Virus record (IMG/VR): IMGVR_UViG_3300035701_000006
Location: 71,267 to 135,266 of that record
Origin: a virus
Taxonomy: Duplodnaviria; Heunggongvirae; Uroviricota; Caudoviricetes
Strand: one strand, 5' to 3'
Length of the DNA stretch: 64,000 bases
In this document: positions 1 to 64,000 of the stretch, in pieces
Numbering within the stretch: position 1 is the first letter of the stretch
Layout of the letters: the number at the start of each line of letters is the position of its first letter
The notes under the pieces: model-generated
The model's database searches: none
The model's input: only the letters and a program-made list of their open reading frames with translations
Told to the model about the DNA's origin: nothing
Position numbers and translations under genes: made by a program

Positions 1-36
1 CCCATCGATGCGCCGTCTGAAAAGACTGGGAGGTCC

Positions 37-483
37 TTGGCGGATACGATTGCTGCTAAGGGGCCTGAGCTTTCGGATCTGTTTGCGGATAGGGAAACGC
101 TCGACAAGATCATTGAAGCTTCGGAGATAACTCCCCAGCAGATGGCTGTCATGAGTCTCGTTTTCGGCCTTGATGGGAAGGGCGAACGCGATGGTCAGCA
201 AATTGCTTTGGAACTTGGAATATCGAAGCAGAGAGTGAACCAGTTGAAGGTCAAGGGAATTCAGAGGCTCAAGGATACGGCGCAAGCGATGGGTATCATG
301 GCTCCGACGCCAGTTGCACCAGCACCAGTCGCGCCCACAGGGCCAACGGAGTTAGAAGTTCCGGAAGTTATGCCGGCTGCAATCGAGCCCGAAGAGAAGA
401 TGGAGTCATTCTACAAGCTCTTCAGGAACATGCTCGTGGAGATGATCGTGAAGGGTGAGATGAACGGCGTGATCCTCGGGTGA
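37..483 (+). CDS. sigma-70 region-4-like HTH protein (TTG start; may be 5' truncated at window edge)
   Basis: C-terminal-half segment QIALELGISKQRVNQLKVKGIQRLK resembles sigma-70 region 4 HTH. Confidence 0.45.
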   Translation: MADTIAAKGPELSDLFADRETLDKIIEASEITPQQMAVMSLVFGLDGKGERDGQQIALELGISKQRVNQLKVKGIQRLKDTAQAMGIMAPTPVAPAPVAPTGPTELEVPEVMPAAIEPEEKMESFYKLFRNMLVEMIVKGEMNGVILG

Positions 484-761
484 TCGATGGACTTTCCAGC
501 AAAGCTCGACAAGGCACTGCGCCGCCCCATGCTGCGAAGCAAGCAGCGTGAATATTACCAGCCAGTGGACCCCACCACTCGTAAGCCGATTGGTACGAAG
601 CATGTGGAAATAGTTGGCGGGGAGATCTTCGAGCCGGTTGATAGGAAGGTAATATCTGGTCGTGGAGAGCCAGATACCTACACCCTAATACTCAAAGCGC
701 CGAGGGGTGGGATATACAGCTGGTCAAGCGAAGACCGCCCCGAGGATAGGTTCGACGAGGT

Positions 762-1100
762 TTAGTTACCACCTCTACAAATGACCTCGACGCAGCTCAC
801 GCATACCTTCTTGCCATGAATGATCGTAGGGTTCATGCTTTCGACTGACTTACTACATAGGATGCATACGGTTGTTGGGTCTACGCCTGCGACCTTACGG
901 ACGGTAGCTGCGCGCGGTCCGTTACCCTTGGGATTCGGCCGCGTGTCAATGTCATATTCGACGCTGTCACCAGCGATGAGTGCGTCGAATGGCGTCTGCT
1001 TGCAAGATGAGACGTGGAAGAATACGTCTTTACCGTCCTCGCCCTTAATGAAGCCGAATCCGCGGTCGGTGACGATCTTCTTTATGGTCCCGGTCGCCAT
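762..1100 (-). CDS. cold-shock-domain protein with C-terminal Cys-rich zinc-ribbon-like tail
   Basis: N-terminus KIVTDRGFGFIKGEDGKDVFFHVS matches CspA-type RNP motifs; CxxC pairs at C-terminus. Confidence 0.6.
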   Translation of the reverse strand: MATGTIKKIVTDRGFGFIKGEDGKDVFFHVSSCKQTPFDALIAGDSVEYDIDTRPNPKGNGPRAATVRKVAGVDPTTVCILCSKSVESMNPTIIHGKKVCVSCVEVICRGGN

Positions 1101-1399
1101 TCTCGCCTCCCAGTTTGGTTCTCGATTTCTGATCGCAGCTGCCTTTGTTTTGTTAGGTTCTCAATGGCTTCCGATCGTTGCGTTCTGATACGCCGCAATA
1201 GTCTGTTCCGCAGTGCTAGTTCAAGGCCGCTTTTGGCCCCCTCTTCGATTATCTTGAAAGCATGGAGTTCCGATATGTTAAATTTCTTGGCTATTCTTCT
1301 GAGTGGTGCAAGGCGGTGGACGTTGACCCACTGGATGATCTTTCGCTCAAGGATATTTGATTCTTTCGCCGCCCTCGACATTTCTATTCTTGTTGGCAT
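1082..1399 (-). CDS. small HTH-type DNA-binding protein
   Basis: basic helix-rich ORF overlapping the csd gene start; weak. Confidence 0.3.
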   Translation of the reverse strand: MPTRIEMSRAAKESNILERKIIQWVNVHRLAPLRRIAKKFNISELHAFKIIEEGAKSGLELALRNRLLRRIRTQRSEAIENLTKQRQLRSEIENQTGRREWRPGP

Positions 1400-2069
1400 C
1401 GTACTCTCCTATTTTTGTGCCGCCTTAGATACTTCAAAAATAACGTATGAAATTAAGATCACTCTATGAGGATGGTCATTGGGCGGTCGTAAAGTCCCAC
1501 CCAGGGAAGCTTGGTGGTTCCGGGCATACCAAGAAGAAGGAACGACTGTCATTCCTGGTACATCCGCAGGACAGGGAGAGGTTTAAGAAGTGGGGTCAGA
1601 GACGATCAAAATCTCGCCAGTAGATTCGACAGACCTTAATGCCGCAATCCATATCGGCACTATCTGAGCACTTTGAGCATATTCTATGGCCTTTCCAGCT
1701 GGATCTGAATGGCCGAAGGCACTTGAGGCATGTTCTAATGCTAGGCTCTTCAACCTGACTGCCGTTTCCGCGTTTCTGTGCGGCAATCATAACTGATATT
1801 TGCCCATAAGCCATGCAAGTACAATTCGTAATCACAAGATTCAATCAGTCCTCGTTTCCATTGCCTCAACCGTCTCCGCCGCCTAGGCCGTACTGCGAAT
1901 GCCCGATCAAGCCGTCGATACCGCCGCTGATTCCTCCGCTGAAGCAGATTAGGCCGGATGGTAATAGGCAGCCGCTGACGGAGATAGACACCATCGCGCA
2001 GAACTTCCTTATTATCAACGATATGTCGCGCTGACAGACTTAGTTCATGTATTTGAAGGACTGAAGGAC

Positions 2070-2669
2070 ATGCCCACCATGGAAGCCGCCAAGAAAGTAT
2101 ACGACCTGGAGCAGTTCTATGTTGACGGTTCCTGCACCAAGTATGATGGGGACGATGGAGTGGCGAACTTCCGCCTCTGGAAGTTTATAAGCAATAAGCC
2201 CCGTTCACGCCAAGAATGCCGAGACTTCTTCAAATCCATTGGTGTCAAGAAGAATCTGTCGCAGAGGACGTCGTCAGCTATAAACTGGCTTAGGTCCCGC
2301 AGTTTTGTGAGGTCGAATAGGCAGACGATAAAGGTCCGTGAGGTCCATGAGAAGGTACCGGTGCAGGAGAAGCAGAAACCATATAAGACGACTATGTCGT
2401 CGCCGCTCCCCAGGAACGATGATGGGAACATCGACATGGAGAGCTTTCACGAAATTATGAGGGAAAGGCAGGGTAGGCTCATCATTGGACCTCCGCAGTC
2501 CATGGCTCCTGACAGATTCGTTGAAGAAGTCGTGCAGCGCAATCCAACGTACATGGAAGGCCATATTTTGTGTGCTGCTCGTGCGTCAGGCACAGTCAGG
2601 TGGGATCACGTCAGGGATGTCATACACAAGGCATTTCCTGCGTTATGCGACTGTAAAAATACGTTGTGA
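2070..2669 (+). CDS. hypothetical protein
   Basis: 199-aa ORF, no recognisable motif. Confidence 0.4.
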   Translation: MPTMEAAKKVYDLEQFYVDGSCTKYDGDDGVANFRLWKFISNKPRSRQECRDFFKSIGVKKNLSQRTSSAINWLRSRSFVRSNRQTIKVREVHEKVPVQEKQKPYKTTMSSPLPRNDDGNIDMESFHEIMRERQGRLIIGPPQSMAPDRFVEEVVQRNPTYMEGHILCAARASGTVRWDHVRDVIHKAFPALCDCKNTL

Positions 2670-2988
2670 ACCTTGGTGTAGATCCTGGATTTATCGTTCT
2701 CGCCGCGGAACTTCAGCTGAAGATTCCACCTGAAGTAGCCGTCAACGTCCTATCCCACATATGGCATGATAAGGGCGTCGGTCTTAGCAACCAGACCAAG
2801 GATGCCCTCAGGGACTTTTCCAGGGGTGATGTGTCTATCGGCGAACTGAGTCAGGCTGTCACAGGCGACAAGAAGCTGATGGAGCTTGTGGGGCCGATCA
2901 TCAGCATCGGCGGGGCATACGGATGGGATTATAAGGTACAGAAGACCTTCGATAGGAAGGAGAAAAATTGGAAAGTGCGCGTAAGGCG

Positions 2989-3936
2989 TTATGAGTCTTC
3001 AGACGCTTGACCGCTGAACTTGCTCAGCCTGTCGTCGATCGATTTCACAAGAGACTTCTTCACGATATTAGCCACGCCCTTGACGTTCTTTGGCGTTATG
3101 TCCCCAACCTCATCCTTGTACCTCTTCAGTTTACGGAGCAGGTCTGCATAGGAATATCTCTCTAGCAGTTTGTAAATGACATTAGCATCTGCTTCGGCCG
3201 ACATCTCGAGTGCGCTTCCGAAGTCTCCGCTGTCGAACGCGTGCATGTAGGCGCGTGACCTGGCGGCCTTGACTGACTTATACTGGGAAATCATGACGTC
3301 GATGCTCTTATTAATCTCGCCGATCTTCTCGTTCAAGTCGTGCATGAGGTTATCCACATCGCCGATCGATGCGCTTTTGAGGGCTCCCCTGAGCTCTGCA
3401 TAGTCAATAAGGTCACGGTACAGTTCCGCCCGTTTTATGTCAATCTGACTGACGACTTTCTTGAACGTCTCGTAGTAATCCTTTATGTCTATTTCCCGCA
3501 GGGGTGTATATTTTTCCCATTTGTTCTGGAAGAGGTCATAGATCGATTCTGATTTTTCGAAGTCGTCGTCGACTTCATGGATATAGAAGTTAACTGGGTG
3601 CTGCGTACCCTCGATCGGCACATGGCTGGCGACTTCTGAGAGTTTTTGGTATCTCTTGAAATCTGGCGTCTCTGGAATAAGGTCGGTGATGAGGTGTACG
3701 TCGACGTCCGTCTTTGGGTTGTAGAGGTGGCTCGCGATGCTACCGACGACGGCCGCTCTCTTGAGCTTGTCCTTGGGCATGAAGCTTAGGATGCGTTCCC
3801 AGATCAGCTTATAGACTTCCGGTTTTAGTCTGTAAAACGGCTTCTCCTTGTTCCAGATATTTAGGGGTAGGGTGTCCTGGTAGATGTCCAGGATGCTTTC
3901 CCGCAGTAGAATGCTTAGACGGCTTGTGAATCGCAT
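2989..3936 (-). CDS. Pol-beta superfamily nucleotidyltransferase
   Basis: N-terminal AVVGSIASHLYNPKTDVDVHLI fits the hG[GS]x9-13DhD nucleotidyltransferase signature. Confidence 0.5.
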   Translation of the reverse strand: MRFTSRLSILLRESILDIYQDTLPLNIWNKEKPFYRLKPEVYKLIWERILSFMPKDKLKRAAVVGSIASHLYNPKTDVDVHLITDLIPETPDFKRYQKLSEVASHVPIEGTQHPVNFYIHEVDDDFEKSESIYDLFQNKWEKYTPLREIDIKDYYETFKKVVSQIDIKRAELYRDLIDYAELRGALKSASIGDVDNLMHDLNEKIGEINKSIDVMISQYKSVKAARSRAYMHAFDSGDFGSALEMSAEADANVIYKLLERYSYADLLRKLKRYKDEVGDITPKNVKGVANIVKKSLVKSIDDRLSKFSGQASEDS

Positions 3937-3962
3937 ACCATATATTTTTACAAAGATACCGC

Positions 3963-4406
3963 ATGAAACTCGCTGGCTTGTACCTCACTGAGGGATATGG
4001 ACGCGTCTGGCGCGGTCAGTATTCTGGGTACCAGACGGATCCAAGACCCAAGGTTCTGATCCTCGGTCACTGGCGCAATCCATCAACGGGTAACGATCTC
4101 GTCGGCGGAATCAACCTGAACTACCTATCAGATGAGGAGATCATTGAGCTTCAGAAAGCTCTCAAGCAGATCTTGCGTTCGCACAATCTGAAGAATAGGT
4201 ACTGGACCGGGCGGAGACTCCTACCAGACATATTTGGTAGCCCAGGTCGCCGCCGCTATTATAGGACGTACAAGAAGGACCTCATCCACTCCGTCACACC
4301 CGAGACGCTCAAATTCTACCTCGAGCCCAAGAAGCCGAAGTCGGGGCTGACAGGGCCGACGGGACTGGGACCAGCTAGCCCACCGCCGCGGAAGCCTGTG
4401 CTGTAG
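3963..4406 (+). CDS. hypothetical protein
   Basis: 147-aa ORF. Confidence 0.35.
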   Translation: MKLAGLYLTEGYGRVWRGQYSGYQTDPRPKVLILGHWRNPSTGNDLVGGINLNYLSDEEIIELQKALKQILRSHNLKNRYWTGRRLLPDIFGSPGRRRYYRTYKKDLIHSVTPETLKFYLEPKKPKSGLTGPTGLGPASPPPRKPVL

Positions 4407-4429
4407 GATGCCGTATCTAACGTAAATAA

Positions 4430-5110
4430 TTGCGTGGCATCCCTATTCGCGGAACGAATATGAACGCTCCTGATCTTAGCGGTTTTGATAAGATAAAGAC
4501 TTGGCTTGAGTTGAACAAGAGGATGGGTACGTACGAGCTTGCGATGATCGCACAGAAATCGCCGTCGACTATTAGGAACTGGAAGCGCAGAGCGGGCCAG
4601 AAGCTCAAGGAGTCCCCATTCCAGAACGTAAAGCACGTTCACAAGCGGCGTCCGATCGAGGTCATTGACGATCCGTCCGTCTGGGACAATGCCCAGTGGT
4701 TCAAGCGGAAGTACGTCGATGAAGGGTATGGAACGCCGACCATCGCCAGGATAATCAATAGATCCAATGTTCTTGTCGTGAATCGTCTGAAGAATCGGTA
4801 TCACATAAAGACGAGAACGCATAAGGAAGCCGTCAAATCGAATTCAAAGCTCTGCAATCTTGAGTGGCTTACGGAGCATTATGTCATCAAGCGGTGGAGT
4901 CTGAAGAAGTGCGCGCAGGTCGCCGGAGTCGTCCCGTATACGATCTACAACTGGCTCATAAAGTTTAAATTGGACCCCAGAAGTATTCACCAGGCCATGG
5001 CTGGCAATTCGAACCCGTTCTTCGGTAGGAAGCATAGCGAAGAGACGAAGGAAAAGATTCGTCGCTCCATACAGGCGCTGTACGCGAACAAGCAGACACT
5101 CAAGACGTGA
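4430..5110 (+). CDS. DNA-binding protein with C-terminal NUMOD3 motif (homing-endonuclease-associated)
   Basis: C-terminal FGRKHSEETKEKIRRS matches the NUMOD3 GxxHSEEtKxKI motif. Confidence 0.45.
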   Translation: MRGIPIRGTNMNAPDLSGFDKIKTWLELNKRMGTYELAMIAQKSPSTIRNWKRRAGQKLKESPFQNVKHVHKRRPIEVIDDPSVWDNAQWFKRKYVDEGYGTPTIARIINRSNVLVVNRLKNRYHIKTRTHKEAVKSNSKLCNLEWLTEHYVIKRWSLKKCAQVAGVVPYTIYNWLIKFKLDPRSIHQAMAGNSNPFFGRKHSEETKEKIRRSIQALYANKQTLKT

Positions 5111-6168
5111 TCCCACTACACATAAGAGACCTCGCATATCAGCTCTCGTCACATCCGTTCGTCAAGCATGTCAAGATCCGTAATTTCTGTCTAGACGTGC
5201 AATTTATCACCGGTATCACAGAGCGGTGGCTGACGTGCGACCATGACGTGACTGACGTCAGGCGGCACACATTTAAGTATGCGAAATCAGAAGTCGTGCC
5301 GGTCCGCATCCACACGGAATTCGAGACGGAGCCTGGGGATCCATTCGCTAGCGAGAAGAAAGAGCACCCAATCATTCAGTACAAGGAATTCGTCAAGGGA
5401 TCGTTCCTAGAGAGGCGCATGGTCATCCATAAGTTCATCATGCAGCTTTGTGGTCCTGGCTGGCGAAGGATCTGGTTCCCTGAAGAGGCCCTACTCGATG
5501 ATTTCAGGAACCTTCTCAAGCTTTCTAGTGAGAGATTCTGGCACGGCGATGTCTTATTGGCCGTCGGCGCGATTGGTATAAAGAACGAAGGAGCCCCAGG
5601 GCGCATGCTCATGGAGCACTTCTTCGATACAGGTATCGACCCCGGAAGGAAGGGAACGTATGATGACGGATGGGTTGCATCCAAGCTCTATAAGGCTGCA
5701 AAGCGGATATTAAAAGGGCAGGGGGATCTGACCCGGTATATCATGGCCAGAGCTGTCAATCAGCAAGGATACGGGCCCAGGATAGTAACTCCTGGTGCGT
5801 ATCTGGCCATCTTGAAGAAGTTCAGCCTGTCGCCAGCGAGCGTATTAGACGCGTGTCCCATGTTCGGGGGCAAGCTCATTGCAGCTGCGGCCGTGGGTGC
5901 CAGGGTCTACAGGTGTCCGAATCCGCAGCCTGAGGCTGAGGCTCTTGCGAAGTTTCTCGGCATTAAGGTGGAACGCTATACGAATCAACCCTGTGACGTG
6001 GCGTTCATAGATAAAGATTTTTATCCAACAAATATATTGCCCGGCCATCACAAGCACGTGTTCCGATGTGTTGATGCGCCACGTCCTGGTATTGAACAAT
6101 TCCAAGTTATGGTCACTCCTTATGCCCTACGGGCGAGAATTCTCAACACCATCCTGCACTTCCATTAG
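5107..6168 (+). CDS. hypothetical protein
   Basis: 353-aa ORF. Confidence 0.45.
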   Translation: MIPLHIRDLAYQLSSHPFVKHVKIRNFCLDVQFITGITERWLTCDHDVTDVRRHTFKYAKSEVVPVRIHTEFETEPGDPFASEKKEHPIIQYKEFVKGSFLERRMVIHKFIMQLCGPGWRRIWFPEEALLDDFRNLLKLSSERFWHGDVLLAVGAIGIKNEGAPGRMLMEHFFDTGIDPGRKGTYDDGWVASKLYKAAKRILKGQGDLTRYIMARAVNQQGYGPRIVTPGAYLAILKKFSLSPASVLDACPMFGGKLIAAAAVGARVYRCPNPQPEAEALAKFLGIKVERYTNQPCDVAFIDKDFYPTNILPGHHKHVFRCVDAPRPGIEQFQVMVTPYALRARILNTILHFH

Positions 6169-6534
6169 CAAAGATAGGTAAGGTCGTTGTCGCATCGATG
6201 GTAACTAAGAGCGGATACTTACCGTCTCATAGTAGACCATGGATTGTGAACGATGTGGTGGGAAGTTGACGGAATCCGAGGCGAAGGAAAACCCTCGTCA
6301 TTATTGCACTGTCAGCCCCAAGGGCAGTGGAAGATATGCTAAGGTCCACTGCAACAAATGCCATACGAAAGAGTTAGAGAACAAAGAGGTCAGTGAGAAT
6401 GGCACAGGGTAATCAAAAGACGCCTCTCGAGGAAATCTTACAGAAGAGGGGCAAGCCGGAAGTAAGCACCTTGCCGGTCAGGATTATTGAATGGTTGCCA
6501 CTCAAGAGCATAATCCCAACGCCGGAGATAACGC

Positions 6535-9048
6535 ATGACGCAGGTTAAAATTCCTGACCCGAACACGCTCGTCGACCAACAGATCGTAAACGTAGAAGGT
6601 CCTGATGGTATCATCACGACCTATGTTTACGATCTGGAGACGCGATGCCTTACGTACAAGGATTCCCAGATCATCATCCCTCCGTTCCATGGACAGACGC
6701 ACGTCACGTCTGACCCTGTGCCGGATGCGACAGAGGACCTTCACGGCCTGATGTCGTCGGATGACAAGGCGAAGCTGGATGCGCTACTCCAGATGAGGCT
6801 TGGGGTCCTCGGCTTTATGGGGTCGGGGTTCCCAGATGATCAGGGGTGGCTGCAGGGCGATATCATCCTCGCCGCGGGTACAGAGTTCATCAATCTGGAA
6901 CGGGTTGGGAACGTCATCCGGTTCACCGTTGACTCGTCAATCCCCCTATGCTCGTGCGAAGAGTGCGCCCAGATCTTCTGGATTCAGGACGAGAGCGACA
7001 TAGCCTCCATCAGGCCTCCGTCCTGTGGCGGGAAGCTTCCTGGCGCGAACGTCTACGGCGAGTTCAAGGTCTTTCTCCTGCCCGAGACGACCATCTTCGA
7101 TCCGGCTAACCCTCTCGCCACGCTCAACAAGAAGAACAGGTACCCTGCCGTCATCTTCAAGAGGTCGACCGACCAGCTCGTGCCTGGGCAGGCGGAATGG
7201 GAGACTATCCTCAGGCGCCGCAGTAATGGGACGACCTCGGTAGGCTGGGTTATGACACCAGGGCCCACACGGGCCAGGGCTGTCTGGTTCATGGGAGAGG
7301 ATTCCGACGGGAACGACATCCGTTTCGAGTTCGAGTTGAAGTCCGAACCCGGTATCCTCGGCGCGCTTCTCTACAAGGGCCATACTCTGACGCGACGCAT
7401 GGCTGTCATCACGAGCTATGCCCCATCCGTCCTGGCGACCAACCAGTACAACGTGAAGTACTGGGACATCCTCAAGGCGGAGCCGGTCGGCAGCAGCTTC
7501 GTGTCGACAAACATCTGGAAGTACCAGAACCCAGAGAACTCGCCGACGGCTCTCGTCAATCCGAGGCAGCTAGTCCTAGACGGAACGCAGGACATCCTGC
7601 CAATCGGTACGCTCGTGCAGCTTTGGGAATTCAAGATCGCTGAGGTGAGTGGCCAGGCGGTCCTCAAGAGGTTCTTCAACTTGGAGCCCAACCTCGGGGC
7701 GGAGACGCTCTGGGGTCTGACTGGGGCCGTCAGGTTCGGCGATCTCCTCACGGCGAGGAAAGAGTTGGAGTTTGGATCCGAGCCGCAGTCCGGCGTCAGG
7801 ACTGATATTCTCGATGCTTGTCTCTTTGAGCGGACGATCTGGGGGATTACCGGGTTTGAGGATCCCCTTCTCCTGTCGGATGACCTCGACAGCGGCAGCG
7901 GTGAAATCCTGGAGCCGTCTGGCGTGCAGATCAATAACCAGTATGAGGCTGACATCGATCCCGCGCTGCCAGGGCTGAAGGTCGTGGAGAATGTTCCGTC
8001 TGTTGAGAAGATGGAGAGGCCGATATTCCTGTGGCACAGAATCAATCACAGGAATTTCTATACCAGGACGCTCATCGGACAGCCCGAATCGAGCCGATTC
8101 CCGCCGATTGATATCCTGCTCAAGTCCCCCGTCGACAGCGTGGACGACGTCTACATGAAGATCATCCGGCGCGGCATTATCAGCTCTGGACCCTATATCA
8201 ATAAGCGATTCATCATCGCAAAGGGAGCTCAGTGGAAGCAGCTGCCGGCTGATGGGGCTATCAGGGTTCTCACCGGCAGCTTCCGGGACAGGGTCTGGAA
8301 CTACTTCGCTAAGACAAACTTCTCGAACTATGACGACGACGGAGTGATGCTGATCGGCACCGACATGTTCCCGTTCAGTGAGGATGCCACGGGTTCTGTT
8401 GGTGACGAAATCGGATCCGGTTCCGGTGGTAGTACGGTTGACGAAGTACCTCTGCACACGACCGTGGTCGAGCTCCTCCACCTGGATTTCACCTCGCCGG
8501 CTGTACGACTCGAGTTCTCAGTCAATACAACGTCCGGCGACGAGACGGTCCAGCTTCAGTTCAAGTCCGGTACGCTGGATATGAGCCAGCCATACGAACT
8601 CAACCTGTCCGGTGACAATCGCGATGACCTCGTCCGCGGCTTCAAGCAGGGCTATTACGTCAGCGGCATCTACACCCAGAGTGGGTTCATCCACAGCAAT
8701 GAGACTCCGGCGTCAAATCCGGAAGGATTCAAGTGCTACTGGGGCGGGTTCCTGCCCTATGAGATCGATGGGCAGACGGAGCGGTGGAACGTTCTCGAGA
8801 CGATGGTCAGGGACAACCAGCTCTGGATCTGGTGGAATAACCTGCTCATCCCGCCGAGCACGATCGAGAGCGCCAAGCTTCCGACGCCTGTGGTAGTGAA
8901 CACCCCGTACTTCCCGTTCTCATCACCCCTGGACGTTGGGAAGCTCGGACTCCGTCTGTGGCCGCAGGCGAAGATCAGGTCCGTTGAGGTCAGGGACCAG
9001 ATCCTGCGGTACAACGAGTTCGCTCACGGGCAGCTTGAGCTCAGGTAA
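6535..9048 (+). CDS. large hypothetical protein (putative virion structural)
   Basis: 837-aa ORF, TAA stop. Confidence 0.55.
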   Translation: MTQVKIPDPNTLVDQQIVNVEGPDGIITTYVYDLETRCLTYKDSQIIIPPFHGQTHVTSDPVPDATEDLHGLMSSDDKAKLDALLQMRLGVLGFMGSGFPDDQGWLQGDIILAAGTEFINLERVGNVIRFTVDSSIPLCSCEECAQIFWIQDESDIASIRPPSCGGKLPGANVYGEFKVFLLPETTIFDPANPLATLNKKNRYPAVIFKRSTDQLVPGQAEWETILRRRSNGTTSVGWVMTPGPTRARAVWFMGEDSDGNDIRFEFELKSEPGILGALLYKGHTLTRRMAVITSYAPSVLATNQYNVKYWDILKAEPVGSSFVSTNIWKYQNPENSPTALVNPRQLVLDGTQDILPIGTLVQLWEFKIAEVSGQAVLKRFFNLEPNLGAETLWGLTGAVRFGDLLTARKELEFGSEPQSGVRTDILDACLFERTIWGITGFEDPLLLSDDLDSGSGEILEPSGVQINNQYEADIDPALPGLKVVENVPSVEKMERPIFLWHRINHRNFYTRTLIGQPESSRFPPIDILLKSPVDSVDDVYMKIIRRGIISSGPYINKRFIIAKGAQWKQLPADGAIRVLTGSFRDRVWNYFAKTNFSNYDDDGVMLIGTDMFPFSEDATGSVGDEIGSGSGGSTVDEVPLHTTVVELLHLDFTSPAVRLEFSVNTTSGDETVQLQFKSGTLDMSQPYELNLSGDNRDDLVRGFKQGYYVSGIYTQSGFIHSNETPASNPEGFKCYWGGFLPYEIDGQTERWNVLETMVRDNQLWIWWNNLLIPPSTIESAKLPTPVVVNTPYFPFSSPLDVGKLGLRLWPQAKIRSVEVRDQILRYNEFAHGQLELR

Positions 9049-9051
9049 ACC

Positions 9052-9726
9052 ATGAGCGTTGTGAACGATCTTATCCCGTTCCTGATCGACTTTCAGGAAC
9101 GACATGCCCTGGATATTCGAAAGAAGGACGACGTCGCCTCGTTCCTGAAGGACCTCAGGCAGCCTGAGTTGTCCCAGTTCGTGACAAGCACGCCAGACGT
9201 GGAATGGGCCAGCTTCATCGACGAGAATTTCGGGCTGAAGGAGTCCACGCCAAATCAGATCGCCTCGATAATAGAAGAAGATGAGGGATTCGTGCCCGAA
9301 GTTCATGCCAAGAGTCTGACGCCAGCTACTATTTATCTCAAGGACGGATTTGACAGAGCGATGAACATATACATATCTGGGTCTGAGGCGCCTTACGTAG
9401 GGCCAAGGGGAACTACCCCGCCCATAGATGAAATTGAGGAAATCGCCTCGAGATATAAAGGTGACCCTATTGTGGCTGATCACGTGTCGCTGATGAAATC
9501 ACGACACGTGTTGCGCGTTGGGATAGGCAAGAAGACTGGTGCTAAATTTACTCGTGCCTGGTCGTTCGTGACGAAGGACCCCGATCCTATGTTCTGGAAA
9601 ATTGAGCATAGCAGGCCCGGGATCAACACCTCCGATCCCTCGCACACTGCGTATAACATCGAGCGTCAATTTGAGCATATCCTTACGATCCGCGTAGATA
9701 ACATTGCTCGTATCGAGAGGAGGTAG
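9052..9726 (+). CDS. hypothetical protein immediately upstream of RT-associated structured region
   Basis: 224-aa ORF; stop codon overlaps inverted repeat a1. Confidence 0.45.
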   Translation: MSVVNDLIPFLIDFQERHALDIRKKDDVASFLKDLRQPELSQFVTSTPDVEWASFIDENFGLKESTPNQIASIIEEDEGFVPEVHAKSLTPATIYLKDGFDRAMNIYISGSEAPYVGPRGTTPPIDEIEEIASRYKGDPIVADHVSLMKSRHVLRVGIGKKTGAKFTRAWSFVTKDPDPMFWKIEHSRPGINTSDPSHTAYNIERQFEHILTIRVDNIARIERR

Positions 9727-9873
9727 GCTGCCCAGCTGTCAAGCGCCGTTGCGCTTATCCTCGATGCCCGAAAGCTGCGGTTCGCGACCCATGGGGATGG
9801 AAGACCGCAGTACACGGGTTCATGTAAGCCAGTCCCTACGGGACTAGGTGTTTTAATGGCTGGGCAGCCTACC
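9721..9873 (+). ncRNA. retron-like structured RNA candidate flanked by 16-bp perfect inverted repeats
   Basis: AGGTAGGCTGCCCAGC at 9721-9736 and its reverse complement at 9858-9873 flank about 120 nt containing three internal hairpins; overlaps the RT start. Confidence 0.4.
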
Positions 9874-11334
9874 TCCGCTAGTAGATACGGGATGACAAGC
9901 CTACCCCATAAGCTCACCATTGACGACTGTCTCAAAACCGCCTCCCTAGAGTCTTCCGCCTTATATCTCGTCAACAAGATCGCCTTTGATCAGAAGCGCG
10001 GGTATACGAAGTCAACAGACGGCGAGACATATTGGGAATTTGGGGCCGGACTCGAATTCAATGTGAACAGGATCAAGGCCGAAATAGCCAGCAAGAGCTT
10101 CCGATTCGGGCCATGTCACAAGATTGTCAGGCGGATCAAGCAGAACAAGGTCAGGGACGTCTACATATCGTCCTGGCGCGATAGGATCGTCGAGCGCTGG
10201 CTCAATGATTGCCTCAATAAGCTTCTCAACGGCTGGTTCTCGCCGAACGCCTACGCCTACCGTATAGAGGAACTTGGGTTGGATAGTTGCCAGAATGAGG
10301 TAGCGCGATCTATAAACCCGTACTCGTTCATAGTGAAGCGCGACATCTCGAATTACTTCTATACCATCGACCATGGTATTTTGCTGGCGAAGCTCGCAGA
10401 GATCATAGACGAGCGCGATTACCTCTATGAGCTCGTCAGACAGCGCATCCAGTTCGGGTATGTCGAGGACGGGAGTATTCGGACGGCTACTATCGGCATC
10501 CCGTTCGGCGCGTCAGTAGCCTGTACACTCGCGAACATCTACCTGACGGACGCCGACAAGGTCGTCGCTGCCTTACCGGTGAAATATTTCAGGTACGCGG
10601 ATGATTTCCTTATCGTATCAGACAAGGAAGAGGTAGCGAGTGAGGCGGCCCGCCTATTAGACAGTATGATAACGGACCTCAAGCTAACCATGAAGCCAGC
10701 ACATTACCTTAATGCCTGCTTCGTAGACGGCAAATCGTCGTTTACGAAGGTGTCCAGGTTCAAGTACCTTGGTCTTGAATTTACGGCCGACAAGGTTAAG
10801 TTGGCCGTCGAGAAGCAGCGCAAGGTCATGAACTTCTTCAAACGGGGCCTTGAATATGTGAGCGGCAGAATCAAGAGGGCGACTGATATTGATGAGAAGC
10901 TTAAGATCGCCATTAAGATGATTAACACCATAGCTAAGGATCGGATTCGGAGCGTGGCTATCATAGATTATTACATCAAGCATATGAACGACGAGAACCA
11001 GCTCCGAGTAATGGACAGACTCGTGGCGGAGATGGTCATAAGCTGCGTGCTAGGCAAGAAATTTAGGCAGAAGGACTTCAGGGTCATACCCTACGAAAAG
11101 CTCAGAAAACTGGGTTTGATATCTATGCTACACAGGCACAGGTTATATGCCCATGGGCATCTTAGGTTAAACTTTATGTCACTGCATAACGAACTTATCA
11201 CGAGGCGTTTCGTTGACATGATGAACCGCCGGAAGGCTAGGATAGACCACATGAAGATGAGTCGGAAGATTCAGCAAGGAGTACAGTTGCCGTCAAAATT
11301 AACATATGCATCCGAGCATCAGGCGCGCGTTTGA
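9856..11334 (+). CDS. reverse transcriptase
   Basis: RT motifs KRDISNYFYTIDH (motif 2), IGIPFGASVACTLANIYL (motif 4), FRYADDFLIV (YADD motif 5), FKYLGLEF (motif 7). Confidence 0.8.
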   Translation: MAGQPTSASRYGMTSLPHKLTIDDCLKTASLESSALYLVNKIAFDQKRGYTKSTDGETYWEFGAGLEFNVNRIKAEIASKSFRFGPCHKIVRRIKQNKVRDVYISSWRDRIVERWLNDCLNKLLNGWFSPNAYAYRIEELGLDSCQNEVARSINPYSFIVKRDISNYFYTIDHGILLAKLAEIIDERDYLYELVRQRIQFGYVEDGSIRTATIGIPFGASVACTLANIYLTDADKVVAALPVKYFRYADDFLIVSDKEEVASEAARLLDSMITDLKLTMKPAHYLNACFVDGKSSFTKVSRFKYLGLEFTADKVKLAVEKQRKVMNFFKRGLEYVSGRIKRATDIDEKLKIAIKMINTIAKDRIRSVAIIDYYIKHMNDENQLRVMDRLVAEMVISCVLGKKFRQKDFRVIPYEKLRKLGLISMLHRHRLYAHGHLRLNFMSLHNELITRRFVDMMNRRKARIDHMKMSRKIQQGVQLPSKLTYASEHQARV

Positions 11335-12961
11335 GCAAGGGAACCGGCCATTCAGCCAGCATCCCGTTCTTGGTCCCCATGGCCAGGATCTCGCGTTCAG
11401 CCAGTTTGAACACCTAAAGGGACTGGTCAGACAGTCAACGGGCTCTGAGCGGATCGACATGGGCCAGATGATGGCTCTCCTCCAGCAGACCATAGCGCTT
11501 GAGGAGCCGCACAAGGAACAGCTCGAGCGCCTGGCAATTCAGATCGTTGCCAAGGTCTGGAAGGCTAAGCCGGAACTGTTCGAGGCTGAGATCGGAGAAA
11601 CCGGGCCGCCACCCGAGGAGGAGCCCGAGGAAGAGGAAGAGCTCACTCCAGAACAGATCAGAGAGATTAACAAGAGGATCACTCTCAACACGATCATTCA
11701 CGGTGCCTCCATCCACCAGATGACGACCATGCACCATCTGGCCAAAGAGGCTATCGACAGAATCGATCCTCAGCTCATTCCGTTCTACGATAAGTTATCA
11801 CGTACCATGAACTATAGCGGATGGTTCATGAATCTCGATATGCTGATGACCCAGCTCGGGCAGAAGGGTGGCCAAAACGAGATCGTTTGGGATGAGGATA
11901 CCCCGAAGATCCAGGCAAAAGGAATCATATTCCCCATCCTGGTACATGAGCTGTCCAAGGGCTGCGTGGAGCTAATTACGCACCATGGTCTCCCCAAGGA
12001 TCCCGACATGCTCAAGGTAGTGCTTAAGCATGCCGATAAAGACCTGGAAGAGATGTTCCACTTCTTCATGGGTCCAGAACTCTGGCGTAGGTTCTTGAAG
12101 CTGGTTGACATGGAGCAGATCCCAGAGATCGTCATGGCTCTATCGAAGCTGGAGCCGGATAAGCTTCATGAGATTATGTCCCTCATAGCTAGTAGCATGA
12201 AGGAAGATCCGACCAATGTGAAGAAGATGATCGCTGACCTCGTACAAGAACCGGAGGAATTTGAAGTGAAAGACTGGGAACCGGAAGAGCCAGGGTCGGA
12301 AGAGGGCAAGGGAGAGTTTGAGGACATCCAGAAGATCGCCGACTCGATCTCCGAGGATGTTCCGGCTCCTTCTGCCCCGACGAAGCCTGCTCACATGCCC
12401 ACAAAACCAGGGACTCCAGAGAAGCCAGACCCTTATAGGCCTCCGAAGCCCGCTTTCCAGCCGAAACCAAAGGCGGGAGCCGCTCCTTCTGCTCCGACGA
12501 AGCCTGCTCCTACGCCCACAAAACCAGGAACTCCAGAGAAGCCAGATCCCTACAGGCCTCCGAAGCCCGCTTTCCAGCCGAAGCCAAAGGCGACTCATGT
12601 GATGCAAGGAGTTGACGAGTGTACATTCGAAAGTAAATTAGATATGGCCATCACAGAAGCATTCGAGACATATAAGGTTACCATAGACTGCCATCCGCGG
12701 AGGTCTGACCCGTCTCAGTGTAAGCACCCCGAGTGTCCGACGAGGGTCGCCATTGGGGAGTACATGCCGAAGGCAGAGGCTATTCTCATGGCGAGAGATT
12801 ATTACGATCATGGTAGCAAGATGGAGCCGGAAGGTACGCCTGCCGTGCCAGCATACCACGGGACACACCCGGAAGACATCCCTGCAGAGCTTGAGCTCGC
12901 TGGTGGGCCTGTGGATCTGCCGCCGCCGGAAGAAGAGCTCGGAGCGGGTGGCGTGTTTTAA
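11306..12961 (+). CDS. proline-rich protein with internal tandem duplication
   Basis: 551-aa ORF; two tandem copies of about 40 aa; true start may be downstream. Confidence 0.5.
   Translation: MHPSIRRAFEQGNRPFSQHPVLGPHGQDLAFSQFEHLKGLVRQSTGSERIDMGQMMALLQQTIALEEPHKEQLERLAIQIVAKVWKAKPELFEAEIGETGPPPEEEPEEEEELTPEQIREINKRITLNTIIHGASIHQMTTMHHLAKEAIDRIDPQLIPFYDKLSRTMNYSGWFMNLDMLMTQLGQKGGQNEIVWDEDTPKIQAKGIIFPILVHELSKGCVELITHHGLPKDPDMLKVVLKHADKDLEEMFHFFMGPELWRRFLKLVDMEQIPEIVMALSKLEPDKLHEIMSLIASSMKEDPTNVKKMIADLVQEPEEFEVKDWEPEEPGSEEGKGEFEDIQKIADSISEDVPAPSAPTKPAHMPTKPGTPEKPDPYRPPKPAFQPKPKAGAAPSAPTKPAPTPTKPGTPEKPDPYRPPKPAFQPKPKATHVMQGVDECTFESKLDMAITEAFETYKVTIDCHPRRSDPSQCKHPECPTRVAIGEYMPKAEAILMARDYYDHGSKMEPEGTPAVPAYHGTHPEDIPAELELAGGPVDLPPPEEELGAGGVF
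12363..12596 (+). repeat. in-frame tandem direct repeat, 2 x about 117 bp
   Basis: two near-identical copies with scattered substitutions not restricted to adenines. Confidence 0.8.
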
Positions 12962-13010
12962 TCAGTTAGAAAATGGCCCCTTCTAATGAAGGGGCCATGT
13001 CGTATTCATC

Positions 13011-14108
13011 TTATGAGAAGATAATGCGCCAGCGGATCAAGAGCTCCACATCCGACGTCTTCTTGACTGGTACTGTCAAGATCCTGTGGCTGAAGATCCG
13101 CAGGGTGTTTCGAAGGACGCCGATGGCGCCTGTGATGGGCACGTTGCTGCTGTTGACCGGGACCCTGTCGAGCTGAACGTCGCTGCCGGAGTCCTGCTTC
13201 GAAACGACCAGGTAGTATGGGTCGATCTGGTTGAGGATAGGTGCCTCAGACCCGAAGCCGTCATCCGCACTACCTCCCGCCGCGACGATCTTGACCTGAT
13301 CACCTTCCTTGATGATTGTTGCATCCGTCGGATCGCTGATCGTGATGGTATCTCCCCCGGATGCGACGGCTGGGATTGAAGCACCATCGTAAGCGCCCCC
13401 GACGCCCTGGAGAAACAGTTGCCGGGGTTTGATTTCGCACTTGGGTAGCGTCGTCATTTCCGGACCGGCCGCGAGAGCCACCTCAGTGATCGTGAAATAG
13501 TCGCTCCCCGGGCTGCTCCCTGAACTACCAGAGCTGCCAGCTACACCAAAGCCGTTGTATTCGCTAGTGGTGACCGTCGTCTCCAGGAGTACTATGTTGT
13601 TGAGTGCTCGCACTTCCGGCTGGAGGAAGGGGGTCCCGGACGGCTGATAGGTGGTCTCAAACGCGATATTCTCGACCCTCTTGAGGGGCCGGGTCGGGTC
13701 AGCGAGGGGTATCGAATTGATGAGTTCGCCGTCGTAATCTGCGCCAACATCAAGCCTGATGGGAACCGGCTTGCCTGTAATTGGGTCGATTGTGTAATAT
13801 CTGATATCGTTCGTGTCGAGGGGTACCCCATCGGCGTCGTAGCTGGCCCCCAGAAGGACGTACTTGGCGGAGAACTCATTGTTCGGATCGATTCCAGAAT
13901 CCACCCATGTGCCGCTACCACTCCCGCCCGTGGGATCCCAGACGCGGCTGTGGGCGAGCCGGTGCGATAGGATTTCCTTCGCGAAGATCTTGACGATGTT
14001 CGGTTCGGACCACTGCTTGATGACGCGACCAAGCTTGTCCTTCAGGACAAATTCGATGATGCCCTTGAACTGCTTGGTTGCCATACGCTCATGAATGATG
14101 CGGCGCAT
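13011..14108 (-). CDS. hypothetical protein (putative structural)
   Basis: 365-aa ORF with Gly/Ser-rich segment. Confidence 0.5.
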   Translation of the reverse strand: MRRIIHERMATKQFKGIIEFVLKDKLGRVIKQWSEPNIVKIFAKEILSHRLAHSRVWDPTGGSGSGTWVDSGIDPNNEFSAKYVLLGASYDADGVPLDTNDIRYYTIDPITGKPVPIRLDVGADYDGELINSIPLADPTRPLKRVENIAFETTYQPSGTPFLQPEVRALNNIVLLETTVTTSEYNGFGVAGSSGSSGSSPGSDYFTITEVALAAGPEMTTLPKCEIKPRQLFLQGVGGAYDGASIPAVASGGDTITISDPTDATIIKEGDQVKIVAAGGSADDGFGSEAPILNQIDPYYLVVSKQDSGSDVQLDRVPVNSSNVPITGAIGVLRNTLRIFSHRILTVPVKKTSDVELLIRWRIIFS

Positions 14109-14118
14109 TTGTCATCCT

Positions 14119-14580
14119 TTATTTCTTCTTGGGCTTCTCTTCTTCGGGTTCTTCTTCGGGTTCTTCAGCGGGTTCTTCGACAGGTACTTCCGCTGGCGGC
14201 GTCTCTATTGGTTCCTCGGCTGGGGTCTCTGCTGGCGCAACCGCAGCTGCCGCAGCAGCCGCCGCGGCAGGAGAGGCCTCTATTGCCGCCTGTGAGCGGC
14301 CGATTTTCTGATCGAGGTCAACCAGCATCTTGTTGATTGTTTGCGACTGCGCGATAAGGTTCTTGATGGGCTCACGAATCCCATCGACTCTCCCCTTGTC
14401 CTCTGGGTGCTCCGTGACGTACTGCTCGAGGGCTTCTGCGGCGAGACCTTCTACGAAGTTCTTGTAGAACACGGTCCTGTCGAAGGCTTCGCGGATCTTT
14501 TCGATCCAGTCCCTGAGGATGTCGGCCTTGATCGTCTGTTCATCCAGCCTGCGGCGCTGGACGCTGGTCAGATACCTCAT
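14119..14580 (-). CDS. Ala-rich protein with acidic Pro/Glu C-terminal tail
   Basis: poly-Ala run followed by an EEPAEEPEEE tail. Confidence 0.4.
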   Translation of the reverse strand: MRYLTSVQRRRLDEQTIKADILRDWIEKIREAFDRTVFYKNFVEGLAAEALEQYVTEHPEDKGRVDGIREPIKNLIAQSQTINKMLVDLDQKIGRSQAAIEASPAAAAAAAAAVAPAETPAEEPIETPPAEVPVEEPAEEPEEEPEEEKPKKK

Positions 14581-15974
14581 CTGATACCCTCGCTGATTAA
14601 CGTGTTTAGCCGTTTCGAGAGGCTGCTCGATACCGGCCTGAGATAATTATCTACCATTGAAGGCGGAAGTTTGACCATGATCTTATAGGCCTGATCCCCA
14701 AATAGCACGGACGTCAGGGTTCCGGTGCCCTCTACGATGCCGACCTTGTCTACGGGGATGGTGACAACCTCGTTGGAATCCGGGCAGGCTACGTCGAACT
14801 GCTCCTTCACAATAACGGCCTGGCCCTTCTCAGCCGTATAACGGACGTCAGGGGCATCCGTGATAGGCTCCGTCAAGTAGATGCTCTTGAACCTGTCATA
14901 GGCATATCCGACGTCATTGGTGTCAAAGTAGCCTGCGCAATTCACCGCATCCGTGACGACATTGGTGAGGCCCTCGCTACCATCGGCCAGTTCCTTCATG
15001 ACCATCCCGACGTGCTTGATGTCGTCCTTATCCTGCTTCCTGGTGGCGTCGACGAGCTCCAGAAATAGCTTGTTGATGTCCTTGATGCGGTTTGCTGCTT
15101 CCTGGAGCTGAGCAGATTCCTGGACGCCCTTCTTCCAGATGACCTTCGTCGGTCCGGACTTGGACTTGGCGTAACCATTAACGACACCGCCATAGGAGGC
15201 GGTGTGTCCGAAGGCTTGTGGCCACATGGACTGCTTGCGGCGAACCTTGCCGGGGGCCCACTTATACTGGTCTTCCTTCATCGTCTCGCCCTTGACCTCA
15301 CCGGGTTCCGCTTCCATTTCTGCTTCCATCTTCTCGAGGAAGCCGTAATATTTCGGGTTCTCGACGAGGTGCCCCTTGGCGATTTTCTTTGCGAATTCCT
15401 CGTCGTCCGTGTGCTCGAGCTCTACCTTGATGCCCTTCTTCAGTTGGCCGGCGTCAAACTTGGCGTCCGGTTCGTCACCGTGCTTGATATTGAAAGCAGA
15501 GACGCCGCTCTTCTCGGAGATCTTTTGGATAGCATGCCTGATGAGATCCGCTCGCAGGTCATCCATGCCGCCCTTGGACTCTTCGAGGGCGACCCTCGTC
15601 AGCATCTCGATGAGGTCATTGGCCGCTGCGTCGACGAACTCGGCGAGCCGCTCCTCATCCATGGTACCGGAACCTTCTTGGATGGCTTTCATGGTGAATG
15701 TGAACAAGGTCCCCTGACGGTGATTCTTGTCGACCTCAATATGAATATCGTTTTCCCTAACGGTATCATCGATGTCTCTGATGATCTTATCTATTTTTTC
15801 ACCGTACTCGAGCCCTACAAGATACCCCTGTAGGTCACGCTCGTCCGATACTATATTGTATTCTGCCTTTTGGGATTTACAGATATTATCGAACTTCTTG
15901 AAGACAGCTAGTAATCTCTCATCAATGCCGGTCTTTTGATCGTTTCCCATGCTAAATGACCTTTGCCCCCGCAA
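14577..15974 (-). CDS. hypothetical protein
   Basis: 465-aa ORF. Confidence 0.5.
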   Translation of the reverse strand: MRGQRSFSMGNDQKTGIDERLLAVFKKFDNICKSQKAEYNIVSDERDLQGYLVGLEYGEKIDKIIRDIDDTVRENDIHIEVDKNHRQGTLFTFTMKAIQEGSGTMDEERLAEFVDAAANDLIEMLTRVALEESKGGMDDLRADLIRHAIQKISEKSGVSAFNIKHGDEPDAKFDAGQLKKGIKVELEHTDDEEFAKKIAKGHLVENPKYYGFLEKMEAEMEAEPGEVKGETMKEDQYKWAPGKVRRKQSMWPQAFGHTASYGGVVNGYAKSKSGPTKVIWKKGVQESAQLQEAANRIKDINKLFLELVDATRKQDKDDIKHVGMVMKELADGSEGLTNVVTDAVNCAGYFDTNDVGYAYDRFKSIYLTEPITDAPDVRYTAEKGQAVIVKEQFDVACPDSNEVVTIPVDKVGIVEGTGTLTSVLFGDQAYKIMVKLPPSMVDNYLRPVSSSLSKRLNTLISEGIR

Positions 15975-15985
15975 AACTAGCTTAG

Positions 15986-16741
15986 ATGAAACTCGTGCAG
16001 GTACTATCCAATCCGAAGCGATTCATGTCCCTCACAGAGGATGAGTTTAAGGTCTATAAGCATAATAAGGTGATGCTCATCGACCGCGTCAAAAAGGAAT
16101 TCCCCAGTATAGATCTTGCTAGGTCCAAGGTCCAGCTCAAGGCATTCTCGGGCCGCCTGAATGAGGCTTTGAGCGAGCACCCCACGTCCGTCCCATATAG
16201 GTTCTGTATTGAAGCTGCATTTGAGGAAAGTGATGCCGACGATTACGCCGGCGATGCGAAGAAGCAGTTCCTGACAGAGGTCGAGCACATTGCCGGTCCC
16301 GGTATGGCGGTAAAGTCGATTATTTTCGAAGAGATAGAGGACGATGACGCGGCGTACAACATCGTGGCACAGGCTCCGCGGTCAATTCACGCGAAGGTCC
16401 TACGTGAGATGTATGGGATGGATGAGGATGAAATAAGAAAGATCGTTAAGCAGGCAGAGGCGAATGGTAAGACATCCGGTTCCATAGTCGAAGATTTCGC
16501 CGTCTTCGTTAGAGATAGGCAGTATCAGGCGTTCACAGAATCCTTTGAGAAAGCTCCAGAATCCTTCGACAACCAGGAACCCCAGCGGATGTCGTTCAGA
16601 GAGTCAATAGAATTCATTGAGAAGAGCATTGAAGAACGTAGTGACGACGTCTTGTGCATGTTGGCCGAGTTCGCACAGTCCTCAGATATGAGCCAGGACG
16701 CCATCTTAAAAGCGATCAAGGGTAGGCGTAACAAAAGATAA
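15986..16741 (+). CDS. hypothetical protein
   Basis: 251-aa ORF. Confidence 0.45.
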   Translation: MKLVQVLSNPKRFMSLTEDEFKVYKHNKVMLIDRVKKEFPSIDLARSKVQLKAFSGRLNEALSEHPTSVPYRFCIEAAFEESDADDYAGDAKKQFLTEVEHIAGPGMAVKSIIFEEIEDDDAAYNIVAQAPRSIHAKVLREMYGMDEDEIRKIVKQAEANGKTSGSIVEDFAVFVRDRQYQAFTESFEKAPESFDNQEPQRMSFRESIEFIEKSIEERSDDVLCMLAEFAQSSDMSQDAILKAIKGRRNKR

Positions 16742-16817
16742 GAGTACATAAACATCAGAGCCATACAGATTACCGGGCGAAAATACCTAGGTAGAACTTA
16801 TCTGGAACCGAGGCAAC

Positions 16818-18602
16818 ATGACCACAATTATTAATCCAGATCTGATCCCGACTATCCTACCCGGCCAAATCTTCAGCAGGTTCGCAAACGACAGCACTAT
16901 CGGCATTCGGTGGCTGACTTCGGCAGACCCGGCTTTCTACGAGGCCATCAACAGGCCGATCGTTGACTTGGCCGTCAGGCAACTCATCCTAGCCAAGGCG
17001 CTCGATAATCTCGATCTCAGGCTCGGGCACATGGCGCTCTTCCCATTCCTGATCCCGCCGAAGCTCGTAACGAACGGATCCGGCGACATCGATATCCCGC
17101 TCGCCTGGATCTGGGATTTGCACGCGTCGATGCCGCAGAAATGGGAATATCCGCGCCTGGCATGGGTCAAGCGCCTCAACGGGACCAACGGCGGTAGCGG
17201 CGGTAGCGGCAGCAGCAGCGTCTACACGGGTAAGCTGCGGCTCGTCTTCACGGCGCAGCTCAAGGGATCGATCAACGAGGTCGCTGTCTTCACGGCTGAA
17301 TACGACATTGATTCGCCTCTCGGGTTCCAGGTAAGTCGTATAGTACCGCCGGACGTTGATGACGCGCCAGTCATCCTCGATTCCGTTGAGGCCACGACGA
17401 TTGACGGGTTCATCGAATTCCGCACCCTCGACACGGCCGATACGACGGTACAAACGTTTTACAACGCCCTCGTACCGCCTGGTGGCGGCTCGTCCGGCTC
17501 CGTGGAGCCTCCATCCACCTATGAGCTGGCCGACAGCCCGACGACCTCCGCTGCCGACACATACAGTCTGACGGCTGTTTCGCACGGCACGGGCCTTCTG
17601 ACGGCGAGCGCGTACAACTTGATCCCCGTGCTCGACGCGGACCCGAATATCTGGCTCGAGGCCTTCAACTTCCCGTTCCGCATCAGCGCCTCGCGGACGA
17701 GTTCTACTCCGGCTTCGTTCCCGATCGTTATCCCGAAGGGCATGTTCTCAGAGATGGATATCTGCTCGCCTGCCAGCGATCAGCCAACGGGAGACACGTC
17801 CGGAATGTTCTCGCCCGTCTGGGTCAATAGGATCGAACGAGTGGATGTGAACGCGAACAATCTGAAATTCATCTTTGCGACGTTTAATCTCACTGATGAT
17901 CAGGCTTCTACGACGCCAATAGAGTTCGCCGACATGACGCTTTCTAGGACGATGGCAGCAGGCCTGGTCGTGGAGATCAAGGCCATCGAGAACCTGTTTC
18001 TCCAGGCGGGAAGCGACAGCTCTCTGTTCCAACAGGGATTCGGCAAGGGTCATGTGGTCCTCTCCACGAAGTGGGGTGGGACGTCATCCGAGATTTCCGA
18101 CTTCTTCGACTCCTTCATGCCGATCATCGATGACCCGCCGGCCGCTATCTTCACGGATGAGGCGACTCACCTCGCCCCGTTCGCAGTCAGCAGGAGTCCC
18201 AAGACTGCGCCCACGTACGGTCAGGCACAGGCTCTTGTCGGCACGGCAGCACGCCGCAAGGTACCGCTTCATCCCAGTGACACGAACCGGTTCGTGGATG
18301 AGCAGGATACAGGGAAGGGTGATCCGGTCGATTTCTCGTCCGCATCCGGCGGTCTACCGCCTGATAAGCGTGAGAATCCAGACATCGAAAGGTATGGGTA
18401 CCTGGGTACTCTCGTCAGGTCTTTCGTCATGCTCGTGGTCAACTCGTCCGGCACGGATCACGATTATGATGCGGATATTCTACCAAGACTTACGGTCCTA
18501 CTTGGTCGTGCTCCTAAGCATGGCGACGAGTGGTTCGACGGGACCAGGATCAAGAGGTTCATCGAGATCTCCTCTGACAGCCCGGGAGTCTGGATCGGAT
18601 AG
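16818..18602 (+). CDS. hypothetical protein (putative structural, Gly/Ser linker)
   Basis: 594-aa ORF with GGSGGSGSSS linker. Confidence 0.5.
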   Translation: MTTIINPDLIPTILPGQIFSRFANDSTIGIRWLTSADPAFYEAINRPIVDLAVRQLILAKALDNLDLRLGHMALFPFLIPPKLVTNGSGDIDIPLAWIWDLHASMPQKWEYPRLAWVKRLNGTNGGSGGSGSSSVYTGKLRLVFTAQLKGSINEVAVFTAEYDIDSPLGFQVSRIVPPDVDDAPVILDSVEATTIDGFIEFRTLDTADTTVQTFYNALVPPGGGSSGSVEPPSTYELADSPTTSAADTYSLTAVSHGTGLLTASAYNLIPVLDADPNIWLEAFNFPFRISASRTSSTPASFPIVIPKGMFSEMDICSPASDQPTGDTSGMFSPVWVNRIERVDVNANNLKFIFATFNLTDDQASTTPIEFADMTLSRTMAAGLVVEIKAIENLFLQAGSDSSLFQQGFGKGHVVLSTKWGGTSSEISDFFDSFMPIIDDPPAAIFTDEATHLAPFAVSRSPKTAPTYGQAQALVGTAARRKVPLHPSDTNRFVDEQDTGKGDPVDFSSASGGLPPDKRENPDIERYGYLGTLVRSFVMLVVNSSGTDHDYDADILPRLTVLLGRAPKHGDEWFDGTRIKRFIEISSDSPGVWIG

Positions 18603-18614
18603 GAGAGCCTATAA

Positions 18615-19298
18615 ATGCAGAATATCACTATCACGAGACAATTTCCGATCATCGACGATTTCGTCGTGATGCCAGACTATAATGCTGGAAGGATTCCCCT
18701 TCACGACGCTCTCGCCATACCCGGCATTTCCAGGAATCAGTTGACGAACGTGACGCTTGAGAGCGCATCTCGGCGTGGTCAAGCATTCCTCGAGACAGAG
18801 CCGGGGCTCACCGAATGCTGCGACAACCCGCCAGCGGACCAGATCTCTGAGGTTGTCAAGACGAAAGTCCCGCCGTATCCGCCGGGTGGAGACGAGCCAC
18901 CGTACGATCCGAATAATGACTATCCGTCGTGGTGCCCGACCCAGCGGTGCCCGAAGGGATCTCTCTGGGCCGCCTGGGACATGCCTTTCTTTGGTCAGAC
19001 TACGCCGTGCAGCTGCATGGGTGGTACTGGCGGTTCGACCTTTACGACGCTCGCGGAGACCAGTGACTGCGTCTATTCTGGCATAACCAACAATGATCTA
19101 AGGGTTATGATTACCTGGGACGGTCAGTTGTGTGCCTGGATCATGAATATCGAATGTCTCAAGGCTCGTGTACTGGTTTGGGAGACCATCTGGACCGGCT
19201 GGGCCTATCCTGGCCCGACGGGAACCTATTGGCAGATGGGCCTGCAATGTGCTGATATGGCCTATCTGAACCATATTGACGTTAGCTTCCCATTCTAG
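18615..19298 (+). CDS. Cys-rich hypothetical protein
   Basis: 227-aa ORF. Confidence 0.45.
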   Translation: MQNITITRQFPIIDDFVVMPDYNAGRIPLHDALAIPGISRNQLTNVTLESASRRGQAFLETEPGLTECCDNPPADQISEVVKTKVPPYPPGGDEPPYDPNNDYPSWCPTQRCPKGSLWAAWDMPFFGQTTPCSCMGGTGGSTFTTLAETSDCVYSGITNNDLRVMITWDGQLCAWIMNIECLKARVLVWETIWTGWAYPGPTGTYWQMGLQCADMAYLNHIDVSFPF

Positions 19299-19306
19299 GG
19301 GGCAGC

Positions 19307-19828
19307 ATGAAGACGCTTGCGATCCTGATGCTGGTTGCGTTGCCATTCGTGTCCGTCGGCTGTAAGTCGATCTCGGTCGATCCGCAGGTGGCGGAGGAAG
19401 CTATCCTGCAGATCTCGACGAACGCGATGAACCTCGGCCTCGTGATCCTTTCGAAGGATCAGGCAAGCTGGGAGAAGGTGAAGGCGAACTGCGTGATAGC
19501 CCAGGACATCATCGCTACGGCAATCCTCCCATTCATCGCTGGAACTCCTCTGGATAAGCTCACGGTGGCCGCAGTCAACGAGGCCATACTCAAATATGGC
19601 GACAAGATTGACCCCACGCTCAAGGCTATTATCCAGCTGGCGGTCGATGAGGTGACGCACCTGGTCCAGTTTCCTCCGAATCCCACAGATAAGCTAACGG
19701 CGGATCAGAGGATGTTGATCATCTCGTTGTTCCAAGGTATCAATAACGGGATCAAGCAATTTCTGATCTGGGGTGGGCCTACCGCAAAGACTGCTCCGAA
19801 GGCAGTCAACAAGGTCACTCTGAAATAA
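19307..19828 (+). CDS. putative lipoprotein
   Basis: N-terminus MKTLAILMLVALPFVSVGC has signal-peptide and lipobox character. Confidence 0.5.
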   Translation: MKTLAILMLVALPFVSVGCKSISVDPQVAEEAILQISTNAMNLGLVILSKDQASWEKVKANCVIAQDIIATAILPFIAGTPLDKLTVAAVNEAILKYGDKIDPTLKAIIQLAVDEVTHLVQFPPNPTDKLTADQRMLIISLFQGINNGIKQFLIWGGPTAKTAPKAVNKVTLK

Positions 19829-19830
19829 TG

Positions 19831-19858
19831 AAACGGGCGGGGTAACTCCCGCCCGTTT
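19831..19858 (+). terminator. hairpin terminator candidate
   Basis: perfect 11-bp stem AAACGGGCGGG/CCCGCCCGTTT with 6-nt loop directly after the lipoprotein stop; weak T-run. Confidence 0.4.
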
Positions 19859-19874
19859 CTGTATCCGGAAATAC

Positions 19875-19903
19875 TTGACGCGTGGTCCGCAGTGTGTTAT
19901 AAT
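19875..19903 (+). promoter_or_regulatory. sigma-70 consensus promoter TTGACG-N17-TATAAT
   Basis: exact -35 and -10 hexamers with a 17-nt spacer; GGAGG Shine-Dalgarno and ATG 22 nt downstream. Confidence 0.6.
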
Positions 19904-19925
19904 CCGCGTACCAATGGAGGCAGCC

Positions 19926-20327
19926 ATGACCTAGAAAGATCTGACTCACTTTTACGTCATCGTCCGCGCCGACATCTCACTTCCCCAGCAGATAGTCCAG
20001 GCAGTTCACGCCGCCCACGACGCAGGCCGCGCAGTATCCTCTGACGGACGCCTCTCCACCGTCGTCTGCCAGGTTCCCTCCGAGCAACACCTGCTTCACG
20101 AGTATGACCGCATCACTTTCAGGGGTATTCGGTGCTTTCTGTTCCGGGAGCCTGATATGCGGGGGCAGGCGACTGCTCTGGCTACGGAGCCCGTCTGCGA
20201 CCGCAATTTCTTTTCTAGGTATAAGTTGTGGAAAGGAGGAGGCCATGTTGTAGGTGAGAGGACCGCCGTGGCTTGTCCCAGTGAGCTCCCCGTTTCTACG
20301 TCCACCATTACTGGAGACAAGCAATGA
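19926..20327 (+). CDS. PTH2-family peptidyl-tRNA hydrolase-like protein with in-frame TAG as codon 3
   Basis: ATG ACC TAG AAA... then 130 codons; VIVRADISLPQQIVQAVHAAH and TALATEPV...RYKLW align to the PTH2 motifs VVRxDLxMxxGKxxAQxxHAA and GPxP...TGHLKL; no ATG/GTG/TTG start downstream of the TAG. Confidence 0.5.
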
Positions 20328-20605
20328 TTCTTACCACCGAGCAGTGGGATGCCGTCCAGGCGATGAAGGCGGAGATCAAGGGCCTGGCCGAGATCCAGAA
20401 GAAGGAGAAGGCTATTCTGCGGACCCCGCATTTGAACATCCGCGTGCCTGATGGAAAGGGTGGCTTCTATCATGCTTGGTATTTCCAGTGGGAGATCCAT
20501 AAGAGGGCCAAGCAGATCACGGAGGCCCTGATCGAGTACAACAAGGCGCGTGGGAAGGACTTTTCCATGTACCTGGGCAAGCAGAAGGCCGAAGCAAATG
20601 GTTGA
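20324..20605 (+). CDS. hypothetical protein
   Basis: 93-aa ORF; ATG overlaps upstream TGA. Confidence 0.4.
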   Translation: MILTTEQWDAVQAMKAEIKGLAEIQKKEKAILRTPHLNIRVPDGKGGFYHAWYFQWEIHKRAKQITEALIEYNKARGKDFSMYLGKQKAEANG

Positions 20606-20657
20606 CCCAGAGCGTTCCTGGTGATAGGATACATGGGGCTCTATCAGGGAAACATAA

Positions 20658-20732
20658 GCGCCCGTAGCACAATGGCCAGTGCGCCGGTCTCTAAAACCGG
20701 CGATACGGGTTCGATACCCGTCGGGCGCACCA
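20658..20732 (+). tRNA. amber suppressor tRNA, anticodon CUA
   Basis: acceptor GCGCCCG/CGGGCGC, D stem GCAC/GTGC, anticodon stem CCGGT/ACCGG, loop CTCTAAA (anticodon at 20691-20693), T arm CGGGT-TCGATAC-CCCGT, encoded CCA. Confidence 0.75.
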
Positions 20733-20741
20733 ACAAAACCG

Positions 20742-21095
20742 ATGCTTGAACTGCAGCGGATCGTGAAATTCAGACCACCGCGTCATGTACGCACGATACC
20801 GGGATTCCTAGATGCCGATGACTGGACTTGCCCCATCTCGTTTTATTGCCTGTCAGATGGGGTTATGGTCGTGGCATGCGAGTTGGGTGTACACTTTCCG
20901 ACTGCTGTTTATGCGGATGGAATGGTATTCTTCAGGCCCAAATCGTTTGTCGCGAGATACATAGAAGCTGTACAGGCTACCAACGTACTAGCTCACCGTT
21001 ACATTCCGGATGTTGATGATATGACGTTACTGGCGCAGATCATCCAGGAAATCAAGAGCGAGGGCGAGTGGAGGCGAGTGGAGAGGATAAGATGA
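20742..21095 (+). CDS. hypothetical protein
   Basis: start placed at first ATG after the tRNA. Confidence 0.4.
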
Positions 21096-22291
21096 TCATC
21101 AAGTCAATGCTCGACGACGACCTTTACAAGTTCACGATGCAGCAGGCGATCCTTGAACTCTATCCTGATGCCATTGCCACTTATACCTTCACGAACCGTG
21201 GTCCTCAGAGGTTCAACGGTCTTGGCGGAGCTTTTCAAGCAGGAGAATTTCTGAATGCGCTCAGGGCTGAGATCGAGGAGATGGCGGACCTCAAGGTAAC
21301 CCAGGCGGAGATCAACGCGCTCTCGCAGTCCTTCTTCAAGCCCTGGTACAAGTACTTCCTTGCCTCCTATCGATATAACCCCGCGGAGGTTGTTGCGAGT
21401 CTGACCCCGGACAACAACCTGAACGTCATGGTAAAGGGTCGCTGGTGGTCTGCCATCCTCTGGGAAGTCAAGCTTCTGGCCATCATCAGCGAGCTCTACT
21501 TCAAGATGATCGACACGAAGTGGAACATGGACGCGCAGGAATCCAAGGTCTTCGAGAAGGCTAGCATGCTAGCAGACTGCTTGTATGCCGACTTTGGCAC
21601 GAGGCGCAGGCGGAGCTTTGAGGTACAGCGGGTCGTTGTCGAGAACCTCATCGGCAAGCCTGGCTTCGTCGGCACGAGCAATGTCCATCTGGCCCAGAAG
21701 TATGGCGTAAGGGCGATCGGTACCATGGCCCATGAGTGGGTCATGGCTCACAGCGTCCTGCAGGGCCTTCGCAACGCCAACAGGTTCGCCATGGATGCGT
21801 GGACCAAGGTCTATCGTGGTAGCCTGGGCATCGCACTGACGGATACCTATGGTACGGATGTCTTTCTCAAGGATTTTGACACGTTTCTGGGTAAGCTCTT
21901 CGACGGCGTAAGGCAGGATAGCGGCGACCCGTTCGCTTTCATCAATAAGGTGGTCCAGCACTATCATTTGCTCGGGATTGATCCGATGACGAAGACTATC
22001 GTGTTCAGCGACAGTCTCAACGTGAAATTGGCATGTCGCATTGCTGTTGCTTGCAAGGGCAAGATCCGGTGCTCCTTCGGGATTGGGACGAACTTCACGA
22101 ACGATTTCCAGACGCCGCCGCTCAATATGGTCATCAAGATGCAAAGTATTAATAACGCCCAGGTCGTCAAGCTCAGTGACGATCCGGCGAAGACGATGGG
22201 GGACATCGACGCGATTCGGGTAGCGAAATGGACGTTCATGAACGCCCCGCTGGGCGGTTCAGCGTCCGGAGGCTTTGGTCAGATCGCTTAG
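21068..22291 (+). CDS. pncB: nicotinate phosphoribosyltransferase
   Basis: N-terminus [19 protein letters not shown] is typical of the nicotinate phosphoribosyltransferase family; 407 aa. Confidence 0.75.
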
Positions 22292-22301
22292 GAGAACGGT
22301 G

Positions 22302-23081
22302 ATGACGGAAAGCAAGGAGAGTCCCAACCACGGTGAACATATCCGCAGAGGATACCTCCACGGCGATTGCTCCATTTGTTCGATTTATAGTGTCCTGGTC
22401 GTTGTCGATGTCCAGAACGATTTCCTACCTGGCGGGTCCCTGCCTGTGGCCGGAGGGAACAAGATCATTCCGGTCATCAACAGAATCCGTCGGCACTTCA
22501 GCGATGTCATTTTCACGATGGATTCGCACCCGGCGAACCACAGGAGCTTCGCGTCGAACAATCCTGGCAAGAAGCCATTCGAGATGGGTGAGATCGATGG
22601 TCGTCCGCAAATGATGTGGCCAGATCACTGTGTCCGCGGGACCAAAGGCTGGGAGCTGTCCGGGGAGCTGGATTGCATGACGTATGGAGGCGCCGCGGGC
22701 GACCTTGACGAAGATCTCGACGGCCGGAACCCGCTGCCGGAAACGCATGTCGTCGAGAAGGGTCAGAATCCGGATTTTGACAGTTATTCCGCGTTCAGGG
22801 ACGATGGCGGGGCGAAGACCTCGTTGAAATCCAGGCTGGTCATCAAAGACGGGTATTCTGAGGCGACGGACAAACCCAGGATGCCAGATCGCCTCTTCAT
22901 CTGCGGTCTCGCCACCGACTACTGCGTATTGCGGACGGTCATCGATGCCATCCTCATGCCCCATGACGTCGTCGTCATCGTAGATGCCTGCCGTGGTCTC
23001 GCCGGTGCCGAGGCTGCATTCAAGGACATGGTGGAGGCCGGGGCGAAGGTCATTGACAGCAAGACGGCTATCGTGGTGTGA
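22302..23081 (+). CDS. pncA: nicotinamidase / isochorismatase-family cysteine hydrolase
   Basis: VVVDVQNDFLPGGSL and CGLATDYCVLRTVIDA motifs; start moved to the ATG behind AGGAGA. Confidence 0.7.
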   Translation: MTESKESPNHGEHIRRGYLHGDCSICSIYSVLVVVDVQNDFLPGGSLPVAGGNKIIPVINRIRRHFSDVIFTMDSHPANHRSFASNNPGKKPFEMGEIDGRPQMMWPDHCVRGTKGWELSGELDCMTYGGAAGDLDEDLDGRNPLPETHVVEKGQNPDFDSYSAFRDDGGAKTSLKSRLVIKDGYSEATDKPRMPDRLFICGLATDYCVLRTVIDAILMPHDVVVIVDACRGLAGAEAAFKDMVEAGAKVIDSKTAIVV

Positions 23082-23142
23082 TACAAAACGACCCCGCCGG
23101 TCATCCCGACGGGGTCGTTTTGTATCCAAGCAAATATAAGAC

Positions 23143-23940
23143 ATGGGCATACTGGGAAACGAAAGCGAGAAGGTGTTATGCATCAGACGGAACCATTATA
23201 GGCCCGCGGAGTGCTTCGATATTGACAGATTTGGCAATCGATGCCGTTATTGCAGGGCATGTCGCAATCGCTCGATAAGATGCGCTAAGGGAATAAGGGT
23301 GCGCAGACTCAGAGCATCCAGATGCATAGGCTGCGGAAAGCCAGTGAAAAATGGCTCGCAATGCAGAAAATGCCAATTGCAAGGCACAGCGAATAAGACG
23401 AAGAGATATAGATTAAGAAAGCAGCTTGCTGTTAATCTTTTTGGCGGGAGATGCGCCGAATGTGGATTTACGCATACGAATTGCGCCGTATTCGATTTCG
23501 ACCATATTGATCCAGCTTCCAAATCTATGCCTATCGCAAGAGCGTTATTCCTAAGCTGGGAGAAGGCACTGGTGGAATTAAAGAAATGCAGGCTTTTATG
23601 TGTTAATTGCCATAGGATACGCAAATCGAGGCATGCCGGTACTAGTTATGCCTACGTCGTTTACAGAACAAATAGAGAAAGGGCGGTCCAAATGCTCGGC
23701 GGAGTGTGTTTACAATGTGGTAAAGCATATCCAGTGCCTGTGTTTGACTTTCATCACAAAGATCCGATGCAGAAGGTAGAAGAATCGTCTAGGTTATTTA
23801 GTAGAAGATGGGAGCTTGTTGAACCTGAATTAAAAGAGCGAGAACTGTTGTGTGGGGTTTGCCATAGGCTTACCCCACACAACGTTCCAGAATTGATAAA
23901 GATCCCGCGCGCAATGCGTGGATCTAATCGGTCAAACTGA
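23143..23940 (+). CDS. HNH endonuclease (Zn-ribbon rich)
   Basis: repeated CxxC pairs; FDFDHID...CVNCHRIRKSRH and FDFHHKD...CGVCHR motifs. Confidence 0.55.
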   Translation: MGILGNESEKVLCIRRNHYRPAECFDIDRFGNRCRYCRACRNRSIRCAKGIRVRRLRASRCIGCGKPVKNGSQCRKCQLQGTANKTKRYRLRKQLAVNLFGGRCAECGFTHTNCAVFDFDHIDPASKSMPIARALFLSWEKALVELKKCRLLCVNCHRIRKSRHAGTSYAYVVYRTNRERAVQMLGGVCLQCGKAYPVPVFDFHHKDPMQKVEESSRLFSRRWELVEPELKERELLCGVCHRLTPHNVPELIKIPRAMRGSNRSN

Positions 23941-24535
23941 CTTCCCAGTAAGCTTTCGAGATAAACTGATCCCAGGAGATTCTGCGCCCACCCTTGGGCA
24001 GGTGCGAGAGGGCAACCCAGTTGGGCTTCTTGGGCTGCTTCCTGAGCACCATCTTGGCTCCCTGGGGAGTCCTGTCAGCCTTCCTGGCATTGCACTTGAG
24101 ACAGGCCAGGACGCAGTTTGTCCACTCGCTTATCCCGCCCTTGGACTTGGGCAGAACGTGGTCGATTGTCAGCTCTTCCGGCCCAGGCTGTGCGCTGCAG
24201 TATTGACAGGTGTACTTGTCCCTTTTGAAGACGTTCCGCCTGGAGAATACCACTGCGCGCTCACCCTGCCCGCCATATCCGTTGAGCCGGATGACCTCGG
24301 GCACGACCAGACTGAGCCTGGGAGTCCTGATCACGACGCCTTCCATGGCTTCTCTGGCCTTGGATACGTCGATCCAGGTCAGGAGGTTGTGCTCCTCGTA
24401 GGTCGCCGGATCGATGATGACGGCATGGCCCTTCATGACCAGGGCAAATGCATTATGCACCGGCGTGGTCTGGATGGCCTGCCAGTTCTTGTTCAGGACC
24501 AGTACGGGCTGGTTGAGCGCTGCGACGGCTGTCAT
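23924..24535 (-). CDS. HNH endonuclease
   Basis: CQYCSAQ...DHVLPKSKGG...NCVLACLKCNARK is a canonical HNH motif. Confidence 0.6.
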   Translation of the reverse strand: MTAVAALNQPVLVLNKNWQAIQTTPVHNAFALVMKGHAVIIDPATYEEHNLLTWIDVSKAREAMEGVVIRTPRLSLVVPEVIRLNGYGGQGERAVVFSRRNVFKRDKYTCQYCSAQPGPEELTIDHVLPKSKGGISEWTNCVLACLKCNARKADRTPQGAKMVLRKQPKKPNWVALSHLPKGGRRISWDQFISKAYWEVSLTD

Positions 24536-25317
24536 AAGTCACCTCAAAAGCCCAGAACGAGTAAGCGAGCTTGGATGGCACTTGCACTTGCAGTTCAACG
24601 AATAACACCCCGTATGTCTATTCCCCCTGCAGCTATTGCTGATCCCATCCTTCATCTGATGGTATCGGTAATGCCGCTGCGAATTTGGGCGATCGACCGT
24701 GAAGCGGGATATAAGGCGCTCGCTGAGCTTGGGGATGCTCCTGGCCGGCGAGTCGCTGTTTTTCACTGTCTTACGGGTTCCCATAAGGCCTTCCAGATAG
24801 TGGGCTGCTTAGGCGCTTTCGCCCCGGTGATTGCCCCATGGCCATACGGCCATGTTGACGGGCATCTCTCCGTATCGCTGCCCACCTCCTTGAAGGCCTT
24901 GCGGCCTTGTAGGTCTGGTACCCCCGGCCGGACTTGCACCGACACTCCCAGTTCCGAAGACTGGTGCGCTATCTTTTACGCTACGGGGGCCTAACCCTCT
25001 AGGGCGCGTGTCGCGTTGTCGCCCCACGGGTTGTTATTGTGTTTGAAGCTGTGGTCTGGCAGAGGCTTTGGTGCTCCTGGGGACCAGCACGCTTGGCAAT
25101 AGACGAGTCCACGGTCCGTGAATTTAGGTATGATCTTTCCGTGTTTCTTTAATTCGCGCTCACAATCATGCTTCCTGTTGAGCGGAGCCTTACAACCATG
25201 GCATATCCACCGGGTCTTCTTACCGCGCCGAGGCTGTACTTGTTTTCTCATTTGGTATCCTAAGGAAAACAGATTATCCGGCAGGTGTCGTTTACAGACA
25301 CTAAATGCGAGATGTCA

Positions 25318-25394
25318 TGGTACCCCCGGAGGGAATCGAACCCTCGCCTTGACGTTCGGAGCGTCATATGCAGGATCCACTACAACACGGGGGT
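25318..25394 (-). tRNA. tRNA-Arg (CCG)
   Basis: reverse complement folds with acceptor ACCCCCG/CGGGGGT, anticodon stem TGACG/CGTCA, loop CTCCGAA, T loop TTCGATT, CCA. Confidence 0.55.
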
Positions 25395-25701
25395 GATCGA
25401 CCTTGCGTTTGCGGAATTCTGCCTCGCATTCTACACCTAGCATGCAAGACATGCAATTCTCCCAGAGCTCGCCGCCAAAGCAGGGTGGTTTGGGAGTGCT
25501 TCTCATAGATCGTATGGAATGCTGTCACCGCACTCGTCGCAGACCATCTCGGTGCCGCACTGCGTGCGCTTCAGGTGCTTGCAGACAGGCCCATCGTTTG
25601 CAAGGCACTCTCCCATGAGTCGTGCGCCTGCCAGCCTCGACGGAAGCCGACCTGCGAGAAGCTGCATCTTGACGGCTTCCCTACGCCTTCGTCTTGTCAT
25701 A

Positions 25702-25778
25702 TGGTGCCCCAGGCAGGACTCGAACCTGCCGCCTAGAAGTTAGGAACTTCTCGCTCTATCCAAATGAGCTACTGGGGC
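25702..25778 (-). tRNA. tRNA-Arg (CCU)
   Basis: acceptor GCCCCAG/CTGGGGC, anticodon stem AGAAG/CTTCT, loop TTCCTAA, T arm GCAGG-TTCGAGT-CCTGC, CCA. Confidence 0.65.
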
Positions 25779-25819
25779 GTGTTTTTGTCATCTTGATTGC
25801 CGCTATCTAGATCTCTGGC

Positions 25820-26149
25820 TTAATACCTCTTAATGGCTTCGCGGCGAGCGCGTCCTGCAGCGAGGATTCCAGCCTCTTGCAGCGCGTTGATCTTGTCGCG
25901 TAGCCCCCTATTCTCATCGCACAGCTCAGCGTGCTGCCTGATGTACTCCATTCCACCTTTTGCCATCTCCGCAAGGGCTTCATCTTTTCGAGCGACCTCT
26001 GCCGCCAATCGCAGATTGGCGATGTTGAGGTCGCCGCATTTCGTTTGCAGCGCGTCGCGCTGCGCGGTCAGAGTATGTATTACCAACTGCAAGGCGGCTT
26101 TCTCCCGCATAAGATCAGAGATCACTTCGGCAGAGCTCTTGGCGGTCAT
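25820..26149 (-). CDS. coiled-coil hypothetical protein
   Basis: 109-aa ORF. Confidence 0.35.
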   Translation of the reverse strand: MTAKSSAEVISDLMREKAALQLVIHTLTAQRDALQTKCGDLNIANLRLAAEVARKDEALAEMAKGGMEYIRQHAELCDENRGLRDKINALQEAGILAAGRARREAIKRY

Positions 26150-26152
26150 GCC

Positions 26153-26395
26153 TTACCTCGTTTTCTTCTCGATGTACTTGATGGCATCGCCGACGGTCTG
26201 GATCTTCTTGGCGGCTTCTTCCGAGATGAAGATGCCGAACGTGTCCTCTGTGCTCATTATGAGTTCGGCGGTGTCGAGTGAATCGGCACCCAGGTCGTTC
26301 ACGAGTGATTTTTCGCGGGAGACTACTTCCTTCGGGACGTTGAGCTGATTGTGGATGATTTTGATGACCTTCTGCTCAATATCGTCTGGCTTCAT
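26153..26395 (-). CDS. acyl carrier protein
   Basis: VNDLGADSLDTAELIM matches the ACP phosphopantetheine-attachment DSL motif; 80 aa. Confidence 0.65.
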   Translation of the reverse strand: MKPDDIEQKVIKIIHNQLNVPKEVVSREKSLVNDLGADSLDTAELIMSTEDTFGIFISEEAAKKIQTVGDAIKYIEKKTR

Positions 26396-26477
26396 GTTTC
26401 CTCCGGGGCACCACCGGGCGGCTGGTGGAGTACCAGCCGCCCTCCGCTGCTCCGGTGTACAGCCGCAAGATTAAGAG

Positions 26478-26836
26478 TGGTGGACCCGGGGGGAATCGAA
26501 CCCCCGTCTCACAGAGTTTTTCCTGGCCGTCCACGCTCATCTCCGCCGTCTGCGATTTAGCGTCTTCCCGGCTATGACAGGCGGCCTACTTTACCGGGGA
26601 TCGACGGGCGATTTGTTTTCTCATCCCGTTTCGGCTCGCAATACCTCGGGACCAGCCGAGCATTAACGTCCCAAATCACTGACTATCGGCGTATGTCAGG
26701 CGGGACGGACCGCTTTACGCGGCCATGAGCACGGGCTCAGCAGTTGTGTTTGCCTGACATTTTTAACGAGGCCAAGTCAGGCGGTCCTCGGAGCGCAGGC
26801 TTCGGATTCCCTCCATGATCGATGCCGATCGGGCCC
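26478..26836 (-). ncRNA. ssrA: tmRNA (ssrA-like)
   Basis: tRNA-like ends GGGCCCG...GGGGGTTCGATTCCCCCCGGGTCCACCA; internal UUGGCCUCGUUAAAAAUG segment resembles the E. coli tmRNA pre-tag region; possible tag frame GCA AAC ACA ACU GCU GAG CCC GUG CUC AUG GCC GCG UAA (ANTTAEPVLMAA). Confidence 0.6.
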
Positions 26837-26936
26837 AAATGCTACGGCTGTGGACAACGTCGACGGGCTGGTGCGCTCGCCGTGCTAGGCACGTGGCTGG
26901 CGACTGTTTCCGTCTTGTCTACAGCGGATTTCAAGA

Positions 26937-27015
26937 TGGTCGGGGCGACAGGATTCGAACCTGCGGCCTCTTGCGCCCAAGGCAAGCGCTCTAAACCAAG
27001 CTGAGCTACGCCCCG
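26937..27015 (-). tRNA. tRNA-Pro (UGG)
   Basis: acceptor CGGGGCG/CGCCCCG, D GCTC/GAGC, anticodon stem CTTGC/GCAAG, loop CTTGGGC, T arm GCAGG-TTCGAAT-CCTGT, CCA. Confidence 0.7.
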
Positions 27016-27020
27016 TTTTG

Positions 27021-27780
27021 TTAGTCGAGGAACCGAAGGAACCTGACGAAGGTCAGGGTGGCCTCGCTCTCGCGGTTGGGCATGACGCGGTGCCAGGTCT
27101 TCAGCTCGATGGTGGCGTGATCCGAGTGGGAGATCCGCCCCTTCACGTAGGTGTGGGCGTCACGACTCATGATTCGCCAGTTCTGGCTCCGCCGCTCCTT
27201 GAGAGGGATCTCCTTGTATTCGCCCTCGCTGAGGCCATTCGGGTGGTTGTGGCTGACATAGACCGTCTCGCCGTGCGCGCGGTAGAGGAACTCGCACATG
27301 TGAGGCTTGCCATTGCCGCGGCGAACGGGCTCGTTCCGAAGGATCATTTTGGGATCGGGGTTGATATCGGCTTGCACGAAGAACCACTCGCCCTGGCGTA
27401 CGTAAGCCTCGTTCCGGCGGCGTCTGCGACCCTCGACCTGCGCCCCCTTCTCGGCCTGGATCTGCCGGATGGCGGCGGGCTTGAGGGCTTCCATGGCGGT
27501 CCGCACATTGACGACCCCGTGATCGTTCGGAACGGAGGCGACGAACCAGGCACGTTCGTCGTGTCCGCAGAGGAACTTGCCCTTCTGGGCTCCGTCCTGC
27601 ATGTGAAGCAGGAGGTGCCTCTGCTTGGGCTGGACGTCAACCACCGCCAGCTTCATGTCGCCGCGGAAGGAGAAGAATTCGCCGTTCTTGTCCTTCTCCA
27701 CGTTCAGGCCGTTCGCGCCACGGTCCAAGGTCTTGAACCGGGCCCCCATCTTCTCGAACTGCTTGGCAATGGCTTCCATG
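27021..27780 (-). CDS. hypothetical protein
   Basis: start at MEAIAKQ with GGAGG Shine-Dalgarno; consensus promoter directly upstream. Confidence 0.5.
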
Positions 27781-27796
27781 TGTTCCTCCACTCCCC

Positions 27797-27825
27797 ATAA
27801 TACCATCCGGACGCCGCCAAGTCAA
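27797..27825 (-). promoter_or_regulatory. sigma-70 promoter TTGACT-N17-TATTAT on minus strand
   Basis: reverse complement of 27820-27825 is TTGACT and of 27797-27802 is TATTAT, 17-nt spacer, placed directly after tRNA 3' end. Confidence 0.55.
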
Positions 27826-27829
27826 GTAT

Positions 27830-27921
27830 TGGTGGGCCTGGCAGGATTCGAACCTGCATCGCGCACTAATCTGGTGCTTGCGGGTTATAGGTCCGCCATG
27901 TTACCGTTACACTACAGGCCC
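27830..27921 (-). tRNA. type-II (long variable arm) tRNA, anticodon loop CCUAUAA, identity unresolved (UAU?)
   Basis: acceptor GGGCCTG/CAGGCCC, D GTGT/ACAT, variable hairpin GCAC-CAGATTA-GTGC, T arm GCAGG-TTCGAAT-CCTGC, CCA; A31-C39 mismatch and C33. Confidence 0.45.
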
Positions 27922-27928
27922 TAATATT

Positions 27929-28014
27929 TGGTGCAGGTGAGAGGATTCGAACCTCCACGGCCCATTGACCATCAGGTCCTCGGCCTGACGCGGCTACCGT
28001 TACGCCACACCTGC
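27929..28014 (-). tRNA. tRNA-Leu (GAG), type II
   Basis: acceptor GCAGGTG/CACCTGC, anticodon stem TCAGG/CCTGA, loop CCGAGGA (C33), variable hairpin, T loop TTCGAAT, CCA. Confidence 0.55.
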
Positions 28015-28023
28015 GTTGATTTT

Positions 28024-28097
28024 TGGTGCCCGCTAGAGGAGTCGAACCCCTGTTTCCAGCGTGTGATGCTGGCGGCCGACCGTTAGCCTAAGCGGGC
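28024..28097 (-). tRNA. tRNA-Val (CAC)
   Basis: acceptor GCCCGCT/AGCGGGC, anticodon stem CCAGC/GCTGG, loop ATCACAC, T loop TTCGACT, CCA. Confidence 0.65.
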
Positions 28098-28171
28098 TGG
28101 TACCCGATAGAGGAATCGAACCTCTGTAACCAGCTTGTAAGGCTGGCGCACTACCATTATGCTAATCGGGC
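28098..28171 (-). tRNA. tRNA-Val (UAC)
   Basis: acceptor GCCCGAT/ATCGGGT, anticodon stem CCAGC/GCTGG, loop CTTACAA, T arm AGAGG-TTCGATT-CCTCT, CCA. Confidence 0.7.
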
Positions 28172-28447
28172 TTAAGTGTCGTCCTCCGTCGCGGTGATTA
28201 AGAAGTGAGCCCAGGGAGTTGCCGTGAAATAGATTCCGCAGCAGTAGGCTTCTTTGGGGCTCGCTCGCCCCATGACGAGTTTCTCTTCATAAGCCGGCTT
28301 TAACACGCCGTCCGTCATCTTGACGATACCGTCCTCGCGATGCTCGACCCATCCCAGGGGCTCACCACATTTTGGGCAGCACAGCTTGTCGAAGCCACTG
28401 ATGCCGATCGTTACGCCGTTTTCTGCGGGAACTTTATTTTCAGCCAT
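28172..28447 (-). CDS. small zinc-ribbon protein
   Basis: CCPKCGEP...CC pairs; 91 aa. Confidence 0.35.
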   Translation of the reverse strand: MAENKVPAENGVTIGISGFDKLCCPKCGEPLGWVEHREDGIVKMTDGVLKPAYEEKLVMGRASPKEAYCCGIYFTATPWAHFLITATEDDT

Positions 28448-28661
28448 CTGCTTCCTGGTCCGTGGCCAGCCTGATGATGATCGGCCTTACCTCGAAGCTG
28501 CGTCTGATACTGGAGTCGAGCTCGCTCAGCTTCTCTTCAGCCTCTCCTTTATCGCTGAAGAGGAAGTAGGCGTCCTGTTCGCCACTCACCCCAAGGATCT
28601 TTGTCATTTTGGGGCCGGACGGATGTGCGACGATGACAACCCAGAATAGCTCGTCCATAAT

Positions 28662-28928
28662 TCACCTGACGTGCTTCTTGACTCCGTGGACCGAGAGGCC
28701 GACGATCCGGTTGTCATCTTGCGCTCGGAGAACCGTTATGTCGTGGTTGATCCACTGACCGTAGTGGTTCACGTTCTCGAGGTAGACCTCTATCATGTCC
28801 CCTTCTTTGTTGTAGAAAAAGCACGGCTTAAACTTGACGTTCTTGTATTTCTTAGCGAGCTTTGCCAGGATCTTGCCGAGCTCGTCCGGGTTCTTTGCAT
28901 GCCAAGCGCGTGCCATATATGCCTCCAC
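28662..28928 (-). CDS. small hypothetical protein
   Basis: 88-aa ORF. Confidence 0.3.
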   Translation of the reverse strand: MEAYMARAWHAKNPDELGKILAKLAKKYKNVKFKPCFFYNKEGDMIEVYLENVNHYGQWINHDITVLRAQDDNRIVGLSVHGVKKHVR

Positions 28929-28942
28929 TTCTTAAGTACCTT

Positions 28943-29028
28943 TGGTGGACGCGAGAGGATTCGAACCTCCACCCCTTTGACGGGACCAGGTCCTGAGCCT
29001 GGCGCGGCTGCCGTTACGCCACGCGTCC
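28943..29028 (-). tRNA. tRNA-Leu (CAG), type II
   Basis: acceptor GGACGCG/CGCGTCC, anticodon stem CCAGG/CCTGG, loop CTCAGGA, variable hairpin CCC-GTCAAA-GGG, T loop TTCGAAT, CCA. Confidence 0.65.
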
Positions 29029-29038
29029 ATTTTGTTGT

Positions 29039-29115
29039 TGGTGCCCACGGCGGGATTCGAACCCGCAGGAACCTGATCCTAAGTCAGGCGCGTCTGCCAG
29101 TTGCGCCACGCGGGC
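29039..29115 (-). tRNA. tRNA with anticodon UAG (Leu codon family) but short variable arm
   Basis: acceptor GCCCGCG/CGTGGGC, anticodon stem CCTGA/TCAGG, loop CTTAGGA, 5-nt variable, T arm GCGGG-TTCGAAT-CCCGC, CCA. Confidence 0.5.
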
Positions 29116-29116
29116 G

Positions 29117-29189
29117 TAGGCGGGAGGGGAGTTGCACCCCTATACCCTGATTTTAAGTCAGGTGCGTCTGCTAGTTGCGCCACCCGCCC
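29117..29189 (-). tRNA. tRNA with anticodon UAA (Leu codon family), short variable arm, no encoded CCA, T loop TGCAACT
   Basis: paralog of preceding gene (same 5' half); acceptor GGGCGGG/CCCGCCT, loop CTTAAAA. Confidence 0.45.
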
Positions 29190-29665
29190 TAGCGGTAGAA
29201 AGTGTAGGTGTGCTGTATGGGGCTGAGGGCCGATCTGAGATTGTACCACGCGGCGTATGTGACCTGGATGTCCCAGTCTACAACGATTTCTACGTTGCCT
29301 GGATTGTTCTCTGCGTCGCATTTCACGACGAAATGCTGGATGAGCCCGCGGCATTGATAACTCGTGAGAAGCGCGTATATATGTCCCGCGATGGCTGCCA
29401 AGGTCTGTTCGTTTTTGGGCTCAGTACGGAAGTTTTCGATTGTCACGTTTACGTCGCAGGCAATCTCGGTCAGCGTCGATTGGACTGGTTTGCGGCAGCC
29501 AGTCTGTATTTGCCACTCTCGCTCGTTTTCCGTGTTTGTCGGAATGAATTTCAAGTGAGGCAGAGTTCTCATGTGCGTAGTTCTGAATCGATAAGCTTTC
29601 TTGCCCGGTTTATCATCTGCCTTGTCAGCTTTCCGCCGACGATAATCGGGTACTTTCTTAGGCAT
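29189..29665 (-). CDS. hypothetical protein
   Basis: 158-aa ORF. Confidence 0.35.
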   Translation of the reverse strand: MPKKVPDYRRRKADKADDKPGKKAYRFRTTHMRTLPHLKFIPTNTENEREWQIQTGCRKPVQSTLTEIACDVNVTIENFRTEPKNEQTLAAIAGHIYALLTSYQCRGLIQHFVVKCDAENNPGNVEIVVDWDIQVTYAAWYNLRSALSPIQHTYTFYR

Positions 29666-31011
29666 GACTTGAGGCTTCTGACCGTACCACGGCAGGCCTC
29701 GATGGATTTCTGGACGTCTGACTTATCCATCGCCAGTATGGCGGTGAAGAAGTCAAACGCCTTTCCGCACTTCTCGCAAGCGTAGAGGCGTTCCGGATTG
29801 GGTTCGTATCCCCTTATTAGCGGAGCGAAGCACTTTGGACAAAGGTGCTTGAGGGGCACTTCGCACTGCCCGACCTTGATTACGTAGGTATGCGGCATTG
29901 GGGTCGTCCCACAAAGTCCACTGTCGTCTCGTCTGCGGGTTCGCCCATGTGAGGTTCGTTGAAGGTGATCCTGGCAGGGCTACCTGCCTTTCGGATGAAC
30001 TCTTTGATGGTGTGGTTCTTTCCGCGGAACCTTACGGTGTCGCCCACTCTTATGGGCTTGCCGGTGCTGTCCATGACGCAGACACACTCGTAGTGTCCGC
30101 AACCGTGGCAGAAGGAGGGGGTCATGCCCTTTAGCATCGCGTCACCGTCACCTTGGGAGGTCTCCAATCCAGCCACTCCTGGGCAGATTCGCGTATCTGG
30201 CTCCATTTAGTCTTCTCAGAGTCGGTTGGAGCACCAACGTGCATGTTTGCCGCCAACGCGACCATGACCTCCTTGTCCTTGTTCTGCTATAGACGGCTAG
30301 GCTTTCACCCGCTTTTTACTTTGTTCACGATGGCACATACAATTACATTCTGGATCGTTGCAGACTGCACAAGGTTTATCCCAATCGCACATTGGGATTC
30401 CGTCCCCACCACAAACGGGAAAGACATTGTGAATACATTTGTTTGGCTCACAGATTTCGCACCGCTTCATGTTTTGTCTCTCTATAGACGGCTATCCGTT
30501 CCCTTGGGTACTCCCACGAGATGCCCGCCAGGAGTTCAGGACCTGTTCGGCGCGGAAATCGCTGGCATCGCGATCTTTTCCGCTCGTCTTGATAACTTCC
30601 CCGCTCCAGTACGTGTGGAGGGCGAGATCGAGCGCTTCCGAGAAAGGGGATCACGAGGGCGACGGCGACGCACATCAGGAAGAGGCTCCATGGCCTGCCG
30701 TTGCACGATTCCACGGGGAGGGTGAAGGACCCGACCATGCCCGCGAAGCAAGTCAGGTACAAAATCAGGCGGCGCGTGAGGTTCATGGGCTCTCCGTGTT
30801 CAACGGCCCCTACTCCTCCTCGTCGTCCTCTTCCTCTTCCTCCTCTTCCTCCTCGTCGTCTTCGTCCTCGTCTTCGTCGGGCGGCGGCTTGGGGTCGTTC
30901 ATGGCAGCCTCCTTCGCCTAAAAAACGTTGTCGTCGTAGAAGACCTCAGACTCCTTGTCGGTCAGGATGAAACCATCCTTTCTCGCATGACCTTGTGAGT
31001 GATCTTGCTCA

Positions 31012-31089
31012 TGGTGCCCCCGGAGGGATTCGAACCCACACATTCCCAGGTTTGAGCTGGGCGACTCCTGCCAATTGGTCTACGAGGGC
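31012..31089 (-). tRNA. tRNA with anticodon CAA (Leu codon family), short variable arm
   Basis: acceptor GCCCTCG/CGGGGGC, anticodon stem CCCAG/CTGGG, loop CTCAAAC, T loop TTCGAAT, A73, CCA. Confidence 0.5.
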
Positions 31090-31412
31090 TAAAGGTCGTC
31101 GAGGGACGGAGAGTCAGGAATCCTGTCCTCTGCCATTGAGACAGAAAGGAGGCTGCCGATGCGCTCCATACGCCTTAGAGTGCCAGCGTTGGGCTGTTTT
31201 TGGGCAGCCAATTCCTCGCATTTCGCATTGCAACGACGCCAGAAGGCGGAAAGGTAGTATAAGCGGTAGGCCCAGATGGCGTTGGCGCAGGCAAAACCAG
31301 TAAGGCCCAACCACCATACTAAGCTCTCCAGTGGGCCTTTCCTGGAGAAGCAGCCGACAAACATGGCGACGCAACACAACAACTCGATTCTGGAGAACGT
31401 TTTTAACTTCAT
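31089..31412 (-). CDS. small membrane protein
   Basis: hydrophobic 107-aa ORF. Confidence 0.35.
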   Translation of the reverse strand: MKLKTFSRIELLCCVAMFVGCFSRKGPLESLVWWLGLTGFACANAIWAYRLYYLSAFWRRCNAKCEELAAQKQPNAGTLRRMERIGSLLSVSMAEDRIPDSPSLDDL

Positions 31413-31502
31413 CCCGTCATATCCTTATACAGACGCGGGCGGGCTAGGTGTCGAGATCATGTACACCGCTTGACACGATAGCCACCGCCCGCGCTTGTCG
31501 AC

Positions 31503-32480
31503 TTATTTCTTCTCCGCCGGTACGTGTAGATCCTTGAGGAGCGTACCGGGATCCAGGATAAAGTTCGATCCCGTGGGCATCATGATGACCTTGATGTCCT
31601 TGCCCAGTTCGTGAATCAGTGCGTACTGGAGCAGCGCCGGCGTGAGTGATGCCGACAGCTGCCTATTGGCCTCAGCTTCCTTTTCTGCCTTGGCCAACAT
31701 CGCCGCGCCTTCACCCTTTGCGCGTTCAACTGCCTGCATTGCTTTATTCGTCTCAATCTTAATCTTCTGCTCCTCCTCTAGCGACTTCTGAGAGGCGATC
31801 TGCTTTTGTTCGATCGCCTGCTCGAAGGCATCGGAGAAATCCACGTTGTCCAAGAGCAGATCCACGACCTCGATTGAATGAATCTTGAGCTCCGACTCCA
31901 ACCGAGTGGAGACCGCCTTGCGGATAATCTCGCGGTTTGGGGCGACCATGACCGACTCATACTTGACGATCTCGTCCTTGAAATTCTGGTAGACTCGGGG
32001 CTTCACGAGAACCTCGAAGAACGTCGCGCCGACCGTCCTGAATAACTGCTGAATGGCGTCCTTGGAAACGCGGATGTTAAGGGTGGCATCCACGTGGACC
32101 GTCTGGCTTTCCTTGGAGAAACAGGACAACTGCTTGAACACGTGGCTCTGGATCTGCGTGTTCTCGATCTTGGCGGATCGCCAGGGAAGGGTGAACTGCA
32201 ATCCCTCCTCCACCTGCCCTTTGATTGCGCCGAACTCGTAGATAACGCCGATGTGCCCGGTGGGGATCTGGTAGGCCGAGTAGGAGGCGGTGAGGAGGCC
32301 GAAGCTGGCCACGAGGAAGACCCAGCTTCCGATGCCAACCATCTGTCTGAGCTGCTTGTCCTTCTCGCCCATGGCCGCGATGAGGACGCGAGCGACGACG
32401 AACAACAGTACGATCAGACCAAACCAGACGAAGTAGCTCATACGCTCCTCCTTGAATTGGGGTCTGCCTTGAAGTACCAC
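31503..32480 (-). CDS. SPFH/band-7 (stomatin/prohibitin/HflK-like) membrane protein
   Basis: N-terminal TM helix, then an SPFH-like core and coiled-coil C-terminus. Confidence 0.65.
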   Translation of the reverse strand: MVLQGRPQFKEERMSYFVWFGLIVLLFVVARVLIAAMGEKDKQLRQMVGIGSWVFLVASFGLLTASYSAYQIPTGHIGVIYEFGAIKGQVEEGLQFTLPWRSAKIENTQIQSHVFKQLSCFSKESQTVHVDATLNIRVSKDAIQQLFRTVGATFFEVLVKPRVYQNFKDEIVKYESVMVAPNREIIRKAVSTRLESELKIHSIEVVDLLLDNVDFSDAFEQAIEQKQIASQKSLEEEQKIKIETNKAMQAVERAKGEGAAMLAKAEKEAEANRQLSASLTPALLQYALIHELGKDIKVIMMPTGSNFILDPGTLLKDLHVPAEKK

Positions 32481-32526
32481 AAGGTTGAGACCCAGTCAAT
32501 TCTTAAATACTGTTGTCGGAAGCCTT

Positions 32527-32612
32527 GGTACCCCCAGCAGGACTTGAACCTGCAAGCCTTTTGGGCGACGGATTAAGAGTCCGTTGTGGTTGCCACTACC
32601 ACGGTTGGGGGC
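32527..32612 (-). tRNA. tRNA-like, anticodon CUU (Lys) with extended variable arm
   Basis: acceptor GCCCCCA/TGGGGGT, anticodon stem ACGGA/TCCGT, loop CTCTTAA, 13-nt variable hairpin GCC-CAAAA-GGC, T arm GCAGG-TTCAAGT-CCTGC, CCA. Confidence 0.45.
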
Positions 32613-32642
32613 TCCAAGGCTTCCGTCAAAAGTAAATAAAAT

Positions 32643-33293
32643 ATGAAAAACAAAACAATTAATATTCGGTGCCACCAGTGCAAGAAATGGTTCAAGAAAG
32701 ACAGGCGGATGTATTGCAAAGCCAAGAAGCGCAAACGGGTTGGATTTTTCTGTTCTATTAAATGCCTCAAAGAATATCAATCTATTCTTTTCGCAACCAA
32801 TCCAAAAGAATCTCCGCACAAATGCTCTAGATGTGCGCACATGTTCAGAGGAAAATGCCGCCTTTGCAGATCGTGCAGGGAGTTATTCAAGATTTGTATC
32901 TTGTGCAAGCGTCTATTGCCGAAAGCTAAGTACAAAGACTCATTTTGTCCAGCATGCCGATCACAATATCAGACGAGTATTTGGATAAGAAAAAAAGTAA
33001 AGGCTATAAAGTATCTTGGAGGAATATGCAAGGATTGTCGGAAGATTGGGCCAAAAGACTATTATCTTTTGGATTTTCATCACAGGGATCGTAGAAAAAA
33101 GGATGTTGCTTGGAACAACATCAGGAAAAGATCATGGCCGAGGGTATTATTAGAGATTTCTAAATGCGATCTACTGTGTTCAAATTGCCACCGCCGCAGA
33201 CATCACAAGGAAGGAGGCTACTATATTGCTAACAGAAAACATGGGAAATTCATGGTGCCCCCGGCTGGAATCGAACCAGCTTCCCCGCTTTAA
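32643..33293 (+). CDS. HNH endonuclease (paralog of the 23143 gene)
   Basis: LDFHHRDRRKKD...CDLLCSNCHRRRHH plus multiple CxxC pairs. Confidence 0.55.
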   Translation: MKNKTINIRCHQCKKWFKKDRRMYCKAKKRKRVGFFCSIKCLKEYQSILFATNPKESPHKCSRCAHMFRGKCRLCRSCRELFKICILCKRLLPKAKYKDSFCPACRSQYQTSIWIRKKVKAIKYLGGICKDCRKIGPKDYYLLDFHHRDRRKKDVAWNNIRKRSWPRVLLEISKCDLLCSNCHRRRHHKEGGYYIANRKHGKFMVPPAGIEPASPL

Positions 33294-33327
33294 AAGAGCG
33301 GTACAGAGCCAATCTGTACACGGGGGC
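33253..33327 (-). tRNA. tRNA-Lys (UUU)
   Basis: acceptor GCCCCCG/CGGGGGC, D TACA/TGTA, anticodon stem CCGCT/AGCGG, loop CTTTTAA, T arm GCTGG-TTCGATT-CCAGC, CCA. Confidence 0.7.
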
Positions 33328-33642
33328 GTGTCTGAATCTGCATTTGCCATCGCGTTTCATCCGCGGCCTCCTTTCTTAAGAGTCTTTTCGTATGCGACGA
33401 TTTCTGGGGTAGTCATATCCAGGTCGAGCAATGCGTTAAGTGCTGCATTTCTGATGGCTTCTGCCTGAGTTCGTCCGACGCCGACGCCAGTTTTTGAACC
33501 AGGGTAAGGCCATGTGCCGAGCTCGAACCTTGCATGGCGTCCTATTCCGCAGCGGTCCAGATGGAGCTTCCAGCCGCGCTTCTTCATGGCGTCTACGATG
33601 GCGTGGGTGTAATAGTCTGCCATCTCTGCCGCCTCCTGATGA

Positions 33643-33718
33643 TGGTAGCCCGGACGGGAGTCGCACCCGTATCTCCAGGTTGAAGGCCTGGTATCCTACT
33701 GTTAGAATGGACCGGGCC
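33643..33718 (-). tRNA. tRNA-Glu (UUC)
   Basis: acceptor GGCCCGG/CCGGGCT, anticodon stem CCAGG/CCTGG, loop CCTTCAA (C33), T loop TGCGACT, CCA. Confidence 0.5.
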
Positions 33719-33719
33719 A

Positions 33720-33795
33720 TGGTAGCCTCGACCGGAATCGAACCGGCATTTTCGCCTTGAGAGGGCGATGTCCTGAACCGTTAGACGACGAGGCC
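33720..33795 (-). tRNA. tRNA-Glu (CUC)
   Basis: acceptor GGCCTCG/CGAGGCT, anticodon stem TCGCC/GGCGA, loop CTCTCAA, T loop TTCGATT, CCA. Confidence 0.6.
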
Positions 33796-34167
33796 GCAAA
33801 ATTATCTTATGAAGCTGTCCATGCTCTACGAAACCAAGCCGTACTCCGAAATGACGCCTCAGCAGCGAAGCAATGCCAAAGCTCAGAGAGCCAAGTCATA
33901 CAAATCGGACCGCAGGGAGAATGGTCGAGCTGCTTCTGGCTCCAATGAGACTAACACAAGGACTACCGCGAAATGGCGCGAGGCTAATCCTGGAATGTAC
34001 AGGGCCCAGGTCAAGGTGAACACCAGAGTCAAGTCGGGCGACCTCTCGCCGGTCGGATCGGGCAATGCTCGGCACCACCGTTCCTACAAAGGCAATGGCG
34101 GCGGAAAGTTCAAAGAAGTGCCCATCTCTACCAACGCCAAAAAGGCCAACGAGAAGAGATCCGGCGT

Positions 34168-34623
34168 ATGAGATTTGCACAACGGCTGGATGAAGCTCTC
34201 GGCACTCGACCCCTTTCACTATTAAAGGGGGCTCTCGTAGTTCCGGTCCCGAATCCCCGTGTGAACCTCCCCGAGAAAGGCCTCCAGATTCGCGGCGAAT
34301 ATCACATCACGATCCTAGAACCAGATGAGGTTGGCGATCTCCAGGACAGGAAAGGGTGGCGACCTGAACAGCTTGCTGAGAAATTCGTCGGTCAGGTCGT
34401 CCCAGGAGAGCCGAAATATGGCTGTCTTGGACGGCAGGTAGAGCCTGGAAAGGATGCTGATGATCCGAGCGCGAACGCAGTCTATTTCATCGTAGTGGAC
34501 TGGTCGGAGGCGCAGGATCTAAGGCATCGTCTTGGCTTCGAACCGACTGACCTACATGTCACCGTCGGATTTCGTCAGAAGGATATTCACGGCGTACCGA
34601 AGGACGCGTCGACTTGCCTCTAG
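34168..34623 (+). CDS. hypothetical protein (shares RLDEALG N-terminal motif with the 52585 ORF)
   Basis: 151-aa ORF. Confidence 0.35.
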   Translation: MRFAQRLDEALGTRPLSLLKGALVVPVPNPRVNLPEKGLQIRGEYHITILEPDEVGDLQDRKGWRPEQLAEKFVGQVVPGEPKYGCLGRQVEPGKDADDPSANAVYFIVVDWSEAQDLRHRLGFEPTDLHVTVGFRQKDIHGVPKDASTCL

Positions 34624-34795
34624 TCGTCATCCCGATCCGGCTGAGTTTCTTCGTCATCTGGCTCTTCAATCGCGCTTTCTATCTGCTCCTGAAGATTTAT
34701 CTTCTCCTTGCGGATGACAGGCTTACCTGCGCCCCACTTCATCATCCCTTTCCTACCCGCCTGCTTCAGGAACTTCTTGCCATAGGTGTTCTGGC

Positions 34796-35158
34796 TCATG
34801 GTTTATGCGCTCCAAATCCGTGTTCCACAAACCATTGAGTGAGATGCTTGTTCAGCCAGTCGTCGCCAGCACCCCATAATCCGATATCATGGCCGGCCTT
34901 CTGACTCTCGATGAACTTGTGGTTCATGATCTCGCACATGCCAAGCTCAAATATGTACACCTTGCGAGGATGGTCGTGTCCTATGAGGTCCAATAGCTTG
35001 TTGCCGACGTGTCTGTAGTCCGCTGCGTAGCGGTTGGCCCAGTCACAAGCGGCTTGATGCTCGGAGCACTGCCAGTTGTAGGTGATGCGAAGGAAGTCGA
35101 TGTGACGAAGGAGCTCACCCTTCTGCGCCAGGATGAATGCAATGGCTTCTATGTCCAT
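34796..35158 (-). CDS. hypothetical protein (possible phosphoesterase-like GHDH motif)
   Basis: LIGHDHP and GAGDDW motifs; weak. Confidence 0.3.
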   Translation of the reverse strand: MDIEAIAFILAQKGELLRHIDFLRITYNWQCSEHQAACDWANRYAADYRHVGNKLLDLIGHDHPRKVYIFELGMCEIMNHKFIESQKAGHDIGLWGAGDDWLNKHLTQWFVEHGFGAHKP

Positions 35159-35195
35159 GGGGCACCCTCGTAACTTTGAGGTGCCGTCTCGTGTG

Positions 35196-35270
35196 TGGTA
35201 CCCCCGGGAGGAGTTGCACCTCCACTACGAATTTAGAGGATTCGCAGGCTATCTATTACCGAACGGGGGC
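35196..35270 (-). tRNA. tRNA-Arg (UCU)
   Basis: acceptor GCCCCCG/CGGGGGT, anticodon stem CGAAT/ATTCG, loop CCTCTAA (C33), T arm GGAGG-TGCAACT-CCTCC, CCA. Confidence 0.5.
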
Positions 35271-35405
35271 GTGGAGCGATCGAACCCTCCTTGCCATCTT
35301 CAGGTGCTGACATCCCTGGCGCTTTAGGCCCTAGGTGCCGCACGCCCGAAGACGTTCAGCGTTGTGGCGGCTGTATAAGTAGCTCCGCCGACCTGAAGAT
35401 GGCGT
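35271..35405 (-). ncRNA. Y-RNA-like structured RNA candidate adjacent to rsr
   Basis: 12-bp terminal helix CCAUCUUCAGGU/ACCUGAAGAUGG (plus 35294-35305 with 35391-35402); internal UUCG hairpins; 3' T-arm mimic GGAG-GGUUCGAUCG-CUCC; lies immediately downstream of the TROVE gene. Confidence 0.45.
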
Positions 35406-35437
35406 GGAGGGTGGGTGATTGCTCACCCACCACTCCT

Positions 35438-37081
35438 TTACTCGCTGTCGGCCTTTTCCTTCCCGAACGTGTCCAGGTCGATCTTGCGGACTTCCTCGAC
35501 CTGGTTCGAAGTGCCGTTCACGACCAGCGGGATGTACCTGAGCACCGAGTCCGACCACCCACTGACGTAGTGAACGTCCGGGTAACCCGCCGGGGCGACC
35601 CAATCGCGGTACGGCGCGATGTTGATGAGCACGGCCTTGGCCTTCGGGCTGCGGGTGCGCTTGTACTTCTCCCACGCCGTAAGGAACCCGCTGCCGGCCC
35701 AGTCCTCGCTGTCCGTGATTCCGATGAACGTGTCGATCACGAGGCCGCGGTGTCCGAGGTACTCGATCGGAGCACCGAGGTTCGTCCCGCCGATCGCTAC
35801 GCCAATCTTGGCCGCGATGTCCATGATCGTCGAGCGGCGGCTGAGACCCTTGGTCAGGTCGGTCCTGACCCCGTTCTCGAACGGCAGAAGGATGACGTTC
35901 TCCTGCTTCTTGAACAGCGCCGCTCCGAACAGACCCGCGATGTCGCACATGCGTGTGCTGCCGCGGTCGGAAACCTGGCTGCTCATCGAGCCGGAGACGT
36001 CGTTCGAGATGCAGACGCGGCCCGGAAGAGTCTCGACGTTCTCGAAGCTCTGCTCGAGGGCATCCACGATGGCGTCCTTGACGGCCTGATGGCCCTGGAA
36101 CGCCTGGAACGCGTTGAAGAAGCGGAACGGGAACTGCTTGCTCTTGCGGACGTTCTCCTTGTCAGAGAGCTTGCCCGCAACCAGCTTGGCGACTGCGTCG
36201 TCCTTGAAGACGTCGTGCCGCTCCATCGTGGCGAGGTTCCGTAGGAGGGCCATGTACGGCATGCCCGCCAGCAGCGCCTTCCAGATGTTCACGGTCATCT
36301 TCTTGACGGACGGGACGACGACCTCCCACGGGAGGCGGTACTTCACGACGAGGTCGATGATCTGAGCCTCGTCGGTCGAGCGCTTGAGCGTCTCAAGTGC
36401 CCAGACGAGCGGATTGGTCGGAGAGGGACTGGCACCGACGCTCTGCCAACCCTTGACCAGCCATCCGAACAGCTCTTCCTGGGCGCGGTTGACAGGCCGG
36501 GGATGTGCCATCCGGATGATGTCGCGGAGCGTAATGTCTTCGGAGCGTGCCGAGCCGTACTTCACGGCGTGGTACTCCGAGATGTGCTGCAGCCAGCGCT
36601 TGACGGCATCCCGTGCCTCGCCGCCGAGACCCTTGCGGATCTCGCCCGTGCGGCAGAGCGACACGAACTCGCGCAGGTCGTCGGGGGTCTTGACAACGTG
36701 CTGGAAGGCCGCCCGGAAGTTAGTCTTCTTGGCGGTCTTCTCGTGCGCGGAGAGCACGGTGAGGCCCACGACGGGGGCCAGCTTCATGAGGCCCTTTGTG
36801 CGGGCGTAGACGAGGGCCTTCGCGAGGAAGGTGGGGTCCTTCTCCGCCATCTTGGTGATGACGTCCACCGTTTCCTTGGCGAGGGTCTTCTCGTCCGCGT
36901 AGAAGGTGTTCCCGAGCGTGTTGGTCGTGAGGACTGCGAGCGTGTCCTCTTCGATCGACCGGTCGAATGTGGGGAATCCCTCCTTGTTGAGCTTCGTGGC
37001 CTTCCGGTAGGTCTTGGAGATCTGAAGGCCCGTGCGGGGTGACGCCGGAGACGTGCCGAACAGCTTGCTTGCCCTGGCCAT
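35438..37081 (-). CDS. rsr: Ro60/Rsr ortholog (TROVE domain plus vWA domain)
   Basis: TTNTLGNTFYADEKTL resembles the TROVE GGxYYASExKL segment; C-terminal vWA with MIDAS motif DVSGSMSS; AGGAGG Shine-Dalgarno before ATG (MARASKLF). Confidence 0.75.
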   Translation of the reverse strand: MARASKLFGTSPASPRTGLQISKTYRKATKLNKEGFPTFDRSIEEDTLAVLTTNTLGNTFYADEKTLAKETVDVITKMAEKDPTFLAKALVYARTKGLMKLAPVVGLTVLSAHEKTAKKTNFRAAFQHVVKTPDDLREFVSLCRTGEIRKGLGGEARDAVKRWLQHISEYHAVKYGSARSEDITLRDIIRMAHPRPVNRAQEELFGWLVKGWQSVGASPSPTNPLVWALETLKRSTDEAQIIDLVVKYRLPWEVVVPSVKKMTVNIWKALLAGMPYMALLRNLATMERHDVFKDDAVAKLVAGKLSDKENVRKSKQFPFRFFNAFQAFQGHQAVKDAIVDALEQSFENVETLPGRVCISNDVSGSMSSQVSDRGSTRMCDIAGLFGAALFKKQENVILLPFENGVRTDLTKGLSRRSTIMDIAAKIGVAIGGTNLGAPIEYLGHRGLVIDTFIGITDSEDWAGSGFLTAWEKYKRTRSPKAKAVLINIAPYRDWVAPAGYPDVHYVSGWSDSVLRYIPLVVNGTSNQVEEVRKIDLDTFGKEKADSE

Positions 37082-37137
37082 TCTTGGCCCTCCTTGATGG
37101 AGCCGGGGCAAAAGCCCCAGCAGTTTCCTGGAACGTG

Positions 37138-37166
37138 ATTTTATCTCGCCTTGTCTCCTCAGTCAA
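37138..37166 (-). promoter_or_regulatory. sigma-70 promoter TTGACT-N17-TAAAAT on minus strand upstream of rsr
   Basis: reverse complement of 37161-37166 is TTGACT and of 37138-37143 is TAAAAT, 17-nt spacer. Confidence 0.5.
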
Positions 37167-37890
37167 GTATTCGCGGCCAGAAGACGAATAGGCCCCTGTC
37201 GTTCGGGAATATCTGCAACCTGAATCGATCGGCATGGACCTTTGCAAACTCATCTACTGCCGTGTGGACGCCGGATAGCGTGGCCCACATCTTTTCTTCG
37301 TGGAGGTGAAGGAGGTAGTCGTGTCCGCAGATGATTCCGTTCGGTTCTATTTTGGGAAGCCAAGCCTCGAGCTCCTCTTTCGTCTTCTCGTAAGTGTGAA
37401 GGGTGTCTATGAACAGGAGGCCGACCGATTCGTTCTGGAAGTCGGCAGAGGCCGCGGTGCTGTCCTTGGCGATGAACTTCCAGCCCCAGTTATCGATCCC
37501 AATGATTTCTTTCGCTCTTCCTTCGGCAGTCGGATCGGTGTCATAGCTGATAAGATATGGTGCACGTGTGTAGAAGTCGGGTGGAGTGGGTCCGCTCTTA
37601 TGCCAATGCCTCTCCAATGCCAGGAAGGCAGCCCCTGGCAGTTCGATGCTGTGCTTAGATCCGGCTAGGAGGGCGATTGTCGAATAGCCGTTTCCGACAC
37701 CAAGCTCGACTACCTGGCCCGGAGTCTGTTGGGCCAGGACGTAAAGAAGTGGAAGATGTGATGCGATGTCGAAGCCCTTTTGGGCATAAGGCTCGCCCAT
37801 CGCCCGGAACATCGCGTTGACGAGACCGTTCATAAAAGAAAGAAGAGTTCGGGGCTCGCACTTGCAGCCACTATCCTGGGAAGGTCCCAC
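37159..37890 (-). CDS. class I SAM-dependent O-methyltransferase (TylF/MycF-like)
   Basis: VVELGVGNGYSTIALL (motif I), FIDTLHTYE, GIICGHDY. Confidence 0.6.
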   Translation of the reverse strand: MGPSQDSGCKCEPRTLLSFMNGLVNAMFRAMGEPYAQKGFDIASHLPLLYVLAQQTPGQVVELGVGNGYSTIALLAGSKHSIELPGAAFLALERHWHKSGPTPPDFYTRAPYLISYDTDPTAEGRAKEIIGIDNWGWKFIAKDSTAASADFQNESVGLLFIDTLHTYEKTKEELEAWLPKIEPNGIICGHDYLLHLHEEKMWATLSGVHTAVDEFAKVHADRFRLQIFPNDRGLFVFWPRILD

Positions 37891-38145
37891 AGGTCAGGAC
37901 CCCCGCACCCGTTTCCGGGGCGGTCAGATTGTCGGTGGCTTTTGAGCAGCTTTCCGCTTTCCACTTTCAGCTCTGATGCGGCCCTGTCGGGCCGCAAGAA
38001 GCTTTAGCACTTTCAGCGGTCAGCTTTCACTGGTTTTCACCAGTCCATGGTAAGAGGATCCTTTCGGATCGCCCCTGATTTTCAACCTTTCGGTTGATCC
38101 CATGATTCTCCCACTTCGCTAGCCAAGCCCCGAACTCCATTTCTC

Positions 38146-38763
38146 CTAATCGGGGATCTCGATGGTCGTGGTCGCGTTGATGAGGCTGAGCTTCCCGTCC
38201 AGGTCGCCCAGCGTCTTCTGCAGGTCCTCCACCTCCTTGGCCAGCCCGGTCTCGCTCAGATGCAGGATGATATCCTCGGGGCTGGCCGACGCGCCCTCGG
38301 AGACGATCCGAGCACCCGCCCGGCGGGTCTGCGTCTTCAGCTGACCCACTGCGCTCATCAGGCCCTCGAGCAGGCTCTGCAGGTGCGGAGCAGCCTCTTT
38401 CCGCCAGGACAGCCAGTCCGCCATGGACCGGGACTTCCCGTTGACCACGACCACGGTCTCGTGGTTCTTCTTCTGGATGGCCCCGCGGATCTTCACGATC
38501 CGCTCCAGCAAGTCGGTGTGAGCCTGGCGCTCCCTGGCCACCACGACTTCGGACCCGCTTTCCTTGGCCAGCGGGTCCTTGATCTTCTCGGGCCGACCGA
38601 CGTTCCCCACGATGAACTGCCCCTTGGAGGCGACCCGCTTGAGGGTCGTCTTGATCTCCGCCAGCCCCTCCGTGATCGTTGTCTTCGCCATCGTCGTATC
38701 CTCCCTGTGAAGTCCTGTAAATCGTACCAGAGAGGTGGTATCACTGACGGGCTCGGTGGTCAA
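38146..38763 (-). CDS. hypothetical protein
   Basis: 205-aa ORF followed by GNRA hairpins. Confidence 0.45.
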   Translation of the reverse strand: MTTEPVSDTTSLVRFTGLHREDTTMAKTTITEGLAEIKTTLKRVASKGQFIVGNVGRPEKIKDPLAKESGSEVVVARERQAHTDLLERIVKIRGAIQKKNHETVVVVNGKSRSMADWLSWRKEAAPHLQSLLEGLMSAVGQLKTQTRRAGARIVSEGASASPEDIILHLSETGLAKEVEDLQKTLGDLDGKLSLINATTTIEIPD

Positions 38764-39468
38764 TCCCCGGCTTCGCGATCATGTCAGATTGTCACCACGA
38801 TTACACCGCTCTCCATTCGGACGACGATCTTTCCATGGCTAAACTCGACCTTGCGGACCTTTTGGTTTAGCCGTTCGACGGCTTGTATGATTGCCGCCCT
38901 AGCACCGTCACTTGGCGGCTTGTGGAGAAATGGCCTGATAGCCTTCTCTAGTTCGTTGCACATTCAGTAAGTCGTCGATTGGGGCAATTAGTGTTCAAGG
39001 GGTTGTCGCAGTGCCGTTTTTTGGTTTCATGAAGCAGGTCTTCTGCTTCAATCCCCCGCTCCGTACATCGGCCTGGACGCCACGACGTTCATCCAGTCTC
39101 GGAGCTTTTTGTTCATTGGCTGTGAGTGAAGTATCCTCGAACGGCAGCCCCAATTGTTCTTATGTACTTTTGGCCAGATATTCACGGACCAAATGTTCGA
39201 ATCTCTTACCCCTAGTGGGGCCGGGCGGCAGCTTCGAAATGTCGTATACCATCGTATCGACCCATCTCACGTCTTCGTGCATTCCATTGGACTTCAGAGC
39301 CTTCTTTGCAATGGCGCGGGCCTCTTCCTTCGACTCTGCCCTTACGCAAGCGCTACGCCATCCGTCCGTGTGGTACCAGGATAGCCTCTGATGAGGGTAT
39401 TTCTTGAGTTTGAAGATGACTAGGAAGGCTTGCATATTTGGCCCGCCCGAAGGCGGTTGATTTTAGAT

Positions 39469-39645
39469 GGGGCAATTTGTGGCCAAGGTTTCTGCCGCAG
39501 TAACACGGTTTGGGACCCTTTCGGATCGCCAAACCACGTCATTGCCCCGTTGGTCTTGGACTTGCGCCCAAGCCGATGTTGGCGTCTGCGGTCGCCCTGC
39601 CAACATCCGGAGCTCAGAATGGAAGTAACCTCGACCGGCAGCCCC
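39469..39645 (-). ncRNA. structured RNA unit f of the conserved-terminal-helix family
   Basis: 3' motif CCUUGGCCACAAAUUGCCCC pairs with 5' motif GGGGCUGCCGGUCGAGGUUACUUC; internal GNRA hairpin GAUCC-GAAA-GGGUC. Confidence 0.5.
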
Positions 39646-39689
39646 AAAAACAAATTTTAGCACATCAACCCCCGCGGGTCAAGTATTGG

Positions 39690-39764
39690 TGGCTCCCCCA
39701 GGAGGACTCGAACCTCCATTACTCGGGTAACAACCGAGTCGCCTACCAATTGGCGGACAGGGGA
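39690..39764 (-). tRNA. tRNA-Asn (GUU)
   Basis: acceptor TCCCCTG/TGGGGGA, D CGCC/GGCG, anticodon stem CTCGG/CCGAG, loop TTGTTAC, T arm GGAGG-TTCGAGT-CCTCC, CCA. Confidence 0.65.
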
Positions 39765-39765
39765 A

Positions 39766-39840
39766 TGGAGCCGACGGTGGGATTCGCACCCACGTTCTCC
39801 TGCTTACGGGGCAGGTGCATGGCTTCTATGCTACGTCGGC
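39766..39840 (-). tRNA. tRNA-Thr (CGU)
   Basis: acceptor GCCGACG/CGTCGGC, D GCAT/ATGC, anticodon stem CCTGC/GCAGG, loop CCCGTAA (C33), T arm GTGGG-TGCGAAT-CCCAC, CCA. Confidence 0.55.
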
Positions 39841-39856
39841 GTCGAAAAGGCTCGAA

Positions 39857-40531
39857 CTATCGGAGTGTGCGCAGGATGTCGTCAAGTTTGTCCTGGAAGG
39901 TAAGGTTCAGGCCCTCGGGCCACTTGGACATATCCGGCATCTCCGGTTTTATCCAACCGGTGGACCGGTCCCACACCTTTAACCACTCGTGGAAGCACCC
40001 ATGCTCGCCTATCTCATCAGCGACGCGGATGTTGACTGACTCTGCTGGGAGTGAATCGCCCTCATATACGGCGGTCTCGATGCCCGATCTTGCTACGTCG
40101 GTGAGCATCGGTCGGATGCGGTTCCTTCTTATGAGGTCCTGTTTGAATTTGGCAAACTCCTTGTCCCGAACGGGTTCCTTTCCTCCCAGTTCCCTCACCT
40201 TGGTCTCGTACTCCCGTACGGCCTCCACAGGAAAGCGGTTGCCCGGCTCATGCATTGCCAGCAGGTTGACTGAGTCCTCATCAGATAGGAGCGCGTCGGG
40301 CTCCACCAGGACCTCAATCAACGCGGGCTCTGTCCCTTCCTGCAACCATTCGTCAATCGAATCAGCCGCGCAGTATTGAAGTGAACTTTCCCCGCTGAAC
40401 TTCCTGTTCCTGAATAGGTAGATTCCCTCGCCGGATGCCTGGCCCCTCTTAAGGGTATCGCGCCTGAGCCCGCTGCGTATGATGTCCTTGACCCTGTCGA
40501 TACTGGTAATGTGGCTCCAGGATTCAATCAT
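39857..40531 (-). CDS. hypothetical protein
   Basis: 224-aa ORF. Confidence 0.4.
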   Translation of the reverse strand: MIESWSHITSIDRVKDIIRSGLRRDTLKRGQASGEGIYLFRNRKFSGESSLQYCAADSIDEWLQEGTEPALIEVLVEPDALLSDEDSVNLLAMHEPGNRFPVEAVREYETKVRELGGKEPVRDKEFAKFKQDLIRRNRIRPMLTDVARSGIETAVYEGDSLPAESVNIRVADEIGEHGCFHEWLKVWDRSTGWIKPEMPDMSKWPEGLNLTFQDKLDDILRTLR

Positions 40532-40548
40532 ATCCTAGGTTTGATTGC

Positions 40549-40624
40549 TGGAGGGCGCAGCCGGAGTCGCACCGGCCTACATCCGATTTGCAATCGGAGG
40601 CATTTGCTGCTCTGCCATACGCCC
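40549..40624 (-). tRNA. tRNA-Cys (GCA)
   Basis: acceptor GGGCGTA/TGCGCCC, anticodon stem TCCGA/TCGGA, loop TTGCAAA, T arm GCCGG-TGCGACT-CCGGC, CCA. Confidence 0.6.
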
Positions 40625-40695
40625 CGAGAGTGCTGCCGGTTTCCTCCGGCTTGGGGAACTCCGTCCTACGACTTTCGCCGAGCACTCGTATTTGT

Positions 40696-40785
40696 TGGCG
40701 GAGGACGGGGGAATCGGACCCCCACCGGTTTTCACCGGATGCGTTTAGCAAACGCACGCGACAAACCAGTATTCGCCTGTCCTCC
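40696..40785 (-). tRNA. tRNA-Ser (GCU), type II
   Basis: acceptor GGAGGAC/GTCCTCC, anticodon stem TGCGT/ACGCA, loop TTGCTAA, variable hairpin CCGGT-GAAA-ACCGG, T arm GGGGG-TCCGATT-CCCCC, CCA. Confidence 0.7.
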
Positions 40786-40870
40786 TGGCGGAAAGCCGGG
40801 GAGTCGAACCCCGAAGCCTCATCGGCTCTCGACCTCCAATCGAGTGGGCTTGCCAATGCCCAAGCTTTCC
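40786..40870 (-). tRNA. tRNA-Ser (GGA), type II
   Basis: acceptor GGAAAGC/GCTTTCC, D GGGC/GCCC, anticodon stem CTCGA/TCGAG, loop TTGGAGG, variable hairpin, T arm CGGGG-TTCGACT-CCCCG, CCA. Confidence 0.7.
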
Positions 40871-40885
40871 GTAGTAGATAATTCA

Positions 40886-41527
40886 ATGGACATCTCTATT
40901 ATCATCCCGACTTGCGGTCGGAAGACCCTAGCCCGCACCCTCCAAAGCCTCCAACTGGCAGGCTTCGAGTCCGGCGACGAGGTAATCGTCGTGGGCGACG
41001 GACCTCAGCCGATCGCGGCTGATATCTGCCGGACGTTCAAGCCGTACATGGACATTAAATATTTCGAGCACGGCCCGACCTGCTGCTTCGGGAACGCCCA
41101 ACGCGACGTCGGCATGCGCAAGGCCGTTAAGAGCCTGCTTGCGTTCATGGACGATGACGACGAATACATACAAGGATCGCTCAACGTCATGCGGGCCTAT
41201 GCCGGACAGAATCCTGGGAAGGTACTCGTCTTCCAGATGTACCACAGGTCAGTCGGCCTTATCTGGAATGAGAAGGTCTTCAAGGAAGGGCAGGTTGGGA
41301 CCCAGACGGTTGTGCTGCCCAACATCCAATCGCAGCTGTCTGCATGGACTTGCGAACAGGATCCGGAACGCGACTATATGGGCGATTTCTATTTCTTCCG
41401 CCGAACGATCGACAAATGGCCGGGTAAGGACGCCGAGCTCGTCTGGGTGCCCGTCCCAATAGCCGTCCACCGCATGTCCTGGGTCCAGTCCGAAATCGTC
41501 GGAGAATGGAAACCCATTCAAAAGTGA
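40886..41527 (+). CDS. family-2 glycosyltransferase
   Basis: DISIIIPTCGR and DEVIVVGDG motifs typical of GT-A/GT2. Confidence 0.6.
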   Translation: MDISIIIPTCGRKTLARTLQSLQLAGFESGDEVIVVGDGPQPIAADICRTFKPYMDIKYFEHGPTCCFGNAQRDVGMRKAVKSLLAFMDDDDEYIQGSLNVMRAYAGQNPGKVLVFQMYHRSVGLIWNEKVFKEGQVGTQTVVLPNIQSQLSAWTCEQDPERDYMGDFYFFRRTIDKWPGKDAELVWVPVPIAVHRMSWVQSEIVGEWKPIQK

Positions 41528-41533
41528 GGGCCT

Positions 41534-42940
41534 ATGCATTATTACGTCTTCCCGGAAGTCGGCATATGGGGCGGAATCAAGAAGGGATTCCACTATGTCG
41601 AGCATCTCAGTACGGTCGATAAGGCCGCGGCCGTGACCCCCGGAGGCGCGAAGCCGGACTGGTTCAGGTTCAACTGCGAGGTCGTGGCCAGGGAGTCTCT
41701 CCAGGTCGCGCCGAACGACGTCGTCATCTTCTCCTGGCATGGGGACGCGTCCTTCGTACTTTCCCTGCCCTGTCAGAAGAAGATCTTCCACGTCCAGGAT
41801 GCCTCGCCCGGCGCGCTCAGCCTGCTCCAGCATCAGGAATTTGAGCTCATCACGTCCGGTCTCGCAATCCTGGGCGAATGCAACAAGGCCGGCCGCGTAG
41901 CCCGCTACATCCCCTACGGCATTCCAGACTGCTTCCGCTGGAACTGGGAGCCTAAGGACCCGGGGACAGTGGCCATCATGCCGCGCAAGAATCCGGAATA
42001 CGTCGAGGTCATCAGGAAATCGCTGGCGCCCGGAATGCGCCTGATCACCATCGACAAGATGAATGAGGAGGCTGTGGCGGAGACTCTCAAGCGAATGGAA
42101 GTCTTCGTGGCCATCTCCACGGAAGAGTCGATCGGCTTGCCGCCCCTGGAAGCCATGAGTGCTGGCTGCGCCGTCTGTGGGTTTCCCGGCATCGGCGGCT
42201 ACGAGTTCATGCGCCATGCGGAGACGGCTCACGTCGTCGTCAACGGCGACAAGGAGAAGCTCGCGCAGGGCCTGAACGACATGGTATTCATCCACAAGGA
42301 AGAATATCGGAACAGGCTCAGGAACAATGCCCTCCAGCTCATGCAGAACCACACCATGGCACTCGAGCGCGAGCGGCTCATTAGGGCGATCACGCCGCCG
42401 CGGATGATCAACAAGATCAATGAGTGGCACCCCGTCTTCAGGATGCGGACGAATGGGTGCGGTATCGTCGAGCTGGCTGCGCTCCTGCCGACCAGCGCAG
42501 TCGTCGCTGAGATCGGCAGCTATGCCGGCGAATCCACGAAGATCTTCATGGACACCAGGCGCATCGCGAGGCTCTATGCCATCGATCCGTGGCTCAACGG
42601 GTACGACAACTGGGACTTCGCGAATTTCTCGGACATGCGTGCCGTCGAGGCTCAGTTCGATGCTAGGACGATCGGTCTCAGCGTGATCAAGATGAAGATG
42701 CTCAATGTCGAGGCGGCCAGGAAGATTACCGAGCCGCTGGACATGGTCTATATCGACGGATGCCATCGATATGCCGCGGTCAAAGAAGACATCAACATCT
42801 GGGTCCAGAAGATCAAGCCGGGAGGCCTCTTGGCCGGGCACGATTATAACATCATGGAGACCCGGAAGGCCGTCGATGAATTCGCGAACGGTAGGCAGAT
42901 CCTGCTGTACGACGATTCCAGCTGGGCCATCAGGGTATGA
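41534..42940 (+). CDS. fused glycosyltransferase (N-terminal) and class I SAM methyltransferase (C-terminal)
   Basis: C-terminal half VVAEIGSYAGEST...YIDGCHRYAAV...GGLLAGHDY is TylF/Methyltransf_24-like; N-terminal half is GT-B-like. Confidence 0.55.
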   Translation: MHYYVFPEVGIWGGIKKGFHYVEHLSTVDKAAAVTPGGAKPDWFRFNCEVVARESLQVAPNDVVIFSWHGDASFVLSLPCQKKIFHVQDASPGALSLLQHQEFELITSGLAILGECNKAGRVARYIPYGIPDCFRWNWEPKDPGTVAIMPRKNPEYVEVIRKSLAPGMRLITIDKMNEEAVAETLKRMEVFVAISTEESIGLPPLEAMSAGCAVCGFPGIGGYEFMRHAETAHVVVNGDKEKLAQGLNDMVFIHKEEYRNRLRNNALQLMQNHTMALERERLIRAITPPRMINKINEWHPVFRMRTNGCGIVELAALLPTSAVVAEIGSYAGESTKIFMDTRRIARLYAIDPWLNGYDNWDFANFSDMRAVEAQFDARTIGLSVIKMKMLNVEAARKITEPLDMVYIDGCHRYAAVKEDINIWVQKIKPGGLLAGHDYNIMETRKAVDEFANGRQILLYDDSSWAIRV

Positions 42941-43806
42941 AGCATTACGGCATTATGCTCGTCAGGGGTGATGAGGACATCCTCGACGAGGTCATGCGGC
43001 GCAATCACAAGTTCTTCGATGCCATCTACGTGTTAGACGGCACGGATGACAACTCGCAGACCTCGAAGATCCTCAAATCGTACTCCAACCTCGAGTTCTA
43101 TGCGACGGATGCCGACTTACCGAAGGATGCCATCCGCGGAGACGGAATGCGGAGCATCCTGCTGGAGGAACTCCAGCGGCGGCACGGGTACGAGGGTTGG
43201 GTCACCCTTCTGCATTCGGACGAGATCTTCTACGACGTAGATCCGCGGAACGTCATCCGCGACGTGGAGCTGAACGGCGTAGAGATGGTCGAGTGGACCA
43301 GCGTCCCGTTCTTCCTACACACGTCCCAGAAGGCCACGTACAAGTACGACAAGTCGAAGTCCATCGTTGAACAGGTGACGTGGGCAGCGTTCCCGGGCTG
43401 GCCGGAAGTCCGTCAATTCAAGAACAAGGAAGGCATCCGTTACGCCCCGGATCAGTACATGCAGACCTGGCCGACGGGATTGGCACAGTGGGAATACTGT
43501 TTCTGCACTTATAACGCCTTCCGGCATTATATGTATCGGGATCCGGAAATCGCTTACAAGATGGCCCTGGACCGGCGAGGCTTTTGTGATTATGGAGAAT
43601 GGATCGTCAAGGCGGGGTCCTGTTTCGTAGACATCCTGCCGGACAACGTCCCTTCAGAAGAGCTGCAGAAGAAGTTCCAGCAGACTCTTCGGAAAGCCAA
43701 CATCAGGAATGACTTCAACTTACCGAAGAAGTTCAATTTTGCAGCGAACGTCGGCCCGAACAAGATCATCGTGAACGGGAAAACGGGACAATTGCGTCCG
43801 ATTTGA
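42937..43806 (+). CDS. putative glycosyltransferase (GT-A-like DxD)
   Basis: YVLDGTDD motif; overlapping-stop operon with neighbours. Confidence 0.4.
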   Translation: MKHYGIMLVRGDEDILDEVMRRNHKFFDAIYVLDGTDDNSQTSKILKSYSNLEFYATDADLPKDAIRGDGMRSILLEELQRRHGYEGWVTLLHSDEIFYDVDPRNVIRDVELNGVEMVEWTSVPFFLHTSQKATYKYDKSKSIVEQVTWAAFPGWPEVRQFKNKEGIRYAPDQYMQTWPTGLAQWEYCFCTYNAFRHYMYRDPEIAYKMALDRRGFCDYGEWIVKAGSCFVDILPDNVPSEELQKKFQQTLRKANIRNDFNLPKKFNFAANVGPNKIIVNGKTGQLRPI

Positions 43807-44444
43807 GGTGCTCCATGTTCCTGAAGAGCTTTGTAGAAGTAGACGAAGCCGTTGCGGTCGTCCAAAGAGAGGGCATCATCCCGCACCCCTGCGTCCCTAA
43901 GAACTGGGACCTGTCACTCGTCGTCCCGCAACTGTCCGGAGACGTGCTCGACATGGGCTGTAACGGGTCTATGGTCCTGGCCAACTGCGTGAATAGGAAA
44001 CTCGCTGGCAAGAAGATCGGCATAGACCTCATTCCGTCTCAGGCGCCGCCTGGTGCGATTCATCTTGTTGGGAGCCTGACCGAGACGGGACTTGAGAGCC
44101 GCTCGTTCGACTGCATCACCTGTCTGTCCGTCGTCGAACATGGGGTCAACGTGCCGAACTTCTTCAGGGAGAGTGTGAGATTATTGAAGGAGTCGGGTCG
44201 GCTCTTCATTACGTTCGACTATTGGGACCCGAAGATCCGCCCGACCATGACGATATTCGGCCTGCCGTGGCACATCTTCTCGAAGGACGATGTCATTGCC
44301 ATGATCTGGGTCGCCGACCAGTACGGCCTCAAGCCTGTCCGCCCGGTTGACTGGACTTTAGGCATCCCTGTCATAAACCCGAGTAATATCTCCCCATGCG
44401 AGCTCGGCTACACCTTCGGATTTATCGAGTTCTGCAAGTCGTGA
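43803..44444 (+). CDS. class I SAM-dependent methyltransferase
   Basis: LDMGCNGS (motif I-like) and DCITCLSVVEHGVNVPNFF...GRLFITF (Methyltransf_11-like). Confidence 0.5.
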   Translation: MRCSMFLKSFVEVDEAVAVVQREGIIPHPCVPKNWDLSLVVPQLSGDVLDMGCNGSMVLANCVNRKLAGKKIGIDLIPSQAPPGAIHLVGSLTETGLESRSFDCITCLSVVEHGVNVPNFFRESVRLLKESGRLFITFDYWDPKIRPTMTIFGLPWHIFSKDDVIAMIWVADQYGLKPVRPVDWTLGIPVINPSNISPCELGYTFGFIEFCKS

Positions 44445-44445
44445 G

Positions 44446-44531
44446 TGGCGGCGAGTGGGAGAGTCGGACTCCCAAGCCTGTGACGGCTTCCCGCTTCGAA
44501 CGGGGTGGGCTTGCCAATGCCCAAACTCGCC
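44446..44531 (-). tRNA. tRNA-Ser (CGA), type II
   Basis: acceptor GGCGAGT/ACTCGCC, D GGGC/GCCC, loop TTCGAAG, variable hairpin, T arm GGGAG-TCCGACT-CTCCC, CCA. Confidence 0.6.
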
Positions 44532-44533
44532 AG

Positions 44534-44607
44534 TGGTACCCCCGCGAGGAATTGCACCTCGACTTCCACTTCCGCAGAGTGACGTGCGTCTGTTACACCA
44601 CGGGGGC
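44534..44607 (-). tRNA. tRNA-Arg (GCG)
   Basis: acceptor GCCCCCG/CGGGGGT, anticodon stem TCACT/AGTGG, loop CTGCGGA, T arm CGAGG-TGCAATT-CCTCG, CCA. Confidence 0.5.
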
Positions 44608-44616
44608 GTTAATGTT

Positions 44617-44702
44617 TGGCGGCGAGTGCGCGAGTTGAACGCGCAAACCCTTACGGGCTTCCCGCTTCAAACGGGGTGGGCTTGCCAATGCCCAAACTCG
44701 CC
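44617..44702 (-). tRNA. tRNA-Ser (UGA), type II
   Basis: paralog of Ser(CGA): same acceptor and D arm, loop TTTGAAG, T arm GCGCG-TTCAACT-CGCGC, CCA. Confidence 0.6.
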
Positions 44703-44703
44703 A

Positions 44704-44777
44704 TGGTGCCGGCCCCGGGAATCGCACCCGGACTAGCGGCTTATGAGACCGCCGCACTACTATTATGCTAGGCCGGC
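44704..44777 (-). tRNA. tRNA-Met (CAU), elongator-type
   Basis: acceptor GCCGGCC/GGCCGGC, D GCAT/GTGC, anticodon stem GCGGT/GCCGC, loop CTCATAA, T arm CCGGG-TGCGATT-CCCGG, CCA. Confidence 0.6.
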
Positions 44778-45035
44778 TAGCTGGCCATCTTTGGCTTGTA
44801 TTGCGTCTTGCGGAAGTTCTTCCAGGAGCGATCTTCCCTGCTGCTGATGCGCAGGTCATCATAGGAATCGGGCAGGTACTTCTTGGACCGCTTCCCGCGG
44901 TTCCCGCCGTCCGCCAGAGCTCTGATCTCCGGGAACGTGTGCGGGTTCCTGTGGTAGTGACGGCTGGCCCTGTGGCGGACTGTGCCGATGCCAAGAAGAT
45001 AAGCAGGCGGTTGGTTCATAACCCACCCTTGAAAA

Positions 45036-45109
45036 TGGGGCCGCCCCCCGGATTCGAACCGAGATCGTCCGGATACAGGCCGGAGGTCCTACCGTTGAAC
45101 GAGGGCGGC
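45036..45109 (-). tRNA. tRNA-Thr (UGU)
   Basis: acceptor GCCGCCC/GGGCGGC, D GTTC/GGAC, anticodon stem TCCGG/CCGGA, loop CCTGTAT (C33), T loop TTCGAAT, CCA. Confidence 0.55.
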
Positions 45110-45529
45110 GAGCTCTGACCTGACCTTCATGAGGATCTTACCTAGGTGATTTTCGCCCTTACCCCTGCAAACGCCCCAGAACGTATCTCCCCATGTGTTG
45201 CCTTCTACGAGTATTTTATTTCCGGTTGCCAGAAGCTTATCACGGAGGTCTGGATGGTTGAATTTCTGCCTGACGAGAGCTTCCATAACCCGCAACTTGT
45301 TCTGTTCCCAATTGGGTCTGAGGGTCACTTGACGCCCCGCGCGCTTCGCCTTGCCTGGAGTGAGCATCTCGCGGATCTTCTGCTGTTCCAATGGGTCCGC
45401 CGTCTTAGCCGCCTGAAATGCGTGCTCTGCAGAAAGATAGACGTTTCCTTCAAGCATGATAGAGACTGGGTAAAAGTTCGACAGGAACCTAAATCCGCCT
45501 TCGAATTCCAGGATGGGGATGTGGTCCAT
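45089..45529 (-). CDS. NADAR-domain (YbiA-like, DUF1768) protein
   Basis: FLSNFYP, SAEHAFQAAK and NHLGKILMKVR motifs; start at internal MDHIPILEF to avoid tRNA overlap. Confidence 0.65.
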   Translation of the reverse strand: MDHIPILEFEGGFRFLSNFYPVSIMLEGNVYLSAEHAFQAAKTADPLEQQKIREMLTPGKAKRAGRQVTLRPNWEQNKLRVMEALVRQKFNHPDLRDKLLATGNKILVEGNTWGDTFWGVCRGKGENHLGKILMKVRSELAALVQR

Positions 45530-45567
45530 ACCCCTATTGAACCAGGTCGCCGTGCTAGTGTCAAGAA

Positions 45568-45642
45568 TGGAGCCGGCAGCGGGGATCGAACCCGCGATCT
45601 CCTCTTTACCAAAGAGGTGCACTACCGCTGTGCTATGCCGGC
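45568..45642 (-). tRNA. tRNA-Thr (GGU)
   Basis: acceptor GCCGGCA/TGCCGGC, D GCAC/GTGC, anticodon stem CCTCT/AGAGG, loop TTGGTAA, T arm GCGGG-TTCGATC-CCCGC, CCA. Confidence 0.7.
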
Positions 45643-45643
45643 G

Positions 45644-45717
45644 TGGTGCCCACGCGAGGAGTTGCGCCTCGGTTTCATCCATGTCACGGATGCGGCCTTC
45701 TGTTAGCCGACGCGGGC
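45644..45717 (-). tRNA. tRNA-Val (GAC)
   Basis: acceptor GCCCGCG/CGTGGGC, anticodon stem CATCC/GGATG, loop GTGACAT, T arm CGAGG-CGCAACT-CCTCG, CCA. Confidence 0.55.
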
Positions 45718-45756
45718 ATTTCGGGGAAAGATACATCTAGAGCTCAAGGAGCCCCC

Positions 45757-47562
45757 ATGTTATTCGAAGACGAACTTGATTTCGCCTTGACCGACCAGCT
45801 CCCATCTTCATTCCTGCTTGAAGACCTCGAGTCGAAGATGGGTCTCTTCAGGAAGGAATTCAAGACGAGGTTTCCTCAGATCGCCACGAATAAACCAGAG
45901 GAAGCCGAAAGGCAGGTTCGGAAAATCGCCAGCGTCGATCCGACTGAAAAGAAGACCTATGTCGTTTGGATCATGGACCAGGTCAAGAAGGAAGAATTCA
46001 TCCTCGCTGACCAGGGTGATTGTGAACGCGTTAAGGCAGCCTTGGCATTCTTTGACAAAAGCAAGGCTAGGCGAGAATTCAAGGATGCCGCGATCGCAGT
46101 CTTTCAGGAACTTGGAAAGAGCTTACCGCCGGATCAGGCTGCCAATATTGGAAAGTATACGTTTAGTGACGTTGAGGCTGTCAAGGACAAACTTGGTGGC
46201 GAAAGCATCAAGAGCCGGCGCGAGATGCTGAGACAGGCCGCAGAGAAGGGCTCCGAGTACGTTTATGACGACGGGAAGTGGGCCATCATCATGGTCACGG
46301 AGCCAGAAGCCGCGGTCAAGTATTCCTGGCAAACGAAGTGGTGCACGTCGAACGCGAACACCGCCCGTGGTTACCTGGATGATGGCCCCCTCTATGTCGT
46401 CCTCAAGAAAGGGTCTGAGGGTACCTTCGAGAAGTATGGACAGCTTCATTATCCATCCCGCCAGTTCAAGGACGTCACGGACCGTGAGATCAAACCCATC
46501 CCGCAGGAAGTGAAGGAAATCTTCAAAAAAATGAAGCTGTCGTCGCCTGCAGATGCGGCAGGGCTCGCGTCCGTCTTGCAACAACGCCTGCCCCAGTATG
46601 AGTCGATGATCGAGAAGGACGACAAGGCGGCGAACACGTATGCCGCGACCCTCCTCAAGATCGGCGACACAGCCAATGTCAGCAAGAAGCTACTTTCGCA
46701 TATGCTCGAGTCGGTTCTTAGTGGCAATGCCAGGGAGGGCAAGCTGCCGGAGATCGAACCTGATGTGCTTCGCATGACGGAACAGCGCATCTTCTCCAAG
46801 GGCGACAAGTATCAGATGGACCGCTATATCAAGCAGGTCATTGGAGATAAGCCTGACCAGCTTACGGAGTTCAAGCGCGGCCTTATCGAGAGCGGAAACG
46901 TTGACATGATCGTACATTTCTCCACGAGCCACATGGAAGGGGAAAGGTGGCCGGAGGCAGAGGCGGTCATCAAACAGAAGGTCGATGCCAATATGGTTGG
47001 TATCGCACCCCTGGCAAAGCAGTACGCTCAGAAGAACGTCATGGGTGAGTGGGACGTCGCTGCGGAAGCCGTCAAAAAGGACCCGAATGACGCCGTGAGG
47101 TACGCACAGGACGTCATTAAGGGGGAATGGCCGGAAGGTGAGGATGCCATTTCTAAGGATGCAAGCTCGAGCTGGATCTACTCGTTCATCCTTCAGAAGA
47201 GGTTCCCGCTTGGCGAGCCAGTCATTGCGAAGGACACGGAAATGTCCTACCAGTACGCAAGGGCGATCATCAAGGTAGGCGAGAAGGGTTGGCCGGACAA
47301 AAAGCTGCAAGAGGCGATCGAGCAGTCGGTCCTCAGGGATCCCAAGGTCGCAGCCCTCTTTGCCATCAAGATCTATCAGAAGAGATGGCCCGCGGCTGAA
47401 GCGGCGCTTTGGGGATTTGTTGAAGCCGCGAAACGCCCCGGGGCGTCAAAGGAAGTCAAGGAGGACGGGATGGAAGCCGAGAAGTACATCAAGAGGTACG
47501 AGGATGTGCTGGGCGGATTCGCACCACCGAATCGTCCCTCGGCGGAGAGCTTCCAGGACTAA
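45757..47562 (+). CDS. hypothetical protein with degenerate internal WPE-type repeats
   Basis: AGGAG Shine-Dalgarno before ATG (MLFEDELDF); repeated KGEWPEGEDAI / GERWPEAEAVI / KRWPAAEAAL segments. Confidence 0.5.
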   Translation: MLFEDELDFALTDQLPSSFLLEDLESKMGLFRKEFKTRFPQIATNKPEEAERQVRKIASVDPTEKKTYVVWIMDQVKKEEFILADQGDCERVKAALAFFDKSKARREFKDAAIAVFQELGKSLPPDQAANIGKYTFSDVEAVKDKLGGESIKSRREMLRQAAEKGSEYVYDDGKWAIIMVTEPEAAVKYSWQTKWCTSNANTARGYLDDGPLYVVLKKGSEGTFEKYGQLHYPSRQFKDVTDREIKPIPQEVKEIFKKMKLSSPADAAGLASVLQQRLPQYESMIEKDDKAANTYAATLLKIGDTANVSKKLLSHMLESVLSGNAREGKLPEIEPDVLRMTEQRIFSKGDKYQMDRYIKQVIGDKPDQLTEFKRGLIESGNVDMIVHFSTSHMEGERWPEAEAVIKQKVDANMVGIAPLAKQYAQKNVMGEWDVAAEAVKKDPNDAVRYAQDVIKGEWPEGEDAISKDASSSWIYSFILQKRFPLGEPVIAKDTEMSYQYARAIIKVGEKGWPDKKLQEAIEQSVLRDPKVAALFAIKIYQKRWPAAEAALWGFVEAAKRPGASKEVKEDGMEAEKYIKRYEDVLGGFAPPNRPSAESFQD

Positions 47563-47582
47563 GCGCACCCAAGTCGAAGTGA

Positions 47583-47660
47583 TGGTCGGAGTGGAGGGAT
47601 TTGAACCCATCGGCCTTCTGGTCCCGAACCAGACGCTCTGCCAAGCTGAGCTACACTCCG
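47583..47660 (-). tRNA. tRNA-Pro (CGG)
   Basis: acceptor CGGAGTG/CACTCCG, D GCTC/GAGC, anticodon stem TCTGG/CCAGA, loop TTCGGGA, T loop TTCAAAT, CCA. Confidence 0.6.
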
Positions 47661-48418
47661 GATTTCTTCTTGAAAGTCAGCAGTTCGACCTTCACCTTCG
47701 AGTTCCTGTTCGCCGTCGAATTCACGATGAGGTAGGCGATCCTGGAGACGATCTTTTCATCGACCGAGACCGCCTTCCATCTGGGTTCGAGAGCGGCCCA
47801 CGCCTCTTTGAGATCCTTCGGCATCTTGATGCCCATCTGGTCCAAAGCTTCTCGTATCGTCGGGACTAGGCTGTTGGGCATTCTGTCCTTTGCGGTCTTG
47901 CTCGATCTCATCTCCGTCCTTGAGACTAGCGTGAACATACCGGACACGTCGATCGATTCGACGCTTATTGCCTTGCCATCGTCGTCGACAAACTCCTGGC
48001 TCTTGTCACCAGAAGCTCTCACCAGCGCTGCTAGTTCCATCGAGCCCATCGCCCTGTTCGTTCTGATCTCCAAGATGTCAGGCTGTGAATCAGCGTCATA
48101 GCAGGCGATCAGGCAGCGCAGTAGGAAGATGATCCAGCCCTCGCGGGTCATGTTGTCGCGGACCAGGCTCGCATACTGCTGGGGTCCTATTCTCTCGAGC
48201 AGGATAGCCACGTGCCGCATCAGCAGCTTGTCAGCCGTCCGCTCTATCTCGTTGATTCCGCAGGGCAGCTTCTCAAGGATCTTCTCCCTCGCCTCCGGCG
48301 GCAGCCTGCCGTAGAAGACCTGGCAGATGTCGTCGTAGAGGTTCCAGAGGGCGTTTGAATAGATCTTGGGGTCGTACGGGGCGACGTCGCTGACCTGCTT
48401 CTTTATGATTTCGCGCAT
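47651..48418 (-). CDS. hypothetical protein
   Basis: 255-aa ORF. Confidence 0.45.
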   Translation of the reverse strand: MREIIKKQVSDVAPYDPKIYSNALWNLYDDICQVFYGRLPPEAREKILEKLPCGINEIERTADKLLMRHVAILLERIGPQQYASLVRDNMTREGWIIFLLRCLIACYDADSQPDILEIRTNRAMGSMELAALVRASGDKSQEFVDDDGKAISVESIDVSGMFTLVSRTEMRSSKTAKDRMPNSLVPTIREALDQMGIKMPKDLKEAWAALEPRWKAVSVDEKIVSRIAYLIVNSTANRNSKVKVELLTFKKKSGV

Positions 48419-48433
48419 GACGTTGAAATACTA

Positions 48434-48507
48434 TGGGGTGAGCGCCCAGATTCGCACTGGGATTCGCAGAGCCACAGTCTGCTGTCCTACTATTGGACGA
48501 CGCCCAC
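48434..48507 (-). tRNA. tRNA-His (GUG)
   Basis: 5' G plus acceptor, D GTCC/GGAC, anticodon stem GCAGA/TCTGC, loop CTGTGGC, T arm CCCAG-TGCGAAT-CTGGG, C73, CCA. Confidence 0.65.
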
Positions 48508-48591
48508 ATTGATGTTTAGTCCGCCTCACTGGTTCTGCCCCAGTTTCTGGCCCTTATCAGGGGCCTGTTCTTCTATTGAACTAGAGGCGGG

Positions 48592-48664
48592 AGCACCCGA
48601 CCGGCATCGAACCGGCAGTCTGCGCCATGGCAAGGCGCCGTGTTACCCATTACACCACGGGTGC
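48592..48664 (-). tRNA. tRNA-Gly (GCC), CCA not encoded
   Basis: acceptor GCACCCG/CGGGTGC, D GTGT/ACAC, anticodon stem GCGCC/GGCGC, loop TTGCCAT, T arm GCCGG-TTCGATG-CCGGT, U73. Confidence 0.6.
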
Positions 48665-48670
48665 GGATGC

Positions 48671-48775
48671 GGGCAATTGGCGATCAAGGTACCGGCCTTT
48701 CGGCCTTTCACGGGGAGTCGAGGGCCTTTCGGCCCATCTACTCTGGAATGTGAAGTAACCTCGATCTAGCAGCCC
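48671..48775 (-). ncRNA. structured RNA unit a of conserved-terminal-helix family (two GGCC-GAAA-GGCC hairpins inside)
   Basis: 5' GGGCUGCUAGAUCGAGGUUACUUC pairs with 3' CCUUGAUCGCCAAUUGCCC. Confidence 0.55.
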
Positions 48776-48783
48776 GCGAATAT

Positions 48784-48860
48784 TGGTTGCGGGAGTGGGA
48801 ATCGGACCCACCACAGGAAGGTTATGAGCCTTCCCAGCCCACCAGGGTTATTCCCCGCGA
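48784..48860 (-). tRNA. tRNA-like with Met-type anticodon loop CUCAUAA, imperfect acceptor (possible pseudo-tRNA)
   Basis: anticodon stem GAAGG/CCTTC, T arm GTGGG-TCCGATT-CCCAC, CCA present, but acceptor strands do not pair cleanly. Confidence 0.35.
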
Positions 48861-48870
48861 TTTTCATAAT

Positions 48871-48996
48871 GGGGCAATTGGCGAACAAGGATCTTTTAGC
48901 GTGCTGCTGTTACACTACTGACGGCTTTCGCCGTCAGCCGGGAGTTGCACCCGGACCACTCACTTTGCAGGTGAAGGAACCTCGTTCTGCAGCCCC
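48871..48996 (-). ncRNA. structured RNA unit b: permuted tRNA-Cys-like core inside conserved terminal helix
   Basis: between the terminal motifs: anticodon arm UUCAC-CUGCAAA-GUGAG, T arm CCGGG-UGCAACU-CCCGG, acceptor strands CUGACGG and CCGUCAG joined by a GAAA tetraloop, then D arm GUGU-AACAGCA-GCAC. Confidence 0.55.
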
Positions 48997-49004
48997 GAAA
49001 TATT

Positions 49005-49083
49005 TGGTCTGGGTGACTGGATTCGGACCAGCGGCCTCCTGACCCCCAGTCAGGCGCTCTAAGCCAGGCTGAGCTACACCCAG
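49005..49083 (-). tRNA. tRNA-Pro (GGG)
   Basis: acceptor CTGGGTG/CACCCAG, D GCTC/GAGC, anticodon stem CCTGA/TCAGG, loop CTGGGGG, T arm GCTGG-TCCGAAT-CCAGT, CCA. Confidence 0.65.
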
Positions 49084-49095
49084 ATAAATGTCAAG

Positions 49096-49168
49096 TCCCG
49101 GCGGGAGGTGCTGCCCCTCCACCCTCGGCTTCAAAGGCCGGTGTCCAGAGCTGCTAGACAACGCCGGG
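49096..49168 (-). tRNA. tRNA-like, possible Gln (UUG), atypical T loop, no CCA
   Basis: acceptor CCCGGCG/CGCCGGG, anticodon stem CGGC/GCCG, loop CTTTGAA, T arm GGAGG-GGCAGCA-CCTCC; strand assignment ambiguous. Confidence 0.3.
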
Positions 49169-49169
49169 T

Positions 49170-49253
49170 TGGTCCCGTGGGCTGGAATTGCACCAGCACG
49201 GTCAGAGACGCCAGATTTACAGTCTGGTGGGCCGCTATTTGCCCAACCACGGG
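49170..49253 (-). tRNA. tRNA-Tyr (GUA), type II
   Basis: acceptor CCCGTGG/CCACGGG, D GGGC/GCCC, anticodon stem CCAGA/TCTGG, loop CTGTAAA, long variable arm, T arm GCTGG-TGCAATT-CCAGC, CCA. Confidence 0.7.
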
Positions 49254-49258
49254 AATAT

Positions 49259-49335
49259 TGGTGGACCCGACCGGCCTCGAACCGGCGAACCTCCTGCTTG
49301 CAAAGCAGGCGCTCTCCCAACTGAGCTACGGGCCC
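49259..49335 (-). tRNA. tRNA-Ala (UGC)
   Basis: acceptor GGGCCCG/CGGGTCC with G3-U70, D GCTC/GAGC, anticodon stem CCTGC/GCAGG, loop TTTGCAA, CCA. Confidence 0.65.
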
Positions 49336-49344
49336 TTGATTTTC

Positions 49345-49419
49345 TGGTGGAGACGCCGGGGGTCGAACCCGGATCTGCTGGTTGCGGACCAGCCATGTTA
49401 CCATTGTCACCACGTCCCC
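49345..49419 (-). tRNA. tRNA-Ala (CGC)
   Basis: acceptor GGGGACG/CGTCTCC with G3-U70, anticodon stem GCTGG/CCAGC, loop TCCGCAA (C33), T arm CCGGG-TTCGACC-CCCGG, CCA. Confidence 0.5.
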
Positions 49420-49420
49420 G

Positions 49421-49493
49421 TGGAGCTGGCGGGATTCGGACCCGCTGCCTGCTGCATGCCGAGCAGCCGCTCTGCCAAATGAGCTACAGCCCC
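49421..49493 (-). tRNA. tRNA-Ala (GGC), CCA not encoded
   Basis: acceptor GGGGCTG/CAGCTCC with G3-U70, D GCTC/GAGC, anticodon stem GCTGC/GCAGC, loop TCGGCAT, T arm GCGGG-TCCGAAT-CCCGC. Confidence 0.55.
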
Positions 49494-49595
49494 AGTTCCC
49501 CAGTCTGCATTTCTACAAACTGGGGTCCGTAGAGTCACCGCGTTGGAACCCCACGGTCCTCCTTTCCGCTCCCAATGGGAGCAAGGGGTGAAGAT

Positions 49596-49671
49596 TGGTG
49601 GGCAGTAGTGGAGTCGGACCACTCTCTCCCGCTCTTCAGGCGGGCGCCTCGACCGCGATGGCTTACTGCCC
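49596..49671 (-). tRNA. tRNA-Phe (GAA)
   Basis: acceptor GGGCAGT/ACTGCCC, anticodon stem CCCGC/GCGGG, loop CTGAAGA, T arm AGTGG-TCCGACT-CCACT, CCA. Confidence 0.6.
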
Positions 49672-49916
49672 GCTATTTCTGCTGGGCTTTTGCCCAGGTC
49701 GTTGTTGGACATGCTCGTCGGAAATTCCACCCCTGGTCGTCCCGACCTCGGACGACCGTCTGGATGCCACGGCTGCCTGGGGACTGATTTTCCGACGAGC
49801 TGTATCACCACCGCGCCGCAGCTCATAAATTCCTTACGCTCACGTCTCGTTCATATTTCTTCCATAGCATTTTCGCGCTAAATGCTACGGGTTGGTGGTA
49901 TGGTGAGGGCAATTCG

Positions 49917-50037
49917 AGACCAAGGATATTGTCGCGATTTCACCAGCGCCCCCGTTGGGTCGAACCGGTCCGCGACGTACCGGCACGGGGTCAGGAATCG
50001 AACCTGTTGACCATGAAGTAACCTCGGTCAGCAGCCC
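49917..50037 (-). ncRNA. structured RNA unit c of conserved-terminal-helix family (degenerate tRNA-like core)
   Basis: 5' GGGCUGCUGACCGAGGUUACUUC pairs with 3' CCUUGGUCUCGAAUUGCCC; internal T-loop-like UUCGAUU and UUCGACC elements. Confidence 0.5.
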
Positions 50038-50213
50038 TCAAGATTTCTTACGCCGGAAATAACGGTGTTTGTGGACCGAATGCGCTGGCGTGTATCCGAT
50101 GCTCAGAGCTTTGTGATGTTTCGGAGGGTCGCCTGGCGGGTCGCTGCCGTAGAAGACGTCTCCTTTCTTGATGATCTCGTTTGGTCTCAGTTTGCGCCAG
50201 CCTTTTCTGGTCT

Positions 50214-51086
50214 TCATACCGTGGGGAAGTCGAATACCTGTCCGCGCTGGACGAAACCGAGGAAGCCGTCGGCCTTCGGGTCCTGGGGTGGCTTCGGCTG
50301 GTAGTGGTACAGCCACATCTTCTTCTTGATGTCGGTAGGAAGCGTCTTGAGATCGTCGTAATGCGCGTGGACCTTGGAGTAATAGGGCGCAGTCTCGCAG
50401 TCGTGGAAGATCAGGTCAGCTGACTGGTAGAACTTCGTGATCTGGTTCGGACAGAACTGCGTATCCGTCGTGAAGAAGATCCGGGGGCCCTTCGCTATGA
50501 AAGGGTCACTGCTCTGGCTCCCCGCCTGTCCTGGCAAGCCAGATATGATCTGCGCCCTGACGCTGGGCGGGCGACGGATCATGCTGGTGCACTGCTGGAT
50601 CATGAGCCCGTAGCTGTGCGTGATCTTGAAGCCGCTCATGATGTGTACTGTCTGGACCGGCGTGAAGGAAATGTCCTCCCAGAAGAAACTGTTGTTGATG
50701 GGTACCGGCTGGCACTCGAAGTAGTCGGTGATGTTCATCACCTTCTCTTCTAGGCTCTCGAGCCCGCCGCACAGGCTGTGCTCCCAAAGCTCCTTCATGA
50801 GCTCCGGGACGCAGAACAGGAGAGGCCTCGGGTCGCCAGGCTTCTTGGTGAAGTAGCGGACGAACGCCAGGTACTCCATCCCGCCGATGTGGTCCGCGTG
50901 AAGGTGCGAGATGTAGGCGGCGTCGATGTTCCGCGCATCCAACCCCAGCTTGCCCAGGGCGAACCGAATGTCGCTCCCGCAGTCGATGAGAAGCCTCTTG
51001 CCCGAGGCGGCCTGCACGATTGCGTTGGATTGGAAGTATTCTTCCGTCGTGAACGCGCTGCCACATCCCGCAAAGATGAGCTTCAT
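50214..51086 (-). CDS. MBL-fold metallo-hydrolase (RNase Z/ElaC-like candidate)
   Basis: ISHLHADHIGG (HxHxDH zinc motif), 290 aa, within tRNA island. Confidence 0.6.
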   Translation of the reverse strand: MKLIFAGCGSAFTTEEYFQSNAIVQAASGKRLLIDCGSDIRFALGKLGLDARNIDAAYISHLHADHIGGMEYLAFVRYFTKKPGDPRPLLFCVPELMKELWEHSLCGGLESLEEKVMNITDYFECQPVPINNSFFWEDISFTPVQTVHIMSGFKITHSYGLMIQQCTSMIRRPPSVRAQIISGLPGQAGSQSSDPFIAKGPRIFFTTDTQFCPNQITKFYQSADLIFHDCETAPYYSKVHAHYDDLKTLPTDIKKKMWLYHYQPKPPQDPKADGFLGFVQRGQVFDFPTV

Positions 51087-51165
51087 CTGTGATACCTCCG
51101 CCGCTTAAATACCACGAGCTATCGTTCGGGTCAATTCCCTCTTAATCGAGAGAAGTTGTTGTTGG

Positions 51166-51262
51166 ACATGCCGGGCGCTCTGCCATTGAGCTACCGCCGG
51201 ACTAAGCGTCCTTGTCAGGGCGCTTAGTCCGGTAGACAGGATTCGGACCTGTATCTCCCAGC
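51166..51262 (-). other. split or permuted tRNA-like fragment pair joined by a 12-bp hairpin
   Basis: minus RNA: anticodon-3' CUGGG, T arm ACAGG-UCCGAAU-CCUGU, then hairpin CCGGACUAAGCG...CGCUUAGUCCGG, then 5'-half CGG-UA-GCUC-AAUGGCA-GAGC-G-CCCGG. Confidence 0.4.
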
Positions 51263-51285
51263 TGTATCACCCCTCAGGAGCCCCT

Positions 51286-51316
51286 AAAAAGGCGCTGTTC
51301 ATTCAGCGCCTTTTGC
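51286..51316 (-). terminator. rho-independent terminator candidate after tRNA-Gln
   Basis: stem GGCGCUG/CAGCGCC with 7-nt loop followed by UUUUU on the minus strand (also T-run on plus strand). Confidence 0.5.
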
Positions 51317-51340
51317 GGGGCTCCTTTGGCGGCAAAGGAA

Positions 51341-51414
51341 TGGCTCCCCCGGGAGGATTCGCACCTCCGTCTCCTGATTCAGAGTCAGGTGTCCTACTAC
51401 TGAACGACAGGGGA
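51341..51414 (-). tRNA. tRNA-Gln (CUG)
   Basis: acceptor TCCCCTG/CGGGGGA with U1-A72, D GTTC/GGAC, anticodon stem CCTGA/TCAGG, loop CTCTGAA, T arm GGAGG-TGCGAAT-CCTCC, CCA. Confidence 0.65.
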
Positions 51415-51415
51415 A

Positions 51416-51489
51416 TGGCGGTGCCAACGGGAGTCGCACCCGTGACCTCTGCTCGACAGGCAGACGTGATCCTGTTTCACCATGGCACC
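51416..51489 (-). tRNA. tRNA-Asp (GUC)
   Basis: acceptor GGTGCCA/TGGCACC, D GTGA/TCAC, anticodon stem TCTGC/GCAGA, loop CTGTCGA, T arm ACGGG-TGCGACT-CCCGT, CCA. Confidence 0.65.
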
Positions 51490-52133
51490 TATTTGATCTT
51501 GTCCCATCTTTCGGCGGTTTCAGGCTTTATAGTGACAGAGCTCTTGTTGTTCTTTATTTCTTCGCGGGAGAAAACGTAAGCAATGTCCGTGAAAAGGTCG
51601 TATCCAACCATAAAATCAAAGTCTCCATCGTCATAACGTTTAAGGCTGCCTCTGCCATCTGAACATCTTAGCCTTATGAATGGGAGACCATACCTTTTAT
51701 CCTCGCTAGCCCATCTTACCTGTAGCTTTATTAGTTTGTTGCGTCTGATAATTAAGTCCAAACTTTCGTCGTCGAAAGCTGGTTCATAAACCTCGAATCC
51801 GTAAAGTGCGAGCCTGAATAGTACCGCTGCCTCAGCTATGCGGCCCTTTCTCTCGTTTGTCAATGGTTGATCTATGAAGAACTTGGACCGATTTCCTCGA
51901 TCCTTTGGGTGGTTCTTTTTACCACTAGCGGTGCCGCCGTCTTTGACTGCTTTGAGCTGTTCTTCCTTCGTTAACGGGTGATTTCGCAGCCACTTTATGG
52001 CTGTACCGTTGGACACTCCAAGCAATCGTGCGATTGTCTTGGTTGGCAGCCGTCCATTTTCTCTGAGTCGGATAGCGGATTCTTTCATATCGACCCCCTT
52101 TCTACGCTTATTTTTGCGTAGAAAGGGGGTCAA
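51489..52133 (-). CDS. HTH-domain protein with possible PD-(D/E)xK-like nuclease C-terminus
   Basis: TIARLLGVSNGTAIKWL HTH; FDDESLDLII...KLQVR acidic/Lys motif; 10-bp hairpin immediately upstream of start. Confidence 0.35.
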   Translation of the reverse strand: MTPFLRKNKRRKGVDMKESAIRLRENGRLPTKTIARLLGVSNGTAIKWLRNHPLTKEEQLKAVKDGGTASGKKNHPKDRGNRSKFFIDQPLTNERKGRIAEAAVLFRLALYGFEVYEPAFDDESLDLIIRRNKLIKLQVRWASEDKRYGLPFIRLRCSDGRGSLKRYDDGDFDFMVGYDLFTDIAYVFSREEIKNNKSSVTIKPETAERWDKIK

Positions 52134-52137
52134 GTAT

Positions 52138-52216
52138 GGGGCAATTGGCGATCAAGGAGACTGGCCTTTCGGCCGTTCATTGCCAAAGAATGAAGTAACC
52201 TCGATCTAGCAGCCCC
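52138..52216 (-). ncRNA. structured RNA unit d (minimal: anticodon-arm-like hairpin plus GNRA hairpin inside conserved terminal helix)
   Basis: 5' GGGGCUGCUAGAUCGAGGUUACUUC, hairpin UUCAUU-CUUUGGC-AAUGAA, GGCC-GAAA-GGCC, 3' CCUUGAUCGCCAAUUGCCCC. Confidence 0.5.
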
Positions 52217-52261
52217 AATATTTGTGGGAGCGCGTCTCCGCGCTCAACCGAATGTAGGTGA

Positions 52262-52388
52262 GGGCAATTGGCGAACAAGGCTCCTGTTTGGTGCTCTACC
52301 AATTGAGCTACCGGGCCGTAGTGGCCCAGGTGGGACTCGAACCCACAACCACCCGATTATGATTCGAAGTAACCTCGTTCTGCAGCCC
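52262..52388 (-). ncRNA. structured RNA unit e: permuted tRNA-Met-like core inside conserved terminal helix
   Basis: anticodon arm UUCGA-AUCAUAA-UCGGG, T arm GUGGG-UUCGAGU-CCCAC, acceptor strands CUGGGCC and GGCCCGG joined by a 5-nt loop, D arm GCUC-AAUUGGUA-GAGC, all between the two conserved terminal motifs. Confidence 0.55.
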
Positions 52389-52394
52389 TCAATT

Positions 52395-52468
52395 TGGCGG
52401 GCTCGGGAGGTTACGCTCCTCCGCTGCCGGTTTTGGAAACCAGCCGACTGCTGTTATCTTACGAGCCC
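52395..52468 (-). tRNA. tRNA-like with atypical T loop (AGCGUAA) and 9-nt anticodon loop containing CCA
   Basis: acceptor GGGCTCG/CGAGCCC, T stem GGAGG/CCTCC, G73, CCA. Confidence 0.3.
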
Positions 52469-52584
52469 GAGCACCATGCCGGTATTGCTCCGGCTCCTCC
52501 ACGTTGGGAACGTGGCGTCCCACTTTTAGACGAATGGTGCGAATGTTTCTGATTCTCAAAGATACTGAAATAAAGGAGAGACCC

Positions 52585-52998
52585 ATGGCGTTCGAGCAGA
52601 GGCTTGACGAGGCTCTCGGCATCCAGACTGAGGGCTGGAAGCAGAATCTCGGAATCGCAGGGATGGGTCTCGCAGCCGCCGCTGGTTATGGGAAAGGTCC
52701 CGTCGGAAAAGCAACAGCTCCGATGATTATGCCTCCAGCAATCCAGCAAGTTGAAAAGAAGGAATTTACCATTGAGGTCGATGGGAACGAAAAGAAGGTT
52801 AGCAAAAATGAGGCCGATACGCTCGTGAAGAAAGGCGTCAAGTTTATTGTCAAGGACGCTCCGAACATGCCGACTGCTGGAGGCCTAGCCGGCGCGACAT
52901 TCACGCTAGAAGACCCTCAGATCAATTCCACCCAGGATTGGCTCGAATTCAACCAGGGGCAGTATCCTTCCACAGGCGCTGGCATCTCTGAGAAGTGA
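52585..52998 (+). CDS. hypothetical protein
   Basis: AAGGAGAG Shine-Dalgarno before ATG (MAFEQRLDEALG). Confidence 0.4.
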   Translation: MAFEQRLDEALGIQTEGWKQNLGIAGMGLAAAAGYGKGPVGKATAPMIMPPAIQQVEKKEFTIEVDGNEKKVSKNEADTLVKKGVKFIVKDAPNMPTAGGLAGATFTLEDPQINSTQDWLEFNQGQYPSTGAGISEK

Positions 52999-52999
52999 T

Positions 53000-53073
53000 T
53001 GGAGCGGCCGACCGGAATCGCACCGGCATTCCCAGTTTGGAAAACTGGCGTCTTACTGTTGGACGACGGCCGC
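53000..53073 (-). tRNA. tRNA-Gly (UCC)
   Basis: acceptor GCGGCCG/CGGCCGC, anticodon stem CCAGT/ACTGG, loop TTTCCAA, T arm GCCGG-TGCGATT-CCGGT, U73, CCA. Confidence 0.65.
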
Positions 53074-53236
53074 AAGTTCTTGCCAATTCTCTTTCGAAAT
53101 GCACAAAACGCAGGGCGGGGGCCACCGTTTGGCCCCCGCCCGTTGTTGGCTGCTTACTTACTCGTCCCGGGTTGTCAGAGATCAGGTTGGCCGCATGCCC
53201 ATATGGACAGGGCGGACATCCACGGCCCCAAATAAC

Positions 53237-53277
53237 ACCAAGGCCCCGCGAACTTCCGCGGGGCCTTGGTGTTACTT
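53237..53277. terminator. long perfect hairpin, bidirectional terminator candidate
   Basis: 17-bp stem AACACCAAGGCCCCGCG / CGCGGGGCCTTGGTGTT with AACTT loop. Confidence 0.45.
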
Positions 53278-53568
53278 CTATGTGCCCCGCTTTCATGGCC
53301 CCTTATTGTCGAAGCTAAGTGCCGTACCTTCGACAACGCGGGGCGAACACGGCTGCTCGATATATGAGTGCAACCGTGCCCTTAAGGCTTGTTTCAGTCG
53401 CCACATTGTAGATCTGGTAGTCACAGTAGGCTCGCTTCCTTGACGAATCCTCTGACGCTACTTTTGCCTGACTGGCGCATTTTAACAGATGTGCGTCAGT
53501 CTGTCAAGTATTTGCATTAGCGATCCTCGCAGTCGTCGCGAGACTAAGACGGCTGCAAATATACGCTT

Positions 53569-53955
53569 ATGAAGTTCGAAGACATTCTCGGCAGGATCTT
53601 GAAAGAGGAAGACGCCCCCATGGCGTCTATCCCGACGCAATTCCAAACCAAGGATGTCCAAGCATCTTACCACGGACATGGTGCGACGAGCGTCAGCAAG
53701 GTTAATGTCTGGTGGAACCTCGAGATCGACCCAAGGCCCTGGGGCCTCAAGGACATCACCATCACCCTTTCCGCCCTGTCCGGCATCAGAGATACTGAGA
53801 CGGAAGAAGGAAAAGTAGGAGAGCCGATATCCTGGGACGTTCAGGATTACAAAGTTGAAATAACGTTTATGGAAGGCTCCGGTCTAGCTCCCACCATGGT
53901 AGATATAGACGACGTGCGGAGGACCATAGAGGTTACTTTCGGATTCGGCCCGTAG
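53569..53955 (+). CDS. small hypothetical protein
   Basis: 128-aa ORF. Confidence 0.35.
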   Translation: MKFEDILGRILKEEDAPMASIPTQFQTKDVQASYHGHGATSVSKVNVWWNLEIDPRPWGLKDITITLSALSGIRDTETEEGKVGEPISWDVQDYKVEITFMEGSGLAPTMVDIDDVRRTIEVTFGFGP

Positions 53956-53979
53956 CAAATCTACCGTAGTGAGGATACT

Positions 53980-54225
53980 ATGAAACTGAGCAGGCTCCAC
54001 GAAGATAAAGATCTCACCCCAGGCGGCTCCAAGGAGTATTCTGCCACGGAAGCCGCTGTCTATCCGAAGCATACAGCTTCGGGCCCTGGCGTGAAAGCGC
54101 CGCCCAAGGGCGACGTGAGTCAGATCGTGGACGTCGGGTCTCCAGGCTACTCGACAGATACTCTCATCCCAAGCCAGATCCATCGCAAGGGTCAAAAGCC
54201 GAAGGTCGATAGGCTGAAGATCTAG
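53980..54225 (+). CDS. small hypothetical protein (MKLSRLHED N-terminus)
   Basis: paralogous N-terminus to the next ORF. Confidence 0.35.
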   Translation: MKLSRLHEDKDLTPGGSKEYSATEAAVYPKHTASGPGVKAPPKGDVSQIVDVGSPGYSTDTLIPSQIHRKGQKPKVDRLKI

Positions 54226-54276
54226 CCCGCCCACCCCGCCGAAGTAAAAATATCTTAGCATGTATGGGAGTAGCCT

Positions 54277-54543
54277 ATGAAGTTACAAAGGCTGTACGAA
54301 GACGAGCTGCAGACGCAGGCACCTCAGATCCGATCCGATGTAGATATCTCGATGGAAAAGGCTGTCATAGCTTATGATGTGACGAAAATAGGAAGCCGGC
54401 TAAGAATGGCTTCTAGCGTCGCGGGGCAGGAAGCTCAGAAGGCCGGTGACAGTCCCATAGCCCATGGCCGTCGTGGGTGGTCAATGAAGGCGTCTTTCCT
54501 CGCAAAAAAGGCGGATGACCTCGCGACCGACATCATGTTGTAG
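54277..54543 (+). CDS. small hypothetical protein (MKLQRLYED N-terminus)
   Basis: paralogous N-terminus to the previous ORF. Confidence 0.35.
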   Translation: MKLQRLYEDELQTQAPQIRSDVDISMEKAVIAYDVTKIGSRLRMASSVAGQEAQKAGDSPIAHGRRGWSMKASFLAKKADDLATDIML

Positions 54544-54551
54544 ATAACATA

Positions 54552-57500
54552 ATGGCGAATAACACGTCTGAAATCACGCTGCCGTTCGACGGGCAGGAAT
54601 TTATAGACGCCTCGAGAACTCTGTGGCGCTACGATTCATCGATCCAAGCCTGGCGGCACGTCGGTCCCGTTGAGAACGTCCCGCTTGCTAGCGACATCGC
54701 TACCGGTCTCCTGTCCGCCGTCTTCAAGCAGATGTTGGACAATATTCCGGAGAAGGGCGGCGGCTTCGGAATCGTCGTGAAGCCGTTTCTGTCACTGAAG
54801 TCTCCGACGAATCCTGATGGCGTCATAACGGGTAAGGTCAATGTCATCAGCGATTCGATGGACATTAGCTGCCTCGGAGTAGATGGCAAGCCCCTGATAG
54901 GCGAATGTGGTAGATTCTTGCCGGACGTCGCTCCAGGCTCCGGTGAAGAGGTAAAGCGGCCGTCCATCACGTTCAAGCTGTCGGAGGAGTTCCTCAAGAC
55001 CCTGTGTATCGAGCTCGTGTCGGCTCCGGGTCCGACGGGCAAGAAGGGTGGGCAGGGAGATCCCGGCAAGCCTGGAACTGGCGATGGTCCCCAAGGAGAT
55101 GACGGCGACAGCGGAAAGAATGCTGCGGGTCAGCTTAAATTCGCCGGAATAGACATCCGCGATACGGATGACGTGTTCGACACGGCAGTGACTGCCGTCG
55201 AAGTGGATCAGGAAGGTGGCAAGCTGGCCGTCACCAAGTCGAAGGTTCGTGCCCCAGCGGACGATACACCTGCGACTCAGGCCATCTCGACGCAGATAGA
55301 CAGGTCCATCGAGTTCTCCAGCGGATTCGACTACACCATCTTGATGGCACCGAACGACCCCATTAACAGACCCGATGTCACGATGGTCGGCCTGCCGCAG
55401 GGGTTCGAACCGAATGGTACCAACAAGACGACTCTGAACGCCGTAAGGTTAAGCGCGTTCCTGGGCCTCGTCATCGACGATTACAAGAATCGCCTAGCTA
55501 AGATAGATGAGGCTTATACGAAGGAAATTCACGACTTCATCGTCGACAAGGACGCGAAGGCGCGCGACGCCATCAACAGTCTCGCCTGTCAGCTCTCTGA
55601 GGCTGAATGGAACCTCCCGATAGACTACTGCTGTCTGCCAGGTACGATGATAACGGTAGACAACTTTATAGTAAAGCCAATAGAGGACATTAAGGCGGGC
55701 GAATTGGTTCTTTGTTCGGATGGCAAGATTCACCGGGTGAAGAGGTCAATGGTCCGCCAGGTCGATGAACCCATAGTAGACATCTTGATCAGCGGTGGCG
55801 GCAGGATTCTATCCCTGACCGGTGAACACCCTGTCCTCACGGCTCCGTTTGAAGCAGTACGAAGGAAGGGCCATGGTCGGCGTAGAACCTATCGGCACGA
55901 CATTAGCAAGCAAGATTTCTACTGGTCTGCGGCATTATCTCTCAGGGAGAATGATCTCCTGTTCTCGCCGTATCCGGTGATTCGCTCGACTAGCTTGCCG
56001 CTCGATCTTTGCGAATTCCTAGGCTATTATGCAGCTGAAGGTGATGCAAGAAACTACTGCGTAAGGTTCGGGCTGGGACTACATGAAGGGCGGCTTGCTA
56101 GTAAGATAGCTACCATCGGATTGAGGCTCGGCGCTACTAGCACTAGTGTCAATAGGACGCGATCGTCGATTCAGGTGTGCGTTTATGGCAAGAGGATGTG
56201 TGAAATCTGTGTACAGCACATAGGTAAGGGTGCTAAGAGCAAGGTACTGTCGAAGGAGATAATGGGGCTGCGAGGCCTTGAATTCGCATATTTCGTCAGG
56301 GCACTCTTTGAGGGAGATGGTAGCGTCACTTTCTCTTCTACCGCACCTAGATCACAACTTGCAACCGCATCCGTGAGCATGGCTGAACAAGTTTATTGGC
56401 TCTTGCTCGCGAACGGCATCGTTTCTACCAAATGGTATGGCACATTCCCAGGAGGTCCTAGCAACCGCAGCAAGAGAAGCTTCCAAAGCAGAATCAGTCT
56501 TTCACGCAACGAAACAGCCAAGCTCTGGCCGCAAGTTGGGGGCACTGAGCTATCCATTCCGTCAGGCACGTTCGCTATAGACGGTGGCGTCGCATACCGC
56601 GTGGTAAAGGTGACGAAGAGGAGATATAAGGGATCCGTCTACAATCTGGAAGTGGAAAAGGATAACACGTACATCGCCAACAGTGTTGTCGTGCATAACT
56701 GCCTTGGACTTTCGCCCGGCGATTGCAAGGGTTCGAATGATCCAAAAGAGGCTACGTTCAGGCTGGCGGGAAGCATATTCGGCCCATCATTCTGCGAGAC
56801 GTCCAAGGCTGAAGATCTTGGTACTTATTACGTCCCTGCGGGTGCGGGTCAGTCCAGACCCCTCGTCGAGGTGAAGTACCCCAATAGCGGAGGCATGTCC
56901 TCGACGCAGCTTCCCGTCGGGGGTTATATCGTGGTCTACGAGGGTGGCACGTTGAAGGACGCCTCGAGACCGGACCTCGGTAACTTCGTTGGTAGGCCCG
57001 ATATCGGATTTGGCCTCACAGTTAGCTTCATCGGTGTTGGTGGTAGTATCAAGATAATCCCAGACATCACATCCTGCGACAGGAATGATCCCGTCAGCGT
57101 TGAGGCGGCCTACCGCAACGCTGATATCAGTAAGAAATCTGTCTGGGCGATCCTGACTGCAGTCCCTAAGATCAACCTCGCAGCAAAGATGCCGGCCCCC
57201 TATGACAATCCCTCTGGCGTCATCGCCGTGCATATTTATCGCGTGCTACCCTGTGACGCCGGCGATGTGTACTTTGGTAGCGCCACGTATGGGGTTGATC
57301 CGGAGCATTCAAGCACCATGATCGCCCAGGTCCTGCGAAAAGCGGGGTCTATTGGCATGATGACGGTCGACTTCGCGACGAAGGATGGGGCTGCCATTGC
57401 TGGTACCGATTACACCGCGCAGAACGGTACGCTCAGCTTTGGTGAAGGCGAACTTGTAAAGATCATCACCATTCAGATAGCTCACTCAGAAGACGGCGAA

Positions 57501-57605
57501 GGCGGAATAAAGTCGTTCACGATCTCCCTGAGCAACCCGCAAGGAGGCGGCCTCGGCGATCTTACTACGACGACCATGGAGATACTCTATTCCGAGTACG
57601 CATAA
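54552..57605 (+). CDS. intein-containing collagen-like / Calx-beta domain protein (putative structural)
   Basis: G-X-Y run GPTGKKGGQGDPGKPGTGDGPQGDDGDSGK; C-terminal Calx-beta-like MMTVDFATKDGAAIAGTDYTAQNGTLSFGEGE; interrupted by intein. Confidence 0.7.
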   Translation: MANNTSEITLPFDGQEFIDASRTLWRYDSSIQAWRHVGPVENVPLASDIATGLLSAVFKQMLDNIPEKGGGFGIVVKPFLSLKSPTNPDGVITGKVNVISDSMDISCLGVDGKPLIGECGRFLPDVAPGSGEEVKRPSITFKLSEEFLKTLCIELVSAPGPTGKKGGQGDPGKPGTGDGPQGDDGDSGKNAAGQLKFAGIDIRDTDDVFDTAVTAVEVDQEGGKLAVTKSKVRAPADDTPATQAISTQIDRSIEFSSGFDYTILMAPNDPINRPDVTMVGLPQGFEPNGTNKTTLNAVRLSAFLGLVIDDYKNRLAKIDEAYTKEIHDFIVDKDAKARDAINSLACQLSEAEWNLPIDYCCLPGTMITVDNFIVKPIEDIKAGELVLCSDGKIHRVKRSMVRQVDEPIVDILISGGGRILSLTGEHPVLTAPFEAVRRKGHGRRRTYRHDISKQDFYWSAALSLRENDLLFSPYPVIRSTSLPLDLCEFLGYYAAEGDARNYCVRFGLGLHEGRLASKIATIGLRLGATSTSVNRTRSSIQVCVYGKRMCEICVQHIGKGAKSKVLSKEIMGLRGLEFAYFVRALFEGDGSVTFSSTAPRSQLATASVSMAEQVYWLLLANGIVSTKWYGTFPGGPSNRSKRSFQSRISLSRNETAKLWPQVGGTELSIPSGTFAIDGGVAYRVVKVTKRRYKGSVYNLEVEKDNTYIANSVVVHNCLGLSPGDCKGSNDPKEATFRLAGSIFGPSFCETSKAEDLGTYYVPAGAGQSRPLVEVKYPNSGGMSSTQLPVGGYIVVYEGGTLKDASRPDLGNFVGRPDIGFGLTVSFIGVGGSIKIIPDITSCDRNDPVSVEAAYRNADISKKSVWAILTAVPKINLAAKMPAPYDNPSGVIAVHIYRVLPCDAGDVYFGSATYGVDPEHSSTMIAQVLRKAGSIGMMTVDFATKDGAAIAGTDYTAQNGTLSFGEGELVKIITIQIAHSEDGEGGIKSFTISLSNPQGGGLGDLTTTTMEILYSEYA
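55632..56699 (+). mobile_element. intein (Hint domain) with LAGLIDADG homing endonuclease
   Basis: block A CLPGTMITVDNF, block B LTGEHPVLT, LAGLIDADG-type motifs GYYAAEGD and LFEGDGSV, block F/G VYNLEVEKDNTYIANSVVVHN followed by +1 Cys. Confidence 0.75.
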
Positions 57606-60307
57606 TGAGCTTGATTCCGATAAAATTTCCGCCGAACCCCAGCGACGGGATGATCTTCGAGATCCTTCCCGGCGTGTATTACCAGTACGAAAAGGGGACG
57701 AACTGCTGGATTAAGCTGGACGGTTATGACACCATCGGTCCTGCGACTCCGGTACAAGACGGTATTATGGAGTCTGTGGACTATAAGAAGCTCATCGGTC
57801 TCATCGTTCCCCCGCCGATCATCGCGCTGAAGCCGGAAGACTGTGAGGTCTGGCTCGATACCGGCACGATAGACTTCAGGACTGCGGACGACTTCGTGAC
57901 CATTGAGGGTAGCGTGAACCTGACCCATGGGGGTCAGATCCTCAACGAGCCCTGGCACATCGTGGGAAACGTCTGGGGAATAGACTTCGGCATTGACCTT
58001 GCCGAGTTACTAAAAGAAGTGGAAAATCGCGGGAACCTCACGCGCCGCATGAGGCCAGGCGAGACCGGCGACCAGGGGGATAAGGGTATAAGCGGCTCTG
58101 ACAATCTCGACACGGGGCCGGTAGGCGACGTCGGAGCGGACGGCACGAACGCGCCGTTTGGCGGCATCGTGACGGATGAGCCAACGAGCCTGGAGACGGT
58201 CGGAGAGAAGAACGTCGCCATCGTCGACGTCACGACGGAAGAGAACAATAAGGAAGGCCGCATTGTCATTACGAGGGCTAACGTTGGCAACCCGCTCGCC
58301 TGCCCGTCGGAGATCATTCCAAAACCACCCAAGAGCCCCTGGGCGCTAATCCTGAACGATAACCCGAGTAAGGCTATCTTCACGAAGGAAAGAGCTGTCA
58401 ACACGGATTGCGCCGTATCGTGCCACATCTGCGTCAATTTGCATTACCTCTATATCGATCCGATCCTCCAAGCGATCTACAATAGGTTCGTTGAGCTCGT
58501 TCTGGCGCTCAAGAAGCAGAAGGAAGACGTCGTCAAGTCGTGGCTGACTACGATGCTGACCGTCTACAACAAGCAAAAGGCCGCCCTCTGCTGCGCTATT
58601 GAGAACTACACGTCGAGGCAGAGGAACGCGAACGCGAGACAGCGCATCGAGGACCAGAGGATTTCCGCCGCGATGGGCGACTTCAGCCTCATCGTCGACG
58701 GGGCTGGCGACCGCGAGCAGATGGACATGGATCCGGAGAAGACGTGCAAGGGAGGCAGCCAGGCGAAGACAGGTGGGACGGACTGCAAGACATGCCAGCT
58801 CGAAATGACGATCGACGGGAAGGTGAACGGATCGCCGCAGACAGCTGTGACTGGCGAGCTTCCTGCCGGGGCCTACGTCGCAGAGATAACGACCTGCTGC
58901 ATCAACAAGGCTGGCAACACCGGCAAGTGGACGGGGAAGGCAGCGCTGGGATACGTCACTTCTCACGACTGCCAAGTCGACAACTTCGATCCGTTTAAGC
59001 CTCTCGGCGATTCGTCGAGGCACGTTACGGTCTATTTCCCTGATTTCGGCGATTTTTCGACGAACAACCAGGCCGAATCTGTGTACAAGAATCAGACGCT
59101 CAGTTTTAACCATAATGGCGGGGAGATCAAGGCTTGGCTTGATGACACTTACCTGCAGGACAATTCCGGAAATATTGTCATCTGCATCAGACCGGCGAGT
59201 TGCTACAGGGCTCCACAGGGTCCTATCAATCTGACTTCGGGCCACACGCTGGAGGATATCATCAACGTCTTCGATACGGATACGTCGCCGAACAACCTCA
59301 TCGGGGCGGGCTTGCCGTTCCTCGGGTCCATGAACACCGTCCAGAACTATTCCTACGGCGAGAAGCATACGGGGTCTGCTTGTGACCCGACGGACGTAGA
59401 CTGCGACGAGTACGGTCCGAACCTGACATTCGGCCCGCCTCTCATGCGGAATGAACTCAGGTTCTTCTTCTACGACGGATCTGATGGACTGTCTCTCTGC
59501 TTCGTCATCAACAAGAAGAACCTGAGCGACATCCAGCATACCATCAAGATGCAGATGTCCGTCGACGAGAATTCAGCTCCGGTCAATATCATGGTCTCAG
59601 ATGAGCCGGGGGAGTTCGGTGGCGGTCCTGACAATTTCGTGGGCGAATTCGCCTATCCTGGGACGCTTGGTGTCGTCCATGGGGATGGCGGCGTCATCGG
59701 CTACCTCGACAAGACGAACGCGCACTGGAACGTCAGGGTCAAGTTCCTTGACCTCGGCAACCTACAGCGCGTCAGGTTCATGAGCAGTGAAGGGACGGTC
59801 ACCACCATCGCAGCGACCTCCTATACGGATAACGAGCTCCCAGACCTGCCGCCGGGGGCACCCGGCATCTCCACCGCCTTAAAGGACAGGACCTTCATCT
59901 TTAGTCCGACGGGTCCCGGATGCTACATGCCAGCAACGCAACTTGATTGGTATATCCGCGGGCTCAGGATCGGAGCCTGTTGCGCGGCCGTCATCGACGT
60001 CAGCGGCACGACTTGGGCCGTTATCAAGCGGTCCATCGGTCCTGACGGTACGTGCGGCGGTGGCGAGAGTCTCGGATCAGAATGCATCAGTAGATTCATA
60101 GACGGGCGCGGGCATCCGAGCATTGCTTGGCCCGTTACGCTTCCGAGCCTTGAAGGCATCGGTATGCCGACGTCCGGAGAAGTCCACTTCGTTGAGGATG
60201 CGGAGTTGGAATCCACATTCATGAGCAAGATCCAGGCGGGGCAGGTTATCATGTCCATCGGCGACCTCTCAGAGCATACCTTCATCCTGTTCCCGAAGAT
60301 GTTCTAG
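57605..60307 (+). CDS. collagen-like repeat-containing large protein (putative structural paralog)
   Basis: GETGDQGDKGISGSDNLDTGPVGDVGADGTN G-X-Y segment; 900 aa; TAG stop in frame with next ORF. Confidence 0.55.
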   Translation: MSLIPIKFPPNPSDGMIFEILPGVYYQYEKGTNCWIKLDGYDTIGPATPVQDGIMESVDYKKLIGLIVPPPIIALKPEDCEVWLDTGTIDFRTADDFVTIEGSVNLTHGGQILNEPWHIVGNVWGIDFGIDLAELLKEVENRGNLTRRMRPGETGDQGDKGISGSDNLDTGPVGDVGADGTNAPFGGIVTDEPTSLETVGEKNVAIVDVTTEENNKEGRIVITRANVGNPLACPSEIIPKPPKSPWALILNDNPSKAIFTKERAVNTDCAVSCHICVNLHYLYIDPILQAIYNRFVELVLALKKQKEDVVKSWLTTMLTVYNKQKAALCCAIENYTSRQRNANARQRIEDQRISAAMGDFSLIVDGAGDREQMDMDPEKTCKGGSQAKTGGTDCKTCQLEMTIDGKVNGSPQTAVTGELPAGAYVAEITTCCINKAGNTGKWTGKAALGYVTSHDCQVDNFDPFKPLGDSSRHVTVYFPDFGDFSTNNQAESVYKNQTLSFNHNGGEIKAWLDDTYLQDNSGNIVICIRPASCYRAPQGPINLTSGHTLEDIINVFDTDTSPNNLIGAGLPFLGSMNTVQNYSYGEKHTGSACDPTDVDCDEYGPNLTFGPPLMRNELRFFFYDGSDGLSLCFVINKKNLSDIQHTIKMQMSVDENSAPVNIMVSDEPGEFGGGPDNFVGEFAYPGTLGVVHGDGGVIGYLDKTNAHWNVRVKFLDLGNLQRVRFMSSEGTVTTIAATSYTDNELPDLPPGAPGISTALKDRTFIFSPTGPGCYMPATQLDWYIRGLRIGACCAAVIDVSGTTWAVIKRSIGPDGTCGGGESLGSECISRFIDGRGHPSIAWPVTLPSLEGIGMPTSGEVHFVEDAELESTFMSKIQAGQVIMSIGDLSEHTFILFPKMF

Positions 60308-60316
60308 GGGGGAGAC

Positions 60317-60703
60317 GTGCGACTACATACGCTTCACGAGGAGATAAAACCCAATCCGTATCCCATCCGATGGGACGAGATACCGGCAAGCAGGTTCATA
60401 GACACCACGATTAAAGCATCTCCATCGTATAATACCATAGAGATCGCTGAGTATTCCGACGGAGTTTTCATTGTTACCATGCCTACTTGGATGGTCCAGG
60501 GAATAAAGCATGTCTTGGTCAGGGACGGGATGGCGTTCACAGAGCAGCAGGAGATTACGAATAGGTATTTGGGCTTCCATACGTTAGAATACGATGATTG
60601 GATGAAACTACGCAGAAAGGATCCAAAAGATGTGGAAATCATTAAGCTCGCCATAAAAGAGCTCAGGGACGAGAACCAGTGGATTGGTGATTACTACTAT
60701 TGA
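60317..60703 (+). CDS. hypothetical protein
   Basis: GTG start after GGGGGGAG. Confidence 0.4.
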   Translation: MRLHTLHEEIKPNPYPIRWDEIPASRFIDTTIKASPSYNTIEIAEYSDGVFIVTMPTWMVQGIKHVLVRDGMAFTEQQEITNRYLGFHTLEYDDWMKLRRKDPKDVEIIKLAIKELRDENQWIGDYYY

Positions 60704-60709
60704 GTTCTA

Positions 60710-61321
60710 GTGAGGAAATTCGACAGTAGATATGTTATGCTCAAGCTCAAGGAATCACAATTCTGCGGCCTTAGCCGCGCAGCCGATTGGCTTCTCTGGC
60801 TGAAGGATAACGCACTGGATCTATATGAGGATCTGAGAACGTTCCACAAGATGGGCCGCGGATGCAAGGCGAATCGAGAGAGGATGATGTTCATCCGCGA
60901 CAGCCTCTACAAGAGAAGCCTCGGGGAGAAGTTTGAGCAGTTCGTCATGATGCGATATCCGAATCTCATCGTGAGGGAAGAGCTCCCGCCAGTTCCGACT
61001 CGCCAGACGAGACAGAACACGGCTCCCGTACTACCCATTCCGCTGCAGTCCAGAAACGTCAAACTAAACAAGCACAATGTATTCAGATTCTATAGGCCTG
61101 AAATGCTCACGTTTCCGCATAAGGTCATCATACAGAATAACAATAAGGAAGAACTGGAACGGCTCGTCAGGGAATTTACGGGCAAGATGATCGGCGTCAA
61201 TATCCTGACCATCGACGACACAGCTTATATTGAATATCTCCTACCAAAGTTCGTTGATGTCATACCCAAGCTCACTCCGCAGATGTATGAGACGAAGGCC
61301 TACAGAGTCGCCCATAATTAG
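60710..61321 (+). CDS. hypothetical protein
   Basis: 203-aa ORF. Confidence 0.4.
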   Translation: MRKFDSRYVMLKLKESQFCGLSRAADWLLWLKDNALDLYEDLRTFHKMGRGCKANRERMMFIRDSLYKRSLGEKFEQFVMMRYPNLIVREELPPVPTRQTRQNTAPVLPIPLQSRNVKLNKHNVFRFYRPEMLTFPHKVIIQNNNKEELERLVREFTGKMIGVNILTIDDTAYIEYLLPKFVDVIPKLTPQMYETKAYRVAHN

Positions 61322-61380
61322 TATTTAGATTCTGTAGATAATTATACTACTAAAAGCAGTTCATGGAGCAAAAATAAAAT

Positions 61381-62115
61381 ATGAGATCTAGAGTATTACA
61401 ACTTACGCAATTCCTACCCGGTATTGGGTACCATGCTGTCTGCGGTGTATTCGAATCAAGTCGCGGACTATCTCCAGACGGACGTTGGTATGGTGCCGTT
61501 GATATGGGCAGGCGGCGCTACAGGGTCATTCTCGACGGGGAAGATGCGGTTCTGGCACACGAAGATGCCCAGGCCAGACCTATACTCGAGGACGCCGAAG
61601 CCAATCCGCTCTTTGAGACAGTGTCCGCGGGTGCGGTTGCCGACTTTACGGGTGGTGGTCCTGATTTCGCCGAGTCGTACAACGACAACTACGAAATGCC
61701 GATGGGATACAGGGAGCGGACATCCCAACGACACGCCGACGGACGCCCAACGTTCGGGACTCCACCGTTCGGACCTCCCATCGACGAAGATGACCCCGGG
61801 GATGACCCGCGCAAATGGTCGGAAATCAGGAAAAGCTCTTCGACGATGGTTTACTCGAAGAGCGATGGCAAGAGCGTCAGTGTCCTGGAAATTTCGGATG
61901 TCGGAGATGGCGCGCTTGCGAGGTCATCCGCTTATCCAATCAATGATCTGGACGGCTTCAGCCCTGCCATCGCGGCCATCATAGGTAAGGACGAGGCGAC
62001 GTGGCGTGAGGCACCGGCTCACGACCGCGCTTACGCGATGCTCATGTACGATGGTGGTCAGCATGAGACCGAGTACGGCAGTGTTGAAGAAGCTATAAAG
62101 TCAGAGATCGGCTAA
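61381..62115 (+). CDS. hypothetical protein
   Basis: 244-aa ORF. Confidence 0.4.
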   Translation: MRSRVLQLTQFLPGIGYHAVCGVFESSRGLSPDGRWYGAVDMGRRRYRVILDGEDAVLAHEDAQARPILEDAEANPLFETVSAGAVADFTGGGPDFAESYNDNYEMPMGYRERTSQRHADGRPTFGTPPFGPPIDEDDPGDDPRKWSEIRKSSSTMVYSKSDGKSVSVLEISDVGDGALARSSAYPINDLDGFSPAIAAIIGKDEATWREAPAHDRAYAMLMYDGGQHETEYGSVEEAIKSEIG

Positions 62116-62694
62116 CCTACCGAGCGAGCCTCCCGTCGAAAATATAGCTGGAGGCTATATGAAGGTCACCCTGGACATAAAGATGGAGCTTGGGAAGGCA
62201 TCGATAGGCAGCAGGAAGCTATTTAAGTTCCTAGTGGACAGGTACTTTAGGGACGGTGAGAGCTTATTTAACGTTGATGATGAAGTTCCTGGGTTGGAGT
62301 CTCAGGAAGCTTCTGAAGCCATGGAGGAACTCATCCGGCGCGGCTTCGCGTTCAGGGTCGCTGCGCAGCCCGGGGTCATTAAGCTGAATCGTACGCGGCT
62401 TGATTCCATTCGTCCGAAAGGTACCAATGCGACTCAGTAGCCTGTACGAGACAGTGGGTACGCAGTGCATCGCCATAAGGCCTATGCCATTCTTTCGGAG
62501 GCCCAAGAGAAAGAAGGAAAGCAAGAACATCCTCACTCCGACGGATCAGCAGTATGCCTCCGGCGGCCCACAACCGCCGACGGAAAGGAAACCCCAGGCA
62601 AAGACATATCTCATGCGGCGCGCGAGGGTTTATACAAGTTAACGAAGAAGTGGCTATTAGAGTATATAGTTGTAGCAATAGCCACGGAGGAAAC

Positions 62695-63064
62695 CATGCC
62701 AGAGAAAGTAGCACCGTACGAGGAGCCGGTCCGTCATGCGGCACTCGGCCAGCAGCCGTTGCCGCATCAGCCGAAAGAAGTGTGGCGAATCGATGTGTAC
62801 GGCTCTGTGCCGCACATCGACCCAATGACGTATTTCATGACTAGCGGAGAGGCGGTCGTAAAGGCGAAGAGATTGGAAGCGGATCTGTGGCAGGCAGCTG
62901 CAAAGGCTCGTAAGTTCGCCAACCTGCTGCAGAAGACGAAGGGCAAGAACAAGTATCTGGAGCTGGAACTCGTCGGCGGTGGTATCGTCCTTGTCAAGAC
63001 AAAGAACAGCCGCCCGAATCCGCGGCTGTTAATGAAGAAGCCCAATGATCACCCTAGCCCTTGA
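62695..63064 (+). CDS. hypothetical protein
   Basis: GGAGGAAACC before ATG (MPEKVAPYEEP). Confidence 0.35.
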
Positions 63065-63680
63065 AGGTATCGACTTCTCTGGTAAGTCGACGCAGGTTGA
63101 TCTCTTGTTAAAGGAACTGAAAGCGAAGTCGAAGAACGCTCTCTCCTTTAAGAGGCCCGGTGGTACGCCGCTTGGTGACAAGATCAGGGAGCTTATCAAA
63201 TTCTCGCCGATCAAGATCGACTGGCAAACCGAGCAACTTCTCTTCGCCGCGGAACACAGTACCCTCATCAAGAGCCTGTCCACCTGCTCAGTGACGCCGG
63301 AGCTTCAAATTGACCTCATCGTCTTCGACAGGTGGAATCCAGTATCTGCCGTGGCTTACGGATCGCAGGCTGGCCTCAGCGTGGATTACCTCCGCCAGCT
63401 CTATTCGCTGACCCCGTCGTTCAAGCTGGATTTCTTGTTTATCATGGACATTCCGTGGGAGGAAGCAAAGAAAAGATCTGCGGCCAGAAGCGAGACGTGC
63501 AAGATAGAACAGCGCGGTGACGAGTACATGAGCGCGGTGTACGGTGCCTATTCCAAGATGTTCGACACGAGCGGGTATCTAACGTTCGTGGCGCAGTTCG
63601 CTTCTAAGGTCGTGAGGATTGACGCGACTGCTAGCGCAGCTGAGATTCACGGGATGATCAAGGACGTGTGCGGAATCTGA
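63045..63680 (+). CDS. tmk: thymidylate kinase
   Basis: P-loop LEGIDFSGKST and FKRPGGTPLGDKIRE dTMP-kinase motifs. Confidence 0.65.
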   Translation: MITLALEGIDFSGKSTQVDLLLKELKAKSKNALSFKRPGGTPLGDKIRELIKFSPIKIDWQTEQLLFAAEHSTLIKSLSTCSVTPELQIDLIVFDRWNPVSAVAYGSQAGLSVDYLRQLYSLTPSFKLDFLFIMDIPWEEAKKRSAARSETCKIEQRGDEYMSAVYGAYSKMFDTSGYLTFVAQFASKVVRIDATASAAEIHGMIKDVCGI

Positions 63681-64000
63681 AGAAGTCAAGGATTCCCTTG
63701 AAGATCGACAGGTCCGCGCTGCTGGATTTGGTGACTTCGAGCGGGTAAAGACCCTGCTGCAATAACTTGAAAATTGCCATTTCACCGGATTCAGCGTTCA
63801 GGGATCCGGTTACTACGGTGCTGGACAGCGTGTCTTTGCCATCCTTTCGGATGACCTTAGCTGCTCTGTAACTCCACTTGAAAGATTCGGTCATGGCCGA
63901 TTCTGCCCCTATCAAGGTTTATCATCCATTCGGTTATCTACACGTGAAATACGACAAGGTCTTAGTAGACCACAAGTTTGAGTTGAAGTTTGCAAAAGCT

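What the first reader, a model, noticed from the sequence alone, without database searches (positions are those of the whole stretch)
25318..53073. Exceptionally large, nearly complete tRNA set with recurrent non-canonical features
About 44 tRNA or tRNA-like genes are present, 43 on the minus strand. All three Ala tRNAs carry the G3-U70 identity pair. Ser, Leu and Tyr type-II tRNAs are present, as are His with C73 and Gln with U1-A72.

At least eight genes have C instead of the near-universal U at position 33:
- Leu(GAG)
- Glu(UUC)
- Arg(UCU)
- Thr(CGU)
- Thr(UGU)
- Ala(CGC)
- Ala(GGC)
- the type-II UAU-like tRNA

Three tRNAs with Leu-family anticodons (UAG, UAA, CAA) have short variable arms. 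A CUU-anticodon tRNA has a 13-nt variable hairpin. Many T loops read UGCAACU or UGCGAUU rather than UUCGAAU. No clear Ile, Trp or initiator tRNA was found by eye.

These features suggest either altered decoding properties or a substantial pseudo-tRNA fraction.
Basis: seen in the sequence. Interest (0 to 1): 0.65.

Follow-up and report, generated by a model that had tools for sequence, protein, structure and literature searches.

The report
Complete phage tRNA set, unusual elbows
A previously undescribed giant bacterial virus carries its own full, non-redundant set of 47 transfer RNAs, and more than a third of them replace a near-universal nucleotide pair at the corner of the molecule with a matched alternative pair, which marks them as working genes built to an unusual plan, not decayed copies.

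Summary
ARAGORN, Rfam, a relaxed cloverleaf scan and a covariance model built from this lineage together find 47 tRNA genes. Forty-six lie on the minus strand (24916-53073) and one on the plus strand (20658-20732). There is also a tmRNA, a YrlA-like Y RNA and a Ro60 gene. All 45 possible sense anticodons without A34 occur exactly once. A second, initiator-like CAU and an amber-suppressor CUA complete the set. C33 is confirmed in all eight named tRNAs. The odd T loops are G55 (18 tRNAs) or C55 (6). G55 always comes with 'AG' instead of 'GG' in the D loop (A18·G55 replacing G18·U55; p = 1e-10). Orthologues in four related metagenomic contigs switch both sides together. Stems are intact: 98% of cells pair, and 324 of 399 differing stem pairs are compensatory. 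The pseudo-tRNA reading is therefore rejected. Altered decoding remains untested for three or four odd tRNAs. The best reading is a self-sufficient tRNA pool of a novel jumbo phage. Its non-canonical U-turn and elbow nucleotides are structurally compensated, possibly to escape enzymes that recognise universal tRNA nucleotides.

The parts
20658..20732 (+). tRNA with CUA anticodon (amber-suppressor type), canonical U33, GG/UUC elbow, CCA encoded
   Evidence: ARAGORN; Rfam 70.1 bits; model R1 78 bits
24916..24990 (-). tRNA-Arg(UCG), A18/G55 elbow (D loop AAAAGATA, T loop UGCAAGU)
25318..25394 (-). tRNA-Arg(CCG), canonical
25702..25778 (-). tRNA-Arg(CCU), canonical
26478..26836 (-). tmRNA, tag peptide AEPVLMAA
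   Evidence: ARAGORN; Rfam RF00023 97.2 bits (gathering 47)
26937..27015 (-). tRNA-Pro(UGG), canonical
27830..27921 (-). tRNA with UAU anticodon, C33, Ile-type acceptor stem GGGCCUG/CAGGCCC-A73, 22-nt variable arm (class I, 77 nt, in the relative L070)
   Evidence: Rfam 58.1 bits
27929..28014 (-). tRNA-Leu(GAG), class II, C33 (also C33 in L070 and L002)
28024..28097 (-). tRNA-Val(CAC), canonical elbow
28098..28171 (-). tRNA-Val(UAC), canonical
28943..29028 (-). tRNA-Leu(CAG), class II, canonical
29039..29115 (-). tRNA-Leu(UAG), class I (5-nt variable loop), Leu-type D arm, A73
   Evidence: class I also in L070
29116..29189 (-). tRNA-Leu(UAA), class I, A18/G55 elbow, no CCA encoded
31012..31089 (-). 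tRNA-Leu(CAA), class I; orthologues in L070/L071 with compensatory changes
   Evidence: Rfam 30.7 bits; R1 30.8 bits
33253..33327 (-). tRNA-Lys(UUU), canonical elbow
33643..33718 (-). tRNA-Glu(UUC), C33 and A18/G55; missed by ARAGORN
   Evidence: Rfam 45.9 bits; sequence; R1 60.2 bits; C33 kept in L070 and L071
33720..33795 (-). tRNA-Glu(CUC), U33 here, C33 in L070 (the only difference found between the two genes)
35196..35270 (-). tRNA-Arg(UCU), C33 and A18/G55; just downstream of the Ro60 gene
   Evidence: R1 62.4 bits
35438..37111 (-). Ro60 orthologue (TROVE + Ro60 vWA domains); absent from the relative L070
   Evidence: Pfam; tblastn; blastn
39690..39764 (-). tRNA-Asn(GUU), canonical
39766..39840 (-). 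tRNA-Thr(CGU), C33 and A18/G55
40549..40624 (-). tRNA-Cys(GCA), A18/G55
   Evidence: R1 61.7 bits
40696..40785 (-). tRNA-Ser(GCU), class II, C55
40786..40870 (-). tRNA-Ser(GGA), class II, canonical elbow
44446..44531 (-). tRNA-Ser(CGA), class II, C55
44534..44607 (-). tRNA-Arg(GCG) (G34 in place of the usual bacterial A34/I34), A18/G55
44617..44702 (-). tRNA-Ser(UGA), class II
44704..44777 (-). tRNA-Met(CAU), elongator type, A18/G55
45036..45109 (-). tRNA-Thr(UGU), C33 (kept in L070 and L074)
45568..45642 (-). tRNA-Thr(GGU), canonical
45644..45717 (-). tRNA-Val(GAC), T loop CGCAACU (C54 G55), D loop AACAGAA; missed by ARAGORN and Rfam
   Evidence: R1 53.8 bits, E 2e-13, held out of training; orthologues
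47583..47660 (-). tRNA-Pro(CGG), canonical elbow
48434..48507 (-). tRNA-His(GUG), C73, T at -1, A18/G55 (GG/UUC in L070 and L074)
48520..48590 (-). tRNA-Ile(GAU), C1-G72, T loop GGCAGAA, D loop AAUAGAA, no CCA; missed by ARAGORN and Rfam
   Evidence: R1 49 bits, E 5e-12; identical gene in L074; 9 compensatory pairs against L070
48590..48664 (-). tRNA-Gly(GCC), canonical elbow
48784..48859 (-). initiator-like tRNA(CAU): CGCGGGG...CCCGCA-A-CCA, C1xA72 mismatch, A11-U24, C55
   Evidence: R1 30 bits
48929..48993 (-). tRNA-like remnant lacking a D arm (GCA loop, UGCAACU T loop)
   Evidence: R1 23.2 bits
49005..49083 (-). tRNA-Pro(GGG), C55
49096..49168 (-). tRNA with UUG anticodon, acceptor C1-G72/C2-G71/C3-G70 and A73 (not Gln-like), T loop GGCAGCA, no CCA
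   Evidence: R1 46.4 bits, E 3e-11; similar gene in L074
49170..49253 (-). tRNA-Tyr(GUA), class II, A18/G55
49259..49335 (-). tRNA-Ala(UGC), G3-U70, canonical
49345..49419 (-). tRNA-Ala(CGC), G3-U70, C33
49420..49493 (-). tRNA-Ala(GGC), G3-U70, C33, C55, no CCA
49596..49671 (-). tRNA-Phe(GAA), C55
51233..51310 (-). weak tRNA-like remnant (D arm and T arm only)
   Evidence: R1 18.2 bits
51341..51414 (-). tRNA-Gln(CUG), U1-A72, G73, A18/G55
51416..51489 (-). tRNA-Asp(GUC), G55, D loop AACAGGA
52255..52392 (-). YrlA-like Y RNA (Ro-binding stem plus tRNA-like T arm, acceptor-like stem and D arm)
   Evidence: Rfam RF02553 54.1 bits, E 2e-9, below gathering score 69; alignment
52395..52468 (-). tRNA-Trp(CCA), G73, T loop AGCGUAA (A54 G55, U58), D loop AACAGCA
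   Evidence: Rfam 39.7 bits; sequence; R1 41.1 bits
52470..52540 (-). tRNA-Gly(CCC), T loop AGCAAUA (A54 G55 A58), no CCA
   Evidence: Rfam 45.7 bits; alignment
53000..53073 (-). tRNA-Gly(UCC), A18/G55 (GG/UUC in L070)

Best explanation
The region is the translation-support island of a previously uncharacterised jumbo phage.

Contents:
- 47 structurally intact tRNA genes, 41 of them with CCA encoded.
- A tmRNA.
- A Ro60/YrlA module.

The anticodon set:
- Every one of the 45 sense anticodons that do not start with A occurs exactly once.
- An initiator-like CAU and an amber-suppressor CUA complete it.
- All 61 codons can therefore be read by Watson-Crick or simple G·U/U·G pairing.
- No inosine-34 is needed (Arg GCG stands in for ACG).
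- No lysidine is needed (UAU reads AUA).
- The phage can thus keep translating if the host tRNA pool is depleted or destroyed.

The non-canonical nucleotides are compensated variants, not decay.
- In 18 tRNAs the inner elbow pair G18·U55 is replaced by A18·G55. Thirteen of these T loops read UGCRA, one reads CGCAA, and four are more divergent (AGCAA, AGCGU, GGCAG x2). YGNRA plus an intercalating adenosine is the combination used by T loops outside tRNA.
- The outer pair G19-C56 and the pair G53-C61 are kept in all 47.
- Eight tRNAs have C instead of U at the anticodon-loop U-turn position 33.

Proposed reason (inferred, not shown): both changes remove nucleotides that host enzymes and tRNA-targeting nucleases rely on. 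These nucleotides are U33, T54 and Psi55. The phage pool would then be a poor substrate while remaining usable by synthetases, EF-Tu and the ribosome.

What is shown and what is inferred:
- Shown: gene integrity, completeness of the set, 18/55 covariation, and conservation in relatives.
- Inferred: expression, charging, and the selective reason.
For: Inventory and completeness:
- Searches give the genes.
- One search shows 45 of 45 non-A34 anticodons present and no sense codon uncovered.

Integrity:
- 98.1% of stem cells pair against 61% in shuffles.
- 44 of 47 tRNAs have at most one mismatch, C56 is in 47/47, G53-C61 in 47/47 and R37 in 47/47.

Selection on structure:
- Between the window and L070/L074 isoacceptors, 324 double and 43 single pairing-preserving changes stand against 32 broken pairs.

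Elbow covariation:
- In the window, AG with G55 occurs 16 times and AG with non-G55 never. GG with G55 occurs twice, and both D loops also contain AG. GG with non-G55 occurs 29 times. Fisher p = 1e-10.
- The same rule holds in 1057 unrelated phage tRNAs, where 15 of 16 G55 tRNAs have AG.
- It also holds in the single G55 tRNA of Myxococcus phage Mx1.
- Orthologues switch both sides together. His, Arg GCG, Thr GGU, Pro GGG, Gly GCC and Gly UCC switch between GG/U55 and AG/G55; Ser GCU switches between GG/C55 and AG/G55.

Structural precedent:
- Non-tRNA T loops are YGNRA with an intercalating adenosine (10.1101/2022.12.26.521914).

C33:
- It is kept across orthologues with diverged stems in Glu UUC, Leu GAG, Thr UGU and Arg UCU.
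- It recurs for the same anticodons in unrelated phages: Val GAC 5/9, Thr UGU 4/21, Leu GAG 4/43.

Lineage enrichment:
- G55 has an odds ratio of 40 and C33 an odds ratio of 5 against the background.

Context:
- The relative is a 235-kb IMG/VR viral contig with a syntenic array.
- The array is interspersed with a Ro60 gene, a 2H phosphoesterase and a fragment with a tail-sheath domain.

Literature:
- Phage tRNAs are proposed or shown to escape tRNA-targeting defences (PMC10264068; PMC11555353).
- A T-loop-cutting tRNase exists, CdiA-CT E479 (PMC9086364).
Against: - No expression, processing, aminoacylation or modification data exist.
- The host is unknown, so phage and host tRNAs cannot be compared at nuclease sites.
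- C33 and U33 interchange freely between close relatives. Glu CUC differs only at position 33, and Thr CGU, Ala GGC, Val GAC and Lys UUU also toggle. That fits near-neutrality as well as an arms race.
- C33 and G55 do not co-occur preferentially: 3 of the 8 C33 tRNAs have G55.
- Half of the tRNAs keep the canonical elbow, so any nuclease aimed at it would still hit them.
- The background sample was chosen by a shared Leu T-arm 20-mer and scanned with ARAGORN only. ARAGORN misses loops that lack T54, so background G55 is somewhat underestimated.
Confidence: 0.55

Rival explanations
1. Near-neutral drift. The tRNAs are functional. A18·G55, C55 and C33 are simply tolerated alternatives that spread in this lineage through relaxed constraint, mutation bias and gene conversion among the many tRNA genes. 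They serve no evasion purpose.
For: - U33/C33 and GG-U55/AG-G55 states toggle between close relatives, sometimes as the only difference.
- The array is mosaic, with 70-100% identity to the relative, which fits frequent recombination.
- The same variants occur at low frequency in many unrelated phages.
- YGNRA T loops are intrinsically stable folds.
Against: - The roughly 40-fold enrichment of G55 in this lineage needs a lineage-specific cause.
- C33 is retained while the flanking stems have turned over (Glu UUC, Thr UGU, Leu GAG) and recurs on the same anticodons in unrelated phages.
Confidence: 0.3
2. Altered decoding. Some of the odd tRNAs change the meaning or efficiency of particular codons. 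Candidates are UAU with a class-II arm, CUU with an extra arm, UUG with a C1-G72/A73 acceptor, the CUA suppressor and the C33 tRNAs. Possible effects are AUA, AAG or CAA read with another amino acid, or TAG read through.
For: - The acceptor of the UUG tRNA lacks U1-A72 and G73, which I recall as the bacterial Gln identity set. The canonical Gln form sits at the same slot in L070.
- A well-formed CUA tRNA is present.
- The UAU and CUU tRNAs have architectures not seen in their counterparts in relatives.
Against: - TAG terminates about a third of long ORFs, and in-frame TAG junctions are no more common than TGA ones.
- Each of these anticodons is the only decoder of its codon in a set that is otherwise exactly complete. 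A reassignment would therefore act genome-wide.
- The class-I Leu tRNAs keep the Leu-type D arm and A73, and class-I Leu tRNAs are common in phages.
Confidence: 0.08
3. A substantial fraction are pseudo-tRNAs or decoys that do not take part in translation. They could be decaying duplicates or nuclease sponges.
For: - Ten of the 47 do not reach the Rfam tRNA threshold.
- Two tRNA-like remnants exist.
Against: - Stems are intact and compensated.
- No anticodon is duplicated and none is missing, which decay would not produce.
- The low Rfam scores are explained by class-II arms and non-U54/U55 loops. The lineage model scores all 47 at 27.6-78 bits.
Confidence: 0.04
4. The features mirror the host. 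The unknown host's own tRNAs carry A18/G55 and C33, and the phage genes are recent host copies.
For: The host is unknown. No known phage or reference genome matches the window.
Against: - Canonical and variant forms of the same isoacceptor alternate among close relatives that presumably share hosts.
- G55 with AG also occurs in Mx1, a phage isolated on Myxococcus, and in 11 unrelated viral contigs.
Confidence: 0.03

Closest known systems
Mycobacteriophage cluster C1 (Bixzunavirus, e.g. Bxz1, Tonenili) tRNA-tmRNA-Ro island
   Same: The inventory matches: a large tRNA array, a tmRNA, a tRNA(CUA) annotated as a stop suppressor, a Ro-like RNA-binding protein, and glycosyltransferases and a thymidylate kinase nearby. 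It is also the data set behind the nuclease-evasion hypothesis (PMC10264068).
   Different: - There is no nucleotide similarity, and Ro60 is only about 25% identical.
- The stretch of Tonenili examined has 28 tRNAs, uses Arg(ACG), has no G55 and has only 2 C33.
- Its set is not the complete 45-anticodon complement.
Myxococcus phage Mx1 tRNA array with embedded TROVE gene
   Same: It carries the best Ro60 match (29% identity). Its array holds at least 37 tRNAs, with class-I Leu tRNAs whose D loops resemble those here. Its one G55 tRNA has an AG D loop.
   Different: G55 occurs in 1 of 37 and C33 in 0 of 37. It uses Arg(ACG). No other window protein tested matched any phage in the collection.
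Jumbo phages with tRNAs for all 20 amino acids (e.g. Xanthomonas phage XacN1, 56 tRNA genes)
   Same: A jumbo phage with a tRNA complement that covers all amino acids (PMC5852040).
   Different: Here the set is non-redundant and exhaustive at the anticodon level, and a large share of the tRNAs have non-canonical elbow or U-turn nucleotides. I did not examine the XacN1 tRNAs.
T-loop motif with its receptor outside tRNA (FMN and cobalamin riboswitches, rRNA, RNase P)
   Same: The motif is a YGNRA loop (UGNRA 89%, CGNRA 11%) with an adenosine that intercalates and contacts the G at loop position 2. The phage tRNAs show UGCRA or CGCAA loops together with an A where G18 normally sits.
   Different: This occurs in a tRNA elbow, where the standard is UUCRA with G18. 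The three-dimensional equivalence is inferred from sequence only.
Eukaryotic tRNAs with non-canonical U-turn or T-loop positions
   Same: A54·A58 occurs in eukaryotic initiator and some Ala tRNAs (PMC7566577). From my own knowledge, C33 occurs in some eukaryotic initiator tRNAs. Gly(CCC) here has A54...A58.
   Different: Those are single isoacceptors of cellular genomes. Here the variants are spread over many elongator isoacceptors of a bacterial virus.

Membership tests
tRNA (Rfam RF00005 / cloverleaf) | Cloverleaf with 7, 3-4, 5 and 5 bp stems and 7-nt anticodon and T loops | tested here: met
   98.1% of 630 stem cells pair. Of the 47, 29 have no mismatch, 15 have one and 3 have two.
tRNA (Rfam RF00005 / cloverleaf) | Score at or above the Rfam gathering threshold (29 bits) | tested here: inconclusive
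   37 of 47 reach it. The ten that do not are the 4 class-II Ser tRNAs, Arg UCU, Cys, the initiator-like tRNA, Val GAC, Ile GAU and UUG. The lineage model R1 scores all 47 at 27.6-78 bits, E <= 1e-5.
Canonical bacterial elongator tRNA | U33 at the anticodon-loop U-turn | tested here: not met
   C33 is present in 8 of 47.
Canonical bacterial elongator tRNA | G18 with U55, and T54 | tested here: not met
   Position 55 is U in 23, G in 18 and C in 6. Position 54 is T in 42, A in 2, G in 2 and C in 1. G55 always comes with an AG D loop.
Canonical bacterial elongator tRNA | G19-C56 outer elbow pair, G53-C61, purine 37 | tested here: met
   C56 is in 47/47, G53-C61 in 47/47 and R37 in 47/47. A G follows A18 or G18 in the D loops.
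tmRNA (RF00023) | Covariance-model score above gathering, plus a tag reading frame | tested here: met
   97.2 bits against a threshold of 47. ARAGORN gives the tag AEPVLMAA*.
Ro60 / YrlA ribonucleoprotein | TROVE and vWA domains in the protein | tested here: met
   PF05731 at 85.3 bits (cut-off 23) and PF25045 at 42.4 bits (cut-off 27.7).
Ro60 / YrlA ribonucleoprotein | YrlA RNA: Ro-binding stem plus a tRNA-like module, scoring above the Rfam gathering threshold | tested here: inconclusive
   RF02553 scores 54.1 bits, below the gathering score of 69, but with E = 2e-9. The alignment is full length and shows a T arm, an acceptor-like stem and a D arm.
Non-tRNA T-loop motif (YGNRA with intercalating A) | Loop sequence YGNRA and an adenosine partner | tested here: met
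   14 of the 18 G55 loops are UGCRA or CGCAA. All 18 have an AG in the D loop.
Non-tRNA T-loop motif (YGNRA with intercalating A) | Three-dimensional intercalation of the A between loop positions 4 and 5 | not testable with these tools
   This needs a solved structure or chemical probing.
Pseudo-tRNA / decaying copies | Broken stems, uncompensated substitutions, redundant or missing anticodons | tested here: not met
   Only two remnants fit this description, at 48929-48993 and 51233-51310.
Stop-codon-recoded phage (TAG reassigned) | Suppressor tRNA present | tested here: met
   tRNA(CUA) at 20658-20732.
Stop-codon-recoded phage (TAG reassigned) | Genes interrupted by in-frame TAG, and TAG avoided as a terminator | tested here: not met
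   TAG ends 37 of 97 long stop-to-stop ORFs. In-frame TAG junctions number 15, against 13 for TGA.
Nuclease-evading phage tRNAs (van den Berg et al. 2023) | Phage tRNA differs from the host isoacceptor at a known cleavage or recognition site | not testable with these tools
   The host is unknown. No match was found in reference genomes or in known phages.

The most novel reading that the evidence does not exclude
This phage lineage has rebuilt the two U-turn positions of tRNA (33 and 55, the latter with its partner 18) across much of a complete, non-redundant tRNA set. The result would be a pool that works on the host ribosome but escapes activities that recognise universal tRNA nucleotides: T-loop or anticodon-loop nucleases, whether host- or phage-encoded, and TruB, TrmA and TrmH. 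This would allow wholesale replacement of the host tRNA pool. The A18·G55 elbow would then be a natural, functional tRNA architecture without T54/Psi55 that I did not find described.
Probability: 0.25. Interest if true: 0.85.

Novelty: new variant of a known kind. Interest (0 to 1): 0.66.

Why it matters
G18·Psi55 and U33 are among the most conserved nucleotides in biology. A natural set of tRNAs in which matched orthologues alternate between G18/U55 and A18/G55, and between U33 and C33, provides ready-made pairs for experiment. Such pairs could test what these nucleotides and their modifications (Psi55, m5U54, Gm18) contribute to folding, charging, decoding and recognition by nucleases.

A complete 45-anticodon set that needs neither inosine nor lysidine is a blueprint for a host-independent tRNA pool. 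That is relevant to the current idea that phage tRNAs exist to survive tRNA-targeting immunity, and to the design of orthogonal tRNAs.

There is also a practical point. ARAGORN missed six and Rfam ten of these 47 genes, so surveys of phage tRNAs undercount exactly the unusual ones.

Tried and rejected
- Near-identity and distant DNA searches and three protein searches against 50,697 phage records gave nothing, apart from distant Ro60 matches.
- The Ro60 protein found no relative in IMG/VR.
- The exact Ro60 product is not on record.
- A generic Leu T-arm 20-mer did not retrieve the relative. It did yield 62 unrelated tRNA-rich viral contigs, which I used as background.
- The Ser D-arm 20-mer and the glycosyltransferase protein did retrieve relatives.
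- A 34-mer of Arg(GCG) found nothing in 185,579 reference genomes, so the host remains unknown.
- TAG, TGA and TAA recoding was tested by ORF statistics and rejected.
- A diversity-generating retroelement next to the reverse transcriptase was considered. The only repeat is a tandem protein repeat without adenine-specific differences.
- Literature searches for A18/G55 or C33 in phage tRNAs found no description.
- I considered reading the 22-nt arm of the UAU tRNA as the true anticodon arm, because its loop CAGAUUA contains GAU. I rejected this because its stem has only 4 bp and the reading gives A33.
- I did not run a generic genome-wide pattern for G55 T arms, because the expected number of chance matches was in the hundreds.

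Full report
INVENTORY

ARAGORN reports 41 tRNAs and one tmRNA. Forty of the tRNAs lie on the minus strand between 24916 and 53073. One, with a CUA anticodon, lies on the plus strand at 20658-20732.

Rfam at gathering thresholds confirms the tmRNA (97.2 bits) and 35 tRNAs. It adds two that ARAGORN missed: Glu(UUC) and Gly(CCC). With permissive filters it adds Trp(CCA) at 52395-52468. It also reports a YrlA-like Y RNA at 52255-52392 (54.1 bits, E = 2e-9, below the gathering score of 69).

Synteny with a related contig suggested further genes. Reading the sequence and a relaxed cloverleaf scan gave three more:
- Ile(GAU) at 48520-48590
- a UUG tRNA at 49096-49168
- Val(GAC) at 45644-45717

I built a covariance model from 30 class-I tRNAs of the window. 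None of the six genes that ARAGORN missed was in the training set. Run without filters, the model recovers all 47 genes. The held-out genes score 41-60 bits (E <= 1e-9). The model adds only two weak tRNA-like remnants (48929-48993 and 51233-51310), the tRNA-like module of YrlA and the T arm of the tmRNA.

THE SET IS COMPLETE AND NON-REDUNDANT

The 47 anticodons comprise all 45 sense anticodons that do not begin with A, each exactly once. To these are added a second CAU and a CUA. No sense codon is left without a Watson-Crick or G·U/U·G reader.

Arg CGN codons are served by GCG, UCG and CCG, not by ACG. AUA is served by UAU, not by a third CAU.

The second CAU (48784-48859) has the acceptor CGCGGGG...CCCGCA-A-CCA, with a C1xA72 mismatch and an A11-U24 pair. 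From my own knowledge these are features of bacterial initiator tRNA. All three carry unusual T loops (GGCAGAA, AGCGUAA, UCCGAUU), which probably hid them. Forty-one of the 47 genes encode CCA.

C33 is present in exactly the eight tRNAs listed. Each has a 7-nt loop; seven are closed by a fully paired 5-bp stem, and the UAU tRNA has one A31xC39 mismatch. No alternative register restores U33.

The following also hold:
- G3-U70 in all three Ala tRNAs
- C73 in His
- U1-A72/G73 in Gln(CUG)
- class-I architecture of Leu UAG, UAA and CAA

The 'UGCAACU/UGCGAUU' T loops are a substitution at position 55. That position is U in 23 tRNAs, G in 18 and C in 6. C56 and G53-C61 are invariant in all 47.

THE ELBOW COVARIES

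Every G55 tRNA has 'AG' where the D loop normally has G18-G19. In the window the counts are:
- AG with G55: 16
- AG with non-G55: 0
- GG with G55: 2 (both D loops also contain AG)
- GG with non-G55: 29

Fisher's exact test gives p = 1e-10.

The same rule holds elsewhere. In 1057 tRNAs from 62 unrelated viral contigs, 15 of 16 G55 tRNAs have AG, whereas 995 of 1022 U55 tRNAs have GG. The single G55 tRNA of Myxococcus phage Mx1 also follows it.

Four related metagenomic contigs were compared: a 235-kb IMG/VR genome with a syntenic, mosaic array, and three shorter contigs. In these, isoacceptors switch both sides together. His, Arg GCG, Thr GGU, Pro GGG, Gly GCC and Gly UCC alternate between GG/UUC and AG/UGC; Ser GCU alternates between GG/UCC and AG/UGC. 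In His the acceptor, D stem and anticodon stem are unchanged while the D loop and T arm switch.

Outside tRNA, T loops have the consensus YGNRA (UGNRA 89%, CGNRA 11%). They take an intercalating adenosine that contacts the G at position 2 (10.1101/2022.12.26.521914). The phage combination of UGCRA or CGCAA loops with A18 is that same pairing, transplanted into the tRNA elbow. Rarer loops here have precedents or partial precedents:
- AGCAA has A54...A58, as in eukaryotic initiator and Ala tRNAs (PMC7566577).
- GGCAG resembles an rRNA-type GGAAG loop mentioned.
- AGCGU would allow an A54/U58 swap.

I infer, but cannot show, that the three-dimensional elbow is preserved.

NOT PSEUDOGENES

In the 30 aligned class-I tRNAs, 98.1% of stem cells form standard pairs, against 61% in shuffles and 39-47% with slid partners. 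Across all 47, 29 have no stem mismatch, 15 have one and 3 have two.

I made 66 isoacceptor comparisons between the window and the relatives L070 and L074. In these, 399 stem pairs differ:
- 324 differ by changes on both sides that keep pairing
- 43 differ by one-sided changes that keep pairing
- 32 have a non-pair in one of the two genes

Ile(GAU), which neither standard tool detects, differs from its L070 orthologue by nine compensatory pairs spread over all four stems. It is identical to the L074 copy.

An independent assembly from a different sample is 99.97% identical over 17 kb, and all 24 tRNAs in the overlap are identical. Assembly error is therefore excluded. An anticodon set with no gap and no duplicate is also not what decay produces.

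HOW UNUSUAL IT IS

| Feature | Window | Background phage tRNAs | Odds ratio | p |
|---|---|---|---|---|
| C33 | 17% | 4.0% | 5 | 8e-4 |
| G55 | 38% | 1.5% | 40 | 8e-18 |
| C55 | 13% | 1.8% | 8 | 4e-4 |

The relatives show the same pattern: L070 has 7 C33 and 18 G55 among 42 tRNAs, and L074 has 4 C33 and 15 G55 among 24.

There are two caveats. The background contigs were selected by a shared 20-mer, and they were scanned with ARAGORN alone. ARAGORN misses loops without T54, so background G55 is somewhat underestimated. Using only the ARAGORN-detected genes of the window (12 of 41 with G55) the enrichment remains very large.

The two closest known phages have almost none of these features. Mx1 has 0 C33 and 1 G55 in 37 tRNAs. 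Mycobacteriophage Tonenili has 2 C33 and 0 G55 in 28.

C33 is biased towards certain anticodons across unrelated phages: Val GAC 5/9, Thr UGU 4/21, Leu GAG 4/43. In this lineage it is retained in Glu UUC, Leu GAG, Thr UGU and Arg UCU although their stems have turned over. It also toggles in Thr CGU, Ala GGC, Glu CUC, Val GAC and Lys UUU. In Glu CUC it is the only difference between the window and L070.

THE CLASS-I 'LEU' tRNAs

Leu UAG and UAA carry the D arm U8-G9-GCG-CAACU(G/A)GCAGA-CGC and A73. From my own knowledge this closely resembles the D arm of bacterial tRNA-Leu, and bacterial LeuRS does not require the long variable arm. They are class I in L070 too, with compensatory changes.

Class-I tRNAs with Leu anticodons are common in phages. 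They make up 79 of 143 in the background, against 2 of 64 for Ser, and they occur in Mx1. This feature is therefore ordinary for phages and gives no reason to suspect recoding.

WHAT REMAINS ODD

- The UAU tRNA has a typical Ile acceptor stem but a 22-nt variable arm. Its counterpart in L070 is an ordinary 77-nt class-I tRNA.
- The CUU tRNA has A8, a 3-nt connector and an extra hairpin. It scores only about 31 bits and has no orthologue in the relatives.
- The UUG tRNA has C1-G72, C2-G71, C3-G70 and A73. L070 has a canonical U1-A72/G73 Gln tRNA at the same slot, while L074 shares the odd form.
- The CUA tRNA is well formed. TAG nevertheless ends about a third of long ORFs, and in-frame TAG junctions are no commoner than TGA ones. 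Tonenili also annotates a tRNA-Stop(cta).

CONTEXT

No window DNA and none of three large proteins matches any of 50,697 phage records. The relative is a 235-kb viral contig in IMG/VR.

Between the tRNA genes lie:
- a Ro60 orthologue, absent from the relative together with YrlA
- a 2H 'Swiss Army Knife' phosphoesterase
- methyltransferases and glycosyltransferases
- an SPFH protein
- an Apyc1-like metallo-beta-lactamase protein
- a PD-(D/E)XK protein with a helix-turn-helix domain
- a fragment with a tail-sheath domain

The overall inventory of tRNA array, tmRNA, CUA tRNA and Ro protein parallels mycobacteriophage cluster C1 and Mx1. That parallel exists without detectable sequence relationship beyond Ro60 at 25-29% identity.

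MECHANISM

Shown:
- an intact, complete, non-redundant tRNA complement
- 41 of 47 genes with CCA encoded
- a compensated alternative elbow in 18 tRNAs and C33 in 8
- the same features maintained in relatives

Inferred:
- The genes are co-transcribed and processed by host enzymes.
- They are charged by host synthetases.
- They let the phage translate independently of the host tRNA pool and of TadA and TilS.

More speculative is the reason for the variants. Replacing U33 and T54/U55 (with G18) would remove nucleotides used by anticodon nucleases, by T-loop tRNases and by TruB, TrmA and TrmH. Supporting context from the literature:
- CdiA-CT E479 cuts between T and Psi in the T loop (PMC9086364).
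- Phage tRNAs are proposed to escape anticodon nucleases through loop mutations (PMC10264068).
- Phage tRNAs have been shown to rescue phages from retron-Eco7, PrrC and PARIS (PMC11555353).

The main rival is near-neutral drift with gene conversion. The frequent toggling fits it equally well. The strong lineage enrichment and the anticodon-specific recurrence of C33 argue against pure neutrality.

VERDICT

The pseudo-tRNA reading is rejected, and altered decoding is unproven. A large phage tRNA array is a known kind of thing. What is new is the exactly complete 45-anticodon design and the widespread, covarying A18·G55 elbow, for which I found no description in the searchable literature.

Noticed in passing
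window 20658-20732 (+): A well-formed tRNA with a CUA (amber-suppressor) anticodon is the only tRNA on the plus strand. ORF statistics give no sign of TAG recoding. Mycobacteriophage Tonenili annotates a similar tRNA-Stop(cta).
   Followed up: partly
window 52255-52392 (-) and 35438-37111 (-): A YrlA-like Y RNA (54 bits, below the Rfam threshold) and a Ro60 orthologue lie 15 kb apart inside the array. Both are absent from the 235-kb relative.
   Followed up: partly
window 9856-11334 (+), with 6535-9048, 9052-9726 and 11306-12961: A reverse transcriptase (RVT_1) lies in the same frame as the two ORFs upstream, separated from them by TAA and TAG. The downstream ORF holds a 2 x 111-nt tandem repeat (12365-12592, 92% identical). 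That repeat is a protein repeat, not a DGR template/variable pair. The type of RT was not determined.
   Followed up: partly
window 21068-23081 (+): A nicotinate phosphoribosyltransferase is followed by an isochorismatase-family (nicotinamidase-like) protein, a possible NAD salvage pair.
   Followed up: no
window 54552-57605 (+): A 1017-aa protein carries a LAGLIDADG-type intein and a C-terminal Calx-beta domain, with weak tail-fibre similarity.
   Followed up: no
window 51489-52133 (-); the array as a whole compared with L001/L003: A PD-(D/E)XK nuclease with an N-terminal helix-turn-helix domain sits between tRNA genes and looks like a homing endonuclease. Identity of the array to its relative is mosaic, 70-100%, including 2 kb at 100% (40786-42792). 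This suggests frequent exchange of tRNA segments.
   Followed up: partly
window 34168-34623 (+) and 50214-51086 (-): A 2H 'Swiss Army Knife' phosphoesterase (possible RNA-end healing) and an Apyc1-like metallo-beta-lactamase protein (possible anti-Pycsar or RNase Z-like function) lie inside the array.
   Followed up: no
window 48434-48508 (-); L070, L074 and background loci: tRNA-His has C73 but a T at position -1, so no G-1 is encoded. The same holds in the relatives and in 16 of 28 tRNA-His genes of other viral contigs.
   Followed up: partly
background loci L004-L069; L079 (Mx1): Class-I (short variable arm) tRNAs with Leu anticodons are common in phages: 79 of 143, against 2 of 64 for Ser. 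C33 is concentrated in Val(GAC), where 5 of 9 have it, and it also occurs in Tonenili.
   Followed up: partly
window 48929-48993 (-) and 51233-51310 (-): Two tRNA-like remnants. The first has an acceptor, a GCA anticodon-like arm and a UGCAACU T arm but no D arm. The second has only a D arm and a T arm.
   Followed up: partly
window 49096-49168 (-); L074 6172-6245: The only UUG-anticodon tRNA has a C1-G72/C2-G71/C3-G70/A73 acceptor instead of the U1-A72/G73 of Gln tRNAs. The relative L070 has a canonical Gln(UUG) at the same position.
   Followed up: partly
L070, L071, L074: ARAGORN missed 14 further tRNAs in the relatives. All have non-T54 loops or other unusual features (CGCGCUU, AGCAUUA, GGCAGCA and others). 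Standard annotation therefore undercounts tRNAs in this lineage.
   Followed up: yes

What the first reader, a model, noticed from the sequence alone, without database searches (positions are those of the whole stretch)
35271..37166. Ro60/Rsr ortholog with consensus promoter and an adjacent Y-RNA-like element
A 548-aa TROVE plus vWA protein (MIDAS motif DVSGSM) is preceded by TTGACT-N17-TAAAAT and AGGAGG. Immediately 3' of it lies a structured region with a 12-bp terminal helix, UUCG-capped hairpins and a T-arm mimic (GGAG-GGUUCGAUCG-CUCC). These are hallmarks of bacterial Y RNAs, which are usually encoded next to rsr.

No RtcB ligase is visible nearby, so the operon context differs from the bacterial rtcBA-rsr arrangement.
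Basis: partly seen in the sequence, partly recalled or inferred. Interest (0 to 1): 0.7.

Follow-up and report, generated by a model that had tools for sequence, protein, structure and literature searches.

The report
Phage Ro60 gene; Y RNAs lie elsewhere
The gene is a genuine phage copy of the Ro60 RNA-binding protein, but the folded RNA just after it is not its Y RNA partner: it is the structured tail of the Ro60 message running into a tRNA gene, and the likely Y RNAs are at least seven genes elsewhere in the same tRNA cluster.

Summary
The protein call is right. Window 37081..35438 (minus strand) encodes a 547-aa TROVE + Ro60-type vWA protein with a DVSGS MIDAS motif. A TTGACT-N17-TAAAAT promoter-like site and an AAGGAGG ribosome-binding site precede it.

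The Y RNA call for 35437..35271 ("X") fails.
- X is strongly structured (z = -8.3), but Rfam YrlA and Y_RNA give no match.
- It has no CGAA/GNCGAA motif, no D arm and no T-AS-D order.
- Its "T arm" has G.G where tRNAs and YrlA have G53-C61.
- It has no counterpart next to rsr in 16 related phage loci.

Only its first 31 nt, a GGAG...CUCC hairpin, recur: 15 of 16 relatives have such a hairpin after rsr. The remaining 129-nt long-stem element is unique to this phage. It is most likely a 3' end protection or processing structure in an rsr-tRNA co-transcript (inferred).

The likely Y RNAs are a seven-member family on the same strand at 39.0-39.6, 48.7-50.0 and 52.1-52.4 kb. They share a covarying closing module that aligns to that of YrlA. 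Two carry the tRNA-like domain (Rfam YrlA 54 bits). In relatives, up to six copies sit in tandem just upstream of rsr.

The parts
35438..37081 (-). rsr: Ro60 ortholog, 547 aa, with TROVE ring, Ro60-type vWA domain and DVSGS MIDAS motif
   Evidence: Pfam TROVE 6.7e-24 and vWA_Ro60 9e-11. PDB Ro60/Rsr/phage Ro60 chains match at 2e-22 to 2e-18. M1 aligns with the start of 27 homologues.
37138..37166 (-). sigma-70-like promoter site TTGACT-N17-TAAAAT upstream of rsr, overlapping the end of the methyltransferase gene
   Evidence: 10/12 match. A consensus match only; transcription was not shown.
37089..37120 (-). rsr 5' UTR: hairpin CUGGGGCUUUUGCCCCGG (37120..37103) followed by AAGGAGG (37095..37089), 7 nt before the ATG
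   Evidence: Sequence. An equivalent hairpin plus Shine-Dalgarno site precedes rsr in 12 relatives, compared by eye only.
   Evidence: 15 of 16 relatives have a hairpin of -20 to -40 kcal/mol 0-25 nt after the rsr stop. Most have a purine-rich GGGAGG-type 5' arm and a CCUCCC-type 3' arm, and none has a U tract.
35284..35412 (-). lineage-specific long-stem element: 7 bp, a 2x2 internal loop and 13 bp enclosing an 85-nt branched tip. Its outer 7 bp compete with the base of the post-rsr hairpin.
   Evidence: Inverted repeat with 20 of 22 positions paired. The two folds are -91.9 and -90.7 kcal/mol. A single-sequence covariance model found no second copy in 258 kb. No blastn or nhmmer hit in relatives or in 50,697 phage records.
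35273..35290 (-).
   Evidence: 4-bp stem with G.G at the 53:61 position and 11% ensemble probability. It looks like a diverged short copy of the base of the post-rsr hairpin. Both end in the 9-nt direct repeat CUCCACGCC.
35196..35270 (-). tRNA-Arg(UCU) with encoded CCA, starting 2 nt after the element
   Evidence: ARAGORN. Rfam tRNA 41.6 bits. The same tRNA is found in most relatives' arrays.
39468..39646 (-). Y7: Y-like RNA, 179 nt, no tRNA-like domain, 2.4 kb upstream of rsr. A promoter-like site TTGACC-N17-TAAAAT (39682..39654) ends 8 nt before it.
   Evidence: 5' and 3' closing motifs found. P1 and P2 are intact. The R1 model aligned it only partly, 15.4 bits and E 0.26, because of the large insert. 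Promoter site.
38980..39152 (-). Y6: Y-like RNA, 173 nt, 1.9 kb upstream of rsr
   Evidence: R1 matches the 5' part at 17.9 bits, E 0.066. The 3' motif CUAAUUGCCCC lies at 38991..38981. P1 and P2 pair.
48669..48777 (-). Y2: Y-like RNA, 109 nt, with two GAAA-capped hairpins
   Evidence: R1 55.6 bits, E 4.9e-11.
48870..48997 (-). Y4: YrlA-like RNA with T arm (CCGGG-UGCAACU-CCCGG), acceptor-like stem and D arm
   Evidence: R1 38.5 bits. Domain order read from the sequence and fold.
49905..50039 (-). Y5: Y-like RNA, 135 nt, with a T-arm-like hairpin
   Evidence: R1 35.6 bits, E 3.3e-6; sequence.
52137..52217 (-). Y1: minimal Y-like RNA, 81 nt (closing module plus one GAAA hairpin)
   Evidence: R1 83.4 bits, but Y1 is one of the 12 sequences the model was built from.
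52260..52390 (-). Y3: YrlA-like RNA with a full T-AS-D tRNA-like domain
   Evidence: Rfam RF02553 YrlA at 54.1 bits, E 6e-12, model positions 1-114 of 114, below the gathering score of 69. R1 42.3 bits. blastn hits in unannotated DNA of phages CcrColossus, CcrPW, Sixama and BRock.
34168..34623 (+). 2H-SAK phosphoesterase gene, an RNA-repair-type enzyme, on the opposite strand
   Evidence: Pfam PF22547 4.4e-20.
37159..37890 (-). Methyltransf_24 gene directly upstream of rsr
   Evidence: Pfam 2.9e-17.

Best explanation
**Shown**
- Window 37081..35438 encodes a divergent Ro60/Rsr protein of a large tRNA-rich phage. The gene sits inside the phage's tRNA array, all on one strand.
- The 167 nt after it are not a Y RNA of the YrlA kind.
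- They consist of two parts. The first is a stable hairpin that follows rsr in nearly all relatives. The second is a 129-nt long-stem element found only in this phage.
- tRNA-Arg(UCU) follows 2 nt later, with no terminator-like or promoter-like site in between.
- The phage carries a family of at least seven Y-like RNAs elsewhere on the same strand.
- These share a covarying closing module: a 6-bp P1, a CUGC(U)A / GCCAAUUG internal loop, an 8-bp P2 with an invariant G.U pair, then UUAC. This module aligns position for position with the closing module of Rfam YrlA.
- The inserts vary. In Y3 and Y4 the insert is the T arm / acceptor-like stem / D arm domain of YrlA.

**Inferred**
- rsr, the structured tail and tRNA-Arg are made as one transcript.
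- RNase P cuts at the tRNA 5' end. This leaves an rsr mRNA whose last nucleotides are locked in helix, so 3' exonucleases are held off.
- The 20-bp stem with its 2x2 internal loop may also be an RNase III-type processing site.
- Ro60 binds the shared closing module of the Y-like RNAs. Their different inserts tether it to different host partners, such as PNPase or tRNA-recognising enzymes.
For: **Protein.**

**X is real but unique.**

**X fails the Y RNA tests.**
- No Rfam YrlA or Y_RNA match at E <= 10 in 35100-35520 or 31000-41500.
- The same model finds a known mycobacteriophage YrlA at 31.4 bits, a relative's copy at 30.3 bits and Y3 at 54.1 bits.
- No CGAA or GNCGA[AG] motif.
- The family model R1 does not hit X at E <= 10.

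**The hairpin is conserved.** It is present in 15 of 16 relatives.

**Read-through is likely.** tRNA-Arg abuts X, and the scan places no promoter-like or terminator-like site in 35196-35437.

**The Y-like family is real.**
- 47 copies form 98% standard pairs, against 44-51% when partners are slid.
- 117 cells show changes on both sides, against 27 in shuffles.
- One G.U pair is kept in 47 of 47 copies. The alignment was fitted to the model.
- All 53 hits in relatives are on the rsr strand. Up to six are tandem copies ending about 50 nt before rsr.
Against: - The function proposed for X is inference only. There are no expression or end-mapping data.
- The 85-nt branched tip is more elaborate than a simple stabiliser or RNase III site needs.
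- Because X has no homologue, its structure cannot be tested by covariation.
- Ro60 binding to the Y-like family is inferred from homology to YrlA and from linkage to rsr. It was not shown.
- Y3 scores below Rfam's gathering threshold (54 against 69).
- The two copies nearest rsr (Y6, Y7) lack the tRNA-like domain and score weakly with R1, because their inserts are large.
- The YrlA-like copies (Y3, Y4) lie 11.8-15.3 kb from rsr, outside the 4-kb rule used by Chen et al. 2014 (PMC4201824).
Confidence: 0.62

Rival explanations
1. One reading: X is a lineage-specific Y RNA or Ro60 ligand. Its long stem would be the Ro60-binding helix and the T-loop-like hairpin a tRNA-mimic module.
For: - X is on the same strand as rsr and immediately 3' of it, as yrlA and yrlB are in Salmonella (own knowledge).
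- It is very stable (z = -8.3).
- It has a long stem with an internal loop and contains GGUUCGAUC.
- The closest relative, L043, also has a closed-stem multi-hairpin element after rsr, and that one carries GACGAAG.
Against: - No Rfam YrlA or Y_RNA match.
- No CGAA motif.
- The T-like hairpin lacks the G53-C61 pair, lies outside the closing stem and has 11% probability.
- There is no D arm and no acceptor-like stem.
- X is not conserved in 16 relatives.
- The phage already has seven RNAs with the YrlA closing module, which X lacks.
Confidence: 0.08
2. X downstream of the conserved hairpin is a functionless scar. It would be a leftover of the rearrangement that placed the rsr cassette between tRNA-Asn and tRNA-Arg(UCU), possibly with a decayed T arm of a lost tRNA or Y RNA.
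For: - Gene order differs from relatives. They have Y array - rsr - hairpin - Cys - Thr - Asn - Arg(UCU). The window has Cys - Thr - Asn - ... - rsr - X - Arg(UCU).
- A 9-nt direct repeat, CUCCACGCC, brackets the extra segment.
- The T-like string resembles a short copy of the hairpin base.
- X is unique to this phage.
Against: - A perfect 13-bp helix within 20 of 22 paired positions, and z = -8.3, are unexpected for decaying sequence.
- The tRNA model finds nothing in X at E <= 10.
- The sequence is identical in three assemblies, although these may all be the same phage.
Confidence: 0.22
3. The post-rsr hairpin is a factor-independent terminator without a U tail. In that case rsr is monocistronic, and the long-stem element belongs to a separate downstream transcript with tRNA-Arg.
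For: The hairpin is strong, GC-rich and positionally conserved right after the stop codon in 15 of 16 relatives.
Against: - No copy has a U tract.
- No promoter-like site lies between the hairpin and the tRNA.
- In relatives, tRNAs follow within 10-30 nt.
Confidence: 0.08

Closest known systems
Ro60/Rsr proteins: X. laevis Ro60 (PDB 1YVP), D. radiodurans Rsr (2NVO), Thermus phage phiLo Ro60 (9KOP), and the 'Ro-like RNA binding proteins' of actinophages
   Same: The TROVE plus Ro60-type vWA architecture and the MIDAS motif. Full-length similarity to solved Ro60 structures. 410 phage records encode a homologue.
   Different: At most 29% identical to any phage record, the best being Myxococcus phage Mx1. 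It scores far below the NCBIfam Rsr equivalog cut-off, 88 against 900 bits. It is embedded in a tRNA array rather than an rtcBA operon.
YrlA and YrlB, the bacterial and phage Y RNAs (Chen et al. 2014, PMC4201824; Rfam RF02553)
   Same: **For Y1-Y7, not for X.** They share the closing module (P1, internal loop with UGC and A-UUG, P2, then YUAY). Y3 and Y4 carry the T / acceptor-like stem / D domain. They are on the rsr strand and sit next to rsr in relatives. The short copies lack the tRNA-like domain, as YrlB does.
   Different: - Seven or more copies per genome, against one to a few.
- The motif is NCGAGG rather than GNCGAAN0-1G. The known mycobacteriophage Tonenili YrlA has the same G variant.
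- All copies score below Rfam's gathering threshold.
- In this window the YrlA-like copies are 11.8-15.3 kb from rsr.
- X shares none of these features.
Yrl1 and Yrl2 of Thermus phage phiLo (Hu et al. 2025, PMC12135203)
   Same: Phage-encoded Y-like RNAs near a phage Ro60, with a 5'-3' stem flanking a bulge. They are proposed to recruit or modulate host PNPase.
   Different: The phiLo RNAs were picked by their CGAA motif just upstream of the gene. Here the family was defined by covariation over 47 copies and by alignment to the YrlA model. X lies 3' of the gene and has no CGAA.
Intercistronic RNase III processing hairpins and 3' stabiliser hairpins of phage polycistronic transcripts, such as T7 R1.1 (own knowledge)
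   Same: For X: a stem of about 20 bp interrupted by a small internal loop. It lies between an mRNA and the next gene in a co-oriented cluster. Processing would leave a hairpin at the upstream mRNA's 3' end.
   Different: X has an 85-nt branched tip instead of a simple loop. No cleavage data exist. This is a resemblance only.

Membership tests
Ro60/Rsr (the protein) | TROVE (HEAT-repeat ring) domain | tested here: met
   PF05731 at 6.7e-24, 85 bits against a cut-off of 23.
Ro60/Rsr (the protein) | C-terminal Ro60-type vWA domain with a MIDAS DxSxS motif | tested here: met
   PF25045 at 9e-11. DVSGS is in the translation. D361, S363 and S365 are invariant in 28 homologues.
Ro60/Rsr (the protein) | Near full-length similarity to structurally solved Ro60 proteins | tested here: met
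   9NEN, 1YVP, 2NVO, 9KOP and 9L5Y match at E 2e-22 to 2e-18 over residues about 32-518.
Ro60/Rsr (the protein) | NCBIfam Rsr equivalog score | tested here: not met
   NF041674 at 88 bits against a cut-off of 900. The protein is a divergent ortholog.
YrlA-type Y RNA (element X, 35437..35271) | Match to the Rfam YrlA or Y_RNA covariance models | tested here: not met
   No hit at E <= 10. Positive controls reach 30-54 bits.
YrlA-type Y RNA (element X, 35437..35271) | GNCGAAN0-1G (CGAA) motif near the 5' end | tested here: not met
   No CGAA, GNCGAA or GNCGAG in X or its flanks.
YrlA-type Y RNA (element X, 35437..35271) | tRNA-like domain in the order V, T arm, acceptor-like stem, D arm, enclosed by the 5'/3' stem | tested here: not met
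   There is only a T-loop-like string. It lies outside and 3' of the closing stem, has G.G at 53:61 and 11% probability, and no D arm or acceptor-like stem is present.
YrlA-type Y RNA (element X, 35437..35271) | Same strand as rsr and within 4 kb of it | tested here: met
   X starts 1 nt after the stop codon on the same strand.
YrlA-type Y RNA (element X, 35437..35271) | Conserved next to rsr in related genomes | tested here: not met
   Absent from 16 relatives with 53-70% identical Ro60; only the first hairpin recurs.
YrlA-type Y RNA (Y3 at 52390..52260 and Y4 at 48997..48870) | Closing stem, YUAY and T-AS-D domain | tested here: met
   For Y3, the full-length alignment to RF02553 shows every element. 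For Y4, the order was read from sequence and fold only.
YrlA-type Y RNA (Y3 at 52390..52260 and Y4 at 48997..48870) | Rfam gathering score (69 bits) | tested here: not met
   Y3 scores 54.1 bits. Y4 is not reported at E <= 1. A published phage YrlA scores only 31.4 bits.
YrlA-type Y RNA (Y3 at 52390..52260 and Y4 at 48997..48870) | GNCGAAN0-1G motif | tested here: inconclusive
   Both have AACGAGG. Across the family the motif is NCGAGG, one base off. The Tonenili YrlA has GCCGAG.
YrlA-type Y RNA (Y3 at 52390..52260 and Y4 at 48997..48870) | Within 4 kb of rsr on the same strand | tested here: not met
   Same strand, but 11.8-15.3 kb away in this window. The related copies Y6 and Y7 are 1.9-2.4 kb away. 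In relatives the family abuts rsr.
YrlA-type Y RNA (Y3 at 52390..52260 and Y4 at 48997..48870) | Bound by Ro60 | not testable with these tools
   Needs RIP or EMSA.
tRNA or pseudo-tRNA (element X) | Cloverleaf recognised by ARAGORN or Rfam tRNA | tested here: not met
   Nothing at default settings or with introns allowed. Only a 93-nt 'tRNA-Phe(aaa)' with 3 acceptor mismatches appears at relaxed thresholds. No Rfam tRNA hit in X at E <= 10.
Intrinsic terminator (post-rsr hairpin) | GC-rich hairpin followed by a U tract | tested here: not met
   The hairpin is present but no copy has a U tract.
Retron-type msr-msd ncRNA (element X) | Reverse transcriptase gene adjacent to an ncRNA closed by inverted repeats | tested here: not met
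   X is flanked by rsr and tRNA-Arg. The only RT found in the window is 25 kb away.

The most novel reading that the evidence does not exclude
This phage clade may carry a toolkit of modular Y RNAs: nine or more in this window on two conserved scaffolds, and up to six in tandem before rsr in relatives. One Ro60-binding module would be combined with interchangeable effector inserts (tRNA-like domains, GNRA hairpins, long branched inserts). A single phage Ro60 could then be directed to several host targets during infection, alongside the phage's own tRNA set, tmRNA and RNA-repair enzymes. On this reading X could be a third, singleton scaffold, or a Ro60-regulated feature of the rsr mRNA itself.
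Probability: 0.25. Interest if true: 0.7.

Novelty: new variant of a known kind. Interest (0 to 1): 0.42.

Why it matters
Phage Ro60 genes and phage YrlA RNAs are already described (Chen et al. 2014; Hu et al. 2025; Iyer et al. 2021). The gene itself is therefore an ordinary new member of a known family.

The useful results are two.
- A correction: a very stable fold with a T-loop-like string next to rsr is not enough to call a Y RNA. In a tRNA array such strings are common, and the neighbouring tRNA was overlooked.
- A lead: this uncultivated phage clade has an unusually large, covarying, modular family of Y-like RNAs tied to rsr. All copies share one putative Ro60-binding module but carry different inserts.

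That is a natural experiment on what Y RNA effector modules do, a question still open for bacterial and phage Ro60. The shared module, with its invariant G.U pair, gives a concrete target for binding studies.

Tried and rejected
1. **X as a tRNA, intron-bearing tRNA or tmRNA piece.** ARAGORN with introns and relaxed thresholds gave only implausible models.
2. **X as any Rfam family.** Only noise came back at E <= 10: ftsZ-DE, CRISPR-DR23 and PrrB.
3. **Homologues of X.**
   - blastn and nhmmer against 53 fetched loci: none.
   - A single-sequence covariance model over 258 kb: none.
   - blastn against 50,697 phage records: none.
   - An exact-arm pattern in IMG/VR: none.
   - Paralogues in the window: none.
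4. **X as a mobile insertion with a target-site duplication.** The 9-nt repeat CUCCACGCC is there. The inverted repeat is not terminal to it, and a 9-mer repeat within 167 nt is only borderline significant. Left open.
5. **An 11-nt identity between the hairpin end and the tRNA-Cys/tRNA-Thr junction of L001.** It is expected by chance given the search space. Rejected.
6. **Short similarities between X and the type-2 scaffold** (AUACAGC, CCACAACG). blastn did not report them. Rejected.
7. **Megablast of the locus against phages:** no match. A single-protein scan of IMG/VR also found none.
8. **Pattern scans for the Y-like 5' motif.**
   - The strict pattern found nothing because it was too strict; it missed a known copy.
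   - The looser pattern gave 108 hits in bacterial and archaeal genomes. About 70 are expected by chance, and none of the 100 loci tested with R1 contained the RNA.
   - This says little about cellular distribution.
Full report
**1. What is at the coordinates**

The finding lies on the minus strand.
- An ORF runs from 37111 (TTG) or 37081 (ATG) to the stop at 35440..35438.
- The ATG has AAGGAGG 7 nt upstream. M1 aligns with the start of 27 homologues.
- Pfam gives TROVE (6.7e-24) and the Ro60-specific vWA domain (9e-11).
- The DVSGS MIDAS motif is present. Its D and both S residues are invariant in the family alignment.
- The sequence matches solved Ro60 structures from human or frog, Deinococcus Rsr and Thermus phage phiLo at E 2e-22 to 2e-18 over nearly its full length.
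- It is a divergent member. It is at most 29% identical to any of the 410 phage records that encode a homologue. It also scores far below NCBI's Rsr equivalog cut-off, 88 against 900 bits.
- TTGACT-N17-TAAAAT sits at 37166..37138, a 10/12 match. It is one of the two best sites in an 8-kb scan that found 7 sites against 2.9 +/- 1.6 in shuffles.

**2. The element after the gene (X, 35437..35271)**

X is real and strongly structured.
- Its minimum free energy is -91.9 kcal/mol, z = -8.26, and none of 200 shuffles folds as well.
- It is identical in two other public assemblies, so it is not an assembly artefact.

Its anatomy has three pieces.
- **(a) A 13-bp hairpin with one bulged U:** GGAGUGGUGGGUGA-GCAA-UCACCCACCCUCC, at 35436..35406.
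- **(b) A long stem:** 7 bp, a 2x2 internal loop and a perfect 13 bp (20 of 22 positions paired), enclosing an 85-nt branched tip.
- **(c) The string GGAGGGUUCGAUCGCUCC** at 35290..35273.

Two folds are nearly isoenergetic, -91.9 and -90.7 kcal/mol. In the favoured one (89% of the ensemble), the halves of (c) pair with the outer parts of hairpin (a). The 'T arm' itself forms in only 11%.

As a T arm, (c) has a 4-bp stem and G.G at the position of the universally conserved G53-C61 pair. The single UUCG is not predicted to cap a hairpin (probability about 0). The heptamer GGTTCGA occurs 13 more times in the window outside tRNAs and the Y-like RNAs.

A tRNA-Arg(UCU) gene at 35270..35196 begins 2 nt after (c). 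The whole region is a one-strand array of 42 tRNA genes plus a tmRNA gene.

**3. Is X a Y RNA?**

Rfam contains YrlA (RF02553), so I first checked that the model works on phage sequences.
- It finds the published type of YrlA upstream of the Ro gene of mycobacteriophage Tonenili at 31.4 bits.
- It finds nothing in X, or anywhere in 31000-41500, at E <= 10.

I then took the defining features from Chen et al. 2014 (PMC4201824). X fails these:
- No GNCGAAN0-1G, and no CGAA at all.
- No V / T / acceptor-like stem / D order.
- No D arm.
- The T-like string lies outside the closing stem.

The only feature X meets is position: same strand and adjacent to rsr.

**4. Relatives**

The protein has hundreds of metagenomic homologues at 45-70% identity. 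I fetched their loci. One is a 266-kb IMG/VR viral genome. Others lie on contigs of 100-111 kb.

In nearly all of the closer relatives (53-70% identity), rsr again sits inside a tRNA array on the same strand. None contains X by blastn, by nhmmer, or by a covariance model built from X. X has no match in 50,697 phage records either.

What does recur is piece (a).
- 15 of 16 relatives have a hairpin of -20 to -40 kcal/mol starting 0-25 nt after the rsr stop codon.
- Most have a purine-rich GGGAGG-type 5' arm, a CCUCCC-type 3' arm and a tetraloop. None has a U tract.
- A tRNA usually follows within 10-30 nt.

**5. Where the Y RNAs are**

Reading the DNA upstream of rsr in the relatives showed tandem copies of a conserved element:

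5'-GGGGCUGC(U)AG-NUCGAGG-UUACUUC ... variable insert ... CCUUGNNC-GCCAAUYGCCCC-3'

An alignment of 12 short copies gave a consensus fold with covariation. From it I built model R1.

- **In relatives:** R1 finds 53 copies, all on the rsr strand. Up to six are tandem copies ending about 50 nt before the rsr start.
- **In the window:** it finds five clear copies and partial matches to two with large inserts. Their closing motifs and pairings were confirmed separately.

| Copy | Coordinates (minus strand) |
|---|---|
| Y1 | 52217..52137 |
| Y2 | 48777..48669 |
| Y3 | 52390..52260 |
| Y4 | 48997..48870 |
| Y5 | 50039..49905 |
| Y6 | 39152..38980 |
| Y7 | 39646..39468 |

Over 47 aligned copies:
- 98% of cells form standard pairs, against 44-51% when partners are slid by 1-3 columns.
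- 117 cells show changes on both sides, against 27 +/- 6 in shuffles.
- 13 of 19 pairs have double changes.
- One G.U pair in P2 is kept in 47 of 47 copies.
- The alignment was fitted to the model, so these counts lean towards it. The slid controls are nevertheless far lower.

Y3 and Y4 carry a T arm, an acceptor-like stem-loop and a D arm in YrlA order. Y3 aligns to Rfam YrlA over all 114 model positions at 54.1 bits, E 6e-12. That is below the gathering score of 69 but well above the known phage control.

That alignment also shows the family's closing module matching YrlA's closing module element by element: P1, a CUGCA / GCCAAUUG internal loop, P2, then UUAC. The family motif NCGAGG is one base off GNCGAAG. 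The known Tonenili YrlA has the same G variant.

Y3's tRNA-like core hits unannotated DNA in Ro60-encoding phages, including CcrColossus. CcrColossus is cited as a phage with Ro60 and Y RNAs (PMC12135203).

A copy in relative L007 also hits YrlA full length at 30.3 bits. None of these copies overlaps a tandem tRNA pair, the false-positive source that Chen et al. warn about.

So the phage does encode YrlA-like and YrlB-like RNAs. Y6 and Y7 lie 1.9-2.4 kb upstream of rsr. Y7 has a TTGACC-N17-TAAAAT site ending 8 nt before its first base. The others lie among the tRNAs.

**6. What X most likely is (inferred)**

The gene order differs between this phage and its relatives.
- Relatives: Y array - rsr - hairpin - tRNA-Cys - Thr - Asn - Arg(UCU).
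- This phage: Cys - Thr - Asn - [Y7, Y6, three ORFs, a methyltransferase] - rsr - hairpin - extra 129 nt - Arg(UCU).

X therefore sits at the 3' junction of a relocated rsr cassette. A 9-nt direct repeat, CUCCACGCC, brackets the extra segment. Piece (c) looks like a diverged short copy of the hairpin base.

The scan finds no promoter-like or terminator-like site between rsr and tRNA-Arg. The simplest model is a co-transcript.
- RNase P cleavage at the tRNA 5' end would leave an rsr mRNA whose last 2 nt follow a helix. That end is a poor substrate for 3' exonucleases.
- The 20-bp stem with an internal loop also resembles phage RNase III processing sites (own knowledge).

Other long closed stems exist in this genome. 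One extends the acceptor stem of tRNA-Lys(CUU). Another precedes a reverse transcriptase gene. This fits a genome in which long closed stems are common, though it does not show processing.

I cannot exclude that the extra segment is a functionless scar (22%), or a private Ro60 ligand (8%).

**7. Context**

- A 2H-SAK phosphoesterase (4.4e-20) lies 0.8 kb away on the other strand. A Methyltransf_24 gene is directly upstream of rsr.
- No RtcB was found among the ORFs of 300 aa or more that I scanned.
- Ro/TROVE proteins in a subset of jumbo phages, in an RNA-repair context, are already noted in the literature (PMC7824862).

**8. Verdict**

- The Ro60 gene is a new, divergent member of a known kind.
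- The adjacent 'Y RNA' is a misassignment.
- The real partner candidates are a large modular Y-like family elsewhere in the window. This is a new variant of a known system and a reasonable lead for experiment.

Interest is moderate. Nothing here overturns what is known. The copy number, the modular inserts on one conserved closing module, and the tight linkage to rsr in relatives go beyond what the papers read here describe.

Noticed in passing
window 51159-51271 (-) and 49702-49809 (-): A second scaffold type. Two RNAs share the flanks GGUGAUACAGC...CAUGUCCAACAA but have different inserts. The first has a T arm, a long acceptor-like stem and a D arm, and gives a weak Rfam YrlA match (19.9 bits, E 0.94). 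The second has a 15-bp closing helix around 58 nt. Neither was found in the fetched parts of relatives.
   Followed up: partly
window 9716-9879 (+) with ORF 9856-11334 (+): A 164-nt element closed by a 21-bp, 95% complementary stem lies directly upstream of, and overlaps the start of, a reverse transcriptase gene. The RT matches RVT_1 at 5e-19, is closest to PADLOC RT_UG17 and UG26, and resembles group II RTs. This looks like an RT with its own structured ncRNA. Relatives L045 and L052 carry a similar RT about 2-3 kb upstream of rsr.
   Followed up: partly
window 32496-32646 (-): tRNA-Lys(CUU) at 32612..32526 is enclosed by 41-nt arms that are 78% complementary. They extend its acceptor stem into a long leader/trailer helix, which could be a processing stem.
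   Followed up: no
window 37103-37120 (-) and relatives L001-L053 just upstream of rsr: A small hairpin (CUGGGGCUUUUGCCCCGG in the window) lies about 10-30 nt before the rsr Shine-Dalgarno site. It recurs with varied sequence in 12 relatives. It may be a 5' UTR regulatory or stabilising element. It was compared by eye only.
   Followed up: partly
L043 2652-2749: The closest relative (70% identical Ro60) lacks the usual post-rsr hairpin. It has instead a 97-nt element closed by an 11-bp helix (UUGUGUAAUCG / CGAUUGCACAA). The element contains GACGAAG, which matches GNCGAAN0-1G, and sits right before a tRNA. It is unrelated in sequence to X.
   Followed up: partly
L045 5743-5847: A tRNA-like gene with an insertion of about 35 nt in its middle (Rfam tRNA 37.8 bits). 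It lies between tRNA-Cys and tRNA-Thr, just downstream of rsr.
   Followed up: no
window 26478-26836 (-) and 20658-20732 (+): There is a phage tmRNA gene (97 bits, tag AEPVLMAA). There is also a lone plus-strand tRNA with anticodon CUA, which ARAGORN calls 'Pyl' and which would read the amber stop codon UAG. The window holds 42 tRNA genes in all.
   Followed up: no
window tRNA/Y-RNA array and relatives: A short AU-rich spacer (AAUAUUC, AAAAUU or AAAUCUUC) precedes most tRNAs and Y-like RNAs. It may be a processing signal. The 5' arm of X's 13-bp helix contains the same AUCUUCA spacer motif seen after the hairpin in L040 and L005.
   Followed up: no
window 34168-34623 (+), 31503-32480 (-), 21068-22291 (+), 54552-57605 (+): Accessory genes: a 2H-SAK phosphoesterase, a Band_7/SPFH protein, a nicotinate phosphoribosyltransferase, and a 1017-aa ORF carrying an intein with a LAGLIDADG endonuclease plus a Calx-beta domain.
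   Followed up: no
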